Shown here: in pieces, positions 1 to 64,000 of the stretch | Layout: each line of letters starts with the position of its first letter | Position numbering within the stretch: the first letter of the stretch is position 1 | Assembly (NCBI GenBank): GCA_963822365.1 | Contig: CAWGHM010000009.1 | Coordinates: forward strand, 338,181 to 402,180 | DNA length: 64,000 nucleotides | Origin: an uncultured Alphaproteobacteria bacterium | Lineage (GTDB): Bacteria > Pseudomonadota > Alphaproteobacteria > Rhizobiales > Rhizobiaceae | Reading direction: 5' to 3' | Program-made: the position numbers and the translations under genes | Notes under the pieces: model-generated | Told to the model about the DNA's origin: nothing | Database searches by the model: none | The model's input: the letters and a program-made list of their open reading frames with translations, nothing else

Positions 1-677
1 GCCGATCATAAAGGTCGAGCGGACGCCCCTGTTGCTCGATAATGCCATCGCGCATGACGACGACATGGTCGGCCATCGTCATCGCCTCGACCTGGTCGTG
101 CGTGACATAGACGGATGTTGCGCCCAGACGGTCGTGCAGCATGCGGATTTCCTTGCGCATATGCACACGCAGCGCCGCATCCAGGTTCGACAAGGGCTCG
201 TCAAACAGGAAGGCCTTGGGATTGCGGATGATCGCCCGGCTCATGGCGACGCGCTGGCGCTGGCCGCCGGATAGCTCGCGCGGATAGCGCCCGAGAAGTT
301 CCGATAGGCCAGTGGTTGCCGCAACCTCCGCTGCCGCCTTTTTCATCTCGGCCTTGCTCGCACCGCGAATGCGCAGGCTGTAGGTCAGGTTCTGCTCGAC
401 GGTCATGTGCGGATAGAGCGCATAGGTCTGGAAGACCATGGCGACATCGCGCTTGCGCGGCGGCACGTTGTTCATGAGATCGCCGGCAATGCGAAGATCG
501 CCGGTCGATGATGCTCTCAAGCCCTGCCAGCGACCGCAGAAGGGTCGACTTGCCGCAGCCGGACGGACCGACAAGCGCGACGAAGCTTCCCTTCTCGATC
601 GCCAGATCGATATTCTTGAGCGCGTGGAAGGCGCCGTAGTATTTGTTGACGCCGGACAGTTCGATCTGAAGGGTCAT
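1..677 (-). pseudogene. sugar ABC transporter ATP-binding protein (MalK/UgpC family); 3' part runs off window; apparent +1 frameshift near 505-512
   Basis: Minus-strand translation from ATG at 677 gives [47 protein letters not shown] (Walker A). The frame breaks after LAGLESI. A second minus frame continues DLRIAGD...[15 protein letters not shown]...[24 protein letters not shown] down to position 1. Start overlaps the upstream permease stop (ATGA at 674-677). Confidence 0.8.
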
Positions 678-1501
678 TTGAGGGCTCCCGAGGTGAGGCC
701 GGAAACGATACGGCGCTGCAGAAGGACAAAGATGGCGAGGATTGGCGTCACATACATCGTCGCGTAGGCCATGATGTTGTTCCATTCATTGGTGTTCGGC
801 CCCATGAAGGAATTGAGCCCGACGCTGGCCGGCTGCAGTTCCACCGCCTGGATGATCGACTTCGAATAGACGAACTCGCCGAAGGCCTGCATGAAGATCA
901 GGATGGCGCTGACCAGAATGCCGTTGCGCGCCAGAGGCAGAACGATGTGCCAGAAGGCCCCGATGCGCGAATTGCCGTCGACCAGCGCCGCCTCCTCGAG
1001 TTCCTGCGGCACGCTCATGAAGGTGGCACGAACGAGAACAACGAAGAACGGCATGCTTTTCGCGGCGATTGCGAGGATCACCGCAAAGCGCGGGCTGGCG
1101 AGCAGACCGATCTGCGAGAAGCCGACGAAGATCGGCGTGATCATCAGCGAGGCCGGAAGGACCTGCAGCATCAGGATCAGGAACAGGCCGATATCGACCC
1201 AGACATTGCGATACCGCGCCAGAACATAGGCGCAGCCGACGCCGAGCACGCAGATCAGCGAGACGGCACCAAGGGCAATGACCAGCGAGTTTCCGAGATA
1301 TCGGCCCATGTTGCGGCTCTGCCAGACATCGCCGTAAATATGCCACTGCGGATCGCTTGGCCAGAACTGCGGCGGTGTGGCAAACATCGCCGAGCCGGTC
1401 TTCAGCGCGGTGATGTACATCCAGTAGAGCGGAAACAGGTAGATGGCGGCCAGAAATATGGCGATGGCCAGCATCAGGCGGTTGCGCATCATGTCGCTCA
1501 T
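674..1501 (-). CDS. carbohydrate ABC transporter permease (MalG/AraQ-like)
   Basis: 275-aa intact ORF, multi-TM, typical CUT1 inner-membrane component. Stop overlaps the ATPase start. Confidence 0.9.
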
Positions 1502-2400
1502 CCCCGCACCTCATGACGTGTGGAACGCACGTAGACGACCGACGCAAACATCACGAAGACGATCATGATGACGGAAATCGTCGCGCCCTTGGCGAAATCA
1601 TACTGCCGGAAGGACAGGTCCCAGGCCCAGTATTGCGTGACATTGGACGAATTGTTCGGCCCACCGGAGGTGATGGCCGCGAACAGATCGAATTGCTGCA
1701 GCGTGAAGATCAACCCCAGCGAAATGATCGCGCCGATGCTCGAGCGCATCATCGGCAGGGTAATCGTCCAGAAACGCTGGAAGGCATTGGCGCCGTCAAG
1801 TTCGGCCGCCTCATAGAGGTCCTTGGGGATCGCAGACAGACCGACGGACAAAAGGATCATGTTGAAGGCCATGCCGAGCCAGATATTGGCAAGAATAACG
1901 GCCCAGAGCGAAAAGTCCGGGTCCGACCGCCAGAAGATGTTTCCGTCGATGATGCCGCTTTCGCGCAATAGGAAATTCAGGACGCCGAAATCGCCTGATA
2001 GAATCCAGTTCCAGATCGCACCGACGACGAGGCCGGGCATCACCCAGGACACGAGAAAGAGGCCGCGAAGCCAGGAAGCACCCGGAAAATTCGTCCAGAA
2101 GAACAGCGCCAGTCCGAAGCCGAGCAGGAATTGTCCGGCGATCGAGGCGACGACGAAGATGCCGGTATTGTAGAGGATCGGCAGTGTTTCCGGCTGGGCA
2201 AACAGGTCCCGATAGTTCTTCAGGCCGACGAAGGGCCGCCAGAAAGTCCCCAGGCTGAACATGTCAACTTCCTGAAAGCTCATCAGGACATTGTAGAGGA
2301 GCGGCAGGCCGGACATCAGAAAGAGATAGCCGAGAGGAAAGGCAACGAGCAGGATGTCGAAGCCTTTGCCATCGGTGATGCTGGAGAGGAGCCTCTTCAT
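1498..2400 (-). CDS. carbohydrate ABC transporter permease (MalF/AraP-like)
   Basis: ORF 1498..2598, but the permease-like sequence begins at MKRLLSSITDGKGFDILLVAFPLGYLF (ATG at 2400). The upstream 66 aa are low-complexity read-through. ATGA overlap with the next permease. Confidence 0.8.
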   Translation of the reverse strand: MKRLLSSITDGKGFDILLVAFPLGYLFLMSGLPLLYNVLMSFQEVDMFSLGTFWRPFVGLKNYRDLFAQPETLPILYNTGIFVVASIAGQFLLGFGLALFFWTNFPGASWLRGLFLVSWVMPGLVVGAIWNWILSGDFGVLNFLLRESGIIDGNIFWRSDPDFSLWAVILANIWLGMAFNMILLSVGLSAIPKDLYEAAELDGANAFQRFWTITLPMMRSSIGAIISLGLIFTLQQFDLFAAITSGGPNNSSNVTQYWAWDLSFRQYDFAKGATISVIMIVFVMFASVVYVRSTRHEVRG

Positions 2401-2501
2401 GGGGCCTCCGATGCTCCGAACGGGGCTGCCTCGTGCATTCGCGCGGGAGGCAACCCCTTCCGGGAGGAAAAGTTGGATGGCATGGGCCATCGGTGAAACC
2501 T

Positions 2502-2636
2502 CTTCTCCCCAGCGGGGAGAAGTGCCGAGCAAGCGAGGCGATGAGGGGCTCCGGCAACGCCGGAGCAGGAAATGTGGCCCCTGCGGTATCCCTCTCATCC
2601 GGCCCTGCGGGCGACCTTCTCCCCGCCGGGGAGAAG
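2502..2636. repeat. REP/RIME-like intergenic element: two near-identical 21-bp perfect palindromes (CTTCTCCCC-NNN-GGGGAGAAG at 2502-2522 and 2616-2636) flanking a third palindrome (GGCTCCGGC AAC GCCGGAGC, 2547-2566)
   Basis: Read directly in the 270-bp SBP-permease intergenic spacer. Resembles stem-loop elements found between malE-type SBP and permease genes. Confidence 0.6.
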
Positions 2637-2671
2637 ACGGAGACAGCCGTCCCCTTCACCGCAACCGAAGC

Positions 2672-3949
2672 TTAGCCGAGCACAGCCTTGATCTTCTCGG
2701 CAGCCTGGTCCAGCGCGTCCTTGGAGCTCATCTGGCCAGTCAGGGCACCCTGGATTGCGTCCTGGATCGCCTTGGAGATCTTTGGCCATTCCGGATGCGG
2801 TCCGCGCGGCTTGGCATATTTCAGCTGCTCGGTGAAGACCTTGAGGGCTTCATCCTTGAGCGGCTTTCCGGTTGCCGGAATGGCGATATCCGAGCGGGCC
2901 GGCAATTGTCCGAAGTCCGCGAACATCCTGCCATCCTGCGAGGCGAAATATTCGAGCACCTTGAACGCTTCCGCCGGATGCTGCGTATTGGAGAAGATCG
3001 CCCAGTTGAAATCGCCCATGGCCGATGAACGCTCGGCGCCGGCTTCAGGAACCGGCAGCAATGCGACACCCCAGTCGAACTTTGCCTCCGTCAGCATCCG
3101 GTCCAGTTCCCACGGACCGGAAATCGCCATGGCGGCATTGCCGGAATTGAAGGTGCCGGTCGAATCCCACTGGCCGCGGGTCAGGCTGTCCTGGGAGGCC
3201 AGTTTCTCCTCGATGATCGTCTTCCAGACGTCCAGCGCCTTGATCGACCCCTCCGAATTGATGTTTTCATAGCCGCCGCCCGCCATCTGGGCCCAGGGAA
3301 GGAACTGGAACGTGCCTTCTTCACTGGCTTTGGCGGAGAAAGCGAGACCATAGACGTTTGCGGCAGGGTCCGTCAGCTTGCGCGCCGCGTCGACCAGTTC
3401 GTCCCAGGTCTGCGGCGGCTTGTTCGGATCAAGCCCCTTCGCCTTGAACATGTCCTTGTTGTAGTAGAGGGCGATCGTGTTCGTTGCCTTCGGCACGCCG
3501 AAACTCTTGCCGTCCCACATGGTCGATGCCAGCGGCCCCGGGAAATAGTTGGCGGTCTTGATATCGCTGGACTTGGCGATCATGTCCGTCAGGTCGAGAA
3601 ACGCACCACGCGACGCGAACAATGCATGCTCGGGATTGTCGACGGCGATGATGTCAGGCGCCTGTCCGGTCGAATAGGCGCGCATCGCTTCGCTGACAAC
3701 ATCGTCAAACTGGATCTGGCGATACTCGACCTTGATGCCGGTGTTGAGCTTGTTGAAATCCGCCACCAGATTTGGCGCCGGCTGGATATCGCGGTCGAGC
3801 GACCAGACGCTGATCGTCACATCCTCTGCCTTGGCCGAAACGGCAAAGACTGACACGCTTGCAAGGGCGAATGCCCCCATGATTACGAGATTTCCGGATA
3901 CCCATTTTTTCCTCCTGTTGGTTATCCCTGAAATGCCGGCATCCTCCAT
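2672..3949 (-). CDS. carbohydrate ABC transporter substrate-binding protein (family 1 extracellular solute-binding protein)
   Basis: 425-aa ORF with a signal-peptide-like N-terminus ([33 protein letters not shown]) and SBP-like body. Start uncertain: a perfect SD AGGAGGA + 5 nt + ATG sits out of frame at 3905. Confidence 0.8.
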
Positions 3950-3968
3950 GCCGGCACGGCATGCACGC

Positions 3969-4874
3969 TCAGGCCGGATCGACGACGAAATCGCCGCCCC
4001 GGCATGTCTTCAGATAATTCAGCCCGTGAACCTGGCCGGTCATTTCCAGCGCATCGCGATAGACCGGATCGTGCCAGCCCTCGATATCGATCGATCCGGA
4101 CCAGCCGGCCAGCCGCAATTCGGAAATCACATCCGTCCAGTTGGTATCGCCGAAGCCGGGCGTGCGCATGAAGACGAATTTTTCCTTGCCGAAAATGCCG
4201 TGCTCGCGGATCACGTCCCAGCGGATCGTGGCGTCCTTGCCATGCACATGGAAAATCTTCGGTGCCCATTTGCGGATCTGCGGCAGCGGATCGATGAGAT
4301 AGACCATCTGATGGCAGGGCTCCCATTCGAGCCCGATATTGTCATCCGGCGTCTCGTTGAACATCAGCTCCCAGGCATCCGGGTTGTGCGCGATGTTCCA
4401 GTCGCCGCTGGCCCAGTTGCCATCCATCGCGCAGTTCTCGAAGGCGATCTTGACGCCCTTATCGGCAGCGCGCTTGGCAAGATCGCTCCAGATCTCCTTG
4501 TAACGCGGCAGGCTATCGGTAAGCGGCTTATTACGAATGCGGCCGGTGAAGCCGGCAACACAGGTCGCGCCGAAATGATGTGCATTGTCGATGCAGTCTT
4601 TCCAGCCCTGCAGCGTGTCGAGATCGATATCGGTCGTTTCCAGCGGATTGCCGAACATGCCGAGCGTCGAGATGGTGATATCCCGGTCGCCGATCGCCTC
4701 GATGCAGCGTTTGCCGAGTTCGGCCAGATCCTGACCGTTGGTCGTCTGCCAGAAGAAGGGCTCGAAACTTTCGAACCCCATATCGGCGATCTGCCCGATG
4801 CGGGTAGCGGCCTGGCCCGCAGATGCGCTGACCATGGTGCCGATGCGGATGGATTTTGCCGGATTGCTCATCAA
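3969..4874 (-). CDS. sugar phosphate isomerase/epimerase (xylose isomerase-like TIM barrel)
   Basis: 301-aa intact ORF. AP-endonuclease/xylose-isomerase-like fold motifs (KIAFEN, HVHGKD). Confidence 0.8.
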
Positions 4875-4946
4875 ACTGTCCTGTCTTGAATGGTCACGCG
4901 TTGCTGGCTGCGGGCGCTCTTGATCGCCGCAAAAACCATGGCAAGG

Positions 4947-5930
4947 CTATGAATATTGTCGCTGCTGGCCGTTTCCGGCTCGGATCCATCGCGGATAGCG
5001 GTCGATGAAATCCAAGATGACGCTGGCATGGCCGTGCGTCTGCGCGTCATCGGCCAGTGGCGGTACATCGACGGGCTCCAGGTCGCGCAGGAAGCCGTCC
5101 GTGCCGATGACGCGATGTGCCTGGAATGTGTCCGCACCGTCCCAGAGGAGGGTGCCTTTCGTGCCGATGATGCGCCACTGGCTTTCCCAGCTGGTATTGG
5201 CGCCCTCGGCACACCACGAGCCGCGATAGGTGAAGGTCACGTCGTCGGAGAATTCGAAGATCGCATTGGCAGCCGCATCGCGACCATACCACGATCCCTT
5301 CGGGTTGCTTTCCTGGCAATAGACGGCAAGCGGCGTCTTGTTGGCGACGAAACGCGCAGCATCGAACGTGTGGATTGCCATATCGAGCAGAAGAACATTG
5401 TCCATCGCCTCGCGGAAACCGCCGAAATGCGCACCGATGAAGAAGTCGCAGTGAATGCCCGTCAATTCGCCAATGGCGCCGCTTTCAAGAAAGGCCCGCA
5501 TGCGGCGGACACCGGAAATGAAGCGCCTGTTCTGCACCACGGCATGAATGCGGCCGGCCTTCTCGGCGCGAGCAACAAGATCACGGCCCTCCTCCAGCGT
5601 GACCGCCATCGGCTTTTCACTCAAGACATGGCAACCCAGACGCAGACCGGTCGAGACGACGCTGTGGCGGGCAGTCGGGATGACGACATCGAAAACAATA
5701 TCGGCACTGGTCTTTTCAAGCACGGCTTCGAGGTCGGAACCGATCACGACATCTTTCAACTGGAAGGCTTCGGCAAGATCTGTCGCCGCCTGCGGATTGA
5801 CATCCACAAGCCCGGCAATGCGCACGGCCGATTGTAACCCTGGGGTTTCCGCGATCGCCTTCAGCCATCCTTTGGCCATAGCTCCGCACCCGCATAAAAC
5901 AGCGTTTAAAATGGGATTCTCCTCCTGCAA
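4947..5930 (-). CDS. Gfo/Idh/MocA family NAD(P)-dependent oxidoreductase
   Basis: 327-aa intact ORF. N-terminal Rossmann motif LNAVLCGCGAMAKGWL. Typical partner of sugar isomerases in inositol/sugar catabolic loci. Confidence 0.85.
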   Translation of the reverse strand: MQEENPILNAVLCGCGAMAKGWLKAIAETPGLQSAVRIAGLVDVNPQAATDLAEAFQLKDVVIGSDLEAVLEKTSADIVFDVVIPTARHSVVSTGLRLGCHVLSEKPMAVTLEEGRDLVARAEKAGRIHAVVQNRRFISGVRRMRAFLESGAIGELTGIHCDFFIGAHFGGFREAMDNVLLLDMAIHTFDAARFVANKTPLAVYCQESNPKGSWYGRDAAANAIFEFSDDVTFTYRGSWCAEGANTSWESQWRIIGTKGTLLWDGADTFQAHRVIGTDGFLRDLEPVDVPPLADDAQTHGHASVILDFIDRYPRWIRAGNGQQRQYS

Positions 5931-6052
5931 AGCTTACGGATTTCACTCCTACCCGATTTCCGTAAACGTTTACGGTACTATGCGGCATTTTCGAAACGTG
6001 TCAATAGAAATTAGAACCACGCACTGTTTGGGGATGGGAGAGAGACCGAAGC

Positions 6053-7090
6053 ATGAAGGGAATTCGCCGGCTTGCGCAGCATCTCGATATCTCGATCGGA
6101 ACCGTTTCGCGCGCGCTGAATGGCCGCCCGGATGTCAATGAAGAAACCCGCAAACGGGTGCTGGAGGCGGCTGTCGAACTTGGCTACGTCCCCAATCAAT
6201 CCGGCCGCAGCCTGCGCCAGGGAACGACCAACACCATCGGCCTGATGATGGAATCGAGCGCCCAAACCGTTGAAAACAGCGATAACTTTTTCATGGGCGT
6301 CGTGGATGGCGCGCAAGGTGTCTTCGCCCGTCACAAGCTCGACCTCATTCTGCTGCCGTGTTCGACCGATGAGGATCCGAACGCCTATCTGCAACGCATC
6401 GTCGCCCGCCGCCTCGTCGATGCCATGATCATTTCCGCGACCCGGAAAATCGACAAACGCATTGACCTGCTCGAAAAGGCGAAAATTCCGTTCATCGCGC
6501 TGGGACGCAGCGAATCCGGGCACAATCCGCCCTGGCTCGATCTGGATTTCGAGGGCGTGGCCAGCCGGGCGATCGACAGGCTGGTCGCTCGCGGCCATCG
6601 GCGCATCGCGATTGCGGTCCCGCACAACGAGGCCAATCTCGGCTATATCTTCCTCGACGGATACAAACAGGCCCTGGCACGACATGGCCTGGCCTTCGAT
6701 CCGGACCTGGTCATCCGCACCAGTTCGAGCGAACAGGGCGGCTATTTCGCGGCGGACGAACTTTTGCGCTCCGGCAAGCAGCCGACGGCAATCCTCCTGA
6801 TCTACGAGGTCATGGCGATCGGGCTTTACCGTCGATTGGCGGAAGCCGGCATACATGCCGGCCGGGACTTTGCGGTGATCGGCTTTCGCGAAAGCCCGCA
6901 GTCGCGCTTTCTGTCGCCACCTTTGACCTGCTTCCGGCTGTCGCTGCGCGACCTCGGCATTGCGTTGGCGGAATCGCTGCTCGCCTCCATGCCCAGCTTC
7001 AAGCACCACTATCCACAGACGCCGGCCCACAGGATCTGGCCGATGGAACTTGTCGAGGGTGAAAGTGATGCCTTCGAGCTACCGGCCTGA
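6053..7090 (+). CDS. LacI family transcriptional regulator
   Basis: N-terminal HTH (IRRLAQHLDISIGTVSRALNG) plus periplasmic-binding-protein-like sugar-binding domain. Divergent from the oxidoreductase gene. Confidence 0.9.
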   Translation: MKGIRRLAQHLDISIGTVSRALNGRPDVNEETRKRVLEAAVELGYVPNQSGRSLRQGTTNTIGLMMESSAQTVENSDNFFMGVVDGAQGVFARHKLDLILLPCSTDEDPNAYLQRIVARRLVDAMIISATRKIDKRIDLLEKAKIPFIALGRSESGHNPPWLDLDFEGVASRAIDRLVARGHRRIAIAVPHNEANLGYIFLDGYKQALARHGLAFDPDLVIRTSSSEQGGYFAADELLRSGKQPTAILLIYEVMAIGLYRRLAEAGIHAGRDFAVIGFRESPQSRFLSPPLTCFRLSLRDLGIALAESLLASMPSFKHHYPQTPAHRIWPMELVEGESDAFELPA

Positions 7091-7160
7091 AATCAGGCTT
7101 GATATCCGCCCCGACCGATGAAACTCTCGCAATCAGTTTGCAACGCAGCGAGACGTAAAC

Positions 7161-8492
7161 ATGCCGGGTCCACCTCTTGATGTAGCTGAAACAGACCGCA
7201 GTCTGCCGACCAAGGCGGATGTCGTCATTATCGGTGGCGGCATCATCGGTGTCAGCACGGCCCTCTTCCTGGCGGAGCGCGGCGTCGATGTGGTGTTGTG
7301 CGAAAAAGGCGTGCTCGGCGGCGAACAGTCCAGCCGCAACTGGGGCTGGGTCCGCGTCATGGGCCGTGACCGACGCGAAATCCCGCTGGCAATGGAATCC
7401 CTGAAAATCTGGGATGGGCTCGATGCCCGCGTCGGCGGCGAGACCGGCTTTCGCCGTTCCGGCATTCTTTATCTTGCGCAGACTGACAAGGAAATCGCCA
7501 ACCAGGAAAAATGGCTGGTACACGCAAGGGCCAACGGCCTCGACAGCCGTGCGATCGGCAGCGACGAAACGCACGCCCTGATGCCGGGTGCCGTCACCCG
7601 CTACAAGGGTGCGATGTATACCGCGAGCGATGCCCGTGCCGAGCCGCAGAAAGCGGTTCCGGCGATTGCAGGCGGTGCGCGTCGGGCCGGTGCGAGACTG
7701 GTCATCGGCTGTGCCGTGCGCGGCATCGAAAGAAGCGCCGGGCGGGTTTCTGCAGTGATTACCGAAAAGGGACGCATCGAGACGTCCGCTGTCGTTCTGG
7801 CTGGCGGTGCCTGGTCGCGGCTCTTCTGCAAGGGGCTGGGGCTGCGTCTGCCGCAACTCAAGGTGCGCAACTCCGTCCTGCGAACCAGCCCGGTCAGCGG
7901 CGGACCGGATGGCGCCGCGGCGGACTGGACCTACGCCTATCGCAAGCGCCTGGATGGTGGTTACACGATTGCCCACAGCGCCGAGAACCTGCACGCGCTC
8001 GTGCCGGACAGCCTGGCATTCTATCGAGAGTTCCAGCCGGCCCGCAAGGCAGAGGCAGACAGCGTGCAAGTGGGGTTCAGCGCCCGCAGCTGGCAGGAAC
8101 TGTGGGAGATCGTATCGCCGCCGCTGGACCGGCCGGGCGCATTCGAGAAGCACCGCATTCTCGACCCCAGGCCCGACGAGCGCTCTGCCCTTTCGGCCCT
8201 CAAGGCCGCCATGGACGCAATCCCTGCCTTGAAGGGCGCCAGGCCGCTGCAGATCTGGGGCGGGCTGATCGACGTTACGCCCGACGCCGTGCCGGTCATC
8301 TCGTGCATCGACGCTGTCCCCGGCCTGACGATCGCCACCGGGTTCTCCGGTCATGGGTTCGGCATTGGTCCGGGTGCCGGGCATCTGACCGCCGATCTGG
8401 TGATGGGCCGCACGCCGATCGTAGACCCGCAACCGTTCCGCTTCTCGCGTTTTTCGGATGGCTCACCGATCGAGATCGCACCCTCCGTCTGA
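7161..8492 (+). CDS. FAD-dependent oxidoreductase (DAO/DadA/PuuB-like)
   Basis: 443-aa intact ORF. GXGXXG FAD motif VVIIGGGIIGVSTALFLAERG. Confidence 0.8.
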   Translation: MPGPPLDVAETDRSLPTKADVVIIGGGIIGVSTALFLAERGVDVVLCEKGVLGGEQSSRNWGWVRVMGRDRREIPLAMESLKIWDGLDARVGGETGFRRSGILYLAQTDKEIANQEKWLVHARANGLDSRAIGSDETHALMPGAVTRYKGAMYTASDARAEPQKAVPAIAGGARRAGARLVIGCAVRGIERSAGRVSAVITEKGRIETSAVVLAGGAWSRLFCKGLGLRLPQLKVRNSVLRTSPVSGGPDGAAADWTYAYRKRLDGGYTIAHSAENLHALVPDSLAFYREFQPARKAEADSVQVGFSARSWQELWEIVSPPLDRPGAFEKHRILDPRPDERSALSALKAAMDAIPALKGARPLQIWGGLIDVTPDAVPVISCIDAVPGLTIATGFSGHGFGIGPGAGHLTADLVMGRTPIVDPQPFRFSRFSDGSPIEIAPSV

Positions 8493-8502
8493 AAGAGCGG
8501 GC

Positions 8503-9498
8503 TTACCAATTCAGGGCAGCAGTGGCAACGGGCGCATCCCACAGGGTCGTCAATGCGTCGTCGAGCAGCGTCACCGTAATCGACATGCCGGCCATGTCGA
8601 GCGATGTCGCATAGGTGCCGACAAGCCTGCGGGAAATAACGAGGCCACGCTCTTCGAAAAAGCGCCGGGCAAGGCCAAACATGACGTAGAGCTCGGAGGG
8701 CGGTGTTCCGCCAAGGCCATTGACGAAGAGCAGGATGCGCTGCCCTGCGGCCGGCGCCAGATCGGCGAGTATCTGGTTGCAGACCATCGCAGCAATGGCG
8801 GATGCATCGGCAATCTTCTGGCGCGAGCGACCTGGCTCGCCATGGATGCCGACACCAATCTCCATCTCATCCTCGCCAAGCGCGAAGGTCTCCCGCGTTA
8901 TCTGCGGCACCGTCGCGCCCCGCAAGGCAACCCCCATGGTCCTGGTCGCGGCAATGGCTGCTTCACCGACTTTCGCCAGCGCTGCGAGATTGGCGCCAGC
9001 CTCGGCCGCAGCACCGACAAGCTTCTCGACAATGAGCGTACCCGCAACGCCGCGACGTCCGGTACCGCGCAGGGTCCGCTCGATGGCGATGTCGTCATTG
9101 ACGATCAATGTTTCGATCCGGTGTGAACCCGCCGCCACGGCCATCTCGGCCGCCATTTCGAAATTCATCAGGTCGCCATCATAATTCTTGACGATCAGCA
9201 GCACGCCCGCGCCATTGTCCGCCTCCTGGATGGCACTGAGGATCTGATCCGGCGTCGGTGACGTGAAGACATGCCCCGTACAGGCGGCATCCAGCATGCC
9301 CTTGCCGATAAAGCCGATATGCATCGGCTCGTGACCGGCTCCACCACCGGCGATGACGGCGACTTTTCCCGGCGTGAAGACCCGGCGACGAACATGGTTT
9401 CGTCCCTCTCCGAACGAAACGAGATCATCATGCGCAGCAACGAACCCCTCCAGGCTGTCGTTGGCCAGCGATGCCGCATCGTTCATGAATTTCTTCAT
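8503..9498 (-). CDS. dhaK: dihydroxyacetone kinase subunit DhaK (PTS-dependent type)
   Basis: 331-aa intact ORF. Conserved DhaK motifs (GGGAGHEPMH, LLIVKNYDGD). Confidence 0.9.
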   Translation of the reverse strand: MKKFMNDAASLANDSLEGFVAAHDDLVSFGEGRNHVRRRVFTPGKVAVIAGGGAGHEPMHIGFIGKGMLDAACTGHVFTSPTPDQILSAIQEADNGAGVLLIVKNYDGDLMNFEMAAEMAVAAGSHRIETLIVNDDIAIERTLRGTGRRGVAGTLIVEKLVGAAAEAGANLAALAKVGEAAIAATRTMGVALRGATVPQITRETFALGEDEMEIGVGIHGEPGRSRQKIADASAIAAMVCNQILADLAPAAGQRILLFVNGLGGTPPSELYVMFGLARRFFEERGLVISRRLVGTYATSLDMAGMSITVTLLDDALTTLWDAPVATAALNW

Positions 9499-9591
9499 CG
9501 ATCTCCCCCGGAGACGATCCTATCCAGCCAAGCGAAATTTGCCAGCCCGGCCCCGGATTTGGCCCCTCCGAAAACCACGGCAGCCCGCATT

Positions 9592-10002
9592 CTAATCCGC
9601 CTCGCGCGAAAGGGAGACGATTTTCTGGATGAAATCCTGGATGGCCTCGTCGAGCATCTGGTTCTTCTTGTCGTCTCCGAAATCGGCGACCATCAACGTC
9701 AACTGCCGCAATCCGGCGGCATGGCCGAGATCGGGCAATTTGCCGGGATGGGCGAGTTGGTAGGCATCGAGAAAACGATCCTGCTCGCCCTTGCTGACGT
9801 GGCAGACCTGGAAGATCGTCGCAAGGTGTCTGGCTGGCAGCGGCGTCGCATAGCCAGGGCTGGTGATCTGGGTGACAAAGCTGCGATGTTTGCCAAGCGC
9901 CGCGGCCAGCCGTTGGCGCGTTCCCGACGGACGGTTGTCGATGATGGCCGCAAGGATTGCCTTATAGGCGGTGATCGCATCCTCGTTTGCGTCGCGCGCC
10001 AT
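9592..10002 (-). CDS. hypothetical small protein with putative HTH, embedded in the dha operon
   Basis: 136-aa ORF, co-directional and tightly packed between dhaK and the EI gene. Segment RQRLAAALGKHRSFVTQI resembles an XRE-type HTH. Confidence 0.45.
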   Translation of the reverse strand: MARDANEDAITAYKAILAAIIDNRPSGTRQRLAAALGKHRSFVTQITSPGYATPLPARHLATIFQVCHVSKGEQDRFLDAYQLAHPGKLPDLGHAAGLRQLTLMVADFGDDKKNQMLDEAIQDFIQKIVSLSREAD

Positions 10003-10003
10003 G

Positions 10004-11567
10004 GTCAGCTTCCCGTCTTTGCAAGATGAAGCGCTGTCTGTAGAGCCTCAAGCTGCTGAGGGGCAACGGAAAACTGTGTGAGACCGCAGGCCAGCAGATC
10101 GGGCAATGCCTCCGGCATGCCGGCGAGATCGCCGCAGATGCCGATCGGCTTGCCCATGTCCAGAGCCATTGCCACCGTCTGCCGGATCGAGCCGCATCAG
10201 AGCCGGCAGCGTCCGGTCGTGAAGGCTGGAAACCGCACCGCTGTCTCGGGCTGCAGCGCTCAGATATTGGGCGAGATCATTGGTGCCCAACGAGAAGAAG
10301 TCGGCATCCACGAAAGTGTCGAGCATCAACGCTGCCGCCGGAACCTCGACCATCATGCCGATCTCAGGCATGCGCGCCGCGACATGCCGTCGTGAAAGCC
10401 CCTCTGCCTCTTCTGCAAAGATGCGCCGCGTCTCTGCGATCTCGGATGCAACCGTTACCATCGGCAGCATCACCTTGAGATTTCCAAGCACCGCAGCCCG
10501 CAGCAGGGCACGCGCCTGCACCCGCAACAGATCCGGATGCGCCAGAAGCAGGCGAATGCCCCGCATGCCCAGAAACGGATTGCGTTCGGTATCGCCAAAC
10601 CCGCCAAGCGTCTTGTCACCGCCCAGATCCAGCAGGCGCACCGTGACCGGTCGCTCGCCGGCCCACTGCAGGACCTCGCCATAGAGACGATATTGCCGCT
10701 CCTCATTGGCAAGATCGGCGACGGACGCCATCAGGAACTCGCTGCGCAGCAGGCCGATGCCGGCGCAGTCCGCATTGACCGCCGCAAGCTCCGAAGGATG
10801 GCCGATATTGATCAGGCAGGTCAGGCCGTTCTCGATTGTTGACATCCGACGGCAAGCGGGCATCGGCCGGGATCGCGCCCATTGATCCTTCCGATCGCAA
10901 GGCTGCGGCAATATCCACATCTGCTGGCTCGACGAGAACGGCCCCCTGACTGCCATCGACCATCAGCCGCATGCCGTTTTCAACCGGGAATGGTCCGAGG
11001 CCGACGACCATGGGCACCGAACGGGCCCGGGCGAGCAGGGCAACATGGCTCACGAGACTGCCCGCGCTCAAGGCGATGCCGCCCCCCCTCCAGTCGTGGG
11101 ACAAGAAAAGGCTGGGACCGATATCCGCACCGACGAAGATCGATCCAACGGGAAAATCGTCCGCCTTCGTGCCGTTCAGCACATCAAGAACCCGATTGCG
11201 CATGTCGATCACATCGACGGCTCGCGCACGGATATCGTCATCATCAGAGCTTTCAAAGCCGGCAATATAGTCTTCCAGTGCAGCGACCCAGGCCAGAACG
11301 GCGCCCGCACCGGCATCCGCCCGATCAGCGCCCATCTCGCAAATGACAGGATCGGAGAGCATTTCCACCTGAAACTCGAGAACCGTTGCGGCTGTGCGGA
11401 TCCGAAACCGCCATCAGGGCCTGTAGATCGCCAATCGCCGTTTCAATTGCCGATGCCAGCATTTGATGATCACCGGCATGAAGAGCAGAGGCGGCCGCCA
11501 CGAAAGGAGCTGGCCCGATATATGCCGGCCCGACGGCTGGGCCGATGCCATTGCCCTGCCCGCGCAT
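10004..11567 (-). pseudogene. ptsI: PEP-protein phosphotransferase enzyme I (PtsI-like, DhaM phosphorelay); at least 3 frameshifts
   Basis: Four overlapping minus-strand ORF fragments together reconstruct EI: N-term GIGPAVGPAYIG; phospho-histidine domain GSLVSHVALLARARSVPMVVG; PEP-utilising TIM barrel LGTNDLAQYL; C-term GKPIGICGDLAGMPEALPDLLACGLTQFS in a third frame ending TGA 10004-10006. Confidence 0.75.
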
Positions 11568-11568
11568 G

Positions 11569-11931
11569 TCACGTATTCCGGGCATGTGACGCGTCCGCGC
11601 CTTTATCGGCGACCTCTCCGAAATCACTGGCAAACAGCGCTTCCAGACTGAAAATTGCCTCTTCGGCACGCAGGCCATGGGCGCGGATGCGCAAAGTCGA
11701 TCCCTTGCGGATGCGGGCACCCATGACCTTGACGATGCTCTTTGCACTCAGCCAGAGGCCGGAGCGATTGACCTCGATCTCGATCGTGCAGGGAAAGCTT
11801 TTCGCAAGCCGCGTAAACAGAACCGAGGGACGGGCGTGCAGGCCCACGCCGTGGGAGATCAGCAGCTCGGTCGACGCCGCCGACCCGGCGGACGAGACCT
11901 CCCCTTGCAGCCCCTGGCCTTTTTCCCTCAT
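11569..11931 (-). CDS. HPr-like phosphocarrier protein (DhaM HPr domain)
   Basis: 120-aa ORF with the HPr signature GLHARPS. ATGA overlap with the upstream EIIA gene. Stop is 1 nt before the EI start. Confidence 0.7.
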   Translation of the reverse strand: MREKGQGLQGEVSSAGSAASTELLISHGVGLHARPSVLFTRLAKSFPCTIEIEVNRSGLWLSAKSIVKVMGARIRKGSTLRIRAHGLRAEEAIFSLEALFASDFGEVADKGADASHARNT

Positions 11932-12326
11932 GATGGCGAAAGCTCCTCGGCAGTCGCCACGACCCGCGCCAGCGATGCGCCGCCCGAGGCTTCGGCCGCC
12001 GCCATCACCGCACCTTCGACGATCGGGGCATTGCAGATCGTGATCAGGGCCGAACGCGGCGCACCAATCGCCTCGACAGCCATCTCGCTGTTGGTTTCCG
12101 CACCCCCGAGATCAACGAAGATAGCGACACCGGCATCCGACCAGGCATCCTCGATCGCCTGAAGGATCGCGGCCATGTCGGTGCCCAGGCCACCGACCGG
12201 ATTGCCGCCGCACCAGGCAAGCGGCACGCTGTCGCCGACCATCTGGCGAACCATATCGGCGGCCCCCCTGGCGATCAGCGGCGAATGAGACACGATGACG
12301 ATGCCGACATTCCTGGTGGCACTCAT
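11928..12326 (-). CDS. dhaM: PTS EIIA (mannose-type) dihydroxyacetone kinase phosphotransfer subunit
   Basis: ORF 11928..12380. Likely start MSATRNVGIVIVSHSPLIARG (ATG 12326) overlapping the dhaL stop. EIIA-Man fold motif IVSHS. Confidence 0.7.
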   Translation of the reverse strand: MSATRNVGIVIVSHSPLIARGAADMVRQMVGDSVPLAWCGGNPVGGLGTDMAAILQAIEDAWSDAGVAIFVDLGGAETNSEMAVEAIGAPRSALITICNAPIVEGAVMAAAEASGGASLARVVATAEELSPS

Positions 12327-12961
12327 GCGCTGCATCCTTCGTGCAACGCGCGGCAGACCGCCGCAACCAGCAGCGCGCAACTCGCGGCCCCCGGATCCAT
12401 GTGACCGATAGACCGCTCGCCAAGAAACGAAGCGCGTCCGCGCATCGCCTGCAGGGGAACCGTCCTGTCTGCAAACGCGGATGCCATGTCCGGCAGCACT
12501 TCGACAACGTATTCTTCAGCCAGCAGATCATTGAGCGGATAGAGGACGTCGAGCAGCGTCTTGTCACCGCGTGCTGACCTGCCGCGTTTGGCCACCCCGT
12601 CCACAGCCTGCTGGAACGCAGTCGGAAACCTGTCGAACAAAATGCCGCCGTCCAGCGCTTTGCCGAGCTCGATCAGAAAGGTGCCATAGAGCGGGCCTGA
12701 TGCCCCACCGATTGTCATGACGAGGATACGCCCGGCCTCGGCAAGGGCTTCGGCAAGCGGCAGGGCGTCGAGCCGTGCTTGCGCGGCAACCAGCGCGTCC
12801 CAGCCGCGCAGCATGTTCGTTCCGTGATCCCCGTCGCCTATGGCACAATCAAGTCCGTTCAGGCGATCCATATGGGTGGCGATTTCCGACCGGCAGGCCT
12901 CGATCAAGACCCCGATCGACACGGCCGCAGGCGCCTGGACAATCTTGAAGACAGCGTTCAT
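12323..12961 (-). CDS. dhaL: dihydroxyacetone kinase subunit DhaL (ADP-binding)
   Basis: 212-aa intact ORF. DhaL motifs (DGDHGTNM, GGASGPLYG). Confidence 0.9.
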   Translation of the reverse strand: MNAVFKIVQAPAAVSIGVLIEACRSEIATHMDRLNGLDCAIGDGDHGTNMLRGWDALVAAQARLDALPLAEALAEAGRILVMTIGGASGPLYGTFLIELGKALDGGILFDRFPTAFQQAVDGVAKRGRSARGDKTLLDVLYPLNDLLAEEYVVEVLPDMASAFADRTVPLQAMRGRASFLGERSIGHMDPGAASCALLVAAVCRALHEGCSA

Positions 12962-14604
12962 GCGGGCTCCAGAGCGCCGGCAAGCGCTGCAAAGACCTGT
13001 GCCACCGCATGGGCGCCGGGGTCCATCACACCATCAAGTTCGCGCTCTGCGATATAGGCCGAGCGACCGGCTTTGGCCTTGCGCATCGACTTCGTTGCCT
13101 CGGCCCCTTTCGCCGCGGCTGCGGATGCCGCCTGATAGCCGCCGGATGCCAGGGCCAGAAGAGCCGGTTCCAGCGCATCGATCATGGTGCGGTCGCCGGG
13201 CTTTGCGCCACCATAGAAGGTCATGCGTTCCAGCCCCGAAAGCAAAGCCGCAGCCATGTCGCCCTTTTCCGCCTTCGCCTTTCCGGCCGCCGTGAAGAAG
13301 ATGGACAGGAGAACACCACTCGATCCGCCCATCACGGTCCCGAGCGTATCGCCGATCACGGCCAGAAGGGCAGCAGGATCGGCGAGCGGCAGCCGGTCCT
13401 TCTGCGCAAGAATGCTGCGCGCGCCCGTCGCCACCGTCGAGCCGGTATCGCCGTCTCCGGCTTTTGCATCCAGCCGGTTCAGCTCCGTCTCAATCGCGAT
13501 CAGGCTTTCGCAAACCGTCGTCAACACCTTCGCGGCCAGCACATCCTCGCTTGCGGACACCTTTTGTGAAGCGGTCGGCATGGCCGGTGCCGGCAGGATC
13601 GCCACGTCATGGACCTTTACCGGCGGCACCCAGGCATGCGGCGCAACAGGCGCGCTCAGGGCTTCTTCCCGTGCTGCATCCAGCCGGATCAGCGACAGCG
13701 AGAAACCGTTCATGTTCAGCGCCGTCATCAGCGGCGCCGGCCCGATGGTCAGCGCGATACGCTTTGCAAAAGGCGAAGAGAGGACAGCATTGGCGATCAG
13801 CGTCATTTCCACCGGCGGCACGGCGCCGAGATTGTTGATCAACAGGCCGTAGCGCGCCTCAGCCTCCATGGCGGCTGCAAGCCGCTCCGTCATGATCGCC
13901 ACAATGTCATCCGCCCGCTGGACAGCGATCCGCTCGACGCCCGGCTCGCCATGAATACCAAGGCCAAGCTCGCCCTCCTGCGGCCCGAGCCGATCCTCAT
14001 ACTCCTGACCCGGGATCGAGCAGGAGGAGTAGGAAACACCGAGCGAAACGATTTCACCGGCCGCTGCCCGAGCCGCAGCGGCGACGTCGGCAAGGGACTT
14101 CCCGCCTTCAGCCAGATAACCGGCAATCTTGTGGACGAAAAGCGTCCCCGCGACGCCGCGCGGTTGGTTGATATCGGGCAGCGCGATGTCATCTGCAACG
14201 ATGACCATCTCGACATCGAAGCCCTCGGCACGGGCCTTTTCCGCAGCCAGACCGAAGTTCAGCCGGTCGCCGGTGTAGTTCTTGACGATCAGCAGGCAGC
14301 CCGGCTCGCCCGTCACGGCACGGATCGCGGTCAGAACCGCATCGACGCTTGGCGACGCAAAGATTTCCCCTGAAACCGCCGCAGTCAGCAGACCCTTGCC
14401 GACGAAGCCGGCATGGGAAGGCTCGTGCCCGGCACCTCCGCCGGAAATCACCGCAACGCGGGATCTGTCCCAGTCGGCTCGAACGATCACCTTGATGTCA
14501 GGATAGCTGTCGAGGCGGGCCAGCATACCCGCCGGTGCAGTCCGCAGAAGCCCATCGAGCGCTTCAGTGACGATGTTTTCCTTGCTGTTGAAGAAGTGTT
14601 TCAT
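12958..14604 (-). CDS. ATP-dependent dihydroxyacetone kinase (fused DhaK-DhaL domains, Citrobacter DAK-like)
   Basis: ORF 12958..14703. Homology-consistent start MKHFFNSKENIVTEALDG at 14604. Both the DhaK (GGGAGHEPSH, LLIVKNYTGD) and DhaL (DGDTGST) domains are intact. Confidence 0.85.
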   Translation of the reverse strand: MKHFFNSKENIVTEALDGLLRTAPAGMLARLDSYPDIKVIVRADWDRSRVAVISGGGAGHEPSHAGFVGKGLLTAAVSGEIFASPSVDAVLTAIRAVTGEPGCLLIVKNYTGDRLNFGLAAEKARAEGFDVEMVIVADDIALPDINQPRGVAGTLFVHKIAGYLAEGGKSLADVAAAARAAAGEIVSLGVSYSSCSIPGQEYEDRLGPQEGELGLGIHGEPGVERIAVQRADDIVAIMTERLAAAMEAEARYGLLINNLGAVPPVEMTLIANAVLSSPFAKRIALTIGPAPLMTALNMNGFSLSLIRLDAAREEALSAPVAPHAWVPPVKVHDVAILPAPAMPTASQKVSASEDVLAAKVLTTVCESLIAIETELNRLDAKAGDGDTGSTVATGARSILAQKDRLPLADPAALLAVIGDTLGTVMGGSSGVLLSIFFTAAGKAKAEKGDMAAALLSGLERMTFYGGAKPGDRTMIDALEPALLALASGGYQAASAAAAKGAEATKSMRKAKAGRSAYIAERELDGVMDPGAHAVAQVFAALAGALEPA

Positions 14605-14677
14605 CGCATTCATCCAGTCTGTTTTCGAGCAGGCATCCTTTCCGCTGGCGGCAAGGAAAGCAATCGCGTGTTGGGCA

Positions 14678-15689
14678 TCACAGCAGACGCTGCCCGTCCG
14701 CACCGAAATAGAGCGGATCCTTCAGCGTCAAGGTAATATTGTCGCCGGGCTTGACCGGGACGTAAGGGTTGGCCAACGTGACCAGCTTGTGACCGTCGAT
14801 GCGCAGATGCAGATGGCTCTGGTCGCCCAGATGCTCGATCCAGTCGATCTGGGCATTGGCATTGCCGTTTGCCGCGTTGATTTCCAGATGTTCCGTGCGG
14901 GCACCGATCGTCCGCGTTCCCGCAGGCGGCTCCACACCCGGCACGAGCCCGGCCGGAATGAGGTTGATATGCGGCTGACCCAGCCGCGCCGCCACGTGAA
15001 GATTGGCCGGATTGCTGTAGATTTCCCGAGGCGTGCCGACCTGCACAAGCCGGCCGCCATCCAGAATACCGATACGATCGGCCATGGTCATGGCTTCGAT
15101 CTGGTCATGGGTTACGTAGAGCAGGGTCGAGCCCAGCTCGCTCTGGATGCGCTTCAGTTCCAGCCGCAATTCTCCGCGAAGCTTGGCATCGAGCGACGAA
15201 AGCGGTTCGTCCATCAGGTAGATCGCCGGCTTTCGCACCAGCGCCCGGCCGATCGCCACGCGCTGCATCTCCCCGCCCGATAACCGGGTCGAGCGGTTTT
15301 CCAGCTTGTGGTCGATCCGGACCATCTTTGCGACCTCGCGAACCCGCCGGTCGATCTCGTCAGCGGCCATCCGGCGGGCCGGCGAACGCAGCGGAAAAGC
15401 CAGGTTCTCGTACACGGTCAGGTGCGGATAGAGCGAATATTGCTGGAAGACAAAGGCAACGTCGCGGCTGGCCGGCGCAAGGCTCGCCATATCCTGGCCG
15501 CCGATCGTGACGCGGCCCTTGTCCGGCCGCTCCAGCCCGGCGATCAGCCGAAGCGTTGTGGTCTTTCCGGCCCCCGTCGGACCGAGCAACACGACGAACT
15601 CGCCGTCGCGAATGGTCAGCGTCAGCGCGTCGACGGCCTTGTTGTCCCCGAAGGACTTTCGAGATGGATTGCAGCGAAACCTCAGCCAT
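14678..15689 (-). pseudogene. ABC transporter ATP-binding protein (UgpC/MalK-like, first of tandem pair); +1 frameshift at ~15655
   Basis: True start MAEVSLQSISK (ATG 15689) lies in a different frame from the body SFGDNKAVDALTLTIRDGEFVVLLGPTGAGKTT...LSGGEMQRVAIGRAL. The junction tcgAAAgtcc has one extra A relative to an in-frame reading. Confidence 0.8.
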
Positions 15690-16781
15690 GACGGGCCTCC
15701 GTGTGAAGCGAGGACGGAACGGCGCGACCGGAGGCGCATTCGAAGAGCGACAGCTTTTCGCTGTTGAGTTCCAGGCCGACCGTTTCGCCGATCCGGAATG
15801 TGCGATCCGCCGACACGCGGGCCTTGAGCAGCCCCTTGCCCGTCTCGACAGCAACGATCTGGTTGGTGCCGAGATATTCCGCACCATAGACAGAGCCGCG
15901 CAGAGCCGAGCTATCGTTGAAGCGGATATGCTCCGGCCGTACGCCAAGCGCCAGTTCGCCCGGCGCCAGATCCTGATGCACCTCCGGAAGGCCGATCTCC
16001 ACGCCCTCCAGCGAAACCGAGCGCGCGCCCTTGCTGTACGCCTGCGGTGAACTTGAGGAAGTTCATCGGCGGCGAGCCGATGAAGTCTGCGACATACATG
16101 GAGGCCGGACGATTGTAGATTTCCTGTGGCGTACCGAACTGCTCGATGATGCCGTGGTTCATCACGGCGATCTTGTCGGCCATCGCCATGGCTTCGTGCT
16201 GGTCATGGGTAACGTAGACAGTCGTCGCATGGATGCGGTTGTGCAACTCGCGCAACTCATGGACCATGACCTCGCGAAATTCGGCATCCAGCGTACCGAG
16301 CGGTTCGTCCATCAGGAAACATTTCGGCCGCCGCACGATCGCCCGCCCCAGTGCCACGCGCTGCCGGTCGCCGCCGGCAAGACCCGAGACGGACTTGTCG
16401 AGGATATGGCCGATCTGCAGGAGCTTTGCCGTTTCCTCGACGCGCGCCCTGATCTCCGCCTTCGGCACGCCCTGGCTCAGCAGCGGAAAGCCGATGTTCT
16501 TGCGCACGTTCATGTGCGGATAGAGCGCAAACAGCTGGAACACGAAGGCGATGTCGCGGGCGCTGGCCCGGTTGAAGCTCACATCCTCGCCATCGAGAAA
16601 GATCTGGCCGCTGGTCGGCAGTTCCAGTCCGGCAATCATCCTGAGCGTCGTCGTCTTGCCGCAGCCGGATGGTCCAAGCAGCGCCAGGAACTCGCCATCG
16701 GCCACGGTGAAACTCGAATTCCTGCACGGCGACGAATTCACCGAAGGCCTTGCGCAGATTTTCGACCCTGATCTCCGCCAT
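15682..16781 (-). pseudogene. ABC transporter ATP-binding protein (UgpC/MalK-like, second of tandem pair); 2 frameshifts
   Basis: Start MAEIRVENLRKAFGEFVAV (16781) in one frame. Walker A body FLALLGPSGCGKTT...LSQGVPKAEI...YVTHDQHEAMAMADKIAVM in a second frame. C-terminal TOBE domain VEIGLPEVHQDLAPGELALGVRPEHIRF in a third (ORF 15682..16002). Confidence 0.8.
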
Positions 16782-16989
16782 GATCTACTCCGGAAATTTC
16801 GAGACGATGATGAACATCACGGTCCCGGCGAGAAGCGTGAGCCAGCGAATAGGTGTAGAGCACCAGCGCGAATGGCTGGAACAGCATCAGGAATCCAAGC
16901 CGCGATCAAGGCGGTGGCGAGGTTCTCCATCGGCCCGCGCCGCAGAAAGAATGGCACGTTTGGGCTTTGTGGGGGTGTGTTTTCCTGCG

Positions 16990-17950
16990 TCATTTGCGGA
17001 CCGCTCCGAAGGTGATGCCGCGCAGGAGTTGCTTGCGCAGAAGAATGGTGAAGACGAGGATCGGCACGAGGAAGATCGTCGTTCCCGCAGCCACCGCCGG
17101 CCAGTCCTGCCCGCCCTCGCCGATGATCGTCGGAATGAAAGGCGGAGCGGTCTGGGCCGATGCCCGAGGTCAAGCAGAACCGCGAAGGCATATTCGTTCC
17201 AGGCAAAGATCAGGCAGAAGATCGCCGTTGCCGCAATGCCGGTGGTCGCCTGTGGCAGCACGACCTTGAGGAACGCCTGCAGCCGCGTATAGCCGTCGAT
17301 CATCGCCGCTTCCTCATACTCGCGTGGGAATTTCGTCGATGAAACCCTTGAGCAGCCAGACGGCGAGCGAGACATTGACGGCGGTGTAGAGCAGGATCAT
17401 GCCGAGCGCCGTGTCGGACAGGCCAAGCTCGCGATACATGAGATAGATCGGGATCGCGACGGCGATCGGCGGCATCATGCGTGTCGACAGGATGAAGAAC
17501 AGAAGATCATCGGCCAGCGGCACCTTGAAGCGCGAGAACCCGTAGGCCGACAGCGTGCCGAGGAAGACGGCAAGGAAGGTCGAGCCGAAGGCGATGATCA
17601 GCGAGTTCTGGAAGCGCGGCCAGTAGTTGGATGCACCGGCGATCACCATGTTGCGGTTGCGGGTGATCTCGTCGCAGGTCGAGACTGCGGCGCCCCGAGC
17701 GACTGGATATATTCCGGCGTCTGCCGGGTCCGCGTCGTGAACAGGTTGCAATAGCCCTCCAGCGTCGGCTGGAAGACGATCTTCGGCGGATAGCTGATGC
17801 GAATCCGGTGGCGACTTGAAGCTGGTCAGGAAGATCCAGGCAAGCGGCACCATGGTCATCGATCGCATAGAGGATGACGATCGCCCCGGCGATGCGCTTG
17901 GACGTGTTGCTCGGTTCGACGACAGAATGGGCTGTGTTCGCGGCGCTCAT
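16990..17950 (-). pseudogene. carbohydrate ABC transporter permease (UgpE/MalG-like); at least 3 frameshifts
   Basis: Fragments MSAANTAHSVVEPSNTSKRIAGAIVILYAI (start 17950), MVPLAWIFLTSFK...IPIYLMYRELGLSDTALGMILLY, EAAMIDGYTRLQAFLKVVLPQATTG and C-term ...TFGAVRK-stop (TGA 16990-16992) lie in different minus frames. Confidence 0.75.
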
Positions 17951-18923
17951 CGTTGTTTCACCTTGTTCAGCGCTTTGACATAGATGTTGGCGAGACCAAA
18001 GACGGCAACGAAGAGGATGATGGCAAAGGCCGAGGCCCGGCCCGTGCGCCAGCTTTCGAAGGCCTCGCGCTTCAGCGTGATGGAGGCAACCTCGGTGGTC
18101 GAGCCCGGTCCGCCACCGGTCAAAAGCACCACCATGTCGAACATCTTGAAATTTTCGATGCCCCGGAACAGCACGGCCAGCATGATGAAGGGCAGCGCCA
18201 TCGGCATGGTGATCGACCAGAACTGCCGCCAGGCCGACGCGCGGTCCACTTCGGCCGCCTCGTAGATATAATCCGGGATGGAGCGCAGACCGGCAAGGCA
18301 GATCAGCATCACATAGGGCGTCCACATCCAGGTATCGACGATGATGATGGCCCAGGGCGACAGCGTGCACGGAACCGAGCATTTCGAAGGAGGACGGCTC
18401 GATGCCGGTGAAGAAGGAATACGATGTAGTTGAACAGGCCGATCTGCGGCTGGTAGAGAAATCGCCAGAAATTGCCGACCACCGCCGGCGACAGCATCAT
18501 CGGGATGAGGATGACGGTCGTCCAGAAGGCATGGCCGCGAAACTTGCGGTCGATCAGATAGGCCAGCGCAAAGCCGATCAGCATCTGCAGAAGGATCGTC
18601 CAGAAGACGAAATGCGCAGTCGTCTGCATCGCCTGCCAGATGTCGGGATCGTTCAGAACGCGTTGGTAGTTCGAAAGCCCGACGCCTTCGATTTCGGCAT
18701 TCGGCCGGTTCGCCCGGAAATTCGTGAACGAGAGATAGACCGCCCAGATCAGCGGGAAGATATTGATGGCCAGAAGCAGCACGATCGTCGGCAGGATGAA
18801 AACCCAGGCAATCGAGCGATCGGACAGGCCGCGGACACGGTACACAAGCGGCACGGGCGTTGCCCGTACGGCCTTATCCGCGGCCTTGTCCAGAACAGTT
18901 GAATTGGTATCGGTCACGGGCAT
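17947..18923 (-). pseudogene. carbohydrate ABC transporter permease (UgpA/MalF-like); frameshift near 18320-18400
   Basis: N-terminal fragment MPVTDTNSTVLDKAADK...IFPLIWAVYLSFTNF (ORF 18309..19001) and C-terminal fragment IPDYIYEAAEVDRASAWRQFWSITMPMA (ORF 17947..18327) are in different frames. Confidence 0.75.
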
Positions 18924-19014
18924 CACCTGGCACGAAGAAAAGGCGAAAGAAGAAACGGCGCGTCGAGAAACGGCCGCCCGGCTTTCAAACCGGGCGACCA
19001 TTCCGGGAGGATGT

Positions 19015-20334
19015 CAGAGTTTCCCGTCGTCTTCGAAGACTTCCGTCCAGTCCTTGACCAGTCCGTCCAGCGCTTCCTTGGCCGTGCCCTGATCGGCGAC
19101 CACGTAGTCGTGCAGGCGCTTCTGCGTGGCCTGCAGCAGGATGGCGTAGGACGGTTCCTGCCAGAAGTCCTGGACCTGGTTCATCGCGACCAGGAAGTCG
19201 GCCGCAAAGGGCTGGCTGTCCTTGAACGATCGGATCGTTCAGCACGGCATTGTGCACGGCATAACCGCCAAGCGACCACCACTTCTTCTGAACGTCGGGC
19301 TGGGCGAACCATTTGATGTAGGCCAGCGCGCCATCCATGTTGTCGGTATTGGCAACAACCGAGATGCCCTGCCCGCCAAGCGTCGAGGCATTGGATCGTG
19401 CCCTTCGGATTGTCGAAGAAGCCGATCTTGTCGCCGCCGACATTCTCATCCTTGGCGAGGCCCGGGAAGAAGGCAAACCAGTTCATCGCCATCGCCGACC
19501 TGTCCGGATTTGAACGCGTCAAGGTCTTCGCCCATATAGGCGTCGGTATAGCCCGGCGGCGTGCAGCACTTGTAGAGTTCCTTGTATTCCTCCAGTCCCT
19601 TGACGGCCTCGTCGGAATTCACGGCGCCTTCCATGTCATACTTGCCCGGCGTCATTTCATACTTGAAACCATAGGCATAAAGCGCCGCGTGGCGCCCATG
19701 GTGATGCCTTCCGAAGCGCGCTCGGTGAAGATCGCCGCGCCATAGACCTTCTTGCCGTCGATATCGCTTGCCATTGAAGAACTTCGCGGTTTCGAGCAGT
19801 TCCGTGCCAGGTCGTCGGCGGAGCGAGATCGCGACCGGTCGTCGCCTTGAATTCGGCCTGGATTTCCGGCTTGGAGAACCAGTCCTTGCGATAGAACCAG
19901 GCATTGGCGTCGCCCATGGCCGGCAGCGCCCAGTAGTTCGGCGTGCCCTTCGGCCAGGTCGAATAGGCATTCACCGCGGCCTGTGCGAAATCGCTCATCT
20001 TGATCCCTTCCTTGTCGAAGAAATCATTGAGCTTGACGTAGTAACCGTTTTCGGCCGAGCCGCCGAGCCACTGGCTGTCGCCGATCAGCAGATCACAGAG
20101 TTTGCCGCCGGAATTGAGTTCGTTGAGGATGCGATCGGCGAAGTTCGGCCACGGCACGAATTCGAATTTCATCTCCGTGCCGGACTGCGCCGTGAAATCC
20201 TTCGACAGTTCCACAAGCGCGTTTGCCGGATCCCATGCTGCCCAGCACAGGGTGAGTTCGGCCGCCTGCGACACACCTGCCGAAAGCGTCAGCGCCGTTG
20301 TTGCTCCCAGGAGAGCCTTGGTCATTTTCCGCAT
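19015..20334 (-). pseudogene. carbohydrate ABC transporter substrate-binding protein (CUT1 family); at least 4 frameshifts
   Basis: Signal peptide MRKMTKALLGATTALTLSAGVSQA (start 20334), then SBP body scattered over ORFs 19657..20400, 19446..19970, 18985..19476. A fourth frame ends ...WTEVFEDDGKL-stop (TGA 19015-19017). Confidence 0.75.
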
Positions 20335-20682
20335 GTATTCCTCCCAGATACAGAAGCAGGCACCACGCCGGCTTCGGGAATTCCATTTTCCGCACAGCAT
20401 GGCCCCGGTTCAAAAGGGCGCAAAGCTGCGCGACTGCCATCCACCGGGGCCGCCACCAAACCTTACAATTTCACCTGAGCTCCCCGCCCTTCGCCCGACG
20501 GCCAAATCTCGCCGTGTTGAGCAATATGTTTAGTGATATTTATTTTACTCAACATGACAAGAGGCAATCGTTGCTGCACCGCAACCATGCCGCAATGGCT
20601 TGTTGAGAATGATTTCCCGGAAAAAACAAAATCAATCGACTAAACAAATAGTTCAGAGAATGGACTGTCGTGAGCATGCGCA

Positions 20683-20720
20683 AAACAAAAAAATCCCCGA
20701 ACGCGACAAGCGTTCGGGGA
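20683..20720 (-). terminator. rho-independent terminator downstream of purU (stem CCCCGAACGC / GCGTTCGGGG, then U-tract on minus strand)
   Basis: Perfect 10-bp GC-rich stem at 20695-20719. The minus-strand downstream sequence reads ATTTTTTTGTTTTG. Confidence 0.7.
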
Positions 20721-20760
20721 TTTCACAATGTCAGGCCATCGACGATGCCGAAGCGCCGGT

Positions 20761-21646
20761 TCAGCCCATGCGTTCGGAGGCGTAGGAGCCGGGGCTCGCC
20801 GGGAAGACGACGGTGCGGTTGCCGTTGATGAAGGTCCGGTTGTGGATATGGGCATGCACGGCGCGGGCCAGAACCTGGCTCTCGACGTCGCGACCGATCG
20901 AGACATAATCCTCTGCAGACTGCGCATGGGTGATGCGGGCAATATCCTGCTCGATGATCGGGCCTTCATCGAGATCGGCCGTAACGTAGTGCGCTGTCGC
21001 ACCGATCAGCTTCACGCCGCGCTCATAGGCCTGCTTGTAGGGGTTGGCGCCCTTGAACGACGGCAGGAACGAGTGGTGGATGTTGATGATCTTGCCGGAC
21101 ATCTTCTGGCACATGGAATCCGACAGGATCTGCATGTAGCGGGCCAGCACGATCAGTTCGGTTCCGGTCTGCTCGACCACGTCCATGATGCGGGCTTCGG
21201 CCTGAACCTTGTTGGCCTTGGTCACCGGGATGTGGTGGAACGGAATGTCGTGATTGACGACGACCTTCTGATAATCGAAGTGATTGGACACAACACCGAC
21301 GATCTCGATCGGCAGCGCGCCGATCTTCCAGCGATAGAGCAGATCGTTGAGGCAGTGACCGAAGCGCGACACCATCAAGCAGCACCTTCATGCGATGCTC
21401 GCTGTCACGGATGTCGGCATTCATGCCGAAGCGGGTCTTGACGGCTTCGAAGCCTTTTTCAAGCGTCTCGAGCGAAGCGCCCTCCTGGCTGATAAAGGTG
21501 AGGCGCATGAAGAACAGACCGGTTTCCAGATCGTCGAACTGCGAGCTGTCTGTGATGTAGCAGCCCTCGTCCGCCAGATAACCGGTGATCGCCGCGACGA
21601 TGCCGCGGGTGGATTTGCAGGAAACGGTCAGCACATAGCTCTTCAT
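20761..21646 (-). pseudogene. purU: formyltetrahydrofolate deformylase; one frameshift near 21370-21430
   Basis: N-terminal ACT domain MKSYVLTVSCKSTRGIVAAITGYLADEGCYI (ORF 21023..21697). Formyltransferase domain ...VVSNHFDYQKVVVNHDIPFHHIP...SFLPSFKGANPY (ORF 20761..21378) is in another frame. Confidence 0.8.
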
Positions 21647-21808
21647 GGTCTTTAAGTCTTTCGTTTTGGGTCTTGGCTGGCCCTTCCGGCCCAGCATCGT
21701 GGAACGGAAGCTAGCGCGACGCCGGCCCGCCCGTCCATCCGTTTCGCGACATCGGATAGCAGGAACGGGCCATGCCGTCTGTTCTCATCTGGGAACTTGG
21801 TCCGGCGC

Positions 21809-23122
21809 TCAGATATCGAGCGTCGTCTGCCGCTCCCATTCGGTAAAGTGGGAACAAAAGGTATTCCACTCGCCATGCTTGAGCTTGAGGTAGGCGGCGG
21901 AGAATTCCGTCGCCCAGCGCCGCCTGAAGCTCGGTGTCCTTGTCGTATTCGCGCAGCGCGTCGAGCAGGTTGAGCGGCAGCTTCGGCGCGTCCTTGACGG
22001 TGTGGCCGTGCTGGTACATGTCGATGTCGTAGCGCGGCCCGGGATCGGCCTGCGGTGCGGATGCCGTCGAGACCGGCCGCGATGATGATCGCCTGCAGCA
22101 GATAGGGATTGACCGCGCCGTCCGGCAGGCGCAGTTCGAAGCGGCCGGGACCCGGCACGCGGACCATGTGGGTGCGGTTGTTGCCGGTCCAGGTCACGGT
22201 GTTGGGCGCCCAGGTGGCGCCGGAGATGGTGCGCGGCGCGTTGATGCGCTTGTAGGAATTGACCGTCGGATTGGTGATCGCGGCCAGCGCCGAGGCATGC
22301 TTCATGATGCCGCCGAGGAAGGTGCGGCCCTTGGCCGACAGGCCGAGCTCGCATGCTCTTGTCGGCGAAGACGTTGATCTTGCCGTCGACTTGTCCCAGA
22401 CCGAGATATGGGCATGGCAGCCATTGCCGGTCAGGCCCTTGAAGGGCTTGGGCATGAAGGTGGCGCGCAGGCCGTGCTTCTCGGCGACCGACTTGACCAT
22501 GAACTTGAAGAAGGAGTGCTTGTCGGCGGTGGCGAGCGCGTCGTCATACTCCCAGTTCATCTCGAACTGGCCGTTCGCGTCCTCGTGGTCGTTCTGGTAG
22601 GGCTCCCAGCCGAGCTCCAGCATGTAGTCGCAGATTTCGGCGATGACGTCGTAGCGGCGCATCACCGCCTGCTGGTCGTAGCAGGGCTTCTCGGCGGTAT
22701 CGGACTCGTCGGAAATCTGCGTGCCGTCCGGCGAGATCAGGAAGAATTCGGACTCGACGCCGGTCTTGACCCGCAGGCCCTCGCCGGCGGCTTCCGCGAT
22801 CAGCCGCTTCAGCATGACGCGCGGCGCCTGTTCGACGGGCTTGTCTTCCATGACGCAGTCGGCCGCGACCCAGGCGACATCCGGCTTCCACGGCAGCTGG
22901 ATGACGCGAGTCGGCATCGGGCACGGCGAACAGGTCGGGATGGGCCGGCGTCAGGTCGAGCCAGGTGGCGAAGCCGGCAAAGCCGGCGCCGTCCTTCTGC
23001 ATGTCGGCGATCGCCTGCGCCGGCACCAGCTTGGCGCGCTGGCCACCGAACAGGTCGGTGTAGGAGATCATGAAATATTTGATGCCACGCTCCTTGGCGA
23101 AGGCGGCAAGATCGATTGTCAC
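21809..23122 (-). pseudogene. gmaS: glutamine synthetase family protein, candidate gamma-glutamylmethylamide synthetase; at least 3 frameshifts
   Basis: N-term MTIDLAAFAKERGIKYFMISYTDLFGGQRAKLVP (ORF 22544..23122). Catalytic core ...KPFKGLTGNGCHAHISVWDK...NPTVNSYKRI (ORF 21652..22917). C-term ...EFSAAYLKLKHGEWNTFCSHFTEWERQTTLDI (ORF 21809..22354) in a further frame. The GS next to NMG synthase genes implies the NMG pathway. Confidence 0.7.
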
Positions 23123-23211
23123 TGTGTTCCCCTTTGGATTATTCAGACACTTTTTCGTGGAAAGGCCGCTACCTGTCTTGGGAGATCAGGCAACGGCCAG
23201 ATTGTGCTTGG

Positions 23212-24545
23212 TCAGAAGCCTCCCTTGCCCGGAATCCAGCTCGTGCCGGCCAGCGGCACCTGCGCCATGGCGGCGGCCTCGATGGTCAGCGCGCACGAGA
23301 TCTTCCGGCTCGAGATTGTGCACGTGGTTCTTGCCGCAGGCGCGCGCGATGGTCTGCGCTTCCAGCGTCATCACCTTGAGATAGTTGGCAAGCCGGCGTC
23401 CGGCCGCGACCGGATCGAGGCGCTTCGGCAAGCTCCGGGTCCTGCGTGGTGATGCCGGCCGGGTCCCTGCCCTCGTGCCAGTCGTCATAGGCGCCGGCCG
23501 TGGTGCCGAGCTCGTTGTACTCGGCTTCCCAGCGCGGATCGTTGTCGCCGAGCGCAACCAGCGCCGCCGTGCCGATCGAGACCGCGTCGGCGCCGAGCGC
23601 CAGCGCCTTGGCGACATCGGCGCCGTTGCGGATGCCGCCCGAGACGATGAGCTGCACCTTGCGGTGCATGCCGAGATCCTGCAGCGCCTGCACGGCCGGG
23701 CGGATGCAGGCGAGCGTCGGCAGGCCGACATGCTCGATGAACACTTCCTGCGTCGCCGCCGTGCCGCCCTGCATGCCGTCGAGCACGACGACGTCGGCGC
23801 CGGCCTTCACCGCCAGCGCGGTGTCGTAATAGGGCCGCGCGCCGCCGACCTTGACGTAGATCGGCTTTTCCCAGTCGGTGATCTCGCGCAGTTCCAGGAT
23901 CTTGATTTCGAGATCGTCCGGGCCGGTCCAGTCGGGATGGCGGCAGGCCGAGCGCTGGTCGATGCCCTTGGGCAGGGTGCGCATCTCGGCGACGCGGTCG
24001 GAAATCTTCTGGCCGAGCAGCATGCCGCCGCCGCCGGGCTTGGCGCCCTGGCCGACCACGATCTCGATGGCGTCGGCGCGGCGCAGATCGTCGCGGGTTC
24101 ATGCCGTAGCGCGACGGCAGATACTGGTAGACGAGCGTCTGCGAATGGCCGCGCTCCTCCTCGCGTCATGCCGCCGTCGCCGGTGGTGGTCGAGGTGCCG
24201 GCGAGCGTGGCGCCGCGGCCGAGCGCTTCCTTGGCCGGGCCCGACAGCGAGCCGAAGCTCATGCCGGCGATGGTGATCGGGATCTTCAGCTCGATCGGCT
24301 TCTTGGCAAAGCGCGTGCCGAGCACGACGCTGGTGTCGCATTTCTCGCGGTAGCCTTCGAGCGGATAGCGCGAGATCGAGGCGCCGAGGAACAGCAGGTC
24401 GTCGAAATGCGGCACCTTGCGCTTGGCGCCGCCGCCGCGGATGTCGTAGATGCCGGTCGCCGCCGCGCGGCGGATTTCCGACAGCGTGTAGTCGTCGAAG
24501 GTCGCGGACTTGCGCGGCGTGGTGCGGCGGGTTCTGGTAGGTCAT
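23212..24545 (-). pseudogene. mgsC: N-methylglutamate synthase subunit C (glutamate synthase FMN-binding domain, GltB domain-2-like); at least 4 frameshifts
   Basis: Start MTYQNPP (24545). MPHFDDLLFLGASISRYPLEGYREKCDTSVVLG (ORF 23807..24415). FMN/Fe-S domain GQGAKPGGGG...VKVGGARPYYD...IVSGGIRNGADVAKALALGADAVSIGTAALVALG (ORF 23286..24059). C-term ...AMAQVPLAGTSWIPGKGGF-stop (TGA 23212-23214) in another frame. Confidence 0.7.
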
Positions 24546-24557
24546 GGCTGTCCCGCC

Positions 24558-25249
24558 TCAATACGCGTCGGCGTTGTCGATGTTGAAATTGTAGAGCTTG
24601 CGGGCCGAGCCGTAGCGCGTGAACTCTTCCGGCTTCACGTCGGTGACGCCGGCCTTGTCGAGAAGTCCGGCAAGCAGCTCGAGATGCTCGGGCCGCATCT
24701 CCTTCTCGATGCAGTCGGCGCCGAGGCTCTTGACCGCGCCGCGCACGAACAGCTTGGCCTCGTAGATGCGAATCGCCGAGCGCATCGCCGGCATCGCCCA
24801 GCACGACGAGATTGCCCGACTGCGCCATGAAGGCCGACATGTGGCCGATATTGCCCTGCACGACGATGTCGATGCCCTTCATCGAGATGCCGCAGCGCGA
24901 CGAGGCATTGCCCTCGATGACCAGCAGGCCGCCGCGACCGGTGGCGCCGGCATACTGGCTGGCATCGCCCTTCGATGACGACGGTGCCCGACATCATGTT
25001 TTCGGCGACGCCCGGTCCGGCAGAGCCATGCACGGTGATCGTGCCGCCGTCGTTCATGCCGCCGCAATAATAGCCGACGCTGCCGCGCACATCGACGGTG
25101 ACCGGCTGCGTCGATGCCGACGGCGACGGCGTGGCTGCCGCGCGGGTTGACGACCTCGAAGGCCGTCTCATTGGCGCCGGCCGGACAATGGTGTGCAGCG
25201 CGCTGTTGAGTTCGCGCAGCGGCGTGGTGGCAAGATCGAAGGTACGCAT
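24558..25249 (-). pseudogene. mgsB: N-methylglutamate synthase subunit B (glutamate synthase GXGXXG C-terminal-domain-like); at least 4 frameshifts
   Basis: Fragments MRTFDLATTPLRELNSALH, VTVDVRGSVGYYCGGMNDGGTITVHGSAGPGVAENMMSGTVVIEG, MKGIDIVVQGNIGHMSAFMAQSGNLVVLGDAGDALGDS and YEAKLFVRGAVKSLGADCIEKEM lie in three minus frames. Confidence 0.7.
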
Positions 25250-25289
25250 CGCTTCCAGACTTTCTTGTCTTAGACTGACATTCACGTTC

Positions 25290-26196
25290 AGGCGGCCTTC
25301 TCATGCTCCCAGAAATAGACGGTGGCCGGCTCCGGCTCCCAGACCCGCGCATTCTCGATGCCCGGCAGGTTGACGAGCGCGCGGTATTCGGAGCCGAAGG
25401 CGACATAGTGGTCGGTCTCGGCCATGACGGCCGGCTTGCAGGCGATCGGATCGCGCACGACGCCGAAGCCGGATCTTGGTGCCGACGACGAAGGTGAAGA
25501 AGCCGTCGAGATCGTCGAGCGCGCCGGTCAGCGCCTGCGCCGAGATCCTTGCCCTTGGCCATCTCGGCGGTCAGATAGGCGGCGGCGACTTCCGAGTCGT
25601 TCTCGGTCTCGAAGGTCATGCCTTCGCGCTTCAGTTCGCGGCGCAGGTTGTTGTGGTTGGACAGCGAGCCATTGTGCACGAGGCACTGGTCGGCGCCGGT
25701 CGAGAACGGATGCGCGCCGAGCGTGGTGACGGCCGATTCGGTCGCCATGCGGGTGTGGCCGATGCCGTGCGTGCCGCCCATCTCGCGGATCGCCGAACCG
25801 GGCGACCACATCCTTCGGCAGGCCGACTTCCTTGTAGATCTCGACGCTGTCGCCCGAGCCCATGACCCGAATGTCGGGGCGCTCCTGCGCCAGCTTGTCG
25901 CGCACGGCCGAAGCCTGTGCCGTGGCCGTCTCGATGACCGCATGCGAGCTTTTCAGCTCGACGGTCACGCTGGCGTCGACAGGCTTCAAAAGCGCTTCCA
26001 GCCCTGCAAAATCCGTCGCCGGCTTGGCCGACTGAACCGTGAGTTTTGCACGACCATCGGAGGGTGCTCCGTAAATCGCAATGCCGGCGCTATCCGGCCC
26101 ACGGTCCGTCATGATGACCAACATATCGGACAGCATGGCGCCCAATTGCGGCTCCAGGCTCTTGTCCTTCAAAAATAATCCGACAATTCCGCACAT
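25290..26196 (-). pseudogene. mgsA: N-methylglutamate synthase subunit A (class-II glutamine amidotransferase, GltB domain-1-like); at least 3 frameshifts
   Basis: Start MCGIVGLFLKD (Cys2 nucleophile; ATG 26196). Middle LVHNGSLSNHNNLRRELKREGMTFETENDSEV (ORF 24879..25943). C-term ...VYFWEHEKAA-stop (TGA 25290-25292) in a third frame. Confidence 0.7.
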
Positions 26197-26354
26197 GGGC
26201 AAAATCCTTCATTGCAACGATGAAAGATCGATAGCAGCTGTTGCACCGCATTTCAACTCTGAAGAAACTTATTTTCTTCTAAGGCAATATTTTGTGATGT
26301 GACGGCAACGTGTGTCTTCGTTGCGCGAAATAGCGGAAAATGCTATATGACTAA

Positions 26355-26618
<264 letters not shown>

Positions 26619-26641
26619 GACGATCCGATCGAGGTCAGTTC

Positions 26642-27064
26642 ATGTTTTACATTGACACTTCAGTTCTTGTGGCCGCATTGACGCACGAGACCAGAACGGT
26701 GAGCATGCAACAATGGCTGGCAGAACAAAGTGCTAATCAGTTGGCGACCAGCGACTGGACGATCACGGAGTTCTCATCAGCGCTCTCGCTAAAAATGCGC
26801 ACAGGCCAAGTGCAACTGCAGGGGAGAAATCGGTCGCTGACTGCATTTCATCAGCTCGTTTCGGAATCCTTTATACTCTTGAGCATCTCGGCTCTCCATT
26901 TTCGTGCGGCTGCACGGCTGGTCGACCATTATTCGCTGAACCTGCGATCCGGCGACGCGCTGCATCTGGCTGTAGCGATGGAACATGGCGCCACTCTGTG
27001 CACGCTTGATCAAAGACTGGCTGCGGCCGGCCCGGAACTTGGCGCCGAAACATTACTTTTATAG
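26642..27064 (+). CDS. vapC: type II toxin VapC (PIN domain ribonuclease)
   Basis: ORF begins MFYIDTSVLVAALTHE (PIN acidic residue in the DTS motif). Conserved D in LHLAVAMEHGATLCTLD. SD GAGG 7 nt upstream of ATG 26642. Confidence 0.75.
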   Translation: MFYIDTSVLVAALTHETRTVSMQQWLAEQSANQLATSDWTITEFSSALSLKMRTGQVQLQGRNRSLTAFHQLVSESFILLSISALHFRAAARLVDHYSLNLRSGDALHLAVAMEHGATLCTLDQRLAAAGPELGAETLLL

Positions 27065-27082
27065 GCAGCGCATCCTATCCGC

Positions 27083-27778
27083 CTACATCCCCTGCTTCTG
27101 CGGATAGGAAATGATCGAGAGATAGCGGATCGGCAGCTTCACCAGTTCTTCCGGTCCATGGCGGGCGTCGGCGTCGAAGAACAGGCTGTCGCCGGGCTGC
27201 ATGGTGAAAAGGCGATCGCCATGGCGATAGACCACCTCGCCTTCCAGCATGTAGAGAAACTCCATGCCTTCATGCTGAAACGCCGGAAACGTATCGGAAT
27301 TGGCGCTGAGTGTAATCAAATAGGGCTCGACGACGACCCCGGCCGTGTTGTTGTCGATATGACCGAGCAGGTTGTACTGATGACCGGCCCGCGTCCCGCG
27401 CCGCTCGAGCTCCACCCCCTCGCCGGCTTTCACGAAGACGGCATTGCGCGGTTCCTCGTAGCGCCGGAAAAACGCCGTGACCGGAACGCCAAGCGCCCGT
27501 GACAGCGACTGCAGAGTGGTCAGCGATGGAGAGATATTGCCGTTCTCGATTTTCGACAGCATGCCGAGCGAAATGCCGGTGGCGGTTGCCAGATCGGTGA
27601 CGGTGATGCCGAGCTTTTTGCGGAAGGCCCGCACCTCATGGCCGATGGCGATTTCGAGATTGTTTTCCTTCGGTTCGCGCAGGGCATGCGGGTCCTGAAG
27701 GAAGGCTGCCTTCAATGCCGGTCGTTCATCGTCGGTCGTGCGGCCAATGTCGATCTCTTTCGCCTTGCTTTTCGCCAT
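27083..27778 (-). CDS. XRE family transcriptional regulator with C-terminal cupin domain
   Basis: 231-aa ORF. HTH LGITVTDLATATGISLGMLSKIENG. Cupin-like C-terminus (YLITLSANSDTFPAFQHEGMEFLYMLEGE). Confidence 0.8.
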   Translation of the reverse strand: MAKSKAKEIDIGRTTDDERPALKAAFLQDPHALREPKENNLEIAIGHEVRAFRKKLGITVTDLATATGISLGMLSKIENGNISPSLTTLQSLSRALGVPVTAFFRRYEEPRNAVFVKAGEGVELERRGTRAGHQYNLLGHIDNNTAGVVVEPYLITLSANSDTFPAFQHEGMEFLYMLEGEVVYRHGDRLFTMQPGDSLFFDADARHGPEELVKLPIRYLSIISYPQKQGM

Positions 27779-27866
27779 GCCAGCCGCGCCCTTTCTGATG
27801 TCCAGCCGGTCAGAGCCTATCCTGAGAGTGAAATTTTCTCAACCCGGAAGAAATTATACACATTTG

Positions 27867-28835
27867 CTAAATGCGCGCGCCCAGCCGGTGACTGCCGGGC
27901 GCCTCACCGAAGGCGGCGCGATAGCTGCGCGAAAAATGCCCGGCACTGGAAAAGCCGGTTGCGAAGGCGATTTCGGAGATCGAAAGCGGGCTCTGCTGCA
28001 GGAGACGCCGCGCATGGTCGAGCCGGATCTTCCTATATTCGAGAAGGAAGGAGGATTGCATGAGGCCGGCAAACAGCCGGTCGAGATGCCGTGGCGAAAC
28101 ACCCGCCAAAGCCGCCATGGCCTGCCGGTCGAGCGGCGCCTCGATCGTCGCCTCCATCTTCTCCAGCACGGTCAGAAGCCCCGGATGGTTGACACCGTAG
28201 CGCTCCGCCAGCGACCCGCGCTGCGGAGCGCCCGATGCCTCGACATGGGTGTGCAGATACCAGTCGCTGACCCTCCGGGCGAAATCCGACCCCATGCGTT
28301 CGGTAATCAGCGCGTGCATCATATCAAGCGGCGCGACGCCGCCGCCGCAGGTGATGCGATTGCCATCAAGCACATAGCGCGCCTGTCGCGGAGCAAGATC
28401 CGGAAATGCCTCCATCAAGGCGGGAGCATGCTGCCAGTGAATGGTGAAGTCCCGATCTTCGAGCAGGCCAGCCGCAGCCATCAGATAGGGGCCCCCGGAA
28501 ATGCCGCCGATGCGCACGCCGTCACGGGCAAGCTGGCGCAGACAGGCAAGAACGCCGGGCGCATCCCAATCGACGGGCGTGCCCCCGGCACAAACAAACA
28601 CCATGTCGAGACCGGTGCCGCGACCGGGCAAGGGATCGACCGGAACCGGAACGCCTGAGGAGGACAGGGACATGGCCCCCTCGGGACCATGGTTCGACAA
28701 TATATAGATGTCGCGTCCGGCCAGGAGATTGGCGGCCCGCAGCGGTTCTGTTGCAGACGCATAGGACATCAGCGCAAAACCCGGCACGAGGAGGAAACCG
28801 ATCTTCTGGGTGTTTCTGCGGTCTTCAGTGGCCAT
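27867..28835 (-). CDS. GlxA family transcriptional regulator (DJ-1/PfpI domain + AraC-type HTH)
   Basis: 322-aa ORF. N-terminal DJ-1/PfpI-like KIGFLLVPGFALMSYASATEPLRAAN. C-terminal AraC HTH ...ISEIAFATGFSSAGHFSRSYRAAFG. Divergent from mgdA. Confidence 0.8.
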   Translation of the reverse strand: MATEDRRNTQKIGFLLVPGFALMSYASATEPLRAANLLAGRDIYILSNHGPEGAMSLSSSGVPVPVDPLPGRGTGLDMVFVCAGGTPVDWDAPGVLACLRQLARDGVRIGGISGGPYLMAAAGLLEDRDFTIHWQHAPALMEAFPDLAPRQARYVLDGNRITCGGGVAPLDMMHALITERMGSDFARRVSDWYLHTHVEASGAPQRGSLAERYGVNHPGLLTVLEKMEATIEAPLDRQAMAALAGVSPRHLDRLFAGLMQSSFLLEYRKIRLDHARRLLQQSPLSISEIAFATGFSSAGHFSRSYRAAFGEAPGSHRLGARI

Positions 28836-28925
28836 GTCCTAATCATGCATCAGAAGGTCTCTTATCTGCAAGAGCCGATTGCGGATCCTGTCATGATCAC
28901 CACCAGCTTTCACGGTGAATCGATC

Positions 28926-30180
28926 ATGCGCTACTCCGCCTTTTCCGTCTTTCTCAATGCGCTTCGCGGCAACAAGAACTGGCAGCCGGCCTGGCGCAGC
29001 CCGGTTCCGAAGAGCCACTATGACGTGGTTATCGTCGGCGGCGGCGGGCATGGACTGGCGACGGCCTATTACCTCGCCAAGGAATTCGGCATCACCAATG
29101 TCGCGGTGCTGGAAAAGGGCTATATCGGCTCCGGCAATGTCGGCCGCAACACGACGATCATCCGCTCCAACTACCTGCTGCCGGGCAACAACCCGTTCTA
29201 CGAACTGTCGATGAAGCTCTGGGAGGGGCTGGAGCAGGATTTCAACTTCAACGCCATGGTCTCCCAGCGCGGCGTGCTCAACCTCTACCACTCCGACGCC
29301 CAGCGCGACGCCTATGCCCGGCGCGGCAATGCCATGCGGCTGCATGGCGTCGATGCCGAACTGCTGGATCGCGAGCCGTGCGCGCCAGATGCTGCCCTTC
29401 CTCGATTTCGACAATGCCCGCTTCCCGATCCAGGGCGGGCTGCATGCAGAAGCGCGGCGGCACGGTGCGCCACGATGCGGTGGCCTGGGGCTATGCCCGC
29501 GGCGCCGACAGGCGCGGCGTCGACATCATCCAGAATTGCGAAGTCACCGGCATCCGCCGCGAAAACGGCCGCGTGACCGGCGTCGAGACCAGCCAGGGCT
29601 TCATCGGCTGCGACAAGCTGGCGCTGGCGGTCGCCGGCAATTCCATCGCCGTTGCCGACATGGCCGATCTGCAGCTGCCGATCGAAAGCCATGTGCTGCA
29701 GGCCTTCGTCTCCGAGGGCCTGAAGCCGTTCATCGACACCGTCGTCACCTTTGGCGCCGGGCATTTCTACATCTCGCAGTCCGACAAGGGCGGCCTGGTC
29801 TTCGGCGGCGATATCGACGGCTACAATTCCTACGCCCAGCGCGGCAATCTGCGCGACGGTCGAGGACGTGGCCGAGGCCGGCATGGCGATGATCCCGGCG
29901 CTGTCGCGCGTTCGCGTGCTGCGCTCCTGGGGCGGCGTCATGGACATGACCATGGACGGCTCGCCGATCATCGACCACACCCCGATCGACAATCTCTATC
30001 TCAACGCCGGCTGGTGCTACGGCGGCTTCAAGGCGACGCCGGCCTCCGGCTTCTGCTTCGCCCATCTGATCGCCAAGAACGAGCCGCATGAGACCGCGAC
30101 GCGCCTTCCGGCTCGATCGCTTCGCGCGCGGCCGCATGATCGACGAAAAGGGCGTCGGCGCCCAGCCAAACCTGCACTGA
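28926..30180 (+). pseudogene. mgdA: N-methylglutamate dehydrogenase subunit A (sarcosine oxidase beta-subunit-like, FAD); about 4 frameshifts
   Basis: MRYSAFSVFLNALRGNKNWQPAWRSPVPKSHYDVVIVGGGGHGLATAYYLAKEFG... in frame to ~29375. Then MLPFLDFDNARFPIQGGLH, QKRGGTVRHDAVAWGYARGAD...GHFYISQSDKGGLVFGGDIDGYNSYAQRGNL, TVEDVAEAGMAMIPALSRVRVL...GWCYGGFKATPASGFCFAHLIAKNEPHETA and RFARGRMIDEKGVGAQPNLH-stop (TGA 30178) are in alternating frames. Confidence 0.75.
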
Positions 30181-30190
30181 GGACCTGATC

Positions 30191-30438
30191 ATGGCCAGCC
30201 TGATCGCCTGCCCCCATTGCGGCCCGCGCCCCAAGGAAGAATTCACCGTTCGCGGCGATGCCGGCATGACACGTCCGGCACCGGATGCCGGCGAAGACGC
30301 CTGGCATTCGACTATGTCTATCTGCGCGACAATCCGCGCGGCCGGCATCGGGAACATTGGCACCACACCTCCGGCTGCCGGCGCTGGCTGGTCGTCGAGC
30401 GCGATACGATGACCCACGCCGTCTGTCCCGCGTGTTGA
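30191..30438 (+). pseudogene. mgdB: N-methylglutamate dehydrogenase subunit B (sarcosine oxidase delta-subunit-like); one frameshift at ~30307
   Basis: MASLIACPHCGPRPKEEFTVRGDAGMTRPAPDAGEDAW in one frame. FDYVYLRDNPRGRHREHWHHTSGCRRWLVVERDTMTHAVCPAC-stop in the next frame. Confidence 0.7.
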
Positions 30439-30463
30439 CGCCGCAGGTCTGGGAGAGCCGCGC

Positions 30464-33443
30464 ATGAGTTCGTTTCGCCTGCCAGGCGGTGGTCGCATCG
30501 ACCGCAGCACGCCGCTCGCTTTCACCTTCGACGGCAAGCCGATGCAGGGTTTTGCCGGCGATACGCTCGCCTCGGCACTGCTTGCCAATGGCCGTCAGCT
30601 GGTTGGCCGCTCGCTTCAAGTATCACCGCCCGCGCGGCATCCTGACGGCCGGCGCCGCCGAGCCGAATGCGCTGCTGACGATCGGCGCAGGCGGGCGCAC
30701 CGAGCCCAACACCCGCGCCACCGTCGCCGAACTGTACGACGGGCCTCGATGGCCAGCAGCCAGAACCGCTGGCCGTCGCTCGATTTCGATCATCGGCGCG
30801 GTCAACAGCCTGCTCGTCGCCCTTCCTCGGCGCCGGCTTCTACTACAAGACCTTCATGTGGCCGGCGGCCTTCTGGGAGAAGCTCTACGAGCCGATCATC
30901 CGCAAGGCCGCCGGTCTCGGCCGGGCCACCTATGAGGCCGATCCGGACACCTATGAAAAATGCTGGGCGCATTGCGACCTGCTGGTGATCGGCGCCGGCC
31001 CGGCGGGTCTTGCTGCCGCGCTGACAGCCGGCCGCGCCGGCGCACGCGTCATCCTCGCCGACGAGGGCTTCGAGCCCGGCGGTTCGCTGCTGTCGGAAAC
31101 GGCACAGATCGGACGGACAACCCGGCGGAACTGCTTGCCCGGCACGATTGCGGAACTGGAGAGCCTGCCGAATGTCCGCGTGATGACACGCACCACGATG
31201 TTCGGCTGGTATGACGGCAATGTCTTCGGCGCGCGTCGAGCGTGTGCAGAAGCATGTCGGCGCAGTCCGATCCCAACCGCCCGATCGAACGGCTTTGGCG
31301 GATCGCGGCCAAGCAGGCGATCCTCGCCACCGGCGCGGAAGAGCGGCCGATGGTGTTTGGCGGCAACGACATTCCCGGCGTGATGATGTCGGGCGCCATG
31401 CGCAGCTATCTCAACCGCTATGCCGTCGCGCCCGGCCGGCAGACCGTCATCTTCACCACCAACGCAGTCCGGCTATCGGACCGCAGCCGATCTCGAGGCA
31501 CAGGGTCTCGATGTCGCGGCCATCGTCGACAGCCGCACGGACGCGCCGACGCGATGGGCCGGCAAAGCCCGCATCATTGCCGGCGGGGTCGTGTCAGGAT
31601 GCGCGCGGCGGCAAGATGCTGTCGGGTGTCACCATTGCCAGCCCCGGCTCTTCAGAGACGATCAAGGCCGATGCGCTGGCCATGTCCGGCGGCTGGAGCC
31701 CGATCATTCACCTCGCCTGCCATCGCGGCGGCGGCCTGTCTGGTCGGATGCGAAGTCTGCCTTCCTCGCCCCCGAACGCCTGGATGGCCTGACGCTCGCC
31801 GGCTGCTGTCGCAGGCCTCGAAACGCTGGCGGCCTGCCTTGCCGATGGCGCGCGGAAAAGCCCGCCAGATCGTCGCGGACCTTGGCTTCGGCAATGCAAG
31901 CGCCGCCTTTGCATCGGCCGCCGAGGCGAAGCCTCGAGCGACGTCCAGGCCGACTCTGGTTCGTGCGCGGCGTCGAAAGGCAAGGCCTTCGTCGACTACC
32001 AGAACGACGTGCACCTCAAGGATCTCGTCTCGGCGGTCAGGGAAGGCTATGGCCATGTCGAGCTTGCCAAGCGCTACACCACCAACGGCATGGCGACCGA
32101 CCAGGGCAAGCTGTCCAACATCAACGCCATCGGCATTCTGGCCGAAGCACGCAAGCGTCTCGCCGGCCGATGTCGGCACCACGACCTTCCGGCCCTTCTA
32201 CACGCCGCGTCTCCTTCGGCGCGCTCGCCGGCACGTCGAGAGGCAAACATTTCCAGCCGGTGCGCAAATCGCCGCTGCATGACTGGGCGAAGAAACACGG
32301 CGCGATCTTTGTCGAAACCGGCCTCTGGTACCGCTCCTCCTGGTTCCCGCAGGGCTGGCGAAACGACCTGGCGCGAAAGCGTCGATCGCGAGGTTCTGAA
32401 TGTCCGCGAGAATGCCGGCATCTGCGACGTCTCGACGCTCGGCAAGATCGAGATCTTCGGCAAGGACGCGGCCGAATTCCTGAACCGCATCTATTGCAAC
32501 GCCTTTCTGAAGCTGCCGGTCGGCAAGGCGCGCTACGGGTTGATGCTGCGCGAAGACGGCATGATCTATGACGACGGCACCACCAGCCGGCTGAGTGAGG
32601 ATCATTTCTTCATGACGACCACGACGGCCTATGCCGCCGGCGTCATGACCCATCTGGAATTCTGCGCCCAGGCGCTCTGGCCCGATCTCGATGTCCAGTT
32701 TGCCTCCTCGACCGACCAGTGGGCGCAGATGGCAGTGGCCGGTCCGAAATCGCGCGCCGATTCTGCAGAAGCTCGTCGACGAGGACATTTCGGACGCAGC
32801 CTTCCCGTTCCTCGGCGCAAAGGAAGTATCGCTCTGCGGCGGCAAGCTGTCCGGCCGGCTGTTCCGCATCTCGTTTTCCGGCGAACTGGCCTATGAGCTG
32901 GCAGTGCCGGCAGGCTACGGTGAAGCCATCGCCGATGCCATCATGGAAGCCGGCAGCGAGCATGGCATCTGCCCTTACGGCGTCGAGGCGCTGGGCGTGA
33001 TGCGCATCGAGAAGGGCCATGTCACCCATTCCGAAATCAACGGAACCGTCACTCCTGCCGATCTCGGTTTTGCCAAGATGGTTTCCGCCACAAAGCCGGA
33101 TTTCATCGGCAAGGCCATGCTGTCGCGCGAAGGCATGACGGATCCGGACCGGCTCTCGCTGGTCGGTGTCAGGCCGATCGATCCCGCGACAACATTCAAG
33201 ACCGGTTCGCATATTCTGGCAGACGGCGCGACACCCTCACTTGAAAACGATCAGGGCTACATATCGTCCAGCTGCTATTCGCCGAACATCGGGTCGACGA
33301 TCGGGCTTGCCCTGGTCAAGCGCGGACCGCTAAGGCACGGCGAGCATGTTACCGTCTGGAATGACCTGAAAAACGAATATTGCAAGGCCGTGCTGTGCAG
33401 CCCGGTCTTCTTCGATCCGGAAAATGGAAAGCTCCATGGCTGA
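30464..33443 (+). pseudogene. mgdC: N-methylglutamate dehydrogenase subunit C (sarcosine oxidase alpha-subunit-like, ~990 aa); about 10 frameshifts
   Basis: Start MSSFRLPGGGRIDRSTPLAFTFDGKPMQGFAGDTLASALLANGRQLVGRS. Then KYHRPRGILTAGAAEPNALLTIGAGGRTEPNTRATVAELYDG, dinucleotide-binding CDLLVIGAGPAGLAAALTAGRAGARVILADEG, aminomethyltransferase-like middle (VLNVRENAGICDVSTLGKIEIFGKDAAEFLNRIYCNAFLKLPVGKARYGLMLREDGMIYDDGTT). C-terminal 250 aa ...GVEALGVMRIEKGHVTHSEINGTVTP...DPENGKLHG-stop are intact (ORF 32691..33443). Confidence 0.7.
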
Positions 33444-34008
33444 ATTTTCGCTTGTTCACCGCCCCGCCCTTTCCGGCGCAAAATCGGGATCTTTCGGCGC
33501 AACAGCGACTGACGGAAGGATTGTGCTCGAAGCGCTGCCGGAAGGACATGTGCTGCAGGTTCTCGCGTCCGGGGGAACGGGCGACCTTTCGACTATTGTT
33601 GCCTCTCTCGGCGATGGTTCGGACCATGCGGTCCGCGCTCTCGGCCCCGGCCAATGGTTCCTTGTCGGCGATGCAGGGCTCGCGCATTCGGATGTGACAG
33701 ACAAACAGGCGATCCTGTCCGGCAAGGCGTCGGTCGCCGACCAGTCCCATGGACGCGTGCGGATCGGCATCAGCGGCGCCGCTGTCGAGGCCGTGCTTGC
33801 CAAGGGCACGGCCGTCGACCTGCACCGGTCGCAGTTTCCGGTGGGCCGCTCGGCCATGACGCTGATCGGTCATATCTCGGCGCTGATCACGCGCACCGGC
33901 GAGACCCGCTTCGAAATCCTGGTTCTGCGGGGTTTTGCCGAGAGCCTCTGGGACGAACTGATCGAAATGAGCCTCGAATTCGGCGTCGATGCGCGAACCG
34001 GGTTCTGA
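33436..34008 (+). CDS. mgdD: N-methylglutamate dehydrogenase subunit D (sarcosine oxidase gamma-subunit-like)
   Basis: Intact ORF MAEFSLVHRPALSGAKSGSFGATATDGRIVLEALPEGHVLQVLASG... Start ATG 33436 overlaps the mgdC stop (33441-33443). Confidence 0.75.
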   Translation: MAEFSLVHRPALSGAKSGSFGATATDGRIVLEALPEGHVLQVLASGGTGDLSTIVASLGDGSDHAVRALGPGQWFLVGDAGLAHSDVTDKQAILSGKASVADQSHGRVRIGISGAAVEAVLAKGTAVDLHRSQFPVGRSAMTLIGHISALITRTGETRFEILVLRGFAESLWDELIEMSLEFGVDARTGF

Positions 34009-34311
34009 CCAGCTGCAGCGTCTTTCCGGTCTCATTTAAACCGCAATTGGCACTAGGCTGAAGTCTGACCGCTCTTTGGCCAAGGCCCCATTGTGCGGCT
34101 CAAATTTCCGAGCCAACCGCAACCGGCATTGCGGCTGAATGCAGCTCGGTTATCCTCTACGACCTGATGATGCAGCCTGCCTTCCGGCAGGAATTGACGA
34201 CGGACGCACTGGCAGTTCCCGACCCGGCAGACGCCCCTTAGAAAAAGCGGATATGACGAAACGGATCCAGCCTCCGATTTCTCATTCACGCCTTTTTCAA
34301 GGAGAATGCCC

Positions 34312-34554
34312 ATGGCTTCCACCTCCACCCCGCCGGGTGCCCGTCAATCGCAAACCCGCCTTCATCGTTTTTCGGTCGGCCAGAAGGTCCGGATGAGAAG
34401 TACGGTCGGTTTGTCATTGCGCGATGAAACGATTTTTCGCATTCTCGCAAAATTGCCTGTTCGGGATGGCTCGCCGCAATACCGCGTCCGCAGCGAAGGC
34501 GAAACCTACGAACGTGTAACGACGGAAGACAATCTCGAAGACGCCAAGGGGTAG
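34312..34554 (+). CDS. hypothetical small protein (80 aa; possible SH3/KOW-like small domain)
   Basis: ATG 34312 preceded by SD AAGGAGA at 6-nt spacing. Sequence MASTSTPPGARQSQTRLHRFSVGQKVRMRSTVGLSLRDETIFRILAKLPVRDGSPQYRV... Lies in an 800-bp gap between mgdD and hutC. Confidence 0.4.
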   Translation: MASTSTPPGARQSQTRLHRFSVGQKVRMRSTVGLSLRDETIFRILAKLPVRDGSPQYRVRSEGETYERVTTEDNLEDAKG

Positions 34555-34600
34555 GCACCATAAGCGCCACCCCGATCATCCACTGAGGAAGGACACGACC

Positions 34601-34741
34601 ATGGCCAAGGGGCAAGCGAAGAGCAACAAGGAAGTCAGAAAGCCGAAAAAGGACAAGGAAGCCGTCAAGGCTGCAGCGCCGTTCGCCGCGACGCTCAATA
34701 AGGAAGTGCCCAAGCTTTCCGGCGCAAAGCCCAAGAAATAA
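34601..34741 (+). CDS. hypothetical small lysine-rich basic protein (46 aa)
   Basis: ATG 34601 with strong SD GAGGAAGGA at 7-nt spacing. MAKGQAKSNKEVRKPKKDKEAVKAAAPFAATLNKEVPKLSGAKPKK, stop TAA 34739-34741. Below the 60-aa cutoff of the ORF track. Confidence 0.35.
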   Translation: MAKGQAKSNKEVRKPKKDKEAVKAAAPFAATLNKEVPKLSGAKPKK

Positions 34742-34804
34742 GGGCCGTCCGAAACCGGCAGGTGGCGGGATCTCCGCCACTTGGTCCGCTGGCCAGGTCT
34801 GGTT

Positions 34805-35591
34805 TTACTTCGGCTGGGACGGGGTAAAGTTCGCCACCAGCGCATGCCGCTCGCCGGGGTAGATCAGCCGGACATGGGTGATGTAGGCACCATTGCTCCA
34901 TGTGCGCCGCTCGACGGTGAGACAGGCCGTTCCGATGGCAATTCCCAGAGCCGCCGCAATCGTTTCATCGGCTGCAACAGCGCGGATCGTGTGTTCGGCC
35001 GCACTCCAGGGCACCCTGTTCAGCAGCCAGGGGCCCGGTGCCAGTTCCTCGAAGGTCTCTGACACGGCATCCGGCACGGCGGCCAGATTGATCAGGCGCT
35101 GCTCGACGCAAAATGGCCGCCCACCCGCAAGATGGACGCAGTCGATATCGAGGACAGCGGCTGCAGCCTCCAGCCCCAGACGACGCCGATCCTCCGCCGT
35201 GCTGCGGCGCTTGCTCTTCGCCAAAAGCCTGTAATCATAGGCAAGACCGAGGGACTGGACCTCAAGCTTGATATCGCGGATTTCAAGCACCGCCGACTGT
35301 GCCCGCGGCTGAGTCACATAGCTGCCGGACTTGCGCCGCCGCTCGATCAGGCCGGTCTTTGCCAGTTGCGTCAGCGCCTTGTTCACGGTCATCCGTGAAC
35401 ATTTGTACTGCTCGGCAAGATCGACCTCGAAAGGTATGCGAAACCCTGGGTGCCCATTCGCCCGTCAGGATCCGGTCCTCGATGTCGCCGAGGATGCGCT
35501 GGTGCAGCGAAAGCTCGCCTGCGCCATCGGCTGGAACCGCTCCGCTTTCCAACCCTGCATCACTCTCTGCATAACTGCGCGATTTTACCAA
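34805..35591 (-). pseudogene. hutC: histidine utilization repressor (GntR family, UTRA effector domain); one frameshift at ~35448
   Basis: N-term ...ELSLHQRILGDIEDRILTGEWAP (ORF 35283..35591). Shifts at cccAgggtttcg to ...FRIPFEVDLAEQYKCSRMTVNKALTQLAKTGLIERRRKSGSYV plus UTRA domain (ORF 34805..35392). Confidence 0.75.
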
Positions 35592-35683
35592 GGTCCCACT
35601 TCCATAGGCCGGTCGAGATGCCGGTCGTTATCGTTCTTGCCGAGATCATTCGTCAGGGACACCCCTTATCGGAATGCGATCGG

Positions 35684-37027
35684 TCAGGCCAGAAGCGCAT
35701 GCATGACGGCACGAAACCGGGACGCGATCTGGGCACGCTTTGCATGCTGTCCGTTTTCGACCTGCTTGACGCCGGCGACCCAGACACAATCCGGCTTTGT
35801 CCCATTGGCAAACAGCCAGGAATCGAGCACGGCATCATCTGTCAGTTTGCCGATATCCGGCTGCCGCAGGCTGACGAAATCGGCAGGTTTGCCGACGCTG
35901 AGGCCGACCTCCGAGCCGAGCGCCCTGCCGCCGCCGTCAACGGAACCGTCAAACAATGCCCGTCCGGTCGATTGCCCCGGCGCCGTCAGGACATTGCGCG
36001 AGCGATGCAGCAGGCGCTGCGAATATTCGAGCTGGCGCAACTCGTCTGGAATGCCGATCAGGATGTTGGAATCGGAACCGATCCCGAACCTGCCACCGGC
36101 CTCGCCAAAGACGACTGCGTTGAACGTGCCGTCACCAAGATTGGCTTCCGTCACCGGGCAGAGCCCGGCAATTGCGCCGGCCTTCGCCATCCGGCGCGTT
36201 TCATCATCGGTCATGTGGGTTGCATGGATCAGGCACCAGCGATCGTCTATCCCTGCATTGTCGAGCAGCCATTCAACCGGCCGCGCTCCCGACCAGGCCA
36301 CGCAATCCTCAACTTCCCTGACCTGTTCGGCCACATGAATATGGACCGGCCCGTCCTTTGCCATCGCCACCACCGCGGAAAGCTCGTCCGGCGTTACCGC
36401 CCGCAGGCTGTGGGGCGCGACACCGACATTGCCGCCCGGCAGACCGCCAACAGCGCGATGGCAGCCTTCGAGCAGGCGCGCGAAGCTTTGTGGATCATTG
36501 ATGAACCGGCGCTGCCCCTCGTTCGGCTCCGCCCCGCCAAAGGTCGAATGGGCATAGAAGACGGGAAGCAGGGTGAGGCCGATGCCGGTCTGCGCGGCCG
36601 CAGCGGCGATCCGCTGCGCCATCTCGGAAATATCGGCATAGGGCCGTCCGTCAATATCGTGGTGCAGATAGTGAAATTCACCGACGCGGGAAAATCCGGC
36701 TTCCAGCATCTCCATGTAGAGCTGGGCAGCAACGGCCTCGACATGATCCGGCGTCATCGACAGCGCAAACCGGTACATGACATTGCGCCAGCTCCAGAAG
36801 CTGTCAGCGCCAGGGCCGCGCATTTCGGCAAGTCCCGCCATGCCGCGCTGGAACGCGTGGCTGTGCAGATTGGGCATGCCCGGAACGAGGATATCGTGGC
36901 GCTCGTCGCCTGAGGTCGCCTCGACGCCCGCCTCAACGGAAACGATCCGGCCCGACTGCGCCTTTAGCCGCACATTCTTTTGCCAGCCCGCCGGCGTGAG
37001 TACCGATTTCCCATGAATGCTGGTCAA
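35684..37027 (-). CDS. hutF: formimidoylglutamate deiminase
   Basis: 447-aa intact ORF. Amidohydrolase metal-binding motifs (NLHSHAFQRG; HIHVAEQ). Confidence 0.85.
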   Translation of the reverse strand: MTSIHGKSVLTPAGWQKNVRLKAQSGRIVSVEAGVEATSGDERHDILVPGMPNLHSHAFQRGMAGLAEMRGPGADSFWSWRNVMYRFALSMTPDHVEAVAAQLYMEMLEAGFSRVGEFHYLHHDIDGRPYADISEMAQRIAAAAAQTGIGLTLLPVFYAHSTFGGAEPNEGQRRFINDPQSFARLLEGCHRAVGGLPGGNVGVAPHSLRAVTPDELSAVVAMAKDGPVHIHVAEQVREVEDCVAWSGARPVEWLLDNAGIDDRWCLIHATHMTDDETRRMAKAGAIAGLCPVTEANLGDGTFNAVVFGEAGGRFGIGSDSNILIGIPDELRQLEYSQRLLHRSRNVLTAPGQSTGRALFDGSVDGGGRALGSEVGLSVGKPADFVSLRQPDIGKLTDDAVLDSWLFANGTKPDCVWVAGVKQVENGQHAKRAQIASRFRAVMHALLA

Positions 37028-37128
37028 GGTCTCATCCCTTCCTGACTGTCGTCACATCAAAAAAACACTTGCGCTGATTTTCTATATGTCTATACATAAT
37101 ATCATGAAAAGGAAAGGCGCAAAAATCG

Positions 37129-38383
37129 ATGTCTTCCACAAATTCGACGACGGAACCTAAGAAAAAAGCGGCCTGCGACAGGCTCTGGCGCAATGCCCGC
37201 CTTGCGACACTCGACCCGAAACTGCCGGGCCTTGGCATCGTTGAAAATGGTGTCATTGCCGTCGAAGACGGACGGATTCTCTATGCCGGCAGCGAAGACA
37301 ATCTTCCCTTTGCGATCGTCGACGCAGCAGACATCATCGATTGCGAAGGTCGCTGGATCACGCCCGGCCTGATCGACTGCCACACCCATCTGGTCCATGC
37401 CGGCGATCGCGCCAACGAATTCGAGATGCGGCTGGCAGGTGCCACCTATGAAGAGGTCGCCCGTGCCGGCGGCGGTATCGTCTCCTCGGTTCGCGCATTG
37501 CGCGAGGCGAGTGAAGACGAGCTTGTCCGCCAGACCCTTCCTCGGCTTGATGCACTGATCGCCGAAGGGGTCACCACCGTCGAAATCAAATCCGGCTACG
37601 GCCTCGACCTCGAAAACGAGGCAAAGACCCTGCGCGCCGCCCGCCGTCTCGGCGAAGAGCGCGACGTCGCCATCCGCACCACCTTTCTCGGTGCCCATGC
37701 CCTGCCGCCCGGAGTTCAAGGGCGATCAGGCCGGCTATATCGCCAACGTCGTCGAGGAAATGCTGCCGGCGATTGCCGCTGAAGGGCTTGCGGATGCAGT
37801 CGACGGCTTCTGCGAGGGGATCGCCTTTTCGACGGATGACATGCGGCTGGTGTTCGATGCGGCCAAGGCCCATGGCCTCCCGGTCAAGCTCCACGCCGAC
37901 CAGCTTGTCCAATCTGCACGGCGCCGCCCTTGCCGCCGAATATGGCGCGCTCTCGGCCGATCATCTCGAATATACCGATGAAGCCGGCGCGCAAGCCATG
38001 GCAAACAGCGGCACCGTTGCCGTCATCCTGCCGGGCGCCTTCTATTTCATCCGCGAGACGAAGAAGCCGCCGATCGATCTGTTCCGCAAGGCACGGCGTT
38101 GCGATGGCCATCGCAACCGACAGCAATCCCGGCACCTCGCCGCTGACCTCGCTGCTTCTGACAATGAACATGGCGGCCACCCTGTTCGGCATGACGGTCG
38201 ATGAATGCATCGCCGGCGTAACCCGCGAGGCCGCCCGCGCACTCGGGCCTCGTCGACGAGGTCGGCACGTTGGAGCCCGGCAAATGGGCCGATTTCGCCA
38301 TCTGGAACATCGAGCGACCGGCCGAACTCGTCTACCGCATGGGCTTCAACCCGCTGCATGCGCGCGTCCGCAACGGACAATGA
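37129..38383 (+). pseudogene. hutI: imidazolonepropionase; about 4 frameshifts
   Basis: N-term to ...FLGAHALPP intact ([23 protein letters not shown]). Later [39 protein letters not shown]..., [35 protein letters not shown] and [44 protein letters not shown]-stop in shifted frames. Confidence 0.8.
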
Positions 38384-38432
38384 CATTGAAAGACGCGTGA
38401 GCCCTGCTCCGCGCATTGGTGAGGACTTTGCA

Positions 38433-39985
38433 ATGACCATTATTCTTCAGCCCGGGCGCCGTCCCGCTTTCGACCCTTGAGACCATCTACTGGACCGGCG
38501 AGCCCGCCCGGCTTGATCCCTCCTTCGACACGGGCATCGAGAAGGCCGCCGCCCGCATCGCCGAGATCGCCGCCGGCAATGCGCCGGTCTATGGCATCAA
38601 TACCGGCTTCGGCAAACTGGCCAGCATCAGGATCGATGCCGCCGACGTCGCCACCCTGCAGCGCAATCTCATCCTGTCGCATTGCTGCGGCGTCGGCCAG
38701 CCGCTGGCGGAAAACATCGTCCGCCTGATCATGGCGCTGAAGCTGATCTCGCTCGGCCGTGGCGCATCCGGCGTGCGGCTCGAACTGGTGCGCCTGATCG
38801 AGGCCATGCTCGAAAAGGGCGTCATTCCGGTCATCCCGGAAAAGGGCTCGGTCGGCGCCTCCGGCGACCTCGCACCGCTTGCCCATATGGCAGCCGTGAT
38901 GATGGGTGAAGGCGAAGCCTTTTTCAAGGGCGAACAGCTTGACCGGCGCGCACCGCGCTGGAACGCGCCGGCCTGCACCCCGGTCGTTCTGGCCGCCAAG
39001 GAAGGTCTGGCGCTGATCAACGGCACGCAGGTCTCCACCGCGCTGGCGCTGGCCGGCCTGTTCCGCGCCCATCGCGCCGCACAGGCGGCGCTGATCACCG
39101 GCGCGCTGTCGACCGATGCCGCCATGGGATCGTCGGCACCGTTCCATCCCGATATCCACACGCTGCGCGGCCACAAGGGCCAGATCGATGCAGCCGCCGC
39201 CCTGCGCGGCCTGCTGGCCGGTTCGGTGATCCGCGAAAGCCATCTCGAGGGCGACGAGCGCGTTCAGGACCCCTATTGCATCCGCTGCCAGCCGCAGGTC
39301 GATGGCGCCTGCCTCGATCTCCTGCGCTCGGTTGCCCGCACGCTCGAAATCGAAGCCAATGCGGTGACCGACAATCCGCTGGTTCTGTCCGACGATTCAG
39401 CGTCGTCTCGGGCGGCAATTTTCACGCCGAGCCGGTGGCCTTCGCCGCCGATCAGATCGCCCTTGCCATCTGCGAGATCGGCGCCATCGCCCAGCGCCGC
39501 ATCGCGCTTGCTGGTCGATCCGGCCCTGTCCTACGGCCTGCCGGCGTTTCTCGCCAAGAAGCCCGGGCCTCAATTCCGGCCTGATGATCGCCGAAGTCAC
39601 CTCCGCCGCGCTGATGAGCGAAAACAAGCAGATGTCGCATCCGGCCTCGGTCGATTCGACACCGACCTCGGCCAATCAGGAAGACCATGTCTCCATGGCC
39701 TGCCATGGCGCCCGCCGCCTGCTGCAGATGACCGACAACCTGTTTTGCAATCATCGGCATCGAGGCGCTGACGGCCGCCCAGGGCGTCGACTTCCGCGCC
39801 CGCTGACCACCAGCCCGGAACTGCAACAAGGCCATTGCCGCGATCCGCACCGTCGTCGCCGACACTGGAAGTCGATCGCTATATGGCCGACGATCTGCAG
39901 GCAGCCAGCGATCTGATCGCCACCGGCATCGCTGAACGCTGCGGTTTCGGCCGGCATCCTGCCGGTCGCTGGAGGCTTGAGATGA
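38433..39985 (+). pseudogene. hutH: histidine ammonia-lyase; about 10 frameshifts
   Basis: MTIILQPG then shift. ...[45 protein letters not shown]...[26 protein letters not shown] (MIO-forming ASG). Further fragments ...[99 protein letters not shown]-term ...SLNAAVSAGILPVAGGLR-stop (TGA 39983) overlaps the hutG ATG. Confidence 0.8.
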
Positions 39986-40805
39986 ACCGTCGTTCGAAGT
40001 CACACAGGGCACATCCCCGGTCATCCTCGGCTTTCCGCACACCGGCACCGATGTGCCCGCCCGCAATCTGCGAGCGGCTGAACGACAATGGCCGCATCCT
40101 CGCCGATACCGACTGGCATATCCACCATCTCTATGACGGCCTGCTGCCGGATGCGACGACGGTGCGCGCCACCTTCCACCGCTACGTCATCGACGCCAAC
40201 CGCGACCCGGCAGGCGCCAGCCTCTATCCCGGCCAGAACACCACGGGTCTCGTGCCGCGACACGGATTTTGACGGCGTGGCCGATCTGGAAGGACGGCGA
40301 AGAGCCGACCGAAGCCGACATTGCGCTCCGGCTTGCCGATTTCCACGCGCCCTATCACGCGGCTCTGGCAGGCGGAGATCGAGCGGGTCAAGGCCATCCA
40401 CGGCATTGCCGTCCTCTACGATTGCCATTCGATCCGCTCGCAGATCCCGTTCCTGTTCGAAGGCACGCTGCCGGATTTCAACATCGGCACCGACAGCGGC
40501 AAGACCTGCGATCCGTCGATCGAGACCGCCGCCGTCGAAGTTGCGTCGAAGGCCGCAGGGCTACACCTGCATTCTCAACGGTCGCTTCAAGGGCGGCTGG
40601 ACGACGCGCCACTACGGCAAGCCGGCAGACCGGCGTGCATGCGATCCAGATGGAACTGGCGCAGTCCACCCATCTGACCACCGAGACGCCGCCCTTCGCC
40701 TATGACGACGCCAAGGCGGCCAGACTTCGCATTCACCTGAACAGACATTCTCACGCGCATCGAATCCGCTGCGCTGACACTGGCACCCACCAGAAGGGGA
40801 ACCAG

Positions 40806-40809
<4 letters not shown>
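39982..40809 (+). pseudogene. hutG: N-formylglutamate amidohydrolase; frameshifts, 3' end uncertain (40740 or 40809)
   Basis: SD GGAGG then ATG 39982, MN then a 1-nt deletion (cc vs ccc). Continues [51 protein letters not shown]... Later fragments [26 protein letters not shown] and ...[34 protein letters not shown] in other frames. Confidence 0.65.
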
Positions 40810-42483
<1,674 letters not shown>

Positions 42484-42486
42484 GGC

Positions 42487-42879
42487 TTAGATCAGCGGAT
42501 ATTTCGGAAGACCGGGATACCGAAGAACTGCATCATCGACAGTGATCAATGGGACCCCTTCGATGATTGCCTGAGCAATCAGGATGCGATCAAAGGGGTC
42601 TTTGTGAAGCAACGGCAAACCTGCAATCGCAATTGCGTGTTCGCTGTTTATGGGAAGCTCGGTATATCCGTTTTCGAGAAGGCGATACCGCAGGACGAAG
42701 GGATCGGTGCGAAAATCGTCCCGCCCTAGACTGTGTTTTGTCGCCGTTTCCCAGATGCTCGCAGGACTGAAATTGAGCTCGTTGTTCGTATCTTCAATGA
42801 GCTTTCTGATGCCGGTGGACAGCATATCGAGATCGCCCGCCGCCCAGATCAGAATATGTGTATCGAGCAGCAGTCTCAT
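42487..42879 (-). CDS. vapC: type II toxin VapC (PIN domain)
   Basis: 130-aa [19 protein letters not shown]...[21 protein letters not shown] with conserved PIN acidic residues. ATGA overlap with the antitoxin. Confidence 0.8.
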
Positions 42880-43145
42880 CGGTCTTTGAATTTGTCGGGA
42901 TTGCCGTAGAACATCTCTTCGATTTCATCGGCCATCATCGTATCGAAATCATCCGGCATGACGATTTCGCCTTTCATGAAACCGATCCGGCGCTTCTTCG
43001 GCGTGTCCGCGTCATCCAACGGCACAAGTTTTCCGATCGGCTTGCCGGCCTTGGCTATGATGAAGGATTCACCTTTGGAAACCTTTTCCATCAGGCGTGA
43101 GAGATGCGTCTTCGCTTCGTGTATATTGATGGTCTCCATCACCAT
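42876..43145 (-). CDS. type II antitoxin, Phd/YefM family
   Basis: 89-aa ORF METINIHEAKTHLSRLMEKVSKGESFIIAKAGKPIGKLVPL. Stop overlaps the vapC start. Confidence 0.75.
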   Translation of the reverse strand: MVMETINIHEAKTHLSRLMEKVSKGESFIIAKAGKPIGKLVPLDDADTPKKRRIGFMKGEIVMPDDFDTMMADEIEEMFYGNPDKFKDR

Positions 43146-43196
43146 CCTCCTTCGGACTTAGTCCACTGAACTTAGTCCGCTCCATAGAGGTCTACA

Positions 43197-43796
43197 ATGC
43201 CCGACGAACGATCTCCAGCGCGCAGCCAGCTTCAGGTTCTAAGGGCCAGGGATTACCGACGCATGCCGTGGAAGAATGGCGGCGGAGAGACGACGGAGAT
43301 CGCAGTGTTTCCGCCGGGCGCCGATCTGTCTGCCTTCGGCTGGCGCATCAGTATGGCGACCGTGGCGAGCGACGGTCCGTTTTCGGTCTTTACCGGTGTA
43401 GATCGGACCTTATCGATTCTACAGGGCGAAGGCATGGAACTCGATATCGACGGGCAAAAATCCGTTATACTAACACAGACATCCGAGCCGCTGGCTTTTC
43501 CCGCCGATGCGACAACGTCGGCCCGGCTCGTCTCAGGCACGATTGTCGATCTGAATGTCATGACGAGACGCGGACAATGGAACCATCGGGTCGAAAGGCG
43601 CACGTTCGAAGACCAGCATCATTTGAATGCCGAGGGCGGAGTGACGATGCTGCTGTCGCTCGGTAACATGCGGCTCGATGGTGGAGGTCATGCCCAGGAG
43701 CTCGGCCGGCTCGACTGCGCGATAATCGAGGGCATCGTCTTGATCACATCCGATATGCCGACAGAGGCATACCTCATCCGCATCACCGCGAAATAG
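43197..43796 (+). CDS. hutD: HutD/Ves family protein (histidine utilization)
   Basis: 199-aa ORF with HutD signature RRMPWKNGGGETTEIAVFP. Exact start uncertain. Confidence 0.7.
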   Translation: MPDERSPARSQLQVLRARDYRRMPWKNGGGETTEIAVFPPGADLSAFGWRISMATVASDGPFSVFTGVDRTLSILQGEGMELDIDGQKSVILTQTSEPLAFPADATTSARLVSGTIVDLNVMTRRGQWNHRVERRTFEDQHHLNAEGGVTMLLSLGNMRLDGGGHAQELGRLDCAIIEGIVLITSDMPTEAYLIRITAK

Positions 43797-43921
43797 GCGC
43801 TATCCTCTGCGGCGGGTGTCCCATTAGGCGGTGTCCAACAACCGGTGCCACAGCCCCGCAAAGGCGAGGTGATATGGACAGACCGGGAACTGTTGCGCTC
43901 GTCAATTCCGAAAATGGCGGC

Positions 43922-44503
43922 TTATTTCGGCCAGCACTGCAGGGCCATGTCTATGACCTTGTACAGGGCGGCACGATCAGCACCGGACGCCGCCTGAACC
44001 GCCGTGCCCTGCGTCACCGTCATGATATACCGGGCAACATCGGTTGGCGAACAGGCGCCAGGGAAATCTCCCTCTTGGGCAGCACGTTCAAACCGCTCGG
44101 CCAGCGCGTGTTCGACCCGGCGCCGGCCTTCGATCAGGCATTTCTGGATTTCGGCCGCGGCCTCGCTGCAGGCCAGTGCGCCGTTGATGCCGAGGCAGCC
44201 ATTGGGGTTGCATTCCGCCGTCTGCATGTCGGCATACCCCTTGAGGACACGTTCGGCGACGGTGCGTGCCCTGGGCTCTTCCAGAGCCTCGCGAAAAAAC
44301 ACCATCTGCTTCTGCTCGTAGCGGTCAAGCGCCTTCAGGAAGAGTTCTTCCTTGTTGCCGAAGAAGCCGTAGAGGCTGGGCCGGGTGATGCCCATGCCCT
44401 CGGTCAGATCCGTCAGAGATGTGCCTTCGTAGCCTTTGCGCCAGAACAGCTCCATCGCCGTCTGCAAGGCCTCATCGACATCGAACTCCCTGGGCCGCCC
44501 CAT
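43922..44503 (-). CDS. TetR/AcrR family transcriptional regulator
   Basis: 193-aa ORF. N-terminal TetR HTH ALQTAMELFWRKGYEGTSLTDLTEGMGITRPSLYGFFGNKEELF. Divergent from the RND efflux operon. Confidence 0.85.
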   Translation of the reverse strand: MGRPREFDVDEALQTAMELFWRKGYEGTSLTDLTEGMGITRPSLYGFFGNKEELFLKALDRYEQKQMVFFREALEEPRARTVAERVLKGYADMQTAECNPNGCLGINGALACSEAAAEIQKCLIEGRRRVEHALAERFERAAQEGDFPGACSPTDVARYIMTVTQGTAVQAASGADRAALYKVIDMALQCWPK

Positions 44504-44535
44504 TTTTCAGATCCTCCAGATTATTTTGTACTTAT

Positions 44536-44593
44536 CGGTATAGAATCCATTGACAGCCGATCATGCTCACGCCTATTTCTATACCGAACGGTA
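44536..44593. promoter_or_regulatory. candidate TetR operator(s): inverted repeat GGTATAGAA (44536-44544) / TTCTATACC (44576-44584) and palindrome ATACCGAACGGTAT (44580-44593)
   Basis: Read directly in the 172-bp divergent intergenic region between the TetR gene and the RND adaptor gene. Confidence 0.4.
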
Positions 44594-44675
44594 TTGAACG
44601 TCAATGCGCATGTCGTCCTCCCAAGACCAGCGCACCCTAGTCGCCAAAAAGCGTCAGAAACAAGGATAGATCCCG

Positions 44676-45905
44676 ATGTCTCTTGCAAACATCAGACGAA
44701 AGCTCCTCGCCACAGGCCTCGTGCTGGCGGCAGCTACCCTCGCGCCAACCGTCTTCTTCGATATCCAGGGCAGCCCGGCCGGCAACGGCAATGCTGCCGA
44801 AACTGCCGCTGCTCCGCCCGCCGTGCCCGTTTCGGTGGCAGTCGTCGAAGCCAAGCCCATTACGCAATGGAGCGAGTTCTCCGGCCGCCTCGAAGCCGTG
44901 GATCATGTTGAGCTTCGCTCGCGTGTCGCCGGTGCAATCCAGTCGGTGCATTTCCAGGAAGGCGCCGTCGTCCATCAGGGCGATCTCCTGGTGACGATCG
45001 ATCCCGCACCCTATGCGGCGGAAGTTGCCCGCGCCCGTGCGGCGGTGGCAGCGGCGGAGGCCCGCGCCTCGCTGGCCAGCATCGAACTGAAGCGCGGAAA
45101 GCAGCTCCTGAGCTCAGCCGCGGTCTCGCAAAGCGACTACGACCAGCGCATCAATGGGCAAGCCGGTGCAAAGGCCGACCTTGAAGCGGCCCGCGCGGTC
45201 CTGCAAACGGCGCTGCTCAATCTCGGCTATACGGAAATCCGGGCACCGATCACCGGCCGCATCGGCAAGATCGAGATGACACCCGGCAACCTGATCGCGG
45301 CCGGCCCCTCCTCGCCGGTCCTCACCGAGCTTGTTTCGCTGAGCCCCATCTATGCAAGCTTCGAAGCCAACGAAGACGTCGTTGCCGGCATTCTTGCCGA
45401 GCTGCCCGAAGGCATCAATGCGCGCAACTTCATCGACCGTGTCCCGGTGCAAATGGACGTGGCCGGCGCCAGCGACGTCAAGGGTGCCCTGCAATTGATC
45501 GACAACAGCGTCGACCCTGAAAGCGGCACCATCCGCGTGCGCGCCAGGTTCGACAATGCCGATGGAAAGCTCCTGCCTGGACAGTTTGCGCGGCTGAGCC
45601 TGGGTCAGGCAAAGGCCACCGACGCCGTGCTCGTGCATGAACGTTCGATCGGCACCGACCAGAACAAGAAGTTTGTCATGGTGGTGAAGCCCGACAATAC
45701 GACCGAGTATCGCGAAATCTCGGTCGGTCCGAAAGCCGATGGCCTGCGCATTGTCACCAGCGGCCTGAAGGCCAAGGAGCGCATCGTCGTCAACGGCCTG
45801 CAGCGTATCCGGCCGGGCTCGCTCGTTGCGCCGGAAATGGTGTCGATGACAACAGGCACCAGCACGCAGCTTCAGGCATCGATTGCCGGCACCGCCAAGA
45901 ACTGA
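44676..45905 (+). CDS. RND efflux periplasmic adaptor subunit (AcrA/MexA-like)
   Basis: 409-aa intact ORF. Lipoprotein-like N-terminus MSLANIRRKLLATGLVLAAATLA. Membrane-fusion-protein coiled-coil and beta-barrel segments. Confidence 0.9.
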   Translation: MSLANIRRKLLATGLVLAAATLAPTVFFDIQGSPAGNGNAAETAAAPPAVPVSVAVVEAKPITQWSEFSGRLEAVDHVELRSRVAGAIQSVHFQEGAVVHQGDLLVTIDPAPYAAEVARARAAVAAAEARASLASIELKRGKQLLSSAAVSQSDYDQRINGQAGAKADLEAARAVLQTALLNLGYTEIRAPITGRIGKIEMTPGNLIAAGPSSPVLTELVSLSPIYASFEANEDVVAGILAELPEGINARNFIDRVPVQMDVAGASDVKGALQLIDNSVDPESGTIRVRARFDNADGKLLPGQFARLSLGQAKATDAVLVHERSIGTDQNKKFVMVVKPDNTTEYREISVGPKADGLRIVTSGLKAKERIVVNGLQRIRPGSLVAPEMVSMTTGTSTQLQASIAGTAKN

Positions 45906-45943
45906 GCGGTCCCTCCAAACCACGCGAAAAGGCGGGTCGAGAT

Positions 45944-48900
45944 ATGAACATCTCCAAATTTTTCATCGATCGCCCCGTTTTCGCGGGCGTTTTATCCTTC
46001 ATGATCTTCATCGGCGGTCTGATTTCACTGACCGTGATGCCGATTTCTGAATATCCCGACGTGGTGCCGCCATCTGTCGTGATCCGCGCCAACTATCCCG
46101 GCGCCAACCCCAAGGTGATCGCCGAGACCGTGGCGACACCGCTGGAGGAATCGATCAACGGCGTCGAGGGCATGCTCTACATGAGCAGCCAGGCGACGAC
46201 CGATGGCCTGATGACGCTGACGGTCACCTTCAAGCTCGGCACCGATCCCGACCAGGCGCAACAGCTCGTCCAGAACCGCGTCTCCCAGGCGGAACCGCGC
46301 CTGCCCGAAGAGGTGCGCCGCCTCGGCGTGACGACGATCAAGAGTTCGCCGGACCTGATGATGGTCGTGCACCTGACCTCCCCCGAGGGTCGCTACGACA
46401 TGACCTACCTGCGCAACTATGCGCTGATCAACGTCAAGGACCGGCTGGCGCGCATCGACGGCGTCGGTCAGGTCCAGCTTTTCGGATCGGGCGACTATTC
46501 GATGCGGATCTGGCTTGATCCGCAGAAGATGGCGCAGCTTGGCCTTTCCGCTTCCGATATCGTCAATGAGATCCGCGCCCAGAACATTCAGGCCGCCGCC
46601 GGTGTCATCGGCTCCGCGCCCAATCTCGAAGGCGTCGACCTGCAGCTTTCCGTCAATGCGCAGGGGCGCCTCCAAAGCGAGGAGGAATTTGGCGAGATCA
46701 TCATCAAGACCAGCGCCTCGGGTGCCATCACGCGCCTGAAGGACGTGTCGCGGATCGAACTCGGCTCCGCCGAATATTCCCTGCGCTCGCTGCTCAACAA
46801 CAAGCAGGCGGTCGCCATTCCGGTCTTCCAGGCGCCCGGATCGAACGCGATCGAGATCGCCGATCAGGTTCGCAGCGTCATGGAGGAAATCAAGACGACC
46901 ATGCCGCAGGACGTCTCCTACGAGATCGTCTATGATACGACGCAGTTCGTGCGCGCCTCGATCGAGGCCGTGGTCGATACGCTGCTGGAAGCCATCGCGC
47001 TCGTCGTCATCGTCGTCATCCTGTTCCTGCAGACATGGCGTGCCTCGATCATTCCGCTGATTGCCGTTCCGGTCTCGATCGTCGGCACCTTTGCCGTGAT
47101 GCAGATGTTCGGCTTCTCGATCAATGCGCTCAGCCTCTTCGGCCTGGTACTCGCCATCGGCATCGTCGTCGACGATGCGATCGTCGTGGTCGAGAACGTC
47201 GAGCGCAACATCGAGAATGGTCTTGCACCGCGCGAGGCAACCTACAAGGCAATGACCGAAGTCTCCGGCCCGATCATCGCGATCGCATTGGTGCTGGTCG
47301 CCGTCTTCGTGCCGCTCGCCTTCATCTCCGGCCTCACCGGCCAGTTCTACAAGCAGTTTGCCCTGACGATTGCCATCTCGACAGTCATCTCGGCCTTCAA
47401 CTCGCTGACGCTTTCGCCGGCGCTGGCAGCACTTCTCCTGCAGTCGCATGATGCGCCGAAGGATCGTCTGACACGGGTGATGAACGGCATGTTCGGCTGG
47501 CTCTTCCGGGGCTTCAACGCCGTGTTCACGCGCGGTTCGAACGCCTACGGCACCGGTGTGCGACGGGTGATCTCACGCAAGACGCTGATGATGGCGATCT
47601 ATCTCGTTTTGATCGGCTCGACCGTGTTCATGTTCAAGGCCGTGCCGGGCGGTTTCGTGCCGCCGCAGGACAAGCAATATCTGGTCGGCTTCACGCAACT
47701 GCCGGATGGCGCATCGCTTGACCGGACGGAAGACGTGATCCGCCGCATCAGCGATATTGCGCTCAAGGTGCCGGGCGTCGAAAGCGCCATCGCCTTCCCC
47801 GGCCTGTCGATCAACGGCTTCACCAACTCGTCGAACGCCGGCATCGTCTTCCTGTCGCTGAAGCCCTTCGAGGAACGCGAGACGCCGGAGCTTTCGGCGG
47901 GCGCGATTGCCGGGCGGCTCAACCAGGAACTGGGTGTTATCCAGGATTCCTTCAGCGCCATCTTCCCGCCGCCGCCGGTTCAGGGCCTCGGCGCGATCGG
48001 CGGCTTCAAGCTGCAGATCGAGGACCGCAATGGCCTCGGCTATGAGGCGTTGGACGCAGCCGTGAAGGGCTTCCTGGCCAAGGCCTATGCGACGCCGGAA
48101 CTGGTCGGCCTGTTCTCCAGCTATCAGGTCAACGTGCCGCAGCTCTATGCCGATGTCGATCGTGCCAAGGCCAGGCAGCTGAATGTCCCGCTGCCGGATA
48201 TCTTCAACACGCTGCAGATCTATCTCGGCTCGGTCTATGTCAACGACTTCAACAAGTTCGGCCGGACCTATTCCGTCCGCGTTCAGGCGGATGCCGCCTA
48301 CAGGGCGCAGGCGGAGGATATCGGCAAGCTCGAAGTCCGCTCGACCTCAGGCGAGATGATCCCGCTTTCGGCCGTGCTCAAGGTGACCTCCAGCGCCGGG
48401 CCGGAGCGCGCCATGCGCTACAACGGCTTCCTCTCGGCCGATATCAACGGCAATGCGGCGCCCGGTGTATCCTCAGGCCAGGCGCGCGCCATTGTCGAGC
48501 AGATCGCAGCCGACACTTTGCCGGCCGGCATCAGCTTCGAATGGACGGAGCTGACGTACCAGGAAATCATCGCCGGCAATTCCGGCGTGCTGATCTTCCC
48601 GCTGGCCATCCTTCTGGTCTTCCTCGTGCTGGCGGCCCAGTATGAAAGCCTGACGCTGCCGCTCTCGATCATCATGATCGTTCCGCTCGGCATCCTCGCC
48701 GCACTGACAGGCGTCTGGCTGACAGGCGGCGACAACAATGTCTTCACCCAGATCGGCCTGATCGTTCTGGTCGGCCTGTCGGCGAAGAACGCCATCCTGA
48801 TCGTCGAGTTTGCGCGGGAGCTCGAATTCGAAGGCGCCAAGCCCTTCGATGCCGTGATCACCGCCAGCCGCCTGCGGTTGCGGCCGATCCTGATGACCTC

Positions 48901-49144
48901 GATGGCCTTCATCATGGGCGTCGTGCCGCTGGTCGTGTCCACCGGTGCAGGTGCCGAAATGCGCCACGCCATGGGTGTCGCGGTGTTCTCGGGCATGATC
49001 GGGGTCACGTTGTTCGGCCTGTTCCTGACGCCCGTCTTCTACGTGCTGGTGCGGGCGATGACCGGCAACAAGCCCCTGCGCAAGAGCGGCGCCGTGGAAC
49101 AAGCCCACTCGCCCGCGCTCGCTGCGCATCCTGCGGCCGAATAA
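45944..49144 (+). CDS. RND multidrug efflux transporter permease (AcrB/MexB family)
   Basis: 1066-aa intact ORF MNISKFFIDRPVFAGVLSFMIFIGGLISL..., 12-TM HAE1 architecture. Confidence 0.9.
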   Translation: MNISKFFIDRPVFAGVLSFMIFIGGLISLTVMPISEYPDVVPPSVVIRANYPGANPKVIAETVATPLEESINGVEGMLYMSSQATTDGLMTLTVTFKLGTDPDQAQQLVQNRVSQAEPRLPEEVRRLGVTTIKSSPDLMMVVHLTSPEGRYDMTYLRNYALINVKDRLARIDGVGQVQLFGSGDYSMRIWLDPQKMAQLGLSASDIVNEIRAQNIQAAAGVIGSAPNLEGVDLQLSVNAQGRLQSEEEFGEIIIKTSASGAITRLKDVSRIELGSAEYSLRSLLNNKQAVAIPVFQAPGSNAIEIADQVRSVMEEIKTTMPQDVSYEIVYDTTQFVRASIEAVVDTLLEAIALVVIVVILFLQTWRASIIPLIAVPVSIVGTFAVMQMFGFSINALSLFGLVLAIGIVVDDAIVVVENVERNIENGLAPREATYKAMTEVSGPIIAIALVLVAVFVPLAFISGLTGQFYKQFALTIAISTVISAFNSLTLSPALAALLLQSHDAPKDRLTRVMNGMFGWLFRGFNAVFTRGSNAYGTGVRRVISRKTLMMAIYLVLIGSTVFMFKAVPGGFVPPQDKQYLVGFTQLPDGASLDRTEDVIRRISDIALKVPGVESAIAFPGLSINGFTNSSNAGIVFLSLKPFEERETPELSAGAIAGRLNQELGVIQDSFSAIFPPPPVQGLGAIGGFKLQIEDRNGLGYEALDAAVKGFLAKAYATPELVGLFSSYQVNVPQLYADVDRAKARQLNVPLPDIFNTLQIYLGSVYVNDFNKFGRTYSVRVQADAAYRAQAEDIGKLEVRSTSGEMIPLSAVLKVTSSAGPERAMRYNGFLSADINGNAAPGVSSGQARAIVEQIAADTLPAGISFEWTELTYQEIIAGNSGVLIFPLAILLVFLVLAAQYESLTLPLSIIMIVPLGILAALTGVWLTGGDNNVFTQIGLIVLVGLSAKNAILIVEFARELEFEGAKPFDAVITASRLRLRPILMTSMAFIMGVVPLVVSTGAGAEMRHAMGVAVFSGMIGVTLFGLFLTPVFYVLVRAMTGNKPLRKSGAVEQAHSPALAAHPAAE

Positions 49145-49157
49145 GCGGCAAAAAGCC

Positions 49158-49193
49158 GACCGACCTCCACCTCTGCAACGGTGGAGGTCGGTC
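49158..49193. terminator. GC-rich hairpin after RND pump gene (14-bp perfect stem GACCGACCTCCACC / GGTGGAGGTCGGTC)
   Basis: Begins 14 nt after the acrB-like stop. U-tract (GCTTTTTGCC) is on the minus-strand side rather than the plus side. Confidence 0.4.
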
Positions 49194-49378
49194 CTCATGC
49201 GCATCTGAACCAGCGACACCTGCGACGGCTAAAAAGTCAAATCTTGCGCAACTGCAGCAAAAACTTCTGGACGATCGGTCTCTCCGCCCTAGGTCTGAAA
49301 TAGCGTTTCGCCGAAATGGCTTCTCCGCAAAATTCTACCGGGCCTTCAAAATTCCGGTTGATTCAAGGAAACGAAGAT

Positions 49379-50716
49379 ATGACCACTTCCGCTGATCCCG
49401 GGCGTTTTCCCCGCATCGCACTGATTTCGACCCATGGCTATGTTGCCGCAATCCCGCCGCTCGGCGCCGCCGACACCGGCGGACAGGTGGTCTACGTCAT
49501 TGAACTGGCCCGCAAATTTGCCCAGCTCGGCTATACCGTCGATGTCTATACCCGCCGCTTCGAGGACCAGCCGGAGTTCGACGAGGTCGATGATCGGGTC
49601 CGGGTGATCCGCATTCCCTGCGGCGGTCCCGATTTCATTCCGAAGGAATATCTGCATCGCTCGCTGATGGAATGGTGCGAGAACGCGCTGCGCTTCATCA
49701 AGCGCGACAACCTCAACTACGTTTTCATCAACAGTCACTATTGGGATGCCGGCGTTGCCGGCCAGCGTCTGTCGGAAGCCCTGTCCGTGCCGCATGTCCA
49801 TACCCCGCATTCGCTGGGACTCTGGAAGAAGCGGCAGATGGAAACCGACTACCCGGAAAAGGCCGATACGTTCGAGACGGAGTTCAACTTTTCCGAACGC
49901 ATCAAGCATGAACTGATCATCTACCGAAGCTGCGACATCGTCATTGCCACGACCCCGGTCCAGCTGGACGTTCTTGTCGATGACTACGGAATGGCCAAGA
50001 GCCGGGTGCACATGGTGCCGCCGGGCTATGACGACAATCGTTTCTTCCCGGTTTCCTCCGCCTCCCGCGAAATGGCCCGCCAGCGGCTCGGTTTCGAAGG
50101 CAAGGTCGTGCTGGCGCTCGGACGACTGGCAACGAACAAGGGCTATGATCTGCTGATCGACGCTTTCGGGGTGCTGGCCGAGCGCGAGCCGGAAGCACGC
50201 CTGTTGCTGGCTGTGGGCGGTGAAAACATCGATGATGCGGAAAAGGCCATTCTGGACGAATTGAAGGCCAAGGCTAAAGAACTGAACCTGGAAGACCGCA
50301 TCGACTTTTCCGGCTTCGTCGCCGACGACGACCTGCCCGACTATTATCGCGCGGCCGATCTCTTCGTCCTGTCGAGCCGCTACGAGCCGTTCGGCATGAC
50401 GGCGATCGAGGCCATGGCGAGCGGCACGCCGACGATCATCACCGTCCATGGCGGCCTCTATCGTGCCATCAGCTACGGACGCCATGCGCTGTTTGCCGAT
50501 CCGTTCGACAAGTACGACCTCGGCATCACCATGATGAAACCGTTGAAGCACGAGCGGCTCTATGGGCGCCTGTCCCGCATGGGTGCACACAAGGCACGCA
50601 GCCTCTTCACCTGGACGGGCATTGCACAGCAGATCATCGCCGTCGTTGAAGGGCGTCCGATGCTGCAGGCGCTGGATGACAAGGAATGGGCGGAACCATG
50701 GAACGACGGAGATTGA
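49379..50716 (+). CDS. GT4 glycosyltransferase, sucrose-phosphate synthase / mannosylfructose-phosphate synthase (MfpsA)-like
   Basis: Intact ORF (list 49316..50716). Preferred start MTTSADPGRFPRIALISTHGYVAAIPPLGAADTGGQVVYVIELAR at ATG 49379 (SD AAGGA). SPS-type glucosyltransferase-domain motifs. Confidence 0.8.
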   Translation: MTTSADPGRFPRIALISTHGYVAAIPPLGAADTGGQVVYVIELARKFAQLGYTVDVYTRRFEDQPEFDEVDDRVRVIRIPCGGPDFIPKEYLHRSLMEWCENALRFIKRDNLNYVFINSHYWDAGVAGQRLSEALSVPHVHTPHSLGLWKKRQMETDYPEKADTFETEFNFSERIKHELIIYRSCDIVIATTPVQLDVLVDDYGMAKSRVHMVPPGYDDNRFFPVSSASREMARQRLGFEGKVVLALGRLATNKGYDLLIDAFGVLAEREPEARLLLAVGGENIDDAEKAILDELKAKAKELNLEDRIDFSGFVADDDLPDYYRAADLFVLSSRYEPFGMTAIEAMASGTPTIITVHGGLYRAISYGRHALFADPFDKYDLGITMMKPLKHERLYGRLSRMGAHKARSLFTWTGIAQQIIAVVEGRPMLQALDDKEWAEPWNDGD

Positions 50717-51690
50717 AACCGGTCCGGCTTTTTTCCTCCGATCTCGACGGGACCCTGGCCGGAAACCGGGAAGCCGAAGCGCGATTTGCGGAAGCCTGGG
50801 GCAGGCTCGATCCCTCAACCCGACCGCTCCTCGTCTACAATAGCGGTCGACTGATCGAGGACATGCAGTCGTTCCTGCCGCAGACAGCCCTTCCGACCGC
50901 CGATTTCCTCATCGGCGGCGTCGGGACCATGCTTGTGAACATCGACCAAGCGGACGAGGCTGCGATTTACACCGCATCGCTCGGGCAACCTTTCGATGTC
51001 AACAGCATCCGGTCGATCCTGGAAAAAAGTGGCGCGATCACCTTGCAGCCCGACCAGTTCCAGCATGCGCATAAATCCAGCTGGTATCTGCACGACGCAT
51101 CTGAAGAGGCCATCGCGCAGATCGAGCAGGAGCTACAACAGGCCGGCCAGAATATCCGTGTCGTCTATTCCAGCGCGCGCGACCTCGATATCCTTCCGTC
51201 AGGAATCGACAAGGGCGCGGCGCTGAGCTGGCTCTGTCAGCGACTGGGTATTGCGCTCGATGAGGTCGTTGTCGCCGGCGACACGGGAAATGATTCCAGC
51301 ATGTTCCTGCTGGATGACGTGCGCGGGATCGTCGTTGGAAACGCGCTGCCCGAGCTTGCGGCTCTCGCCCCGGAGCGACCGAACATCTATGTCGCTCAAC
51401 AGCGGATCGCCGATGGCGTCCTGGAAGGTTTCCGCCATTGGGACATCATTGACACCGGCGCAAATAAGGTAAGTAGAAACTTACAATCTGAGAGCCCACA
51501 TCGTCGCATTGACCACGCTGCCGGGGGCAGCCTTCAGCCTGGCGGATCGTACAGGTGCGAAACCATCCAGGCGTTTTGTGCCGACCCAGCGGCCATCATC
51601 GGCAAAGACCTCGATAGAGCCATAGTCCAGGAAGATCCGCAGCTTTTTCGGTCGGGCACCGCGCGCCACGTAATCTGGGGAAGGCCCTGA
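50698..51690 (+). CDS. HAD-IIB sucrose-phosphatase / mannosylfructose-phosphate phosphatase (MfppA)-like; ORF probably over-extended at 3' end
   Basis: MERRRLKPVRLFSSDLDGTLAG (DxDGT HAD motif I)...SGIDKGAALSW...VVAGDTGNDSSMF. Start overlaps the GT stop. The ORF runs ~200 nt into the convergent GH32 gene without a stop; real end likely ~51470. Confidence 0.6.
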   Translation: MERRRLKPVRLFSSDLDGTLAGNREAEARFAEAWGRLDPSTRPLLVYNSGRLIEDMQSFLPQTALPTADFLIGGVGTMLVNIDQADEAAIYTASLGQPFDVNSIRSILEKSGAITLQPDQFQHAHKSSWYLHDASEEAIAQIEQELQQAGQNIRVVYSSARDLDILPSGIDKGAALSWLCQRLGIALDEVVVAGDTGNDSSMFLLDDVRGIVVGNALPELAALAPERPNIYVAQQRIADGVLEGFRHWDIIDTGANKVSRNLQSESPHRRIDHAAGGSLQPGGSYRCETIQAFCADPAAIIGKDLDRAIVQEDPQLFRSGTARHVIWGRP

Positions 51691-53201
51691 ACCCTCGACT
51701 TCATGACGAATCCACAGTCCCTGCTCGTCGACGAAGACGCCAAGCTGGACGCCGGGGCGATCCAGTTCCAGCTCGAATTGCGTGCCCGGCTCGGTCAGTT
51801 CGAACAGGATTTCGGCAGCACCGGTCTCGAGTTTCACAGCCTGCCCCGCAGCCAGGCGTGTCCTGTCGAGCATCTGGCCGCGCAGGCTTTCGGCCGGGCC
51901 GATCGGCGGCGTGCAGAGCACCCCGTTTGCGAGCAGGATACGGCGTGGCAGGGTCATGGCTGTCGGAAAATCGATCGTCGGTCCGGCATCGGCCCAATTG
52001 GCAAGCCAGCCGATGCCGACCGCCGTATCGCCATCCATGAAAGCCTGGAAGGCATAATTGTCCGTGCCGAAATCGAGCTCCTGCTCATATTCCTTGACGA
52101 AGCTGCGGCCATCGAACCAGCCGACGGCCGCCATGGTCAGGTTTTTGCGCCGCGTCACCGCGTCTTCGCTGGTCATGAGGCCGTAGATCAGCGCCCATCG
52201 CGTCGCCGGATCGGTCGCCGGACCATCGAGCGGCAACATGCACGGGCATTCGGTCGCGGTGGTCCTGTAGCGCTTCTCGACGGAGAGCTTGCCTATAAAG
52301 TCCAGCCGCCGGCTGCTGTATGATCCTTCGTCTCATAGAGCAGGATGACGCCACCCTCGTCGCTCTGGCTGCCGAGCAGCATCTTCCACAGCCCATCCGG
52401 CCCCTTGAAGACGTAAGGGTCCCGGAAATCCAGCGTCAGCCCCTGATTTTCCGGGCGATGCGGCAGGATAACCTCGGCCTGGCCGGCCATGATCAGATCA
52501 CCGGAGGTCGCCGTCAGTTGGATCTGCTGTTCAGGCTGGCGATCCTGCACCTGTTCGGTAAAGAACACACGGATACCCGGCCCATCGGGCAGAGGGATTG
52601 CGGATCCCGAGAAGGCGCCGCCGCGTTTGTCGGCTCGGGCCGCAACGTCTTCGGACGGAAACAGGAAGATCGGCAGATGCCGCCAGCGGAGATAGTCGGA
52701 GGAAACCGCATGGCCCCAATGCATCGTGTTCCAGCGCAGCCCGTGGGAATAATGCTGGTAGAACAGATGCGGTCGCCCGCCGAAGCGGCCAAAACCGTTG
52801 GGATCGTTCATCCAGCCGAACGGTGGACGAAAATGGTAACCGCCCGGCAGATCCGGTGGCGCATTGACGGGATTGGTGTGGATGACGGTGATGCCCGTTT
52901 CCAGAACATCCGCCGGCGTGAACCAATAGGCGACCGACACCGAGGTTTCCGCGGTATCGTAGCTGAGTTCGATCGGTCCGCCGCCGAAGACATGGAAGAT
53001 GCGAAACTCGTTTTCCTCGGCATTGGTAACCAGCACCTCGCCGAACTTGCCACGGGCGCTGGTGAAGGACAGGGAGCCCTGCCTGCCCTCGGCAACCGCC
53101 TTCAGCCAGATATGCAGCGTCGCATTGACCGGCAGTTCGACCGGCAATGTGCGCATAGTGGCGGACACGTCCGTGGTTGCAGTCTGGTCCATTGTGCTCA
53201 C
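51481..53201 (-). pseudogene. glycoside hydrolase family 32 (beta-fructofuranosidase/sucrose-6-phosphate hydrolase-like); one frameshift at ~52290-52320
   Basis: N-terminal fragment (ORF 52293..53201) carries the GH32 signature WMNDPNG after a ~125-aa N-terminal extension. C-terminal beta-sandwich fragment (ORF 51481..52239) is in another frame. Confidence 0.75.
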
Positions 53202-53393
53202 CTCATCCGAAAAAACATCGCGCCGCCCGACAGGTCATTCAAAGCTGCGAAGACGAGCAGATCATTGAAGTCAGGCACGGACATGCTGCCTCCGGCCCAA
53301 ACGACATCGGGGAGGGATATGGCTCCCTCCCCGATGATTTCAACGATGATCTCAGGCGAATGTGCCAGCGCGCGGGAGCGCACCCGTGAAACG

Positions 53394-55062
53394 TCACGCC
53401 TTTTGGGGTTCGTCCTTCCTGGGTGCATCGAGACCCGACATCAGCGAACTGATCGCATTGTCGCCGTCGAAACCGGCTTCCTTCATCAGCCGGTCCAGGA
53501 TCGGCTTGTTTGCCTGATAGGCGAGAAGCTGGCCGGCCAGCCCTTCGCCCATGCCGATCCCGCCTCCGGACGCGCCGCCCGCACCGCCGCGGCCGAGCAT
53601 GCCGCCGGTGTCGAAGATGCGGATATCCGAGATCTTCTCGATCGGCTTGACGGCTTCGGCAAGGGCAGCCGGGATGACGCGGATGCGCTCGCGGGTGATT
53701 TCGAATTCGATGATGGCGGCACTCAGCCGGTTGCGGGCTTCGTTGAGAAGCGCTTCGCTCTCGGCCTGCGCCTTGCCGGTTTCGAGGATCGCCTTTTGCC
53801 TTGATGATCGCCGCATCGGCTTCGGCCAAGGCCAGCGTCTTGATGGCATCCGCCTGGTCGGTCGCGGCCTGTTTTTCAGCCTCGGCGCCAACGGTCACGG
53901 CCGTCGCCTCGGTTTCAGCCTTCTTGCGCGCATCGATCACCGCGATCAGTTTCTCGCGCTCGGCGATTTCCACGGCCTTGGCGGTATGCACTTTTTCTTC
54001 CGCCGCAATCGCCAGTGCGCGGGCAGTTTCGGCCCTTGCCCTGGCTTCGGATTCCTCGCGGCTCTTGTTGGCAACGGCAATCGCGCTTTCCTGCGAAACG
54101 ATCTGCAGGTCGCGCTGGGCTTCGGTATCGCGCTGGCGCACAGCCCGCGACGCATCGATATTGGCACTTTCGCGGGCCTGTTTGGCGGTCGCTTCGCGTT
54201 CGGCAATCGCCTGTTCCGCCGCAATGCGCGCCTCTTCCTCGGCGCGCTTGGCGGCCTGTTCCTGCTGCGCCGTTTCCGCTCGCGTTGCGGCCGACTTGTT
54301 GGCGATGTCGCGCTCCTGGCTGAGCTCCGCCTCGCGCTTGGTCCGCTCGATCGTCAGGGATTGCTGTCTCGCCTCGAGATCCTTCTGGGCAATCGCCACT
54401 TCGGTGTCGCGGACGATTTCGTTGCGCTCTTTCTTGCGGCCTTCGGTAATGCGCGTCAGCGCCGCCAGACCATGCGCATCGAAGAAGTTGTTGGCGTTGA
54501 AATGCTTGATATCGGTCTGGTCGAGCCGCGTCAGCGACACCGATTCCAGTTCGAGACCGTTGGATTGAAGGTCGGCACCGACCGCCTCCTGCACCGCCTT
54601 GACGAAGTCCATGCGCTGTTCCTGCAGGGCATCGAGCGTCATCGTTGCCGCAACCGAACGCAGGCCGTCGACGAATTTCGCCTCGATCAGGATGCGCAAC
54701 TGTTCGGCATCGTTGGTCCTGTCGCCGAGCGTCTGGGCCGCAAGGGCAATCGACGAAGCGTCCGGCTTCACACGGACGTAGAATTCCGCGCCGATATCGA
54801 CACGCATGCGATCCTTGGTGATCAGCGCATCGCCTTCGCCGCGGCGGACTTCGAGCCGCAGGGTCTTCAGGTTGACCCGTGCGATCGAATGGAAGATCGG
54901 CAGCACGATCGAGCCGCCGTCGAGCACGACCTTCTGGCCGCCGAGGCCGGTGCGCACATAGGCCTCGTCACGGCTGGAGCGCGTATAGAGAGATGCGAGA
55001 ACAAAACCGATGGCAAAAAAGAGTACGACACCGATCGCGACAGGCCAAATGAGTTCAAACAT
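53394..55062 (-). pseudogene. flotillin-like SPFH/band-7 protein (YqiK/FloA-like); one frameshift at ~53800
   Basis: ORF 53239..55062 has N-terminal TM + SPFH domain + long Ala/Glu-rich coiled coil to ...AIIKAKG. The true C-term ...ILETGKAQAESEALLNEARNRLSAAIIEFEITRERIRVIPA...RKDEPQKA-stop is in ORF 53394..53891. The junction gcAAAAggcgatcctc has one extra A. Confidence 0.8.
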
Positions 55063-55064
55063 GG

Positions 55065-55721
55065 TCAGTGCTCCGTTGGGGGGTGGTCCGTCGCGGCCTG
55101 CAGGTCGGGCGGCGCGACGATGGCGGTAAAGATATTCTTGGTGCGATCGACCAGAAGCACGATGGTGCGGACAGGGATGGCCGCTTCACCGCGGGCGGCG
55201 CAGGCACGCACCGTATGCCAGTTTCCATGGGCATCCTTCAGCTGCACCTGTCCGGGCAGCCCCTGGTCGAGGGGGCCGACCGTCACCTGCCCCGTGCGAC
55301 CGACAAGTTCGGTGAGATCGACGGCATAGGTTTCGTCGCGGGGCACGATACGGGCCACCGCACGGGTCGAATGGCGCGTCAGGGGGATCGTGCAGATGAC
55401 CGACAGGGTGGCTGCGATGCTGGCCGGCAAGAGCCCGTATAGCTGACTGGCAACCATCTGGATCAACAGGCCGCAGATCGCGAAGATGCCGAGAAACAGC
55501 ATCACCAGAATAAGGATGGGCACGCCGCCGACATTGAACCAGGAGAAGAGCCAGGACAGGCCATCATGGCTGTCGATGGGATCGCCGAGCATATCGCTGA
55601 AGGAAAACCCGATCACCATCGCCATGACCTCGATAACGGTCAGCGCAACCAGGATCGCGGCAGCGATGAAGAACGGGGCAGATTCAGGAGCGAGAAGCAG
55701 GCTCATCAGGGGTTTTTCCAT
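55065..55721 (-). CDS. NfeD-like membrane protein (YqiJ family), partner of flotillin
   Basis: 218-aa ORF. N-terminal multi-TM region plus C-terminal OB-fold-like soluble domain. ATGA overlap with the flotillin start at 55062. Confidence 0.8.
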   Translation of the reverse strand: MEKPLMSLLLAPESAPFFIAAAILVALTVIEVMAMVIGFSFSDMLGDPIDSHDGLSWLFSWFNVGGVPILILVMLFLGIFAICGLLIQMVASQLYGLLPASIAATLSVICTIPLTRHSTRAVARIVPRDETYAVDLTELVGRTGQVTVGPLDQGLPGQVQLKDAHGNWHTVRACAARGEAAIPVRTIVLLVDRTKNIFTAIVAPPDLQAATDHPPTEH

Positions 55722-56358
55722 CCGACTTCAAAAGGGCAAGTCTTGCTTCGATGGCCCGTTCGCGATGCAGCCGATCAAGCTCGTCGAGTTCCATTATACC
55801 GTTTCGCTCGCCGGCTGGAACTCCCGTCACGCGCGATACCGCAGCACTGGCGCGGGCCGATCGATCCGTCGGCTCCCGGCGCCGGGGTGCTGACGTTTGG
55901 TCGTCTGGATAACGGTTCAGACTGCGTTTCAATTCGGTCAACCGTTCTTCCGCTTCGCGCCGGGCAGCCAGAACCGCCTGAAGCGCCTTTTGCCCCTCGT
56001 CGACCTGGCTGCGGGCGTCATCGAGCGCCTTGTCGAGGGCAGCGATCTGCGACTCCAGATCGATCTGCCGGGCGACACCGGCCTTTGCCAGATCATCGCG
56101 GCCGGCTTCGATCGCAACCTGGATTTTTTCGCCCAAGCTGGCGATATCCGCGATGATTTCGCCGCGCCGGCTCTGGATGCGATAGTCCTGCGCCTGCGCC
56201 TTGCCGAGATCGGCCCGCGCCTCTTCGGCCGCCGCATCGATCTCCCGGATCGCCTGCTCGACCACAGCCACCTTGTTGACGTCTTCCGCCTTGTCGATCG
56301 TGGCATTGGCAATGCCTGCGATCAGACGGCCCATGCGGGAGAGAATTCCTTCGTTCAT
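55684..56358 (-). CDS. PspA/IM30 family protein (phage-shock protein A-like)
   Basis: 224-aa segment MNEGILSRMGRLIAGIANATIDKAEDVNKVAVVEQAIREID... (coiled coil) matches the PspA N-terminus. Own SD AGGAG 9 nt upstream of ATG 56358. The ORF stays open in frame upstream to 56853/57093. Confidence 0.7.
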   Translation of the reverse strand: MNEGILSRMGRLIAGIANATIDKAEDVNKVAVVEQAIREIDAAAEEARADLGKAQAQDYRIQSRRGEIIADIASLGEKIQVAIEAGRDDLAKAGVARQIDLESQIAALDKALDDARSQVDEGQKALQAVLAARREAEERLTELKRSLNRYPDDQTSAPRRREPTDRSARASAAVSRVTGVPAGERNGIMELDELDRLHRERAIEARLALLKSDGKTPDEPASRS

Positions 56359-56853
56359 CGCACTGCGCTCCTGTGTTCGCGGCGTGTTCGGCGTCACGCC
56401 GATGTGGATTTCGTAGTGATCGGGAAAGGCAACCAGACTGGCTGGAAAGGCACCTTCCCACCCCCTGGAATAACCGGCAACATCAAAGCCGGCCGTGACA
56501 CGCCCGCGGACAGTCGCCAACGTCAGCAGCGACGGCCCCTTGATGGCAAAAAGCTTGTCGTCCAGCGGCAGGCGCGGCGGCACCGGAAGCACCCCGCCAT
56601 GAGTGGCGAAATCCCGAAGCCCGAGCGTGACCAGACGCGAGGGCAGCCCAGTCTGTTCACGCACGCGTTCATAGGCAAGATCATGCAGTGCCACGAGATT
56701 GGCACCGGCCTGCGGCGTCGCCACCTCCTGTAAAATCCGCATCATTGCCGCATAGGCTTTGAACGTTTCTTCCAGCGATTGCAGACCATAGTCATCCAGC
56801 GCCAGCTCATAGCGCAGATGCGATGGATGGGTCGGTGTCGGGTCTCTTTTCAT
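56359..56853 (-). CDS. hypothetical protein, in frame and contiguous with the PspA-like gene (no intervening stop)
   Basis: 165-aa stretch MKRDPTPTHPSHLRYELALDDYGLQSLEETFKAYAAMMRILQEV...AFPDHYEIHIGVTPNTPRTQERSA is followed directly by MNEGIL of PspA. No family recognised. Confidence 0.3.
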
Positions 56854-57152
56854 GGCTTGAACATAAAGCACTTCTTTGGTGCTTTCAAGATGCACGATCA
56901 GAAAATTCCCGTTTGCGAAGGGTGGCAGCGGAGCCAACTCGAACCAAGAGCACATTGCGAAGAGGCGTTTCCCGGACCAGGAACATTTTCCCCGCACGCA
57001 CCCTCGGCAGATTTTCAGCGATCGCGAATATACTTGATAGACCTGTATTCGGACCGTTGCCCGATGGACGGGTTGAAAGCGCGATGACATCATGGCGCGC
57101 GGGCGGGTGTCGGGAGAGCAGCCAGCCGTTCGAAAATGACCGGGAGGAATGC

Positions 57153-58253
57153 ATGAAAAAAGTCGGTATCGGCATCATCGGGTGCGGGAATATTTCAGGC
57201 GCCTATCTGAAGGCCATGACTTCGTTTCCGATCCTCGACATCCGTGGCATTGCCGATTTGAACAGCGATCTGGCGGCCGCAAGGGCAGCCGAATTCAAGG
57301 TGCCGGCCCGGGATATCGCCGCGCTTTTGGCAGATCCCGAAATAGAGATCATCGTCAACCTCACGGTTCCGAAAGCCCATGTGACTGTCGCGCTGCAGGC
57401 GCTTGATGCCGGCAAGCACACCTATTCGGAAAAGCCGCTCGGCATCAATTTTGCCGAGGGCAAAAAGCTGGCGGAGGCTGCGAAGACCAGGAACCTGCGC
57501 ATCGGCGCTGCACCGGATACCTTCCTTGGCGGCAGCCACCAGACGGCCCGCGAACTCGTCGATCGGGGCGTCATCGGCCAGCCGGTCGGCGGAACCGCAA
57601 CCTTCATGTGCCCGGGCCACGAGCGCTGGCATCCGAACCCGGATTTCTACTACGAGACCGGTGGTGGCCCGATGCTGGACATGGGTCCCTACTACATCAC
57701 CGATCTGGTCAACCTGCTCGGCCCGGTTTCGCAGGTGGCCGGTTTTGCGATCACGCCGCGCAGCGAACGTGTGATCACCAGCGAACCCCGCAACGGGCAG
57801 CGCATCCCCGTGCATGTGCCGACCCATGTCGCCGGCGTCATGGCCTTTGCCAATGGTGCGGTGGTGCAGATCGGGATGAGTTTCGACGTTGCCGGCCACA
57901 AACATGTCCCGCTGGAAGTCTACGGCACGGAGGGAACGCTGATCGTACCGGATCCGAACAATTTCGGCGGCGAGGTCGAACTGTTGAAAAAGGGCGGCAC
58001 CTTCGAGGTTCAGCAAACGACGCAACCCTACGCCGACGGCAACTATCGCTCGATCGGCGTGGCGGACCTCGCGCATGCGATCCGCTCGGATCGTCCGCAC
58101 CGGGCCGATGGCAATCTCGCCCTGCATGTGCTTGAGGTCATGGAAGCTTTTCAGACCGCGTCCGATACCGGACGGACGATCACGATCACCACCGCAACGG
58201 ACCGGCCCGAAGCCCTGTCGGCCTCGCTCGTCGACGGCCGACTGGCCCGTTGA
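57153..58253 (+). CDS. Gfo/Idh/MocA family oxidoreductase (ThuB-like)
   Basis: ORF 56823..58253. Start MKKVGIGIIGCGNISGAYL at ATG 57153 with SD GGGAGG. 366 aa, intact. Confidence 0.85.
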   Translation: MKKVGIGIIGCGNISGAYLKAMTSFPILDIRGIADLNSDLAAARAAEFKVPARDIAALLADPEIEIIVNLTVPKAHVTVALQALDAGKHTYSEKPLGINFAEGKKLAEAAKTRNLRIGAAPDTFLGGSHQTARELVDRGVIGQPVGGTATFMCPGHERWHPNPDFYYETGGGPMLDMGPYYITDLVNLLGPVSQVAGFAITPRSERVITSEPRNGQRIPVHVPTHVAGVMAFANGAVVQIGMSFDVAGHKHVPLEVYGTEGTLIVPDPNNFGGEVELLKKGGTFEVQQTTQPYADGNYRSIGVADLAHAIRSDRPHRADGNLALHVLEVMEAFQTASDTGRTITITTATDRPEALSASLVDGRLAR

Positions 58254-58286
58254 CCATCATGAAGATTGCATTCAGGAGGAAAGACC

Positions 58287-58928
58287 ATGCGTGAAGCACT
58301 GATCGTCTGGGGAGGCTGGAGCGGCCATGAGCCGGAGGAATGCGCCGCCGTCATCAAGGGCATACTGGAGGAGGACGGCTTCAAGGTTCGCGTGGAGGCA
58401 AGCACGGAAGCTTTCGCCGATCCCGCAATCCATGATCTCTCGCTGGTGGTCCCGATCGTCACGATGTCGAAGATCGAAAAGGCGGAAATCAGCAACCTCG
58501 CCGCCGCCATCGAAAGCGGCGTGGGCATTGCCGGATACCATGGCGGCGCCGGCGACAGCTTCCGCGACTGCGTCGATTACCAGTTCATCATCGGCGGCCA
58601 GTGGGTGGCGCATCCGGGCAACATCATCGACTACCGCGTCAACATCACCCGGCCGGACGACCCGGTGATGCAGGGCATCACCGACTTTCCCTACACGTCG
58701 GAGCAATATTACATGCATGTCGATCCATCCAACGAGGTGCTGGCGACGACGACCTTTACCGGCGAGCACGCCTCCTGGATCGACGGCGTCGTCATGCCTG
58801 TGGTCTGGAAACGGAACTACGGCAAGGGCCGCGTTTTCTATTCCTCCCTCGGCCATCAGGCCAAGGAGTTCGACGTGCCGCAGATGAGGACGATCTTCCG
58901 CCGCGGCGCTGCCTGGGCCGCGCGCTGA
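58287..58928 (+). CDS. ThuA domain-containing protein (trehalose-utilisation ThuA-like, class-I glutamine amidotransferase-like fold)
   Basis: MREALIVWGGWSGHEPEECAAVIKGILEEDGFKV... ATG 58287 with SD AGGAGGA. 213 aa, intact. Confidence 0.75.
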   Translation: MREALIVWGGWSGHEPEECAAVIKGILEEDGFKVRVEASTEAFADPAIHDLSLVVPIVTMSKIEKAEISNLAAAIESGVGIAGYHGGAGDSFRDCVDYQFIIGGQWVAHPGNIIDYRVNITRPDDPVMQGITDFPYTSEQYYMHVDPSNEVLATTTFTGEHASWIDGVVMPVVWKRNYGKGRVFYSSLGHQAKEFDVPQMRTIFRRGAAWAAR

Positions 58929-59053
58929 AGCAATTCTCCGCATCGTGCCGACTGACCCTCGGCACGATGTAGACAAATTTTCCACAGAAGACTTTACAGT
59001 CTACTTCTCCGGGATTACAGAGAGGGCTCAGCCAATCGTTCCGGAGAGTCCCC

Positions 59054-60160
59054 ATGCAGATCGAGGAATTCACGCTTGAGCGGATTCAGTCGCTTTATGA
59101 AAATCTGGTCGAATTCAATCTCTCCGACAGCGGCGTTCATCCCTATTCGCTGAAGGAACTGCTGACACCGGATCAGCTGCTTGGTCTGCATGACGTCGAA
59201 CTCGGCTATGGCTGGACCAATGGCGGCGTCGAGCTGCGCGACACCATCGCCCGGCTCTACACGGGCCGCGACCGCGATAACGTCATGGTCACCAACGGCT
59301 CGGCTGAAGCCAATTTCATTCTCGTGATGACCCTGCTGGAGCCGGGCGACGAGATGGTTCTGGTCGTTCCGAACTACCTGCAGATCCGCGGCTGGGCCAA
59401 GGCGCTGGGCGTCACCGTCAAGGAGATCGTGCTGCGCGAGGAACTGGGTTGGCGGCCTGATCTCGATGAAGTGCGCGCCGCGGTCACGCCGAAGACCAAG
59501 CTCATCAGCCTCTGCAACCCCAACAACCCGACCGGCAGCCTGCTGCCGCGCGAAACCATGGACGCGTTGGTCGATATCGCCCGCGAACACGACGTCTATC
59601 TGCATGCCGACGAAATCTACAAGGGCTCGGAACTCGACACCGAGGAATCCATCAGCTTCGCGGACCTCTATGAGAAGGCCGTTGTCACCGCCGGCCTGTC
59701 CAAGGCCATGGCCCTGCCCGGCCTGCGCCTCGGCTGGCTGGTCGGACCTGCCAGGGAGATCTACGCCACATGGCAGCGCAAGGACTACACCTCGATCACG
59801 ACAGGCGCGCTCAGCGAGCATATCGCCAACATCGTACTGCAGCCGGCCAAGCGCGGCGAGATCCTGTCGCGCAGCCGCCGGCTTCTCCGGGAAAACCGCG
59901 CCTTCCTGACCTCGTGGATCGAAGCGCACAACAACCTGTTTTCCTACCTGCCGCCACAGGCCGGCGGCATGGCCTTCGTCCGGTACAACCGTGACATCAA
60001 CTCCTCCGTGCTGGTCGATCGTGTCCGCGAGCAGAAAAGCGTCATGCTGGTCCCCGGCGACGTCTATGGGCTCGACGGTTACATCCGCATCGGCATCGGC
60101 GCGCAAAAACATCATCTGGAGGCAGGATTGGGCCGTCTTGCAGATTTCATGCGAAGCTGA
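59054..60160 (+). CDS. PLP-dependent aminotransferase (class I/II)
   Basis: 368-aa intact ORF. PLP-lysine region TAGLSKAMALPGLRLGW. Confidence 0.85.
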   Translation: MQIEEFTLERIQSLYENLVEFNLSDSGVHPYSLKELLTPDQLLGLHDVELGYGWTNGGVELRDTIARLYTGRDRDNVMVTNGSAEANFILVMTLLEPGDEMVLVVPNYLQIRGWAKALGVTVKEIVLREELGWRPDLDEVRAAVTPKTKLISLCNPNNPTGSLLPRETMDALVDIAREHDVYLHADEIYKGSELDTEESISFADLYEKAVVTAGLSKAMALPGLRLGWLVGPAREIYATWQRKDYTSITTGALSEHIANIVLQPAKRGEILSRSRRLLRENRAFLTSWIEAHNNLFSYLPPQAGGMAFVRYNRDINSSVLVDRVREQKSVMLVPGDVYGLDGYIRIGIGAQKHHLEAGLGRLADFMRS

Positions 60161-60170
60161 GATCGCTTGA

Positions 60171-60788
60171 ATGAAACCCGAGCTCGCCCCTTTTGCGGCC
60201 GTCTGCGACGGTATCGCCCAGCTGTTCCAGCCTTTCGTCGAGGTCGTGCTGCATGATCTCGAGACGGAGACGGCAGCCCATATCGCCGGCAACTTTTCCA
60301 AGCGCGAGATCGGCGAGCCATCGCTCTTGAACGAGATTGACTTCCGACCGACCGAGCGCATTCTCGGTCCCTATGAAAAGGTCAACTGGGACGGGCGGCG
60401 GATCAAGTCGATCAGCATCATCCTGCGCGACGCCAAGGAGCGGCCGATCGCCGTGCTCTGCATCAATGCCGACGTCTCGCATTTCCATGCGGTGATGCAG
60501 ACCCTGAGCGCCTTTGCCTCGGTGCCCGTCGATCACGACAAGCCGGCAAGCCTCTTCAAGGAGGACTGGCACGAGCGCATCAACGAATACATCCAGAACT
60601 GGACAACGTCGCGCGCGCTGATCGTCGCCACGCTGACGCGCGAGCAGAAGCAGCAACTGGTCAAGGACCTGTCGGCCGACGGCGCTTTCGGCGGCAGGAA
60701 TGCGGCCGCCTATATTTCCCGTGTGCTGGGCATGGGCCGCGCCACGGTCTACAAATACCTCAATCAGGAACGAGCGACGGACGAATGA
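60171..60788 (+). CDS. YheO-like PAS-domain transcriptional regulator with C-terminal HTH
   Basis: 205-aa intact ORF. C-terminal HTH AAYISRVLGMGRATVYKYL. 10 nt downstream of the aminotransferase; overlaps the OCD gene start. Confidence 0.7.
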   Translation: MKPELAPFAAVCDGIAQLFQPFVEVVLHDLETETAAHIAGNFSKREIGEPSLLNEIDFRPTERILGPYEKVNWDGRRIKSISIILRDAKERPIAVLCINADVSHFHAVMQTLSAFASVPVDHDKPASLFKEDWHERINEYIQNWTTSRALIVATLTREQKQQLVKDLSADGAFGGRNAAAYISRVLGMGRATVYKYLNQERATDE

Positions 60789-61741
60789 TCACCCTGTCGC
60801 GTACCGAAATCGAAGCCCTTGTCGATCTCGACGCCGGCCTGCAGGCGATCGAGCTGGCCTATATCGCAGCCTCGCAAGGGCAAGCCACGATCCCGCCGGT
60901 CGGCTATATCGCGTTTCCGGATGCCGACGGTGATTGCCATATCAAATACGGGCACATAGCCGGGGATCCGATCTTCGTCGTCAAGATCGCCTCTGGCTTT
61001 TATCGGAACCCGTCAATCGGCCTCTCCACATCCAGCGGCGTGATGCTGGCATTTTCAGCGACGACCGGCCAGTTGGAGGCAATCCTGCTGGACGAAGGCT
61101 TGCTCACGGACTTGCGCACCGGGCTTGGCGGCGCGCTTGCAACACGGGCGCTTTGCCGAAAAGACGCGCGCCGTGTTGCCGTTATCGGCTCAGGCATACA
61201 GGCCGGCATGCAGATCCGCTGCCTGTACCGGGCGATGAAGGATCAGGCGCTTACCTTCACACTCTGGGCACGGTCCGAAACGAAAGCAGGCGGGATTGTC
61301 GAGACGCTTGCAAAGGAAGGCATAGCGGTCGAACTCGCGGACGATCTGGAAGCCCTTTGCCGAAACGCCGATATCATCATCACCACCACGCCGGCGCGCG
61401 AACCGCTGATCCGCAGTGACTGGATCCAGCCGGGAACGCACATCACCGCCATCGGCGCCGATGCGCCCGGCAAGCAGGAACTGGAAACGGCACTGGTGGC
61501 GCGCGCAGACCTTCGGATCGCCGATCGCCTCGAACAATCGCTGGCGCACGGCGAATTTTCCACAGCCTTCAACGCCGGATTGATCGCTCCGGAAGGCTGC
61601 CATGAATTGGGCGCAGTCCTCGACGGGACCGCGAAGGGCCGGCAAAATCGGGATGAAATCACCATAGCCGACCTGACGGGCATTGCCGTTCAGGACATCG
61701 CCATCACCCGGGCAATCCTCGACGCGCGTCAACACGCTTGA
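60785..61741 (+). CDS. ornithine cyclodeaminase / mu-crystallin family protein
   Basis: 318-aa intact ORF. Rossmann motif VAVIGSGIQAGMQIRCL. Confidence 0.85.
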   Translation: MITLSRTEIEALVDLDAGLQAIELAYIAASQGQATIPPVGYIAFPDADGDCHIKYGHIAGDPIFVVKIASGFYRNPSIGLSTSSGVMLAFSATTGQLEAILLDEGLLTDLRTGLGGALATRALCRKDARRVAVIGSGIQAGMQIRCLYRAMKDQALTFTLWARSETKAGGIVETLAKEGIAVELADDLEALCRNADIIITTTPAREPLIRSDWIQPGTHITAIGADAPGKQELETALVARADLRIADRLEQSLAHGEFSTAFNAGLIAPEGCHELGAVLDGTAKGRQNRDEITIADLTGIAVQDIAITRAILDARQHA

Positions 61742-61775
61742 CAAAACGGTCCCGCTTCTTTCAACTTGAGCCATT

Positions 61776-63837
<2,062 letters not shown>

Positions 63838-63838
63838 C

Positions 63839-64000
63839 ATGCGCATCCTGATCAAGGGGGCCGGCGTTGCCGGCCTCACGGTTGCCTATGAACTTGCCGT
63901 TTCGGGTGCGAAGGTCGAGGTCATCGACACGGCACCCGGTGTCGGCACCGGCGCCTCCGGCTTTGCCGGCGGCATGCTGGCCCCCTGGTGCGAGCGCGAA
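63839..64000 (+). CDS. thiO: glycine oxidase ThiO (5' part; runs off window)
   Basis: MRILIKGAGVAGLTVAYELAVSGAKVEVIDTAPGVGTGASGFAGGMLAPWCERE. FAD GXGXXG motif. Start is 1 nt after the thiC stop. Confidence 0.75.
   Translation, partial: MRILIKGAGVAGLTVAYELAVSGAKVEVIDTAPGVGTGASGFAGGMLAPWCERE

Follow-up and report, generated by a model that had tools for sequence, protein, structure and literature searches.

The spacer and its genes

Within the window (the whole stretch of 64,000 nucleotides that was analysed), the gene for the substrate-binding protein (SBP) of a sugar ABC transporter is followed by the first permease gene of its operon, and the spacer between them carries a conspicuous set of palindromes (table 1). 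Both genes had been named in an initial annotation of this DNA and are confirmed by Pfam; the location given there for the spacer is right, while its length is 271 bp (2401-2671) and not 270 bp. The orientation assumed for the transcript was wrong: both genes lie on the minus strand, and the transcript is thus the reverse complement of the sequence that had been described. The coordinates of the SBP gene are those of the longest open reading frame, and as its orthologues are 410 aa long, the true start probably lies downstream of the start of that frame. The mechanically called permease frame extends to 2598, across the repeat, which is an over-extension. The nearest plasmid operons are ~80% identical to the operon of the window. 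A short metagenome contig in ENA (L124) with the same permease has a spacer identical in length to that of the window. In Rfam searches at the gathering threshold, a TPP riboswitch outside the spacer is the only family that passes in the window, and at permissive thresholds every match in the spacer scores below 18 bits against a required 38-137.

Table 1. Features of the spacer and of the two genes that flank it, in window coordinates (energies are predicted for RNA)
Feature	Position	Strand	Remarks
First ABC permease gene	1498-2400	minus	Pfam BPD_transp_1, 5e-19
Permease Shine-Dalgarno sequence, GGAGG	2405-2409	minus	4 nt ahead of the AUG at 2398-2400
Ancestral hairpin in the permease leader	2416-2463	minus	Covarying
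UUUCCUCCC motif	2462-2470	minus	Anti-Shine-Dalgarno-like; invariant in 19 aligned orthologues
Ancestral hairpin, GAUGGC-CCAU-GCCAUC (transcript), then AACUUUUCC	2476-2491	minus	Shared by occupied and empty orthologues; -8.6 kcal/mol
Whole repeat element	2499-2640	none	Type-A and type-B units as an inverted doublet, variable centre, terminal inverted repeats
HP1 of unit A, CTTCTCCCC-AGC-GGGGAGAAG	2502-2522	none	9-bp polypyrimidine/polypurine hairpin; -15.7 kcal/mol
Linker of unit A, TGCCGAGC..GCGAGGC	2523-2539	none	Sequence conserved among type-A units; without a clean hairpin
Box of unit A, GATGAGGGG	2540-2548	plus	Mirrors the purine arm GGGGAGAAG
Central palindrome, GCTCCGGC-AAC-GCCGGAGC	2548-2566	none	Copy-specific; within the variable centre 2549-2589
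Box of unit B, CCCTCTCATC	2590-2599	plus	Degenerate, with 1 nt inserted into the consensus CCCCTCATC; intact in L125
HP2 of unit B, GCCC-TGC-GGGC	2602-2612	none	Small second hairpin
HP1 of unit B, CTTCTCCCC-GCC-GGGGAGAAG	2616-2636	none	Preceded by AC, as in S. meliloti REP ACCTTCTCCCC; -17.3 kcal/mol
35 nt from the SBP stop codon to the element	2637-2671	minus	Without a counterpart in empty orthologous spacers
SBP gene (sugar ABC transporter substrate-binding protein)	2672-3949	minus	Pfam SBP_bac_1, 6e-43; longest ORF

Architecture of the repeat element

Each unit of the doublet is ~47 nt long and consists of a hairpin (HP1), a linker and a G-rich mirror box, and units A and B are inverted copies of each other with ~81% identity. 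The two 21-bp perfect palindromes on which the initial annotation centred are the HP1 sequences, and both are exact; when the window was shuffled 100 times with its dinucleotides preserved, no shuffle yielded any match to the palindrome pattern at up to two mismatches, and a scan of the full 64 kb reveals no copies besides this doublet. RNA folding returns the element as a single long hairpin (-93.7 kcal/mol, z -7). In unit A, when the purine arm is read against the reversed box, all nine positions could form G.G-C, A.A-T or T.A-T triplets.

A third palindrome had been placed between these two, and it is real, apart from its start, which was set at 2547 and so took in one extra G. It is imperfect in a 99%-identical relative (L125) and absent in the occupied orthologues L126 and L136, and the centres of doublets elsewhere vary in both sequence and length; the central palindrome is not a feature of the family. 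HP2, in comparison, covaries: across 35 distinct units 92% of the cells are paired as against 82% after shuffling, 13 cells carry double changes, and none of 500 shuffles reaches the covariation score. In other spacing classes the stems at this position are wholly different, at 4-7 bp.

The pairing of unit types recurs, as the window and eight other loci combine a unit that has the linker of unit A with one whose linker reads CGGCCC-NNN-GGGCC. The doublets have terminal inverted repeats of the MITE type: nine independent A+B doublets end in CCCT followed by CTTCTCCCC on one side and in GGGGAGAAG followed by AGGG on the other, and this extension past HP1 changes complementarily between lineages (CCCT/AGGG versus GTTT/AAAC). 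The 35 nt between the element and the SBP stop codon probably belong to the insertion as well.

Dispersal and insertion state

The core of the element (query 99-237) occurs at 278 places on 180 Rhizobiaceae plasmids, mostly from Rhizobium, Shinella, Pararhizobium and Neorhizobium, with Sinorhizobium contributing 1 of the 180 matching plasmid records, and further copies are present in other Alphaproteobacteria. A palindrome scan of one genome per species detects at least 120 stretches, and the family spreads far beyond Rhizobiaceae. Among the matches listed, the box adjoins 135 of ~150 palindromes in other genomes, and 135 units have the box-HP2-HP1 layout. The plasmid matches include non-orthologous spacers, such as one between nitrate reductase and nirD (L002), and the sites fall between 61 co-directional, 27 convergent and 11 divergent gene pairs, a distribution typical of REP sequences. 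The proposal that the palindromes belong to a dispersed repeat family, and are not specific to this gene pair, is borne out by these counts together with the orthologous operons, most of which are without the element.

Of 78 loci, most have an orthologous spacer of 99-120 nt; lengths of 243-284 nt are confined to one clade, where their occurrence is patchy and the sister lineages L126 and L127 differ in the presence of the element. As most orthologous operons have only the ancestral spacer, the element represents an insertion rather than a structure specific to the gene. Across orthologues this spacer differs to an unusual degree, since several different inserts occur, as do a solo-hairpin state and losses; carriers of the solo hairpin have the 5' junction in common with doublet carriers and differ from them downstream. 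In comparisons of filled and empty orthologues, L126 and L127 included, the junctions are too diverged for a target-site duplication or a clean empty-filled junction to be defined, and recombination or gene conversion could therefore explain the pattern. In four orthologous copies the HP1 stems are identical despite diverged flanks, and the stem of HP1 in unit A is invariant while its loop varies. Such identity amid diverged flanks points to constraint or homogenisation, which would be unexpected for a purely neutral insertion.

Orthologues without the element retain an ancestral spacer of ~100 nt with its own covarying hairpin and a leader that sequesters the Shine-Dalgarno sequence. The stem of the ancestral hairpin varies in sequence between orthologues and its complementarity is retained, as judged by eye. 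For the leader, RNAalifold on 19 orthologues returns 10 pairs, 6 of which show compensatory double changes, and in the predicted minimum-energy fold the UUUCCUCCC motif pairs with the Shine-Dalgarno sequence of the permease gene. The operon's conserved regulatory RNA, as these predictions have it, is this older segment beside the permease gene, and the palindromes are a passenger repeat.

Relationship to described repeats

By its sequence features, the element is one copy of a widespread and already-described class of bacterial repeats. The canonical consensus of the Sinorhizobium meliloti REP is ACCTTCTCCCCGCAAGCGGGGCGAAGG, with CCCTCATCCGCCTGCCGG upstream in some copies (Tobes and Ramos 2005; Tobes and Pareja 2006, PMC1525189), and the arms of its palindrome are ACCTTCTCCCC and GGGG(A/C)GAAGG (PMC1525189). 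Both units match these arms, unit B as GACCTTCTCCCC-GCC-GGGGAGAAGA and unit A, on its own strand, as GCACTTCTCCCC-GCT-GGGGAGAAGA. The two repeats agree in identical hairpin arms (AC-CTTCTCCCC ... GGGGAGAAG-G), in the CCCTCATCC box and GCCTGCCGG-type linker found upstream in published copies (PMC1525189), and in being extragenic, the element of the window being dispersed over many genomes with one doublet in 64 kb. They differ in the loop, which is 3 nt in the window and 4-6 nt in S. meliloti, and in the organisation of the element in the window as an A+B doublet whose linkers are typical of Rhizobium, Pararhizobium and Neorhizobium. The S. meliloti REP is a known insertion target of ISRm22 and ISRm19 (PMC1525189).

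A second likeness is to the BoxC/PIT/TM_ECO repeats of Escherichia coli (Hoyne 2000; Holder 2015, PMC4666352), which likewise combine a pyrimidine arm, a purine arm and a mirror G-rich block. TM_ECO is always intergenic and without strand bias, and its loci vary between related strains (PMC4666352). Inverted pairs in E. coli always consist of a type A and a type B (PMC4666352), as they do here, and the class with a 5-nt linker, found in genomes outside Alphaproteobacteria, shares in essence the layout of E. coli BoxC/TM. The Rhizobiaceae element, however, has CTTCTCCCC/GATGAGGGG in place of CCCTCTCCC/GGTGAGGG, and its second linker is 13-20 nt long, usually with a covarying hairpin of its own. 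In the window the first loop, at 3 nt, stays within the 1-6 nt that define ITxF motifs, and the second linker exceeds them, with 17 nt for unit A and 16 nt for unit B, which suggests a TM variant with a structured linker. In the E. coli study, triplex formation went undetected in double-stranded DNA and in vivo, and neither promoter nor terminator activity was seen for the related E. coli motifs (PMC4666352).

The element had been called REP/RIME-like, and the first half of that label stands on the S. meliloti REP consensus and the BoxC/PIT/TM architecture, whereas the second does not. We reached the RIME1 type locus with a ChvI probe (L210 = CP001389.1), where the chvI-exoS spacer of strain NGR234, 513 bp long, holds RIME1 in duplicate (~105-108 bp each, L210:3737-3841 and 3933-4037; 50-54% G+C). 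RIME1, with its two large palindromes, reportedly occurs in the chvI-exoS (chvG) spacer of S. meliloti as well, and the 109-bp RIME2 is likewise assigned to that spacer. Neither copy has the CTTCTCCCC or CCCTCATC motif, and blastn against the element of the window returns only chance words of 7-8 nt (E 0.2-0.8). RIME1 copies are also detected in L208, L118, L150 and L071, whereas at chvI-exoS itself the S. medicae-type loci L205-L207 (with a short spacer) and the S. fredii locus L208 have no insert. A text search for the sequence gave no match.

Association with DUF559 genes

In one locus (L057), the open reading frame between two inverted units of exactly the window's family encodes a DUF559 protein (Pfam E = 9e-34), and a Shinella DUF559 gene has a unit of this family ~70 nt upstream. 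When DUF559 loci were scored for bracketing inverted repeats, 9 of 16 exceeded the maximum of 400 controls; as this scoring missed loci whose units are direct, one-sided or diverged, a second detector was applied. All 13 independently sampled DUF559 loci, across phyla, have such hairpins within 330 nt, where 6% would be expected from a background of Rhizobiaceae loci, that is, of other genomes. Other small open reading frames between units belong to no family (L021) or are repeat-derived (L108), and DUF559 is the only identified gene that we find between units of the window's family. This association suggests a nuclease as the partner of the repeats, in the way that RAYT is the partner of REPINs.

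Interpretation and alternative explanations

Taken together, we consider it very probable that 2499-2640 is a copy of a dispersed, non-coding palindromic repeat, made of S. meliloti-type REP units in the BoxC/PIT/TM layout and inserted after the stop codon of the SBP gene, ahead of an older hairpin that is specific to the gene. Such an element would behave as a MITE- or REPIN-like non-autonomous element, and its likely partner would be a DUF559 endonuclease gene of the kind that sits between two units elsewhere. For the window this is a corrective result, as its conspicuous palindromes are a passenger repeat, and it matters both for annotation, since ORF callers extend frames across repeats of this kind, and for the practice of reading regulation from hairpins.

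An effect on the operon would follow from co-transcription, by which the element would fold into very stable RNA hairpins 35 nt past the SBP stop codon. With such hairpins in place, 3'-to-5' degradation of the SBP segment might proceed more slowly, as with the malE-malF REPs of E. coli, whose REP/BIME hairpins reportedly shield the upstream mRNA from 3' exonucleases (Newbury 1987). The malE-malF repeat occupies the corresponding operon position, with the gene for the binding protein of a sugar ABC transporter on one side and the first permease gene on the other; it belongs to a different repeat family, however, and what is conserved at our locus is an older hairpin and leader. Any protection would be a side effect on top of the ancestral hairpin and the Shine-Dalgarno-sequestering leader, which on their predicted structures may already differentiate SBP from permease expression. 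A stabilising effect on SBP mRNA is plausible, and it would be a dispensable one. The idea that the element sets the ratio of SBP to permease is weakened by the orthologues that lack it and keep the older hairpin and leader, by the lack of a terminator-like site, and by the absence of promoter and terminator activity reported for the related E. coli motifs (PMC4666352).

The reading closest to that of the initial annotation is that of a gene-specific intercistronic stabiliser, with stem-loops selected at this locus to protect SBP mRNA and yield an excess of SBP over the membrane components. The position of the element, 35 nt from the SBP stop and on the permease side of it, is reportedly that of the classic malE-malF REP; the predicted RNA hairpins are very stable, and the HP1 stems are perfectly retained in four diverged orthologous copies. 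We nevertheless regard this reading as improbable, since most orthologous operons, a sister lineage among them, are without the element, the same units are found at unrelated loci by the hundred, oriented either way with respect to transcription, and a conserved hairpin and a covarying, Shine-Dalgarno-sequestering leader are already in place in the spacer; for the related motifs of E. coli, moreover, neither terminator nor promoter activity was seen (PMC4666352). A+B doublets lie in either orientation to transcription (3 versus 2), so that a strand-specific RNA role is likewise unsupported. That the G+C-rich hairpins between the genes form an intrinsic terminator or attenuator that reduces read-through into the permease genes is very doubtful: a terminator scan of 2300-2800 finds no hairpin with a U-tract on either strand, HP1 is followed only by AGGUUUCACC, terminator activity was not seen for PIT elements (PMC4666352), and the hairpin of the ancestral spacer, with AACUUUUCC after it, is a better candidate. 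The combined promoter and terminator scan of the same interval found nothing.

The remaining alternatives concern what kind of repeat this is. RIMEs are reportedly Rhizobium-specific intergenic mosaic elements with two palindromes, a description that an intergenic element of ~100-140 bp with two palindromes in a Rhizobiaceae-like genome would fit. RIME1 (Osteras, Stanley and Finan 1995) is similarly small, at ~100 bp, and dispersed in Rhizobiaceae; it is, however, unrelated in sequence at its NGR234 type locus, richer in AT, built on other palindromes, without a mirror box and not found in the window, and the family of the window extends far beyond Rhizobiaceae. Identity with RIME1 is rejected on these grounds, and membership of the RIMEs at large (RIME1 or RIME2) is barely credible. 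The two inverted REP-like units, with a spacer that lets them form one long hairpin, do give the layout of a REPIN (Bertels and Rainey 2011; Nunvar 2010; PMC3116915, PMC3337134), and one could suppose a classical REPIN mobilised by RAYT, an IS200/IS605-like Y1 transposase. Yet GTAG or CGTC tags mark most RAYT-associated REPs (PMC3733652), and the unit alignments have neither at the foot of the hairpin, where the flanks read CAC-CTTCTCCCC and GGGGAGAAG-(A/G)GG; the gene between inverted units encodes a DUF559 protein with a Vsr-like PD-(D/E)XK fold instead of an HUH Y1 transposase, and the spacer is highly variable, all of which makes a RAYT origin quite improbable. A non-mobile hotspot of triplex- or cruciform-prone DNA, which would arise and decay locally and spread by recombination or gene conversion with no dedicated enzyme, deserves more weight and is still unlikely in our view. 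The perfect mirror symmetry of purine arm and box would fit it (compare PMC4666352), as would the variable orthologous spacers, which match the instability reported for E. coli TM loci (PMC4666352), and the lack of a target duplication at junctions too diverged to define one. On the other hand, triplexes have escaped detection in double-stranded DNA and in vivo (PMC4666352), and the long unit sequence common to distant genomes, the consistent terminal inverted repeats and the conserved geometry of the DUF559 association would be difficult to account for if no sequence-specific partner existed.

As to the nature of that partner, we tentatively propose, at somewhat less than an even chance, that hairpin-plus-mirror-box repeats are non-autonomous partners of DUF559 (YcjD-like, Vsr-fold) endonuclease genes, and that doublets without an open reading frame, like 2499-2640, are miniature derivatives. 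To our knowledge, BoxC/PIT/triplex motifs and S. meliloti-type REPs have no known origin, function or mobilising enzyme, their origin having stayed unexplained since the 1990s. Holder et al. saw no link of TM to mobile-element genes (PMC4666352). The proposal would cover the Rhizobiaceae family, the S. meliloti REP, E. coli BoxC/PIT/TM, the Deinococcus REP-type repeats and cyanobacterial relatives, and a full element would read [hairpin-linker-box] - DUF559 ORF - [box-linker-hairpin]. There may be a parallel with REPIN-RAYT here, in that a usually single-copy gene is flanked by its cognate repeats, with DUF559 in the place of RAYT. If the proposal is true, this would be a second repeat-nuclease system alongside REPIN-RAYT, present in several phyla, and would supply a candidate enzyme for the repeats; as the geometry of the association is conserved from Deinococcus to Alphaproteobacteria and E. 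coli, the question of their origin becomes directly testable. Of 5426 complete E. coli genomes, 3378 (62%) carry ycjD, as a single copy and at one locus, so that DUF559 itself does not look mobile there. DUF559 is a small protein, and the structure of a relative, 3HRL, has been solved.

Anatomy of the element and its place in the operon

The element in the spacer between the solute-binding protein (SBP) and permease genes is an ordinary representative of a known bacterial repeat class, REP/BoxC-like and not RIME1. All three palindromes described in the initial annotation are present (table), and the twin-palindrome pattern had no match in 100 dinucleotide-preserving shuffles of the window, with up to two mismatches allowed. 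The twins are not isolated palindromes; they are the outer hairpins (HP1) of two units of about 47 nt, A and B, which are mutual inverted copies (about 81% identity) and in which a box mirrors the HP1 purine arm, and the third palindrome sits within the 41-nt centre of the element. The flanking genes had been correctly named as SBP and permease genes, but they lie on the minus strand, the operon transcript being the reverse complement, and the spacer measures 271 bp. As RNA or single-stranded DNA, the whole element is predicted to fold into a single long hairpin (RNA -93.7 kcal/mol, z about -7), with an alternative RNA fold of local hairpins at -15 to -17 kcal/mol apiece. No further copies were found within the 64-kb window, no Rfam family matched the element, and a scan around it found no sigma-70 promoter or hairpin-plus-U terminator.

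Mechanical ORFs that cross repeat units, as at window 1498-2598 (minus) and at 84-593 (minus) of the Brevundimonas locus L057, acquire spurious N- or C-terminal extensions (e.g. LLPSGEKVARGAGRMRG), and annotated proteins adjoining such repeats likely carry false terminal extensions. A TPP riboswitch (RF00059) at window 61770-61902 (plus), scoring 69.5 bits and above the gathering score, is unrelated to the element.

Coordinates of the features discussed (window positions, unless a fetched locus, L plus number, or a database record is named)
Feature	Position	Strand	Remarks
Second BPD_transp_1 permease	674-1501	minus	
First BPD_transp_1 permease after the SBP gene	1498-2400	minus	
SBP-permease spacer	2401-2671		271 bp
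Permease Shine-Dalgarno GGAGG	2405-2409	minus	
Leader hairpin	2416-2463	minus	compensatory changes support 6 of 10 pairs
UUUCCUCCC motif	2462-2470	minus	invariant in 19 aligned orthologues
Short ancestral hairpin, then AACUUUUCC	2476-2491	minus	just after SBP gene; in all orthologues
Unit A, HP1 (first palindrome, CTTCTCCCC-AGC-GGGGAGAAG)	2502-2522	plus-strand reading	17-nt linker follows
Unit A, box GATGAGGGG	2540-2548	plus-strand reading	
Third palindrome, GCTCCGGC-AAC-GCCGGAGC	2548-2566		
Unit B, box CCCTCTCATC	2590-2599	plus-strand reading	
Unit B, HP2	2602-2612	plus-strand reading	small second hairpin; AC follows
Unit B, HP1 (second palindrome, CTTCTCCCC-GCC-GGGGAGAAG)	2616-2636	plus-strand reading	
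Solute-binding protein gene	2672-3949	minus	
RIME1 copies, NGR234 type-locus pair	L210:3737-3841 + 3933-4037		78-79% identical
RIME1 copies elsewhere	L208:946-1052; L118:3443-3545; L150:5380-5474; L071:7227-7331		four fetched loci
Higher-order arrangements of units	L083:6227-6451; L007:1509-1625 + 3297-3415; L028:6018-6091; L048:5035-5100		
DUF559 loci with hairpin-plus-mirror-box units	L057:84-593; L056:5106-5393; L030:7499-7756; L213-L224; L212:1608-1961		
ycjD 3' duplication region	L212:1520-1663		E. coli K-12 record 1,351,319-1,351,462
BoxC/TM #9	record 1,351,204-1,351,239		E. coli K-12

Insertion state among orthologous operons

Our comparison covered 80 orthologous metagenome operon loci together with plasmid orthologues from Sinorhizobium and R. 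leguminosarum. The spacer is 99-120 nt long in most orthologues, and doublet-bearing spacers (243-284 nt) are confined to one clade, where their distribution is patchy. A B+A doublet as in the window is also found in loci L124, L125, L126 and L136. The doublet of L131, L137 and the R. leguminosarum locus L003 is another one, distinguished by its linkers and a centre of 70 nt, and L129, L134, L139 and L179 have a solo HP1. The spacer of L127, sister locus to the doublet-carrying L126, is empty. The position of the insert is constant, after the SBP stop codon and before the first ancestral hairpin, and the junctions of filled and empty orthologues are too diverged to reveal target duplication or clean excision. 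The window element is an insertion, in an operon spacer that already possesses a conserved regulatory RNA.

In the four B+A carriers the HP1 stems show no variation and the A and B linkers are largely conserved, unlike the centre, and the third palindrome is imperfect in L125 (99% identical) and absent from L126 and L136. That the HP1 stems do not vary among diverged orthologous copies shows that something maintains them; selection that acts on pairing could do so, as could homogenisation with copies elsewhere in the genome. In other lineages the same spacer holds unrelated inserts (L171/L173-L175, about 201 nt; L140/L141/L144, 192 nt; L202, 269 nt; L201, 225 nt; L148/L153/L155/L156, 143 nt), which marks the site as one of recurrent landing or variability. 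Several “empty” spacers (L145, L147, L130) start with TCTCCC(C)CGC or TATCCCCCGC in the first 10 nt directly after the SBP stop, and that of L127 starts with TCCCTCCTCC; these starts, which resemble the HP1 5' arm, could be what is left of a lost element or could mark a preferred target.

The ancestral leader and a possible local effect of the element

The segment at 2401-2498 (minus) is common to orthologues with and without the repeat. The CCUCC within the invariant UUUCCUCCC motif is paired with the permease Shine-Dalgarno when the segment takes its minimum-energy fold. This older segment is a better candidate than the repeat for setting permease expression relative to SBP. The leader, which has no match in Rfam, is possibly a translational control element of the sugar ABC operon that has yet to be described.

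The initial annotation had proposed that the element stabilises the SBP transcript. The element would be co-transcribed with the operon, its predicted stable fold lying 35 nt past the SBP stop. The malE-malF REPs of E. coli are the model for hairpins that impede 3' exonucleases, and by this analogy the folded element could hinder such enzymes and give a longer-lived SBP mRNA segment. Stabilisation of this kind is plausible, unproven and dispensable; its absence from most orthologues, the mixed polarity of the element elsewhere and the negative reporter results for PIT elements argue that any effect on the mRNA would be incidental.

A dispersed family and its relatives

The expectation of a dispersed family was borne out: the core (window 2499-2637) has 278 matches across 180 plasmids, at unrelated loci (for example the nitrate reductase-nirD gap of P. 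qamdonense), almost all in Rhizobium, Shinella, Pararhizobium and Neorhizobium. A palindrome scan with one genome per species returned at least 120 stretches; among the matches listed, Rhizobiaceae dominate, with Mesorhizobium, Bosea, Devosia, Brevundimonas, Sphingobium, Dyella and scattered other lineages, and the CCCCTCATC box stands beside 135 of about 150 palindromes, at preferred distances of 5, 13, 14, 16, 18 or 20 nt. The linker between box and HP1 is a second hairpin (HP2) that varies in sequence and retains its pairing. Across 35 distinct units with a 16-nt linker, 92% of cells are paired versus 82% in shuffled units, with 13 double-change cells and a covariation score that 0 of 500 shuffles reached; the remaining linker classes have wholly different stems of 4-7 bp. 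At columns 12/22 of alignment A4 (units from L007, L009, L016, L026 and others), each of the 11 “unpaired” HP2 cells reads A.C on the C-rich strand and G.T (G.U) on the G-rich strand, so that every pair is kept on the G-rich strand only, the strand reported as triplex-forming in vitro in E. coli.

Nine independent A+B doublets share the ends CCCT|CTTCTCCCC ... GGGGAGAAG|AGGG, and in Agrobacterium the extension is GTTT...AAAC, with complementarity retained. Doublet centres vary in length (about 20-70 nt) and in sequence. Most repeat sites lie between co-directional (61) or convergent (27) genes and few between divergent ones (11), and A+B doublets are found in either polarity with respect to transcription. 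An A-B-A triplet in Pararhizobium, tail-to-tail pairs with boxes outward, and two Agrobacterium doublets that lie 1.7 kb apart on either side of two genes were also found, a mosaic clustering that recalls the organisation of BIMEs.

The REP-like label holds, as the window unit is the S. meliloti REP unit with BoxC architecture. The canonical S. meliloti REP is ACCTTCTCCCCGCAAGCGGGGCGAAGG, with copies beside ISRm22 that carry CCCTCATCC-GCCTGCCGG upstream (Tobes and Pareja, PMC1525189); its loop is longer than that of the window unit. The E. coli BoxC, also called PIT or TM_ECO, is CCCTCTCCC-TGT-GGGAGAGGG-CCGG-GGTGAGGG (PMC4666352) and shares the architecture of the window units, but differs in that their second linker is long and structured, as it is in the D. 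radiodurans REP, GGGAGAGGG-CCTTGCGAAGCAAGG-GGTGAGGG, of the same table as the S. meliloti REP (PMC1525189). TM_ECO is always intergenic, without strand bias; its inverted pairs are always type A with type B, and its loci are deleted or mutated between strains more often than control spacers. It has no promoter or terminator activity, its G-rich strand adopts a triplex in vitro when isolated, with none detected in duplex DNA or in vivo, and no link to mobile-element genes was found (all PMC4666352).

The RIME-like label, on the other hand, fails. With a ChvI probe we reached the RIME1 type locus, the 513-bp chvI-exoS spacer of NGR234 (L210), which holds two copies of an element of about 105-108 bp, each made of two large AT-richer palindromes. 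We take this paired-palindrome element to be RIME1, whose description it fits. It has only words of 7-8 nt in common with the window element, and the window contains no copy of it, so this comparison rejects a RIME1 identity; RIME1 is a genuine dispersed family distinct from the window element. Its copies elsewhere lie at unrelated loci, one of them on an orthologous-operon contig.

Association with DUF559 genes

The main value of our analysis lies in the physical association of these repeat units with DUF559 (YcjD-like endonuclease) genes, which gives a testable origin for the repeats. In the Brevundimonas locus L057, two inverted units of the window's exact family, 444 nt apart, enclose a DUF559 ORF (Pfam E = 9e-34) whose ends are encoded by the flanking units. 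Two further DUF559 homologues, the only others within the 1.45 Mb of fetched sequence, are likewise bracketed by inverted hairpin-plus-box units, with a unit sequence particular to each, and a unit from the window's own family precedes a Shinella gene by about 70 nt. We extended the sample by tblastn (33 plasmid-collection records, 12 fetched) to Sinorhizobium, Shinella, Azospirillum, Methylobacterium, sphingomonads, Neisseria, Deinococcus and cyanobacteria. Flanking inverted repeats exceed the maximum of 400 random controls at 6 of the 12 sampled loci and 9 of 16 overall, including a 114-nt pair in S. meliloti; at the remaining sampled loci the units are one-sided, or two-sided as direct repeats. 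A generic detector found one or more polypyrimidine/polypurine hairpins within 330 nt at 13 of 13 DUF559 loci (random expectation 6%, P about 1e-16), at a density of 3.7 per kb versus a background of 0.095 per kb taken from Rhizobiaceae loci rather than the same genomes. The end of the upstream unit falls 67-84 nt ahead of the conserved domain, and 12-17 nt ahead of the annotated start codon, at eight loci drawn from three phyla or classes.

Across a range that takes in Deinococcus, cyanobacteria and Proteobacteria, all 16 DUF559 loci examined are flanked by hairpin-plus-mirror-box units, which often form terminal inverted repeats and keep a conserved distance to the start codon. DUF559 has a Vsr-like PD-(D/E)XK fold (PMC1189080), and its sole solved relative, 3HRL, is an uncharacterised “endonuclease-like protein.” We infer that DUF559 may have a role in copying or maintaining the repeats. 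The association is unreported in the literature we found on DUF559/YcjD or in later work on BoxC/triplex motifs; that search was incomplete, and an earlier description is possible.

In E. coli K-12 (L212), the DUF559 gene ycjD ends within a degenerate motif, and its 3' end is partly duplicated, the duplicated stretch continuing into TM #9, which lies 167 nt downstream. The gene occurs in 3378 of 5426 complete E. coli genomes (62%), at one locus and single-copy (1-2 copies). The duplicated fragment, the last ~40 nt of ycjD (ggagacggtgctggagaatattc..ctgaaccg), lies about 100 nt downstream of the gene, leads into BoxC/TM #9, and looks like a remnant of a second DUF559 element end.

Follow-up and report, generated by a model that had tools for sequence, protein, structure and literature searches.

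How is a 12-kb run of co-directional genes to be read when its ABC importer and its Enzyme I (EI) are broken by frameshifts while its dihydroxyacetone (DHA) kinase genes stand intact? A sequence-only reading had proposed that, should the frameshifts be real, the uptake system and the PTS branch are decaying, with the ATP-dependent kinase kept. The answer favoured here, with a probability of about 0.8, is that the window (the whole 64,000-nucleotide stretch of DNA that was analysed) contains one instance of an operon widely conserved among Alphaproteobacteria, for an importer, two DHA kinases and an XRE-like protein, which is being read through many one-base insertion errors.

Parts and packing of a conserved cluster

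Pfam, NCBIfam and tblastn searches, the last with the annotated proteins of Sinorhizobium sp. B11, bear out the minus-strand gene order that had been proposed, 13 genes running from 20334 to 8503. The gene for a CUT1-type substrate-binding protein (SBP; 19014..20334, 441 aa in relatives) comes first and has six frameshift indels, at about 19805, 19766, 19687, 19498, 19395 and 19227. Two BPD_transp_1 permease genes follow, at 17947..18917 (frameshift insertions at 18422 and 18367) and 16990..17950 (six insertions, at 17860, 17799, 17686, 17326, 17171 and 17160), and then a small membrane protein gene (16785..16993; insertions at 16899 and 16841), whose product in relatives has about 65–71 aa and two predicted transmembrane helices and matched no family in a Pfam search. 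The first ABC ATPase is UgpC/MalK-like (15682..16781, 365 aa in relatives; insertions at 16725 and 16033) and the second has ABC_tran and TOBE_2 domains (14678..15689), with one insertion at 15661, at about codon 9, and a clean remainder. By these predicted parts the importer is of a six-part CUT1 type: a binding protein, two permeases, a small two-helix membrane protein and two different ATPases.

The kinase genes lie beyond. A fused Dak1-Dak2 protein of 548 aa (12958..14604, intact), recognized by Pfam and NCBIfam, aligns over its full length with the Citrobacter freundii kinase 1UN8/1UN9 (E 5e-164) and falls just under the NCBIfam glycerone kinase equivalog cut-off (540 against 575); by homology it is an ATP-dependent DHA kinase of the Citrobacter type. 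Next come DhaL, the ADP-binding subunit with a Dak2 domain (12323..12961), a DhaM-type EIIA(Man) domain protein of 133 aa that keeps the IVIVSHS histidine (11928..12326) and an HPr-family phosphocarrier of 120 aa that keeps the GLHARP histidine (11569..11931), all three intact; a full-length EI (10005..11567, about 510–526 aa in relatives) with four frameshift indels, at 11383, 10866, 10842 and 10189; an intact, conserved 136-aa protein gene (9592..10002); and intact DhaK, the DHA-binding subunit, of 331 aa (8503..9498). NCBIfam equivalog cut-offs are passed by DhaK (415 against 406), DhaL (187 against 138) and DhaM (132 against 98), and DhaK keeps the equivalents of Escherichia coli His56, Asp109 and His218. 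Judged by domain content, the operon encodes a PEP-dependent DHA kinase chain that is complete in itself: EI, HPr, EIIA-type DhaM, DhaL and DhaK. That a small gene stands between EI and DhaK is borne out, and the 'HTH' label given to it finds no Pfam or NCBIfam match; in its predicted fold the N-terminal domain is a helix-turn-helix of XRE/Cro-like form, with Foldseek matches at E above 0.1, so that the protein looks like an XRE-type helix-turn-helix protein and is a candidate regulator of the operon.

The tight packing described earlier also stands: at 9 of the 12 junctions the genes overlap (ATGA/GTGA type) or lie at most 3 nt apart, and the other three are gaps of about 95, 73 and 93 nt. 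The upstream boundary is a minus-strand, intrinsic-terminator-like hairpin (15-bp stem and T run, 20690..20724) that closes the preceding purU-like gene, recognized by its Formyl_trans_N and ACT domains. About 200 nt 5' of the SBP start codon, also on the minus strand, lies a conserved block (20515..20561) in which a −35-like CTTGTC is followed after 17 nt by TATCAC, overlapped by the half-sites TGTTGAG ... CTAAACA ... CTCAACA, and which we infer to act as promoter and operator. The block is present in all 77 loci for which there is upstream sequence. A stricter pattern matched 65 of 76 loci, exactly once in each, and left 11 unmatched; it occurred nowhere inside the operon. Internal promoters or terminators that would split the transporter from the dha genes were looked for: in the cluster no terminator was significant (6 found, 10.7 expected) and none between transporter and dha genes was convincing. 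A perfect, GC-rich 17-bp hairpin in the gap between the SBP and permease genes (18967..19004, minus strand) has a counterpart at that position in all 18 of the related loci listed. The promoter/operator block, the XRE-type character of the 136-aa ORF and this conserved hairpin after the SBP gene are detail added to what had been described.

Across Rhizobium, Pararhizobium, Sinorhizobium/Ensifer, Mesorhizobium and Phyllobacterium, with one representative per species, the 13-gene order is intact in about 70 of 80 loci. A 12-gene version lacking the fused kinase has been published for Bradyrhizobium diazoefficiens USDA110 (blr3566-blr3577); a blr7984 mutant shows 4- to 24-fold induction of all 12 genes together, and in bacteroids they are repressed together (PMC5017801). 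The overlapping junctions, the lone conserved promoter/operator, the want of significant internal terminators and that published co-regulation, together with the conserved order, support the view of transporter and dha genes as one co-directional transcription unit. By its conservation the cluster is real but ordinary, dozens of related soil bacteria carrying intact copies; it already carries GenBank annotation, and the protein collection searched contains no exact match to this organism's DhaK or fused kinase.

Route and substrate

The whole unit would be driven from the one promoter/operator 5' of the SBP gene, to whose conserved half-sites the 136-aa protein probably binds. A triose-like compound, DHA being the most plausible, would be imported unphosphorylated by the ABC importer, and either kinase would then keep it in the cell as DHA phosphate: on the ATP route through the fused protein, and on the PEP route by phosphate passing from EI to HPr, DhaM, DhaL-ADP and finally DhaK-bound substrate.

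Does the importer carry DHA? The earlier proposal of a DHA- or glycerol-like triose is plausible. The SBP itself has no informative relative and no NCBIfam model names it; its nearest solved relatives are trehalose/maltose-type proteins (E 1e-19), which bind disaccharides. Two strongly diverged SBP types, with about 67–71% and 87–98% identity to the Sinorhizobium sp. B11 protein, occur on otherwise conserved permeases, and erythrulose kinases are known in the Dak family. These points, and the score of the fused kinase below its equivalog cut-off, would suit erythrulose, glyceraldehyde or a larger sugar, the two kinases then serving different substrates or isomers. Such a substrate is a possibility to be held tentatively against DHA or glycerol: DhaK lies above its equivalog cut-off with the hemiaminal histidine kept, the fused kinase is homologous throughout to a DHA kinase, and, according to PMC7912956, the only characterised importer with this six-part make-up carries glycerol.

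It looks redundant for one operon to encode two kinases acting on a single substrate, and one may ask if the PEP-dependent branch serves mainly for sensing. On the model of DhaR in E. coli and DhaS/DhaQ in Lactococcus, DhaK, DhaL and DhaM would then signal substrate to the 136-aa DNA-binding protein, and the fused kinase would do the bulk of the phosphorylation. The conserved operator at the single promoter, and the invariable position of the XRE-like gene between EI and DhaK in related loci, fit such an arrangement. We regard it as unlikely: DhaK matches the catalytic NCBIfam model better than that for the DhaQ coactivator (415 against 249 bits), and by annotation the Bradyrhizobium cluster has no fused kinase, which leaves only the PEP branch for catalysis in that organism.

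The frameshifts and their origin

Between 8503 and 20334 there are 24 indels of lengths other than multiples of three. All 23 intragenic ones are in the genes for the SBP, the permeases, the small ORF, the ATPases and EI; the genes for DhaK, DhaL, DhaM, HPr, the fused kinase and the 136-aa protein have none. The broken transporter and EI and the intact kinase genes are present as had been described, but the damage is wider, extending to the small membrane ORF and to ATPase 2 (whose apparent 353-aa ORF has a spurious N-terminus), and is not specific to the operon. Alignment of 38.1 kb of the window to four relatives gave 99 insertions, 88 of one base and 11 of two, as against 6 short deletions; the inserted base was C or G in 69 of the 88 one-base cases and identical to a neighbouring base in only 15. 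At least 12 unrelated genes lying between 21.4 and 42.2 kb are disrupted by +1 insertions (purU, glnT, the genes for an FMN-dependent glutamate synthase and a GXGXG protein, the sarcosine oxidase genes soxB, soxD and soxA, and the histidine-utilisation genes hutC, hutI, hutH, hutG and hutU), as are a few in 2.7–7.1 kb. The insertions are spread unevenly (at their mean rate, a 4.3-kb stretch free of them would have a probability of about 1e-5), and clean patches also span the unrelated GlxA, XRE regulator, soxG, hutF and hutD genes. Patch edges lie inside genes: in ATPase 2 one insertion in the first 30 nt precedes about 980 clean nt, and soxA and hutU are clean over their final 227 and 111 codons, respectively. 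The patchiness could conceivably have a non-technical cause.

Once the extra bases are taken out, the products of the five large transporter genes show 94–96.5% identity to those of the nearest relative, L003, the genes have dN/dS of 0.04–0.06 against it, and about 1,770 codons contain no in-frame stop. The intact control pair L003-L006 gives equal values gene by gene, and relative to it the affected genes have no excess of amino-acid change; by this measure purifying selection on them is the same as in relatives with intact copies.

Genuine pseudogenisation throughout the genome, in a recently host-restricted or mutator lineage with many fresh frameshifts, would account for at least 19 frameshifted genes over about 40 kb and for there being no identical protein of this organism on record elsewhere. 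It is nevertheless very improbable, since up to 6–10 independent insertions per gene with no detectable relaxation of dN/dS and no nonsense codon would require an implausibly recent, insertion-only burst; deletions and IS insertions are essentially absent, and mismatch-repair mutators typically hit homopolymer runs, whereas here so few insertions adjoin an identical base. Least credible of all, and scarcely to be entertained, is selective decay, with uptake genes and EI as real pseudogenes and the ATP-dependent kinase, DhaK and DhaL retained by selection: for it speak the confinement of all 23 intragenic frameshifts to those genes and the clean absence of EI from the cluster in eight Phyllobacterium species, but the identical kind of insertion in unrelated neighbours, clean patches over unrelated genes with edges inside genes, the lack of stops or nonsynonymous excess in genes with up to 6 frameshifts, and a 99:6 ratio that reverses the deletion bias expected of bacterial pseudogenes all stand against it. 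The transporter and EI frameshifts are most likely sequencing errors scattered across the window rather than evolutionary decay.

Comparison with known systems

Among the annotated orthologous clusters of Rhizobiaceae and Phyllobacteriaceae, the one on plasmid p1 of Sinorhizobium sp. B11 (LVY75_05920-05980) agrees in its 13 genes, in their order and orientation and in the style of junction, its proteins being 49–94% identical to those of the window; there, unlike in the window, every gene is intact, and the flanks are mug and an aldehyde dehydrogenase gene in place of purU and an FAD oxidoreductase gene. The Bradyrhizobium cluster, compared by annotation, runs SBP, two permeases, a small hypothetical protein (bsr3569), two ATPases, a DhaL-like protein, EIIA-Man, HPr, EI, a hypothetical protein and DhaK, the fused kinase being missing between ATPase 2 and DhaL (PMC5017801). 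For the importer, the glycerol system GlpSTPQUV of Rhizobium leguminosarum VF39 is a match in six-part make-up, and it adjoins glpK, glpD and glpR, not dha genes (Ding et al. 2012, via PMC7912956); set beside it, the small protein of the window's importer is without a Pfam family.

The C. freundii kinase resembles the fused protein along its whole length; the gene in the window, by contrast, is embedded in a transporter/PTS operon and its product scores slightly lower than the equivalog model demands. Finally, E. coli DhaKLM is matched by DhaK, DhaL and the EIIA-type DhaM domain at equivalog level and in catalytic residues. Where E. coli has a single fused EIIA-HPr-EI(N) DhaM fed by general EI and HPr, the window has EIIA, HPr and full-length EI as separate, dedicated genes, with a small XRE-like protein as putative regulator in place of DhaR and, unlike in E. 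coli, an ABC importer attached.

Gene order and distribution of the operon

Thirteen minus-strand genes, called from three-frame translation, Pfam, NCBIfam and tblastn with proteins annotated on plasmid p1 of Sinorhizobium sp. B11, run in series between 20334 and 8503. They encode a solute-binding protein (SBP; 19014-20334), permease 1 (17947-18917) and permease 2 (16990-17950), a small membrane ORF (16785-16993), ABC ATPase 1 (15682-16781) and ABC ATPase 2 (14678-15689), a fused Dak1-Dak2 kinase (12958-14604), DhaL (12323-12961), an EIIA-mannose-type DhaM (11928-12326), HPr (11569-11931), full-length Enzyme I (EI; 10005-11567), a 136-aa ORF (9592-10002) and DhaK (8503-9498). This is the series listed by the sequence-only reading, and translation, Pfam and NCBIfam bear it out at a level judged well above chance. 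Nine of the 12 junctions are ATGA/GTGA-type overlaps or gaps of at most 3 nt, the wider gaps being those between SBP and permease (~95 nt), ATPase 2 and kinase (73 nt), and 136-aa ORF and DhaK (93 nt).

Convergent with dhaK, on the plus strand and with the two stop codons ~10 nt apart, is a DAO-family FAD-dependent oxidoreductase gene (7161-8492) that lies outside the aligned synteny with Pararhizobium antarcticum (L006). Positions 1-7090, which are syntenic with that species, carry another sugar transporter of the CUT1 type (an SBP with two permeases) together with a xylose-isomerase-like TIM-barrel protein, a LacI regulator and a GFO/IDH/MocA oxidoreductase, the last with insertions at 5002 and 5929.

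Scanning one genome per species gave 80 loci, and in ~70 of them the whole 13-gene series is present in the same order, each gene with one full-length match; the genera concerned include Rhizobium, Pararhizobium, Sinorhizobium/Ensifer, Neorhizobium, Mesorhizobium and Phyllobacterium. The conserved order, the tight junctions and the one upstream control block support the proposal that transporter and dha genes form one operon. The nearest relative, Rhizobiales bacterium AFS086343 (L003), has 83% nucleotide identity, and an exact look-up of DhaK and the fused kinase found no identical protein on record elsewhere. In eight Phyllobacterium species (L021, L028, L033, L041, L045, L065, L068, L073) the EI gene, and it only, is cleanly absent, ~70 nt separating HPr from the 136-aa ORF; this variant presumably relies on another EI. 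PGAP annotation already covers the cluster gene by gene. Nothing sets it apart within an operon family that is conserved and annotated but functionally unstudied: in the literature searched neither a substrate nor a regulator nor a role in physiology turned up for it, and S. meliloti locus tags (SMb20312 and others) led to nothing usable.

Synonymous divergence climbs along the operon, from ~0.35-0.6 in the transporter genes to ~0.7-1.4 in the dha genes, and the fastest-evolving proteins are DhaL and EI. A recombination mosaic, as the low transporter values might have hinted, was rejected; the gradient is a property of the clade because intact pairs (L003 with L006, L005 and L009) show it too.

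Extra bases and the question of decay

In this GC-rich DNA codon usage and GC3 failed to tell real from antisense frames, and homologue-guided alignments were used. Aligned with L003, the operon locus has 24 indels that are not a multiple of three, nearly all of them single extra bases in the window: six each in SBP and permease 2, four in EI, two each in permease 1, the small ORF and ATPase 1, one in ATPase 2 (about codon 9) and one intergenic. That transporter and EI are frameshifted as the sequence stands is therefore confirmed. Are the PTS branch and uptake system then decaying while the ATP kinase is kept, as was conjectured from the frameshifts?

The constraint on these genes argues against it. 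Without the extra bases, the five large transporter proteins share 94-96.5% identity with those of L003, with dN/dS of 0.04-0.06 and not one in-frame stop in ~1,770 codons; the small ORF (61 codons) gives 87% identity and dN/dS of 0.15, and EI 75% and 0.16, each again with 0 stops. Gene by gene, the intact control pair L003-L006 has practically equal figures (for SBP, identity 0.971 versus 0.963 for window-L003, and dN 0.016 versus 0.017). Relaxed selection, in the form of raised dN/dS or in-frame stops, was not found in the frameshifted transporter genes or EI, nor are the lesions limited to the supposedly decaying genes or divided between deletions and insertions in the ordinary way.

The lesions are spread well beyond the operon. 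Across 38.1 kb within 2676-42480 aligned to four relatives, the window has 88 one-base and 11 two-base insertions and only five one-base deletions and one two-base deletion, an excess of 99:6. Of the 88 single inserted bases, 69 (78%) are C or G and just 15 match an adjacent base. At least 12 unrelated genes are hit, namely purU, glnT, those for an FMN-dependent glutamate synthase and a GXGXG protein, soxB, soxD, soxA, hutC, hutI, hutH, hutG and hutU. The multiply broken neighbours span 20764-21646, 21812-25250, 28926-33440 and 34808-42480, and retain ~70-98% protein identity to relatives in well-aligned segments; purU, directly upstream of the operon, is frameshifted despite 98% protein identity to L003. 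The lesions fall in patches 1-7 kb long (~10.2-11.4, 15.7-19.8, 21.4-25.8, 29.4-32.8 and 35.4-42.2 kb), and the clean stretches between them include the unrelated genes for GlxA and an XRE regulator, soxG, hutF and hutD. Patch edges even lie within genes: ATPase 2 has one lesion in its first 30 nt and is clean for the next ~980 nt, and no lesion falls in the final 227 codons of soxA or the final 111 of hutU.

With up to six frameshifts a gene, unrelaxed constraint, the 99:6 ratio and unrelated neighbours affected, gene-specific decay does not account for the pattern and is not supported. The simplest reading of these alignments is that the extra bases are a technical artefact of how the window sequence was obtained. 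In that case the seeming disappearance of uptake and EI beside a kept ATP kinase would reflect sequence quality and have no evolutionary meaning. Any call of ORF integrity in the window is unreliable and needs the same caution.

Control region and the 136-aa protein

Downstream of a strong terminator-like hairpin at the end of purU (20690-20724), and ~200 nt upstream of the SBP start, is an AT-rich block (20515-20561, minus strand) conserved in all 77 loci for which upstream sequence is available. It contains a CTTG -35-like element followed, 17 nt on, by a TATCAC -10-like element, and half-sites arranged as TGTTTAG-N19-CTAAACA-N5-CTAAACA. A stricter form of the pattern matches 65 of 76 loci, once in each, and never within the cluster. 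The block is a candidate promoter and operator of the operon, a proposal resting on cross-species conservation since a sigma-70 consensus scan gave no minus-strand promoter. Between block and SBP, the 5' leader (20335-20514, minus strand; ~200 nt in the Pararhizobium group versus ~110 nt in other genera) has a semi-conserved hairpin immediately ahead of the ribosome-binding site (GAAGCCGGCGTGGTGCCTGCTTC). Rfam over 8-21 kb returned nothing for the leader, or for anything else save the purU terminator hairpin, where one match fell below threshold.

Internal terminators or promoters dividing the transporter from the dha genes would have told against a single operon. Terminator-like sites within it are below chance (6 against 10.7 expected), the gaps between ATPase 2 and kinase and between the 136-aa ORF and DhaK fold no better than shuffled sequence, and the strict pattern of the block has no second copy inside the cluster. 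The SBP-permease gap does have a perfect 17-bp hairpin (18967-19004, minus strand), with a GC-rich hairpin at the same position in each of the 18 related loci listed (among L004-L079), its stem sequence varying by genus. Hairpins of this kind are common where an ABC operon produces its binding protein in excess over the membrane components; this one is likely an mRNA-stabilizing or attenuating element and does not divide the transporter genes from the dha genes.

The 136-aa ORF had been called a small helix-turn-helix (HTH) gene, a designation that the predicted fold may bear out and the profile searches do not, there being no Pfam or NCBIfam family for it and hence no HTH profile match. Of its 553 homologues, the best 120 have no Pfam domain and are nearly all named 'hypothetical', two bearing a regulator name. 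An AlphaFold2 model (34 homologues used, mean pLDDT 81.7) has as its top Foldseek matches in the PDB nearly all XRE/Cro/controller proteins, including lambda repressor, C.Esp1396I, other restriction-modification controllers and XRE regulators, with probability up to 0.99, target TM of 0.6-0.7 and rmsd of ~3 Å over ~76 residues, all at E-values of 0.35 or more. On this model an HTH regulator is likely, though not established, and it may be what binds the conserved upstream block.

Enzymes, transporter and kindred systems

The three PTS-type kinase subunits pass their NCBIfam equivalog cut-offs: DhaK, a Dak1-domain protein, with 415.2 bits (TIGR02363, 406.25), DhaL, a Dak2-domain protein, with 187.1 (TIGR02365, 138.3) and DhaM with 132.4 (TIGR02364, 98.25). 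H56, D109 and H219 of DhaK align with E. coli 4LRX, so that equivalents of the catalytic His56, Asp109 and His218 (E. coli numbering) are kept; the DhaL translation contains AIGDGDHG, with the GDGD motif of the nucleotide/Mg site, and that of DhaM the N-terminal histidine motif IVIVSHS. EI has all three PEP-utilizer domains. The fused kinase, Pfam Dak1 and Dak2 in a single chain, resembles over residues 3-543 the ATP-dependent DHA kinase of Citrobacter freundii (1UN8/1UN9; E 5e-164) and falls under the glycerone-kinase equivalog cut-off (TIGR02361, 540 bits versus 574.95) and that of NF011049 (454 versus 492); judged by these scores, its family assignment can be called safe, its exact substrate equivalence not.

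The transporter has the components of a CUT1 system, with an SBP_bac_1/8 binding protein, two MalF/MalG-type BPD_transp_1 permeases and ABC_tran plus C-terminal TOBE_2 ATPases whose top NCBIfam models are UgpC and MalK. The solved structure closest to the SBP is a trehalose/maltose-binding protein, disaccharide binders matching at E 1e-19. Within Pararhizobium there are two strongly diverged SBP types on otherwise conserved permeases, ~67% and 87-89% identical to the Sinorhizobium sp. B11 protein (L003, L005-L008, L011, L015 and L018 as against L004, L009, L010, L012 and L013); between L003 and L009 identity is 68% for SBP, 84% for permease 1 and 93% for permease 2. This suggests that the binding protein was replaced, possibly by one with another ligand preference. 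In intact relatives the small ORF product has ~65-71 aa with two hydrophobic helices and terminates in a conserved VSKFPE; Pfam assigns it no family, and naming it DUF2160 was therefore dropped.

The genes present, their conserved order, the intact catalytic motifs and the one control region conserved upstream suggest a scheme in which one transcript would issue from the conserved promoter and a small triose-like compound, most plausibly DHA, would be imported by the ABC system, to be phosphorylated either by ATP via the fused kinase or, by a second putative route, from PEP through EI, HPr, DhaM and DhaL-ADP to DhaK. A dedicated EI and HPr would suit bacteria whose PTS is otherwise purely regulatory. 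We give about one chance in four to the joint reading that this is an uncharacterized catabolic module of 'ABC-plus-PTS' type, in which substrate would enter unphosphorylated via the six-part ABC system, PEP would serve phosphorylation via a private EI/HPr/DhaM chain in a host whose PTS is otherwise regulatory only, and the XRE-like 136-aa protein would represent a novel type of dha regulator at the TGTTTAG/CTAAACA operator, perhaps under the control of DhaK or DhaL by analogy with DhaR and DhaS. The operon is widespread among plant-associated alphaproteobacteria, and the conserved operator and candidate regulator are concrete handles on its import and control.

E. coli DhaM joins EIIA, HPr and the EI N-domain in one chain, whereas here and in relatives these are three separate genes. 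The usual CUT1 transporter has one ATPase gene, its product a homodimer; here there are two adjacent paralogues, ~48% identical, and a small membrane protein, a combination conserved in all relatives. The same six-part make-up of SBP, two permeases, small membrane protein and two ATPases is described for the Rhizobium leguminosarum glycerol importer GlpSTPQUV (PMC7912956). That importer is linked to glpK, glpD and glpR; the operon locus has no glp genes. The sequence of one Phyllobacterium locus (L065) ends within a neighbouring candidate glp-type transporter. In Bradyrhizobium diazoefficiens USDA110, the annotated order of blr3566-blr3577 is the same except that the fused kinase is missing. 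The twelve genes rise together, 4- to 24-fold, in a blr7984 mutant and are jointly repressed in bacteroids (PMC5017801); this version is under strong regulation between free life and the bacteroid state.

What the first reader, a model, noticed from the sequence alone, without database searches (positions are those of the whole stretch)
14678..43000. Clustered, insertion-biased frameshifts break almost every gene of four catabolic loci while neighbouring long genes stay intact
At least 60 apparent single-nucleotide indels are packed between ~14.7 kb and ~43 kb, with a few more in the thiC, GH32, flotillin and first ATPase genes. Both ABC ATPases, both permeases and the SBP of the CUT1 transporter, EI, purU, gmaS, mgsCBA, mgdABC, hutC/I/H/G/U are each split across two to four reading frames. 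Yet the 1066-aa RND pump, hutF (447 aa), fused DAK (549 aa), dhaK, dhaL, the first operon's permeases and all regulators are intact. Resolved junctions are mostly +1 insertions in short runs: tcgAAAgtcc at ~15655, catGcag at ~29440, gcAAAAggcg at ~53800, cgcCttc at ~30095. One hutG junction is a deletion (cc for ccc at ~39990). Protein-level signal is otherwise conserved (no premature stops from substitutions, no large deletions), which argues against old pseudogenes. This is either regional low-quality consensus (homopolymer-type error) or very recent, ongoing inactivation of methylamine, histidine, DHA/glycerol-like uptake and thiamine functions. The distinction matters for every functional inference from this replicon.
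Basis: seen in the sequence. Interest (0 to 1): 0.7.

Follow-up and report, generated by a model that had tools for sequence, protein, structure and literature searches.

The report
Assembly insertion errors mimicking pseudogenes
About ninety stray single extra bases break nearly every gene in three stretches of this rhizobial replicon. Everything testable without the reads says they are consensus errors in the deposited sequence, not real gene decay, so the histidine, methylamine and sugar-uptake genes should be read as intact.

Summary
Alignment against 3-9 related Rhizobiaceae loci finds 87 window-private 1-2 nt insertions and about 10 small deletions between 15.66 and 42.15 kb (3.3 per kb). 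The other 37 kb carries about 7 (0.19 per kb). Control genomes carry 0-8.

The events form three dense patches: 15.66-25.79 kb, 29.38-32.76 kb and 37.71-42.15 kb. The clean stretches between them have edges that fall inside genes, not at gene or operon borders.

55 of 77 insertions copy neither neighbour. Sites show no codon-phase or motif preference, and the inserted bases follow local base composition.

Deleting only these bases restores full-length, stop-free genes. Repaired hutU, hutI, purU and soxB match NCBIfam models end to end. No repaired gene contains a nonsense codon, and dN/dS is 0.005-0.13, the same as in the clean neighbours.

Natural decay would be deletion-biased and slippage-linked, with stop codons. 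About 25 nonsense codons are expected at 10 substitutions per indel; none is seen.

Verdict: consensus or assembly error, probably residual random-insertion noise of single-molecule long reads in poorly covered or unpolished stretches. The platform is inferred, and the reads are needed for proof. This is not a biological feature.

The parts
15661..25791 (.). Dense patch 1: 36 window-private 1-2 nt insertions (3.6 per kb). It covers two ABC ATPase genes, two permeases, the SBP, purU, glnT/gmaS-like and mgsC/B/A-like genes, all on the minus strand. The last event lies inside mgsA, about 400 nt before its 5' end.
   Evidence: MSAs against 3-9 relatives. tblastn frame series such as mgsC -1,-2,-3,-1,-2.
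25792..29378 (.). Clean stretch 1 (3.6 kb, 0 events). It holds the 5' end of mgsA, an intergenic region, the XRE regulator 27092-27736(-), the GlxA regulator 27885-28835(-) and the first 450 nt of soxB.
   Evidence: No private indels. Single-HSP tblastn for GlxA and XRE. P(empty | patch rate) = 8e-6.
29379..32755 (.). Dense patch 2: 24 insertions (7.1 per kb) in soxB (4), soxD (2-3) and soxA (17 insertions, 2 deletions). These are sarcosine-oxidase-family (mgd-like) genes on the plus strand. The patch starts and ends inside genes.
   Evidence: Repaired soxB matches TIGR01373 over 1-407/407 at 735.7 bits; the unrepaired ORF matches only 1-151/407.
32756..37707 (.). Clean stretch 2 (4.95 kb) with a single +1, at 35448 in hutC. 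It holds the last 685 nt of soxA, soxG 33436-33999(+), hutC 34808-35534(-), hutF 35684-37027(-) and the first 580 nt of hutI.
   Evidence: hutF gives a single HSP over residues 1-445.
37708..42146 (.). Dense patch 3: 26 insertions (5.9 per kb) in hutI (4), hutH (11 insertions, 1 deletion), hutG (7) and hutU (4), all on the plus strand.
   Evidence: Repaired hutU matches TIGR01228 over 1-544/545 at 967.6 bits and hutI matches TIGR01224 over 2-376/377; the unrepaired ORFs match 1-192/545 and 2-161/377.
42147..52290 (.). Clean stretch 3 (about 10 kb). It holds the 3' end of hutU, hutD, the HlyD-type adaptor 44676-45905, the RND pump 45944-49144, GT4 49316-50716 and S6PP 50686-51690.
   Evidence: Uninterrupted ORFs and full-length Pfam matches. 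hutD gives a single HSP.
10038..11590 (-). PTS EI-like (PEP-utilizer) gene with at least two +1 frameshifts, at about 10,188 and about 10,860.
   Evidence: tblastn frames -1, -2, -3 against the Phyllobacterium EI-like protein. Pfam domains are split over ORFs 10048-10956 and 10703-11368.
2..665 (-). ABC ATPase at the window edge, with one +1 (T at 509).
   Evidence: MSA against three Sinorhizobium loci. tblastn frame change -3 to -1.
4947..5930 (-). GFO/IDH/MocA oxidoreductase with one +1 (T at 5002) near its 3' end.
   Evidence: MSA. Pfam.
51484..53201 (-). GH32 glycosidase with one frame change at about 52,297, of -1 (or +2) type.
   Evidence: tblastn frames -3 to -2. Pfam GH32N 1-166 and 196-304 fall on separate ORFs.
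53421..55062 (-). Flotillin (Band_7) gene with one +1 at about 53,790 (a C in GATCGCC).
   Evidence: tblastn frames -2 to -3. blastn alignment to R. leguminosarum pSK03.
62000..63834 (+). thiC with two +1 insertions (T at 62792, G at 63438). An intact TPP riboswitch precedes it at 61770-61902.
   Evidence: MSA against three thiC loci. tblastn frames 2, 3, 1. Rfam RF00059 at 69.5 bits.

Best explanation
The frameshifts are errors in the deposited consensus, not mutations in the organism.

Shown:
- The window carries about 94 extra single (occasionally double) bases that no relative has. They are placed at random with respect to codon phase, sequence motif and homopolymers.
- They sit in kilobase-scale patches whose edges ignore gene borders.
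- Removing them, and nothing else, restores complete, conserved, stop-free genes.

Inferred mechanism:
- The replicon, a 402,180-nt contig, was assembled from error-prone single-molecule long reads. The raw noise of such reads is dominated by random indels rather than substitutions, as in PacBio-CLR-type data.
- In stretches where effective depth or polishing was insufficient, some spurious inserted bases survived into the consensus at 0.4-0.7%.
- Well-covered or polished stretches are nearly clean.

The underlying histidine-utilisation, N-methylglutamate/sarcosine-oxidase-type, ABC-uptake, EI, GH32, flotillin and thiC genes should therefore be treated as intact. The platform and the cause of the patchiness are inference only.
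For: 1. Lineage-specific excess. The window has 52 private +1 and 6 private +2 insertions, against 0-8 in nine relatives aligned in the same MSA. The same pattern appears with independent relatives.
2. Direction. 94 insertions against 10 deletions, p = 3e-18.
3. Not slippage. 55 of 77 inserted bases differ from both neighbours, as do 9 of the 14 in perfectly conserved context.
4. Random placement. Codon slots are 29/21/27. There is no positional motif, and inserted-base composition does not differ from local composition (chi-square p = 0.16).
5. Repair test. Deleting the private insertions turns 2-5 HSPs per gene into single full-length stop-free HSPs for purU, mgsC/B/A, soxB/D, hutC/I/G/U, the ATPase, both permeases and the SBP. 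Repaired hutU, hutI, purU and soxB match NCBIfam models end to end, far above cutoff.
6. No decay signature. There are zero nonsense codons in 15.8 kb of repaired coding sequence, against about 25 expected at 10 substitutions per indel (P(0) = 9e-12; at 3 per indel, P(0) = 5e-4). dN/dS is 0.005-0.13 in broken genes and 0.009-0.16 in intact ones. Private substitutions are not clearly elevated overall in dense patches, though purU-mgs runs about 2x the control lineages.
7. Physical rather than functional pattern. Patch edges lie inside mgsA, soxB, soxA, hutI and hutU. Empty gaps of 3.6, 2.7 and 2.3 kb have P = 8e-6 to 6e-4.
8. Relatives. All relatives examined have open orthologues.
9. Record status. 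The source contig's hutF protein carries no source-given name, and the nearest other public homologue is only 89% identical.
10. Literature. PacBio RS raw errors are reported as about 15x more indels than substitutions, random and unbiased by homopolymers or GC. Nanopore errors are deletion-rich and homopolymer-biased (PMC4719071). Long-read assembly errors are a known cause of false pseudogenes (PMC12007338, PMC8574707).
Against: - No reads, coverage or assembly metadata could be reached, so the key test is missing.
- The signature differs from published residual errors of polished long-read assemblies. Those are mostly homopolymer indels, and G/C deletions in high-GC PacBio assemblies (PMC8574707, PMC12007338).
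- That insertions outnumber deletions in PacBio CLR reads comes from my own knowledge, not from a paper I read here.
- The cause of the patchiness is unresolved. Local GC correlates only moderately (Spearman 0.36-0.60), with counter-examples: 12.6-15.6 kb at 64% GC is clean and 16.6-19.6 kb at 60% is dirty. No repeats or IS elements mark the patch edges.
- The closest relative is only 87-90% identical, so individual events, especially small deletions and closely spaced insertion/deletion pairs, could be genuine differences.
- The inserted base shows a marginal coding-strand C>G excess (38 against 21, p = 0.036, uncorrected).
Confidence: 0.88

Rival explanations
1. Genuine, very recent pseudogenisation. 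The bacterium really carries about 90 frameshifts and has just lost histidine, methylamine and sugar-uptake functions.
For: The affected genes are accessory catabolic functions on a secondary replicon, where relaxed selection is plausible. Several genes carry many hits, as neutral decay would allow. Without reads it cannot be strictly excluded.
Against: - The insertion:deletion ratio is about 9:1, whereas bacterial decay is deletion-biased (established knowledge).
- 71% of the insertions are non-templated, which does not fit slippage.
- There are zero nonsense codons, against 8-25 expected.
- dN/dS equals that of the intact neighbours.
- Patch borders cut through genes, and soxG and the ends of soxA, soxB, hutI and mgsA are spared.
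- There are no large deletions or IS insertions.
- All relatives are intact.
Confidence: 0.03
2. Still an artefact, but of a hybrid assembly. The clean stretches are short-read-supported or polished sequence. The dense patches are long-read-only bridges left unpolished because short-read coverage dropped out, for example through GC bias.
For: - The alternation of clean and dirty kilobase blocks has sharp edges.
- Indel density correlates with local GC (rho 0.36-0.60, p <= 1e-3). The three densest kilobases have 65-68% GC, and clean blocks are often 56-62%.
Against: - Patch 1 between 16.6 and 20.6 kb has only 57-61% GC yet 3-6 events per kb, while 12.6-15.6 kb at 63-64% GC is clean.
- GC is confounded with coding density.
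- No metadata were available.
Confidence: 0.3
3. Still an artefact, but from collapsing two diverged templates (co-assembled strains or paralogues). A graph consensus keeps both alleles of a SNP as adjacent bases, giving non-homopolymer +1 insertions in polymorphic stretches.
For: It would explain non-duplicative insertions drawn from local composition, and patchiness that follows where the two templates differ.
Against: - Insertions show no preference for third-codon-position neighbourhoods (29/21/27).
- Only 9 of 77 inserted bases form a transition pair with the left neighbour, and 9 with the right.
- No near-identical paralogues exist within the window.
- Private substitutions are not elevated overall in the dense patches, apart from about 2x in purU-mgs.
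Confidence: 0.07
4. A mixture: most events are artefacts, but a few are real lineage-specific changes. Candidates are the GH32 -1 event and the closely spaced insertion/deletion pairs at 20358/20382, 31112/31141, 31730/31805 and 39799/39825.
For: - The control genomes also show a handful of private 1-nt indels.
- Paired events restore the frame within 25-75 nt, as real compensated changes or alignment shifts would.
- GH32 is the only opposite-direction frameshift outside the patches.
Against: With relatives at <= 90% identity, single events cannot be told apart. The paired events may simply be alignment ambiguities.
Confidence: 0.35

Closest known systems
Gene-fragmenting indel errors in long-read bacterial assemblies (described for example in Kastor, PMC12007338, and ARAMIS, PMC8574707)
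   Same: Single-base indels in the consensus split otherwise conserved genes into apparent pseudogenes. They are detectable by comparison with relatives, and removing them restores the genes.
   Different: Published residual errors are mostly homopolymer-associated. In high-GC PacBio assemblies they are G/C deletions. Here they are insertions, mostly non-homopolymeric, and confined to kilobase patches.
Raw error profile of PacBio RS continuous long reads (review PMC4719071)
   Same: Indels greatly outnumber substitutions. Errors are random in position and not biased by homopolymers or GC.
   Different: Raw reads carry more than 10% error, whereas the patches here carry 0.4-0.7%, so this would be residual noise after an incomplete consensus. 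The platform of this record is unknown.
Genuine bacterial pseudogene decay or reductive evolution (for example in recently host-restricted lineages; deletional bias is established knowledge)
   Same: Many disrupted reading frames clustered in accessory catabolic operons.
   Different: There is no deletion bias, no nonsense mutations, no relaxed dN/dS, no link to slippage-prone runs, no IS insertions or large deletions, and the orthologues in relatives are intact.
Programmed frameshifting or phase-variable contingency loci
   Same: The reading frame changes within a gene.
   Different: There is no slippery or repeat motif at the sites, there are up to 17 sites per gene, and nothing is conserved in orthologues.

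Membership tests
Sequencing or assembly consensus indel artefact | The indels are private to this record; orthologues in all relatives are open. | tested here: met
   52 private +1 and 6 private +2 insertions, against 0-8 in nine relatives. Annotated intact orthologues in pT136c, pLN1, pRetTAL182d and pRlX2.
Sequencing or assembly consensus indel artefact | Removing the indels alone restores full-length conserved proteins with no other lesions. | tested here: met
   Single stop-free HSPs after repair. End-to-end NCBIfam equivalog matches above cutoff.
Sequencing or assembly consensus indel artefact | The spatial pattern follows physical blocks (reads, contigs or coverage), not gene function. 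| tested here: met
   Patch edges lie inside mgsA, soxB, soxA, hutI and hutU. Variance/mean ratio 3.7, p = 2e-21.
Sequencing or assembly consensus indel artefact | The error spectrum matches a known platform signature. | tested here: inconclusive
   Random non-homopolymer indels with few substitutions fit PacBio-CLR-type raw noise (PMC4719071). They do not fit the homopolymer or deletion residuals reported for polished PacBio or ONT assemblies (PMC8574707, PMC12007338).
Sequencing or assembly consensus indel artefact | Reads, or an independent technology, do not support the indels; depth is low in the affected blocks. | not testable with these tools
   The source record could not be retrieved. 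Only its contig length of 402,180 nt is known.
Genuine pseudogenes (neutral gene decay) | Deletion-biased indels, concentrated in homopolymers or repeats (slippage). | tested here: not met
   94 insertions against 10 deletions. 71% of the insertions duplicate neither neighbour.
Genuine pseudogenes (neutral gene decay) | Accompanying nonsense substitutions and relaxed selection. | tested here: not met
   0 stop codons in 15.8 kb of repaired coding sequence. dN/dS 0.005-0.13, the same as in intact genes.
Programmed frameshift or phase variation | A conserved slippery or repeat motif at the shift site, shared with orthologues. | tested here: not met
   Flat position-specific base counts around the sites. 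The sites are absent from all relatives.

The most novel reading that the evidence does not exclude
The insertions are real and were made by an unknown, localised, insertion-specific mutational or editing process. That process would add non-templated single bases in kilobase tracts of a secondary replicon within a very short time, for example an aberrant repair or terminal-transferase-like activity acting on specific DNA tracts. The result would be many frameshifts without any substitutions.
Probability: 0.02. Interest if true: 0.85.

Novelty: not a real feature. Interest (0 to 1): 0.08.

Why it matters
It matters for how the record is read, not for biology. Taken at face value, the record suggests that this rhizobium has lost histidine utilisation, N-methylglutamate-type methylamine catabolism, a sugar ABC importer, PTS EI and thiC. 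On the present evidence none of those losses should be believed.

Any pseudogene count, metabolic reconstruction, pangenome or selection analysis that includes this 402-kb contig would be distorted.

The case also shows that false frameshifts need not look "homopolymer-type".

Tried and rejected
- **Finding the source record or a near-identical second assembly.** Exact-protein look-ups for hutF, the RND pump, GlxA, OCD and P0001 found nothing. The protein search shows only the source's own hutF (one contig of 402,180 nt, unnamed), and the next best is 89% identical. No close-relative test was therefore possible.
- **Reference-free frame-tracking HMM.** It recovers most dense-patch events. It also flags ordinary 4-nt gene overlaps and mis-assigns strand, so I used it only as a guide.
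- **GC-driven short-read dropout as the sole cause of the patches.** The correlation is real but moderate, with clear counter-examples. I kept it only as a rival.
- **Repeats or IS elements at patch edges.** None were found.
- **Haplotype-collapse signature.** There is no third-position or transition-pair enrichment.
- **Sequence motif or methylation-site (GANTC) association.** By eye, about 6 of 95 sites have a GANTC nearby, against about 5.5 expected. Position-specific counts are flat.
- **Coding-strand bias of the inserted base.** C 38 against G 21, p = 0.036 uncorrected. The overall composition test gives p = 0.16, so I do not treat it as meaningful.
- **Excess private substitutions in dense patches (mismatch errors or relaxed selection).** None overall, with at most about 2x in purU-mgs.
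- **L015 (Rhizobium sp. RCAM05350) as a clean "nanopore-type" contrast.** It has more private deletions than insertions, but they are not clearly homopolymeric, so the contrast is inconclusive.
- **Residual frame breaks after repair.** glnT, soxA and hutH each keep one, near 22,390, about 30,740 and about 38,950. These reflect alignment uncertainty over 1 nt against 2 nt, not stop codons.
Full report
**What the window is.** It is a 62% GC stretch of a Rhizobiaceae secondary replicon. The nearest sequence found in a scan of one representative genome per bacterial species is the Rhizobium sp. 32-5/1 chromosome, at 87-90% nucleotide identity. That genome is syntenic with the window over 17.1-38.9 kb, as are R. 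herbae DSM 26427 and several Pararhizobium and "Rhizobiales bacterium" genomes. The window's hutF protein exists in the public protein collection as a single unnamed entry from one contig of 402,180 nt held by NCBI and ENA. The next best homologue is 89% identical. Exact-protein look-ups could not retrieve the source contig. No near-identical genome or read set was therefore available.

**Checking the observation.** I aligned window 17.0-39.0 kb with nine syntenic relatives. I then counted, for every genome in turn, the indels private to that genome.
- The window has 52 private +1 insertions, 6 private +2 insertions and only 4 private -1 deletions.
- The nine other genomes have 0-8 private +1 insertions each.

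Independent sets of relatives extend the census to the rest of the window:
- three Sinorhizobium loci for 1-7.1 kb;
- S. terangae, Phyllobacterium and S. fredii for 11.6-20.4 kb;
- five hut loci for 35.6-43.5 kb;
- three thiC loci for 61.7-64 kb.

Reference proteins were used for EI, GH32 and flotillin.

In total there are 87 small insertions and about 10 small deletions between 15,661 and 42,146. Outside that range there are seven +1 insertions: ATPase 509, oxidoreductase 5002, EI about 10,188 and about 10,860, flotillin about 53,790, and thiC 62,792 and 63,438. There is also one opposite-direction event, in GH32 at about 52,297.
- Insertions against deletions: p = 3e-18.
- Density: 3.3 per kb inside against 0.19 per kb outside, p = 2e-25.
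- 1-kb bins: variance/mean ratio 3.7, p = 2e-21.

These are the RND pump, hutF, fused DAK, dhaK, dhaL, the first operon's permeases and SBP, and the LacI, GlxA and XRE regulators. So the core observation holds.

- The span is not uniformly affected. There are three dense patches: 15,661-25,791 (36 insertions), 29,379-32,755 (24) and 37,708-42,146 (26). Clean stretches of 3.6 and 4.9 kb separate them; the second carries a single event, in hutC. A 10-kb clean stretch follows. At the patch rate, gaps this long have P = 8e-6 to 6e-4.
- The patch edges lie inside genes. The first 450 nt of soxB, the last 685 nt of soxA, the first 580 nt of hutI, the last 330 nt of hutU and the 5' 400 nt of mgsA are clean. 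soxG, in the same operon as the heavily hit soxA, is untouched. The sparing of regulators is therefore a by-product of where the blocks fall, not a functional pattern.
- The insertions are not homopolymer-type. 55 of 77 single-base insertions inside genes differ from both neighbours, as do 9 of the 14 lying in perfectly conserved context.
- Placement looks random. Sites are spread evenly over the three codon slots (29/21/27). There is no positional motif. Inserted bases (C 38, G 21, A 15, T 11 in coding orientation) do not differ significantly from local composition (p = 0.16).
- Some junctions were misplaced. The flotillin junction, read as an extra A in a run, is better explained by a C in GATCGCC. 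The supposed hutG deletion at about 39,990 was not found.

**Artefact or biology?** Four lines of sequence-only evidence agree.
1. *Repair test.* Deleting only the private insertions converts 2-5 tblastn fragments per gene into single, full-length, stop-free alignments. This holds for purU, mgsC, mgsB, mgsA, soxB, soxD, hutC, hutI, hutG, hutU, one ABC ATPase, both permeases and the SBP, at 80-95% amino-acid identity to relatives. Repaired hutU, hutI, purU and soxB match NCBIfam models end to end, far above the curated cutoffs. The longest unrepaired ORFs match only 1-192/545, 2-161/377 and 1-151/407.
2. *No other damage.* There are zero nonsense codons in 15.8 kb of repaired coding sequence. 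2.9% of random substitutions there would create a stop. With 87 indels, even 3 substitutions per indel predicts 7.6 stops (P(0) = 5e-4), and 10 per indel predicts 25 (P(0) = 9e-12). Private substitutions at otherwise invariant columns are not generally elevated in the dense patches. dN/dS against two relatives is 0.005-0.13 in broken genes and 0.009-0.16 in intact ones.
3. *Wrong spectrum for natural mutation.* Bacterial indels are deletion-biased and slippage-driven, meaning they duplicate or delete a neighbouring base (established knowledge). Here the ratio is 9:1 in favour of insertions, and most of them are non-templated.
4. *Implausible accumulation.* Multiple hits per gene, 17 in soxA alone, could build up neutrally only over a time that would also leave substitutions, and none are seen.

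No known programmed-frameshift or phase-variation mechanism fits. There is no motif and nothing is conserved in orthologues.

**Most likely mechanism.** The extra bases are residual consensus errors.
- *Shown:* they are record-specific, random, insertion-only, patchy, and removable without trace.
- *Inferred:* the assembly derives from single-molecule long reads whose noise is dominated by random indels. Spurious insertions survived in stretches with low effective depth or without polishing.

A published review describes PacBio RS raw errors as about 15-fold more indels than substitutions, random and unbiased by homopolymers or GC. It describes nanopore errors as deletion-rich and homopolymer-biased (PMC4719071). 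That insertions exceed deletions in such PacBio reads is my own recollection.

There are caveats.
- Published residual errors in polished assemblies are mostly homopolymer indels, and G/C deletions in high-GC PacBio assemblies (PMC8574707, PMC12007338). This record would therefore have to be under-polished rather than typical.
- The cause of the patches is unresolved. Local GC correlates with density (rho 0.36-0.60), as short-read dropout in a hybrid assembly would predict. But 12.6-15.6 kb (64% GC) is clean and 16.6-19.6 kb (60% GC) is dirty.
- No repeats or IS elements sit at the edges.
- A haplotype-collapse artefact finds no support in codon-phase or transition-pair tests.

**Comparison with what is known, and verdict.** False pseudogenes from long-read consensus errors are a recognised problem. 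This is an instance with an unusual spectrum: non-homopolymer, insertion-only and patchy. It is not a biological feature. A few individual events could be real, because relatives are no more than 90% identical. Candidates are the GH32 shift and the closely spaced insertion/deletion pairs.

I put the probability that the bulk are artefacts at about 0.9. I put genuine mass pseudogenisation at about 0.03, and an unknown insertion-specific biological process at about 0.02.

The decisive test is a read pile-up or amplicon re-sequencing at the listed sites. Until then, functional inferences from this replicon should treat the affected genes as intact and the record as needing polishing.

Noticed in passing
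window 2502-2641: A 140-nt window-private intergenic insert lies between a permease gene and its SBP gene. Both ends are hairpins (CTTCTCCCC-n3-GGGGAGAAG), and the element folds strongly (-94 kcal/mol, z = -6). Relatives occur at 242 places in 129 Rhizobiaceae plasmid records. It looks like a dispersed RIME/REP-like intergenic repeat.
   Followed up: partly
window 61770-61902 (+): An intact TPP riboswitch (RF00059, 69.5 bits) lies upstream of thiC, which carries two +1 insertions.
   Followed up: yes
window 49316-53201: A cluster of a GT4 glycosyltransferase with a weak sucrose-synthase-domain match, a sucrose-6F-phosphate phosphohydrolase (S6PP) and a GH32 glycosidase. This suggests a sucrose synthesis and hydrolysis module on this replicon.
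   Followed up: no
window 53421-57093 (-): A flotillin (Band_7), YqiJ-type OB-fold membrane protein and PspA/IM30 gene trio. The same order is seen on R. leguminosarum plasmid pSK03.
   Followed up: partly
L015 (Rhizobium sp. RCAM05350, CP087974.1) and L016 (Rhizobium sp. 32-5/1, NZ_CP120638.1), whole loci: Other public "complete" genomes of this clade carry private 1-2 nt indels in the same locus. L015 has 8 insertions, 12 single and 5 double deletions; L016 has 2 insertions and 7 deletions. They may have consensus errors of their own, with the opposite bias.
   Followed up: partly
window 20358/20382, 31112/31141, 31730/31805, 39799/39825: Closely spaced insertion/deletion pairs restore the reading frame within 25-75 nt. 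They could be real compensated changes, alignment shifts or paired errors.
   Followed up: no
window 8503-14703 (-): A dihydroxyacetone kinase locus holds both a split dhaK/dhaL/dhaM-HPr-EI set and a fused Dak1-Dak2 kinase. A conserved 136-aa hypothetical gene (9592-10002) lies between dhaK and the EI-like gene, as in Phyllobacterium zundukense.
   Followed up: partly

Follow-up and report, generated by a model that had tools for sequence, protein, structure and literature searches.

What pathway do the genes of this Rhizobiaceae locus encode, and should a locus whose enzyme genes are nearly all frameshifted still be read as functional? In the window, i.e., the whole 64,000-nucleotide stretch that was analyzed, lies the already well-known, textbook rhizobial cluster for methylamine use via N-methylglutamate (NMG). 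From sequence comparisons, we hold with good confidence that it is a standard alphaproteobacterial version of this cluster, whose frameshifts most likely represent errors of sequence production or assembly and whose encoded pathway is to be regarded as intact. The minus strand carries the genes in the order mgsA-mgsB-mgsC-gmaS(glnT)-purU and the plus strand mgdABCD (soxBDAG-like), with a GlxA/AraC regulator, an XRE-cupin regulator and a Phd-PIN toxin-antitoxin (TA) pair between the two halves (Table 1). In rhizobia, the NMG cluster goes by the annotation name glnT-glxBCD-glxA-soxBDAG. Every gene named in a first-pass annotation was recovered at its place, and the gap of about 2.7 kb that it gave between the two halves comes to 2.73 kb when measured between the starts of mgsA and mgdA.

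Table 1. Features of the NMG locus in the window. Frameshifts are extra bases that break the reading frame by comparison with intact orthologues; event counts are against contig L002.
Feature	Coordinates	Strand	Evidence and remarks	Extra and missing bases
purU, formyl-tetrahydrofolate deformylase	20761..21646	-	directly downstream of gmaS; C1-oxidation exit step	1 extra base, 21377
gmaS (annotated glnT / 'type III glutamate--ammonia ligase'), gamma-glutamylmethylamide synthetase	21809..23122	-	GTG start; TIGR03105	6 insertion events at 21912, 22043, 22057, 22350, 22391-2, 22907; 1 missing base after 22035
mgsC (glxD), FMN-binding glutamate-synthase-domain subunit of N-methylglutamate synthase	23216..24545	-	PF01645 Glu_synthase, E=9e-88	5 extra bases at 23294, 23426, 24090, 24163, 24528
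mgsB (glxC), GXGXG-domain subunit	24560..25249	-	PF01493 GXGXG; alternative GTG start 25285	4 insertion events at 24767, 24968, 25109, 25181-2
mgsA (glxB), class-II (N-terminal Cys) glutamine-amidotransferase-like subunit	25288..26196	-	MCGIVG start; PF13522, PF13537	3 extra bases at 25474, 25539, 25791
Perfect inverted repeat GAAGAAA-N5-TTTCTTC	26261..26279	.	conserved mgsA upstream region; candidate operator	
Phd/YefM-family antitoxin	26376..26618	+	PF02604, 40.8 bits vs cutoff 29.8	
PIN-domain (VapC-type) toxin, 140 aa	26643..27064	+	ATG 26643; PF01850, 60.9 bits	
XRE-HTH + cupin regulator (PuuR-like)	27083..27778	-	HTH_3 + Cupin_2; best NCBIfam match PuuR	intact
GlxA-family (DJ-1/PfpI + AraC HTH) regulator	27867..28835	-	divergent from mgdA; PF01965 + PF12833	intact
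mgdA (soxB-like), N-methylglutamate dehydrogenase beta subunit	28926..30180	+	TIGR01373, 737 bits	4 insertion events at 29380-1, 29443, 29852, 30094; 1 missing base after 29374
mgdB (soxD-like), delta subunit	30191..30467	+	TIGR01374, 114 bits vs cutoff 116.5	3 insertion events at 30310-1, 30433, 30458
mgdC (soxA-like), alpha subunit	30464..33443	+	C-terminal half folate-binding GcvT-like; TIGR01372, 1458 bits	21 frame-breaking insertions, 30614 to 32759, none beyond; 2 missing bases
mgdD (soxG-like), gamma subunit	33424..34008	+	PF04268; TIGR01375 138 bits vs cutoff 144	intact

The glutamine synthetase (GS)-like gene, previously a gmaS candidate, is supported as gmaS by both profile and structure-sequence scores. 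Its repaired product reaches 685 bits with TIGR03105, whose cutoff is 470, and 298 bits with the GlnA model, below the cutoff of the latter; it matches the crystallized GmaS of Rhodovulum sp. 12E13 (PDB 7CQL and related entries) at 650 bits (E=1.6e-194, 65% identity over 431 residues), whereas no true glutamine synthetase structure gives more than 232 bits. The ATP-binding, methylamine-binding and catalytic residues cited for the Rhodovulum enzyme are all common to the window GmaS, which keeps RhGmaS Asp177, Glu186, Arg312, Tyr174, Gln175, Trp189, Tyr191 and Lys30′. The positions that tell GmaS from GS are of the GmaS type, with Ala48′ replacing GS Asp50′ and Trp300 replacing the Glu-flap glutamate, and the ammonium-handling residues of glutamine synthetase are absent. 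Unlike the 7CQL-type genes, the window gmaS reads through only with eight extra bases taken out and one base put in. Rhizobial GlnT ('GSIII') is the GmaS family, and 7CQL was itself deposited as a 'Type III glutamate--ammonia ligase'; the phylogenetic contrast of GmaS with GlnA/GlnT drawn earlier is accordingly a false one.

The domain architectures of Mgs and Mgd in a domain-profile search match expectation. Heterotetrameric sarcosine oxidases (e.g., Stenotrophomonas 2GAG, Corynebacterium 1VRQ and the rhizobial soxBDAG beside glyA) share with Mgd the beta-delta-alpha-gamma architecture and the Pfam/TIGRFAM subfamily models, but their beta subunit is only about 52-58% identical to MgdA, whereas cluster-linked homologues reach 74-92% (74% in Aminobacter). 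Their neighborhoods differ as well: the rhizobial sarcosine oxidase genes lie with glyA and a betaine transporter (seen in R. indicum, whose soxB paralogue is 52% identical), and the window set lies with gmaS and mgsABC. This linkage and the identity bands are the basis for assigning the sox-like genes to an NMG dehydrogenase rather than a sarcosine oxidase; a point against it is that one 74% identical homologue, carried by a Phaeobacter plasmid, is unlinked to gmaS. Published work equates glnT/glxBCD/soxBDAG with gmaS/mgs/mgd, and within the combination that the first pass had read as the NMG route, namely mgsCBA, the beta-delta-alpha-gamma set and the GS-like gene, the first two are linked just as in the loci taken to be NMG clusters in Paracoccus aminophilus, Aminobacter and Ruegeria pomeroyi. 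A folD neighborhood, which had been listed as a sign against this route, would not speak against it, nor would a purU neighborhood: PurU and FolD are downstream C1-oxidation steps.

The same cluster was found in 49 plasmid records at 80% coverage or more, i.e., on at least 49 rhizobial plasmids. The loci of Rhizobium sp. T136 (pT136c) and of R. phaseoli and R. etli plasmids agree with the window in genes, orientation, the divergent glxA/soxB pair and purU after glnT, with DNA identity of 81-83% over 81-85% of 12.5 kb; the glnT-adjacent PurU of T136 is 90% identical to that of the window. Their genes are intact, whereas the window copies are frameshifted. T136 further differs in having its XRE gene after soxG instead of between glxA and mgsA, in lacking a TA pair, and in the folD and dmm genes that adjoin the cluster beside purU. 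Aminobacter sp. MSH1 (pUSP1), P. aminophilus (pAMI6; mgsABC-gmaS, mgdABCD) and R. pomeroyi (gmaS-mgsABC, tmaR, mgdABCD) share the three enzyme systems and the mgsA-B-C-gmaS order. In Aminobacter, XRE-mgsABC-glnT-soxBDAG all run in one direction inside a methylotrophy island of serine-cycle genes, for carbon assimilation, whereas the mgs and mgd halves of the window lie on opposite strands.

Two other functions may be weighed against this assignment. On the first, the locus would have nothing to do with methylamine: the GS-like gene would encode a third glutamine synthetase (GSIII), the mgs genes a split glutamate synthase and the mgd genes a heterotetrameric sarcosine oxidase, and together they would serve ammonium, glutamate and sarcosine metabolism. 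This reading would fit the RefSeq names in relatives ('type III glutamate--ammonia ligase', 'glutamate synthase family protein', 'sarcosine oxidase subunit family protein') and the 447 bits of the beta subunit on sarcosine oxidase 2GAG. We regard it as exceedingly improbable, given the missing ammonium-binding Asp and Glu-flap Glu, the closeness to a biochemically characterized GmaS that itself bears the 'type III' name, the distinct soxBDAG paralogue beside glyA in rhizobia, the methylotrophy genes around the cluster in Aminobacter, and the R. pomeroyi gmaS-mgsABC and mgdABCD genes, which are induced by methylated amines and needed for growth on them. Alternatively, genuine NMG machinery could have a substrate range wider than or different from monomethylamine, taking in other small primary amines (GmaS) or N-methylated compounds such as homarine (Mgd). 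A 2026 paper notes a role of Mgd in homarine catabolism and a tmaR-mgd linkage kept in strains without the upstream methylamine genes; in Phaeobacter, the soxBDAG set of 74% identity lies away from gmaS; and, unlike in T136, no tmm, tdm or dmm genes lie beside the cluster in the window. Yet the window has the full set of gmaS, mgsABC and mgdABCD in tight linkage with purU, and in every organism where this arrangement has been studied it is tied to methylamine; we consider a wider or different range unlikely. The GmaS-type residues, the cluster linkage and the separate sarcosine oxidase paralogue together mean that the NMG reading holds.

The first-pass statement that all enzymatic genes except mgdD are frameshifted is literally true, each carrying extra bases relative to its intact orthologues; it leaves out that the lesions extend beyond this locus and do not have the character of natural ones. 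The same lesions affect purU, three ABC-transporter genes (16.7-20 kb) and hutC/I/H/G/U (35.4-42.2 kb). Compared with L002, the stretch at 16.4-37.8 kb has 70 one-base insertions, and inside genes there are about 58 insertions versus about 3 deletions. In only 12 of the 70 does the inserted base equal one of its neighbors; 47% would be expected of random bases, and far more of slippage. The insertions are grouped into blocks, at 16.7-25.8, 29.38-32.76 and 37.7-42.2 kb, which begin and end within genes and do not track GC content. With the extra bases out, all eight genes read as full-length ORFs, and no stop codon interrupts the roughly 10 kb of repaired coding sequence; Ka/Ks is 0.003-0.12 (0.03-0.055 in the transporter genes, with 2-6 frameshifts each; Ka 0.001 for purU against L002), and the amino-acid differences are conservative and not clustered at indel sites. 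The 442-aa mgsC orthologues are unbroken in L002-L006 and L028. Two close relatives of this strain, L028 (95% identical overall, >99% in 25.8-29 kb) and L029 (99.3%), lack every insertion that they cover, L029 including the base at 25791/2 in mgsA.

Could the NMG cluster and its neighbors nonetheless be pseudogenes in a decaying genome, with methylamine use lost by the strain? The extra bases are present in the given sequence, and gmaS, mgsC and mgsB show a lineage-specific nonsynonymous excess (Ka about 0.05 versus every relative, against 0.002-0.02 among the relatives), which is conservative in kind but real. Decay, however, would hardly leave lesions that are almost all insertions and seldom copies of the adjoining base, 2-21 frameshifts per gene without a nonsense codon, conservative replacements, Ka/Ks at the low level of intact orthologues for the transporter genes and purU, blocks that disregard gene boundaries, and insertions absent from 95-99% identical contigs. 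Natural pseudogenization was rejected on the insertion bias, the stop-free repaired frames, the low Ka/Ks and these insertion-free contigs, and we rate it very unlikely. Most likely, the frameshifts are assembly or sequence artefacts, although proof would need the reads; on this reading, the blocks of single extra bases, which extend over at least 16.7-42.2 kb, would stem from sequence production or assembly. To our knowledge, a signature of non-homopolymer, neighbor-avoiding insertions with almost no deletions or substitutions is the usual fingerprint of no sequencing platform that we could name, which counts against the artefact reading. With the frameshifts most likely artefactual, the encoded pathway is to be regarded as intact.

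The intervening genes had been described as interrupting the locus. This stands for the TA pair in so far as it is an insertion: window positions 26294-27081, with the pair, have no counterpart in L002-L006, and the pair, including the 140-aa PIN toxin gene, recurs in L028 and L029 and is present only in the lineage that these two form with the window. By these comparisons, it is a small lineage-specific insertion that has the XRE stop codon on one side and the intact mgsA promoter region on the other, with no gene disrupted. As a type II module, it is nothing unusual, with the antitoxin first, the toxin 24 nt downstream and both above the Pfam cutoffs. The two regulators are instead conserved parts of the cluster. 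A glxA gene lies divergently upstream of soxB in all relatives examined, and across a range from Rhizobium to Aminobacter the XRE-cupin gene travels with the cluster; the Aminobacter protein, encoded upstream of mgsA, is 79% identical. In five contigs whose DNA diverges by about 10%, the XRE-cupin protein is 100% identical (Ka 0.002, Ks 0.48). We infer that both are the cluster's own regulators. The GlxA-type protein has its best NCBIfam match in GbdR (246 bits, under the cutoff) and corresponds in position to the AraC-type TmaR, which in R. pomeroyi is encoded upstream of mgdABCD; the analogy with TmaR and GbdR makes it a probable activator of the cluster. The candidate operator is the sole occurrence of its inverted repeat in the window and falls in a stretch conserved in L002-L004.

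By homology to characterized enzymes, GmaS would join methylamine to glutamate with ATP to give gamma-glutamylmethylamide, which MgsABC would turn into N-methylglutamate. MgdABCD would oxidize the latter to glutamate and pass the methyl carbon to tetrahydrofolate, from which PurU and a FolD encoded elsewhere would take it on to formate. The net outcome would be amine nitrogen freed for assimilation. In Rhizobiaceae, the NMG pathway typically serves growth on methylamine as a nitrogen source. The flanks of the cluster in the window, a sugar-type ABC transporter on one side and the hut operon on the other, as opposed to the serine-cycle genes of Aminobacter, suggest nitrogen-source use.

Judged from its sequence, the locus at 21809-34008 is the well-known N-methylglutamate (NMG) pathway cluster of methylamine utilisation, and it was correctly recognised as such in the first-pass annotation. 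Six-frame ORFs, together with tblastn searches using the proteins of a related plasmid, recovered the gene content and coordinates that the annotation had claimed for this interval, in a window whose base composition is of the rhizobial high-GC type (~62%). A distant homologue of SoxB, an FAD oxidoreductase of the soxB/DAO family (27-33% identical to SoxB), is encoded outside the locus at 7254-8474 (+); it does not represent a second sox operon.

Genes of the NMG locus and its flanks, in window positions; an arrow marks a gene whose start has the higher coordinate
Feature	Position	Strand	Setting
mgsA	26196→25288	minus	
mgsB	25249→24560	minus	
mgsC	24545→23216	minus	
gmaS/glnT	23122→21809	minus	
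purU	21646→20761	minus	just outside the flagged interval
mgdA/soxB	28926-30180	plus	
mgdB/soxD	30191-30467	plus	
mgdC/soxA	30464-33443	plus	
mgdD/soxG	33424-34008	plus	
Phd antitoxin	26376-26618		between the two halves
PIN toxin	26643-27064		between the two halves
XRE-cupin regulator	27778→27083		between the two halves
GlxA/AraC regulator	28835→27867		between the two halves
Sugar-type ABC transporter (SBP_bac_1, two permeases, MalK-like ATPase)	16700-20400		flanks the locus
Complete histidine-utilisation cluster (hutC, hutF, hutI, hutH, hutG, hutU, hutD)	34800-43800		flanks the locus

After repair, that is, alignment-guided removal of frame-breaking extra bases, the glutamine synthetase (GS)-like protein passes the 'type III glutamate--ammonia ligase' model TIGR03105 (684.6 bits, cutoff 469.6) and fails the GlnA model TIGR00653 (298 bits, cutoff 429). 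Its best solved relative is the crystallised Rhodovulum GmaS (RhGmaS; PDB 7CQL; 650 bits, 65% identity); the 'glutamate--methylamine ligase' structure 9QUR scores 343 bits and true glutamine synthetases at most 232 bits. Diagnostic columns were taken from the 7CQL alignment and numbered as in the GmaS structure paper (PMC7948447): the catalytic Asp177, Glu186 and Arg312 are identical to those of RhGmaS, and the ATP-binding Tyr174, Gln175, Trp189 and Tyr191 and the methylamine-site Lys30′ are also kept. The two positions by which glutamine synthetase handles ammonium (PMC7948447) are both altered exactly as in RhGmaS, with Ala48′ in place of the ammonium-binding Asp50′ and Trp300 in place of the Glu-flap glutamate. 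As given, 6 insertion events, which add 8 bases, and 1 missing base interrupt the gmaS frame; we judge this break to be an artefact, since close relatives have the gene intact and no stop codon appears once the frame is repaired.

MgsABC is encoded by three separate genes for the class-II amidotransferase (PF13522/PF13537; MgsA begins MCGIVG, with an N-terminal Cys), GXGXG (PF01493) and FMN/Glu_synthase (PF01645) units, whose A-B-C order beside gmaS is that of the mgsABC-gmaS operon of P. aminophilus. The four plus-strand genes, in beta-delta-alpha-gamma order, match the soxB, soxD, soxA and soxG subfamily models of the heterotetrameric sarcosine-oxidase superfamily, with soxB (TIGR01373) and soxA (TIGR01372) above the model cutoffs and soxD (TIGR01374; 114.3 bits, cutoff 116.5) and soxG (TIGR01375; 137.6 bits, cutoff 143.95) just below them. 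By identity, beta-subunit homologues separate into two bands: one of 72-92%, which takes in the gmaS-linked copies of Rhizobium and Aminobacter, and one of at most 60%, which takes in the crystallised sarcosine oxidases of the PDB and a rhizobial soxB paralogue beside glyA and a glycine-betaine transporter (only 52% identical); since a Phaeobacter plasmid carries a 74%-identical sox set without gmaS beside it, identity alone is no clean classifier. In the window, in all close relatives and in Aminobacter, mgdABCD is linked to gmaS and mgsABC, not to glyA, betaine or sarcosine genes. The alternative raised in the first-pass annotation, glutamate/sarcosine metabolism, would place the GS-like protein among true glutamine synthetases and the sox-like genes with sarcosine oxidases; by profile and BLAST the former is GmaS-type and stands apart from the true enzymes, and the latter are not of the glyA-linked kind. 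The predicted full NMG route is supported by the scores and residues of GmaS, the domain sets of Mgs and Mgd, and their linkage.

The 12.5-kb locus matches 250 plasmid records, mostly of Rhizobium and Sinorhizobium; in 49 the match spans 80% or more of the locus. Its genes are annotated there as glnT, FMN-binding glutamate synthase family, GXGXG, amidotransferase, GlxA regulator and sarcosine oxidase subunits. After the cluster, Rhizobium sp. T136 carries purU, folD and genes of the dimethylamine-monooxygenase type, and in Aminobacter sp. MSH1 the arrangement XRE-mgsA-mgsB-mgsC-glnT-soxBDAG lies amid genes for malate-CoA ligase, glycerate dehydrogenase, PEP carboxylase and glyA, a setting that is a serine-cycle methylotrophy island. 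A genus-level paper takes these genes as the NMG pathway, with CH2=THF oxidation as the branch formed by purU and folD, and papers on P. aminophilus, SAR11 and R. pomeroyi take glnT/glxBCD/soxBDAG and gmaS/mgsABC/mgdABCD to be the same genes. Methylated amines induce these operons in R. pomeroyi, which requires them for growth on such amines. Separately, a 41-nt stretch of mgsC (23911-23951) recurs exactly in 21 species-representative genomes, including Rhizobium, Paracoccus, Xanthobacter, Methylopila, Sphingobium and Reyranella, which suggests either that it is very strongly constrained or that the mgs genes have spread horizontally.

The locus had been described as interrupted by a toxin-antitoxin (TA) pair and two regulators; this holds for the TA pair only. 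Among the genes between the two halves, comparison with relatives shows the TA pair to be the sole insertion: the stretch 26294-27081 has no counterpart in five orthologous contigs (L002-L006), where the XRE-mgsA spacer is ~175 bp, and is shared with the two closest contigs, L028 and L029. Its two adjacent small genes, antitoxin first and separated by 24 nt, match type II TA family models (antitoxin PF02604, 40.8 bits; PIN toxin PF01850, 60.9 bits). The two regulators accompany the cluster in relatives. The glxA gene is divergent from soxB/mgdA in every relative examined, and the XRE-cupin gene stands, in the closest relatives, between glxA and mgsA, in T136 after soxG, and in Aminobacter upstream of mgsA (79% identical), a distance at which its protein is more conserved than the accompanying enzymes. 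Across five contigs the XRE-cupin protein is 100% identical at ~10% DNA difference (Ka 0.002, Ks 0.48). In exact-protein look-ups the XRE and Phd proteins matched relatives only, and SoxG and GlxA matched nothing. From this association and conservation of the regulators we conclude that both regulators are integral to the locus.

The GlxA regulator has a C-terminal AraC-type HTH (PF12833, residues 240-317), and its best family match, below the cutoff (246 bits, cutoff 480), is GbdR, which in Pseudomonas is the choline/betaine regulator in control of a sox operon. The gene for TmaR, an AraC-type regulator of methylated-amine catabolism in R. pomeroyi (SPO1584), is, like the glxA gene here, immediately upstream of the mgd operon. 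The nearest named family of the XRE-cupin protein, at a score far under the cutoff (58 bits, cutoff 211), is PuuR, a repressor of another gamma-glutamylation pathway; we found no paper characterising this XRE-cupin regulator. A perfect 7-bp inverted repeat, GAAGAAA-N5-TTTCTTC, lies at 26261-26279 in the conserved upstream region of mgsA, which the TA insertion spares, and occurs nowhere else in the window; we regard it as a candidate operator. An operator shared with the glxA-mgdA spacer is rejected, as the palindrome is found only upstream of mgsA. On a modest and tentative reading, the XRE-cupin protein is perhaps a dedicated sensor/repressor of the mgs-gmaS operon acting at this repeat, beside a GlxA/AraC regulator that, by analogy, would be a TmaR-like activator.

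A segment at 21750-25800, comprising gmaS, mgsC, mgsB and part of mgsA, differs by ~10% from L028 and L029, whereas its flanks differ from them by at most 3% (97-99% identical). Its right boundary, near 25.8 kb, is sharp and coincides with the right edge of the first block of inserted bases (~25.79 kb; see below). Within it, gmaS, mgsC and mgsB have a Ka of ~0.05 to every relative, and because the replacements are conservative and evenly spread we take them as natural allelic divergence and not noise. The segment fits either homologous replacement by recombination or chimeric assembly, the latter in a version in which a high-quality part was mixed with lower-quality sequence of a slightly different strain.

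Frameshifts in the enzymatic genes, reported in the first-pass annotation, are truly in the sequence, but they are neither local to the locus nor natural in character. Relative to the intact contig L002 (88-91% identical), the window carries 70 one-base insertions over 16.4-37.8 kb; within genes there are ~58 insertions and ~3 deletions. A 95-nt pattern that crosses two insertion sites has no exact match among 185,579 species-representative genomes; a 41-nt pattern from between the two sites matches 21 genomes. Three ABC-transporter genes (2-6 insertions each) and purU (1) are also broken, as are hutC, hutI, hutH, hutG and hutU when compared with an Agrobacterium plasmid; hutF and hutD are free of insertions. 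The insertions lie in blocks (16.7-25.8, 29.38-32.76 and 37.7-42.2 kb) whose edges fall inside genes: mgdA is insertion-free over its first 450 nt, mgdC over its last 680 nt and mgsA over its first 400 nt. L028 (95% identical overall, >99% in 25.8-29 kb) and L029 (99.3%; from the public run ERR12037365), metagenome contigs of the same lineage with the same TA insertion, lack every window insertion in the parts that they cover; GmaS, MgsC, MgsB and MgsA are all intact in L028. At 5x coverage, L028 (ENA ERZ26165887, contig ctg111017_5x_l) also contains errors, opposite in kind: its purU, XRE and glxA genes are split by additional bases within homopolymer runs, and its NMG enzyme genes are intact.

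Natural decay would leave deletions at least as frequent as insertions, slippage at repeats, nonsense codons and relaxed selection, and on this signature natural pseudogenes are rejected. Besides the excess of insertions, the inserted base copies a neighbour in only 12 of 70 cases (47% for a random base, far more for replication slippage), and alignment-guided deletion of the extra bases restores full-length gmaS, mgsA, mgsB, mgsC, mgdA, mgdB, mgdC and purU with no internal stops. The Ka/Ks of the repaired genes is 0.003-0.12; the values for purU (0.003) and the transporter genes (0.03-0.055, despite up to six frameshifts in each) equal those between intact relatives. Five to 21 frameshifts acquired through long decay would bring nonsense codons, radical missense changes and deletions with them; as this accompaniment is not seen, the frameshifts are most likely an artefact of sequence production or assembly and not biological. 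That the ~60 extra bases are real in the living strain, with the genes expressed via recoding, editing or bypass, we hold to be extremely improbable: lesions that are all +1 and avoid homopolymers, in perfectly preserved ORFs, would call for a correction mechanism that bacteria are not known to have.

As to how an artefact of production or assembly might arise, we know of no sequencing platform that has insertions only, avoiding homopolymers and set in blocks, as its fingerprint. Retention of both SNP alleles in the collapsed consensus of two strains is attractive, given that inserted and neighbouring bases differ; it is unsupported, as the flanking columns are no more polymorphic than others (24/48 versus 51%), in a test that is also confounded by gap placement. 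GC-dependent polishing failure is rejected, since insertion density does not track the GC content of the genes, and the counts by codon phase (30/15/13, a mild excess between codons) fit neither a uniform nor a wobble-SNP model. The central 25 kb of the window carries what is most likely a dense, block-wise insertion artefact, by which an annotation pipeline would call ~15 genes pseudogenes, and 'frameshifted' or 'pseudogene' findings from this window are to be discounted.

The spacer between gmaS and purU (21647-21808) contains a ~95-nt block (21686-21766, minus strand) that is almost invariant, with two variable positions, among the window, L002, L003 (Rhizobium herbae), L004, L006 and L028, whose flanking genes differ by 9-14%. 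A riboswitch is rejected here: Rfam gave nothing at E≤1, and the fold predicted for the block does not surpass that of shuffled sequence (z = -1.6). The block may serve purU as a leader or as a site of protein binding. Directly after purU, a GC-rich hairpin with a U-run (20686-20738, minus strand) weakly resembles Rfam NsiR1 (26.5 bits, E=0.16, below the gathering score) and is most likely an intrinsic terminator only.

The biological weight of the locus is small. The cluster is common on the plasmids and chromids of rhizobia, and work on related bacteria has already established its part in methylamine use. Small leads are offered by the near-invariant block between gmaS and purU and by the XRE-cupin regulator, which is under extreme purifying selection and travels with mgsABC across families.
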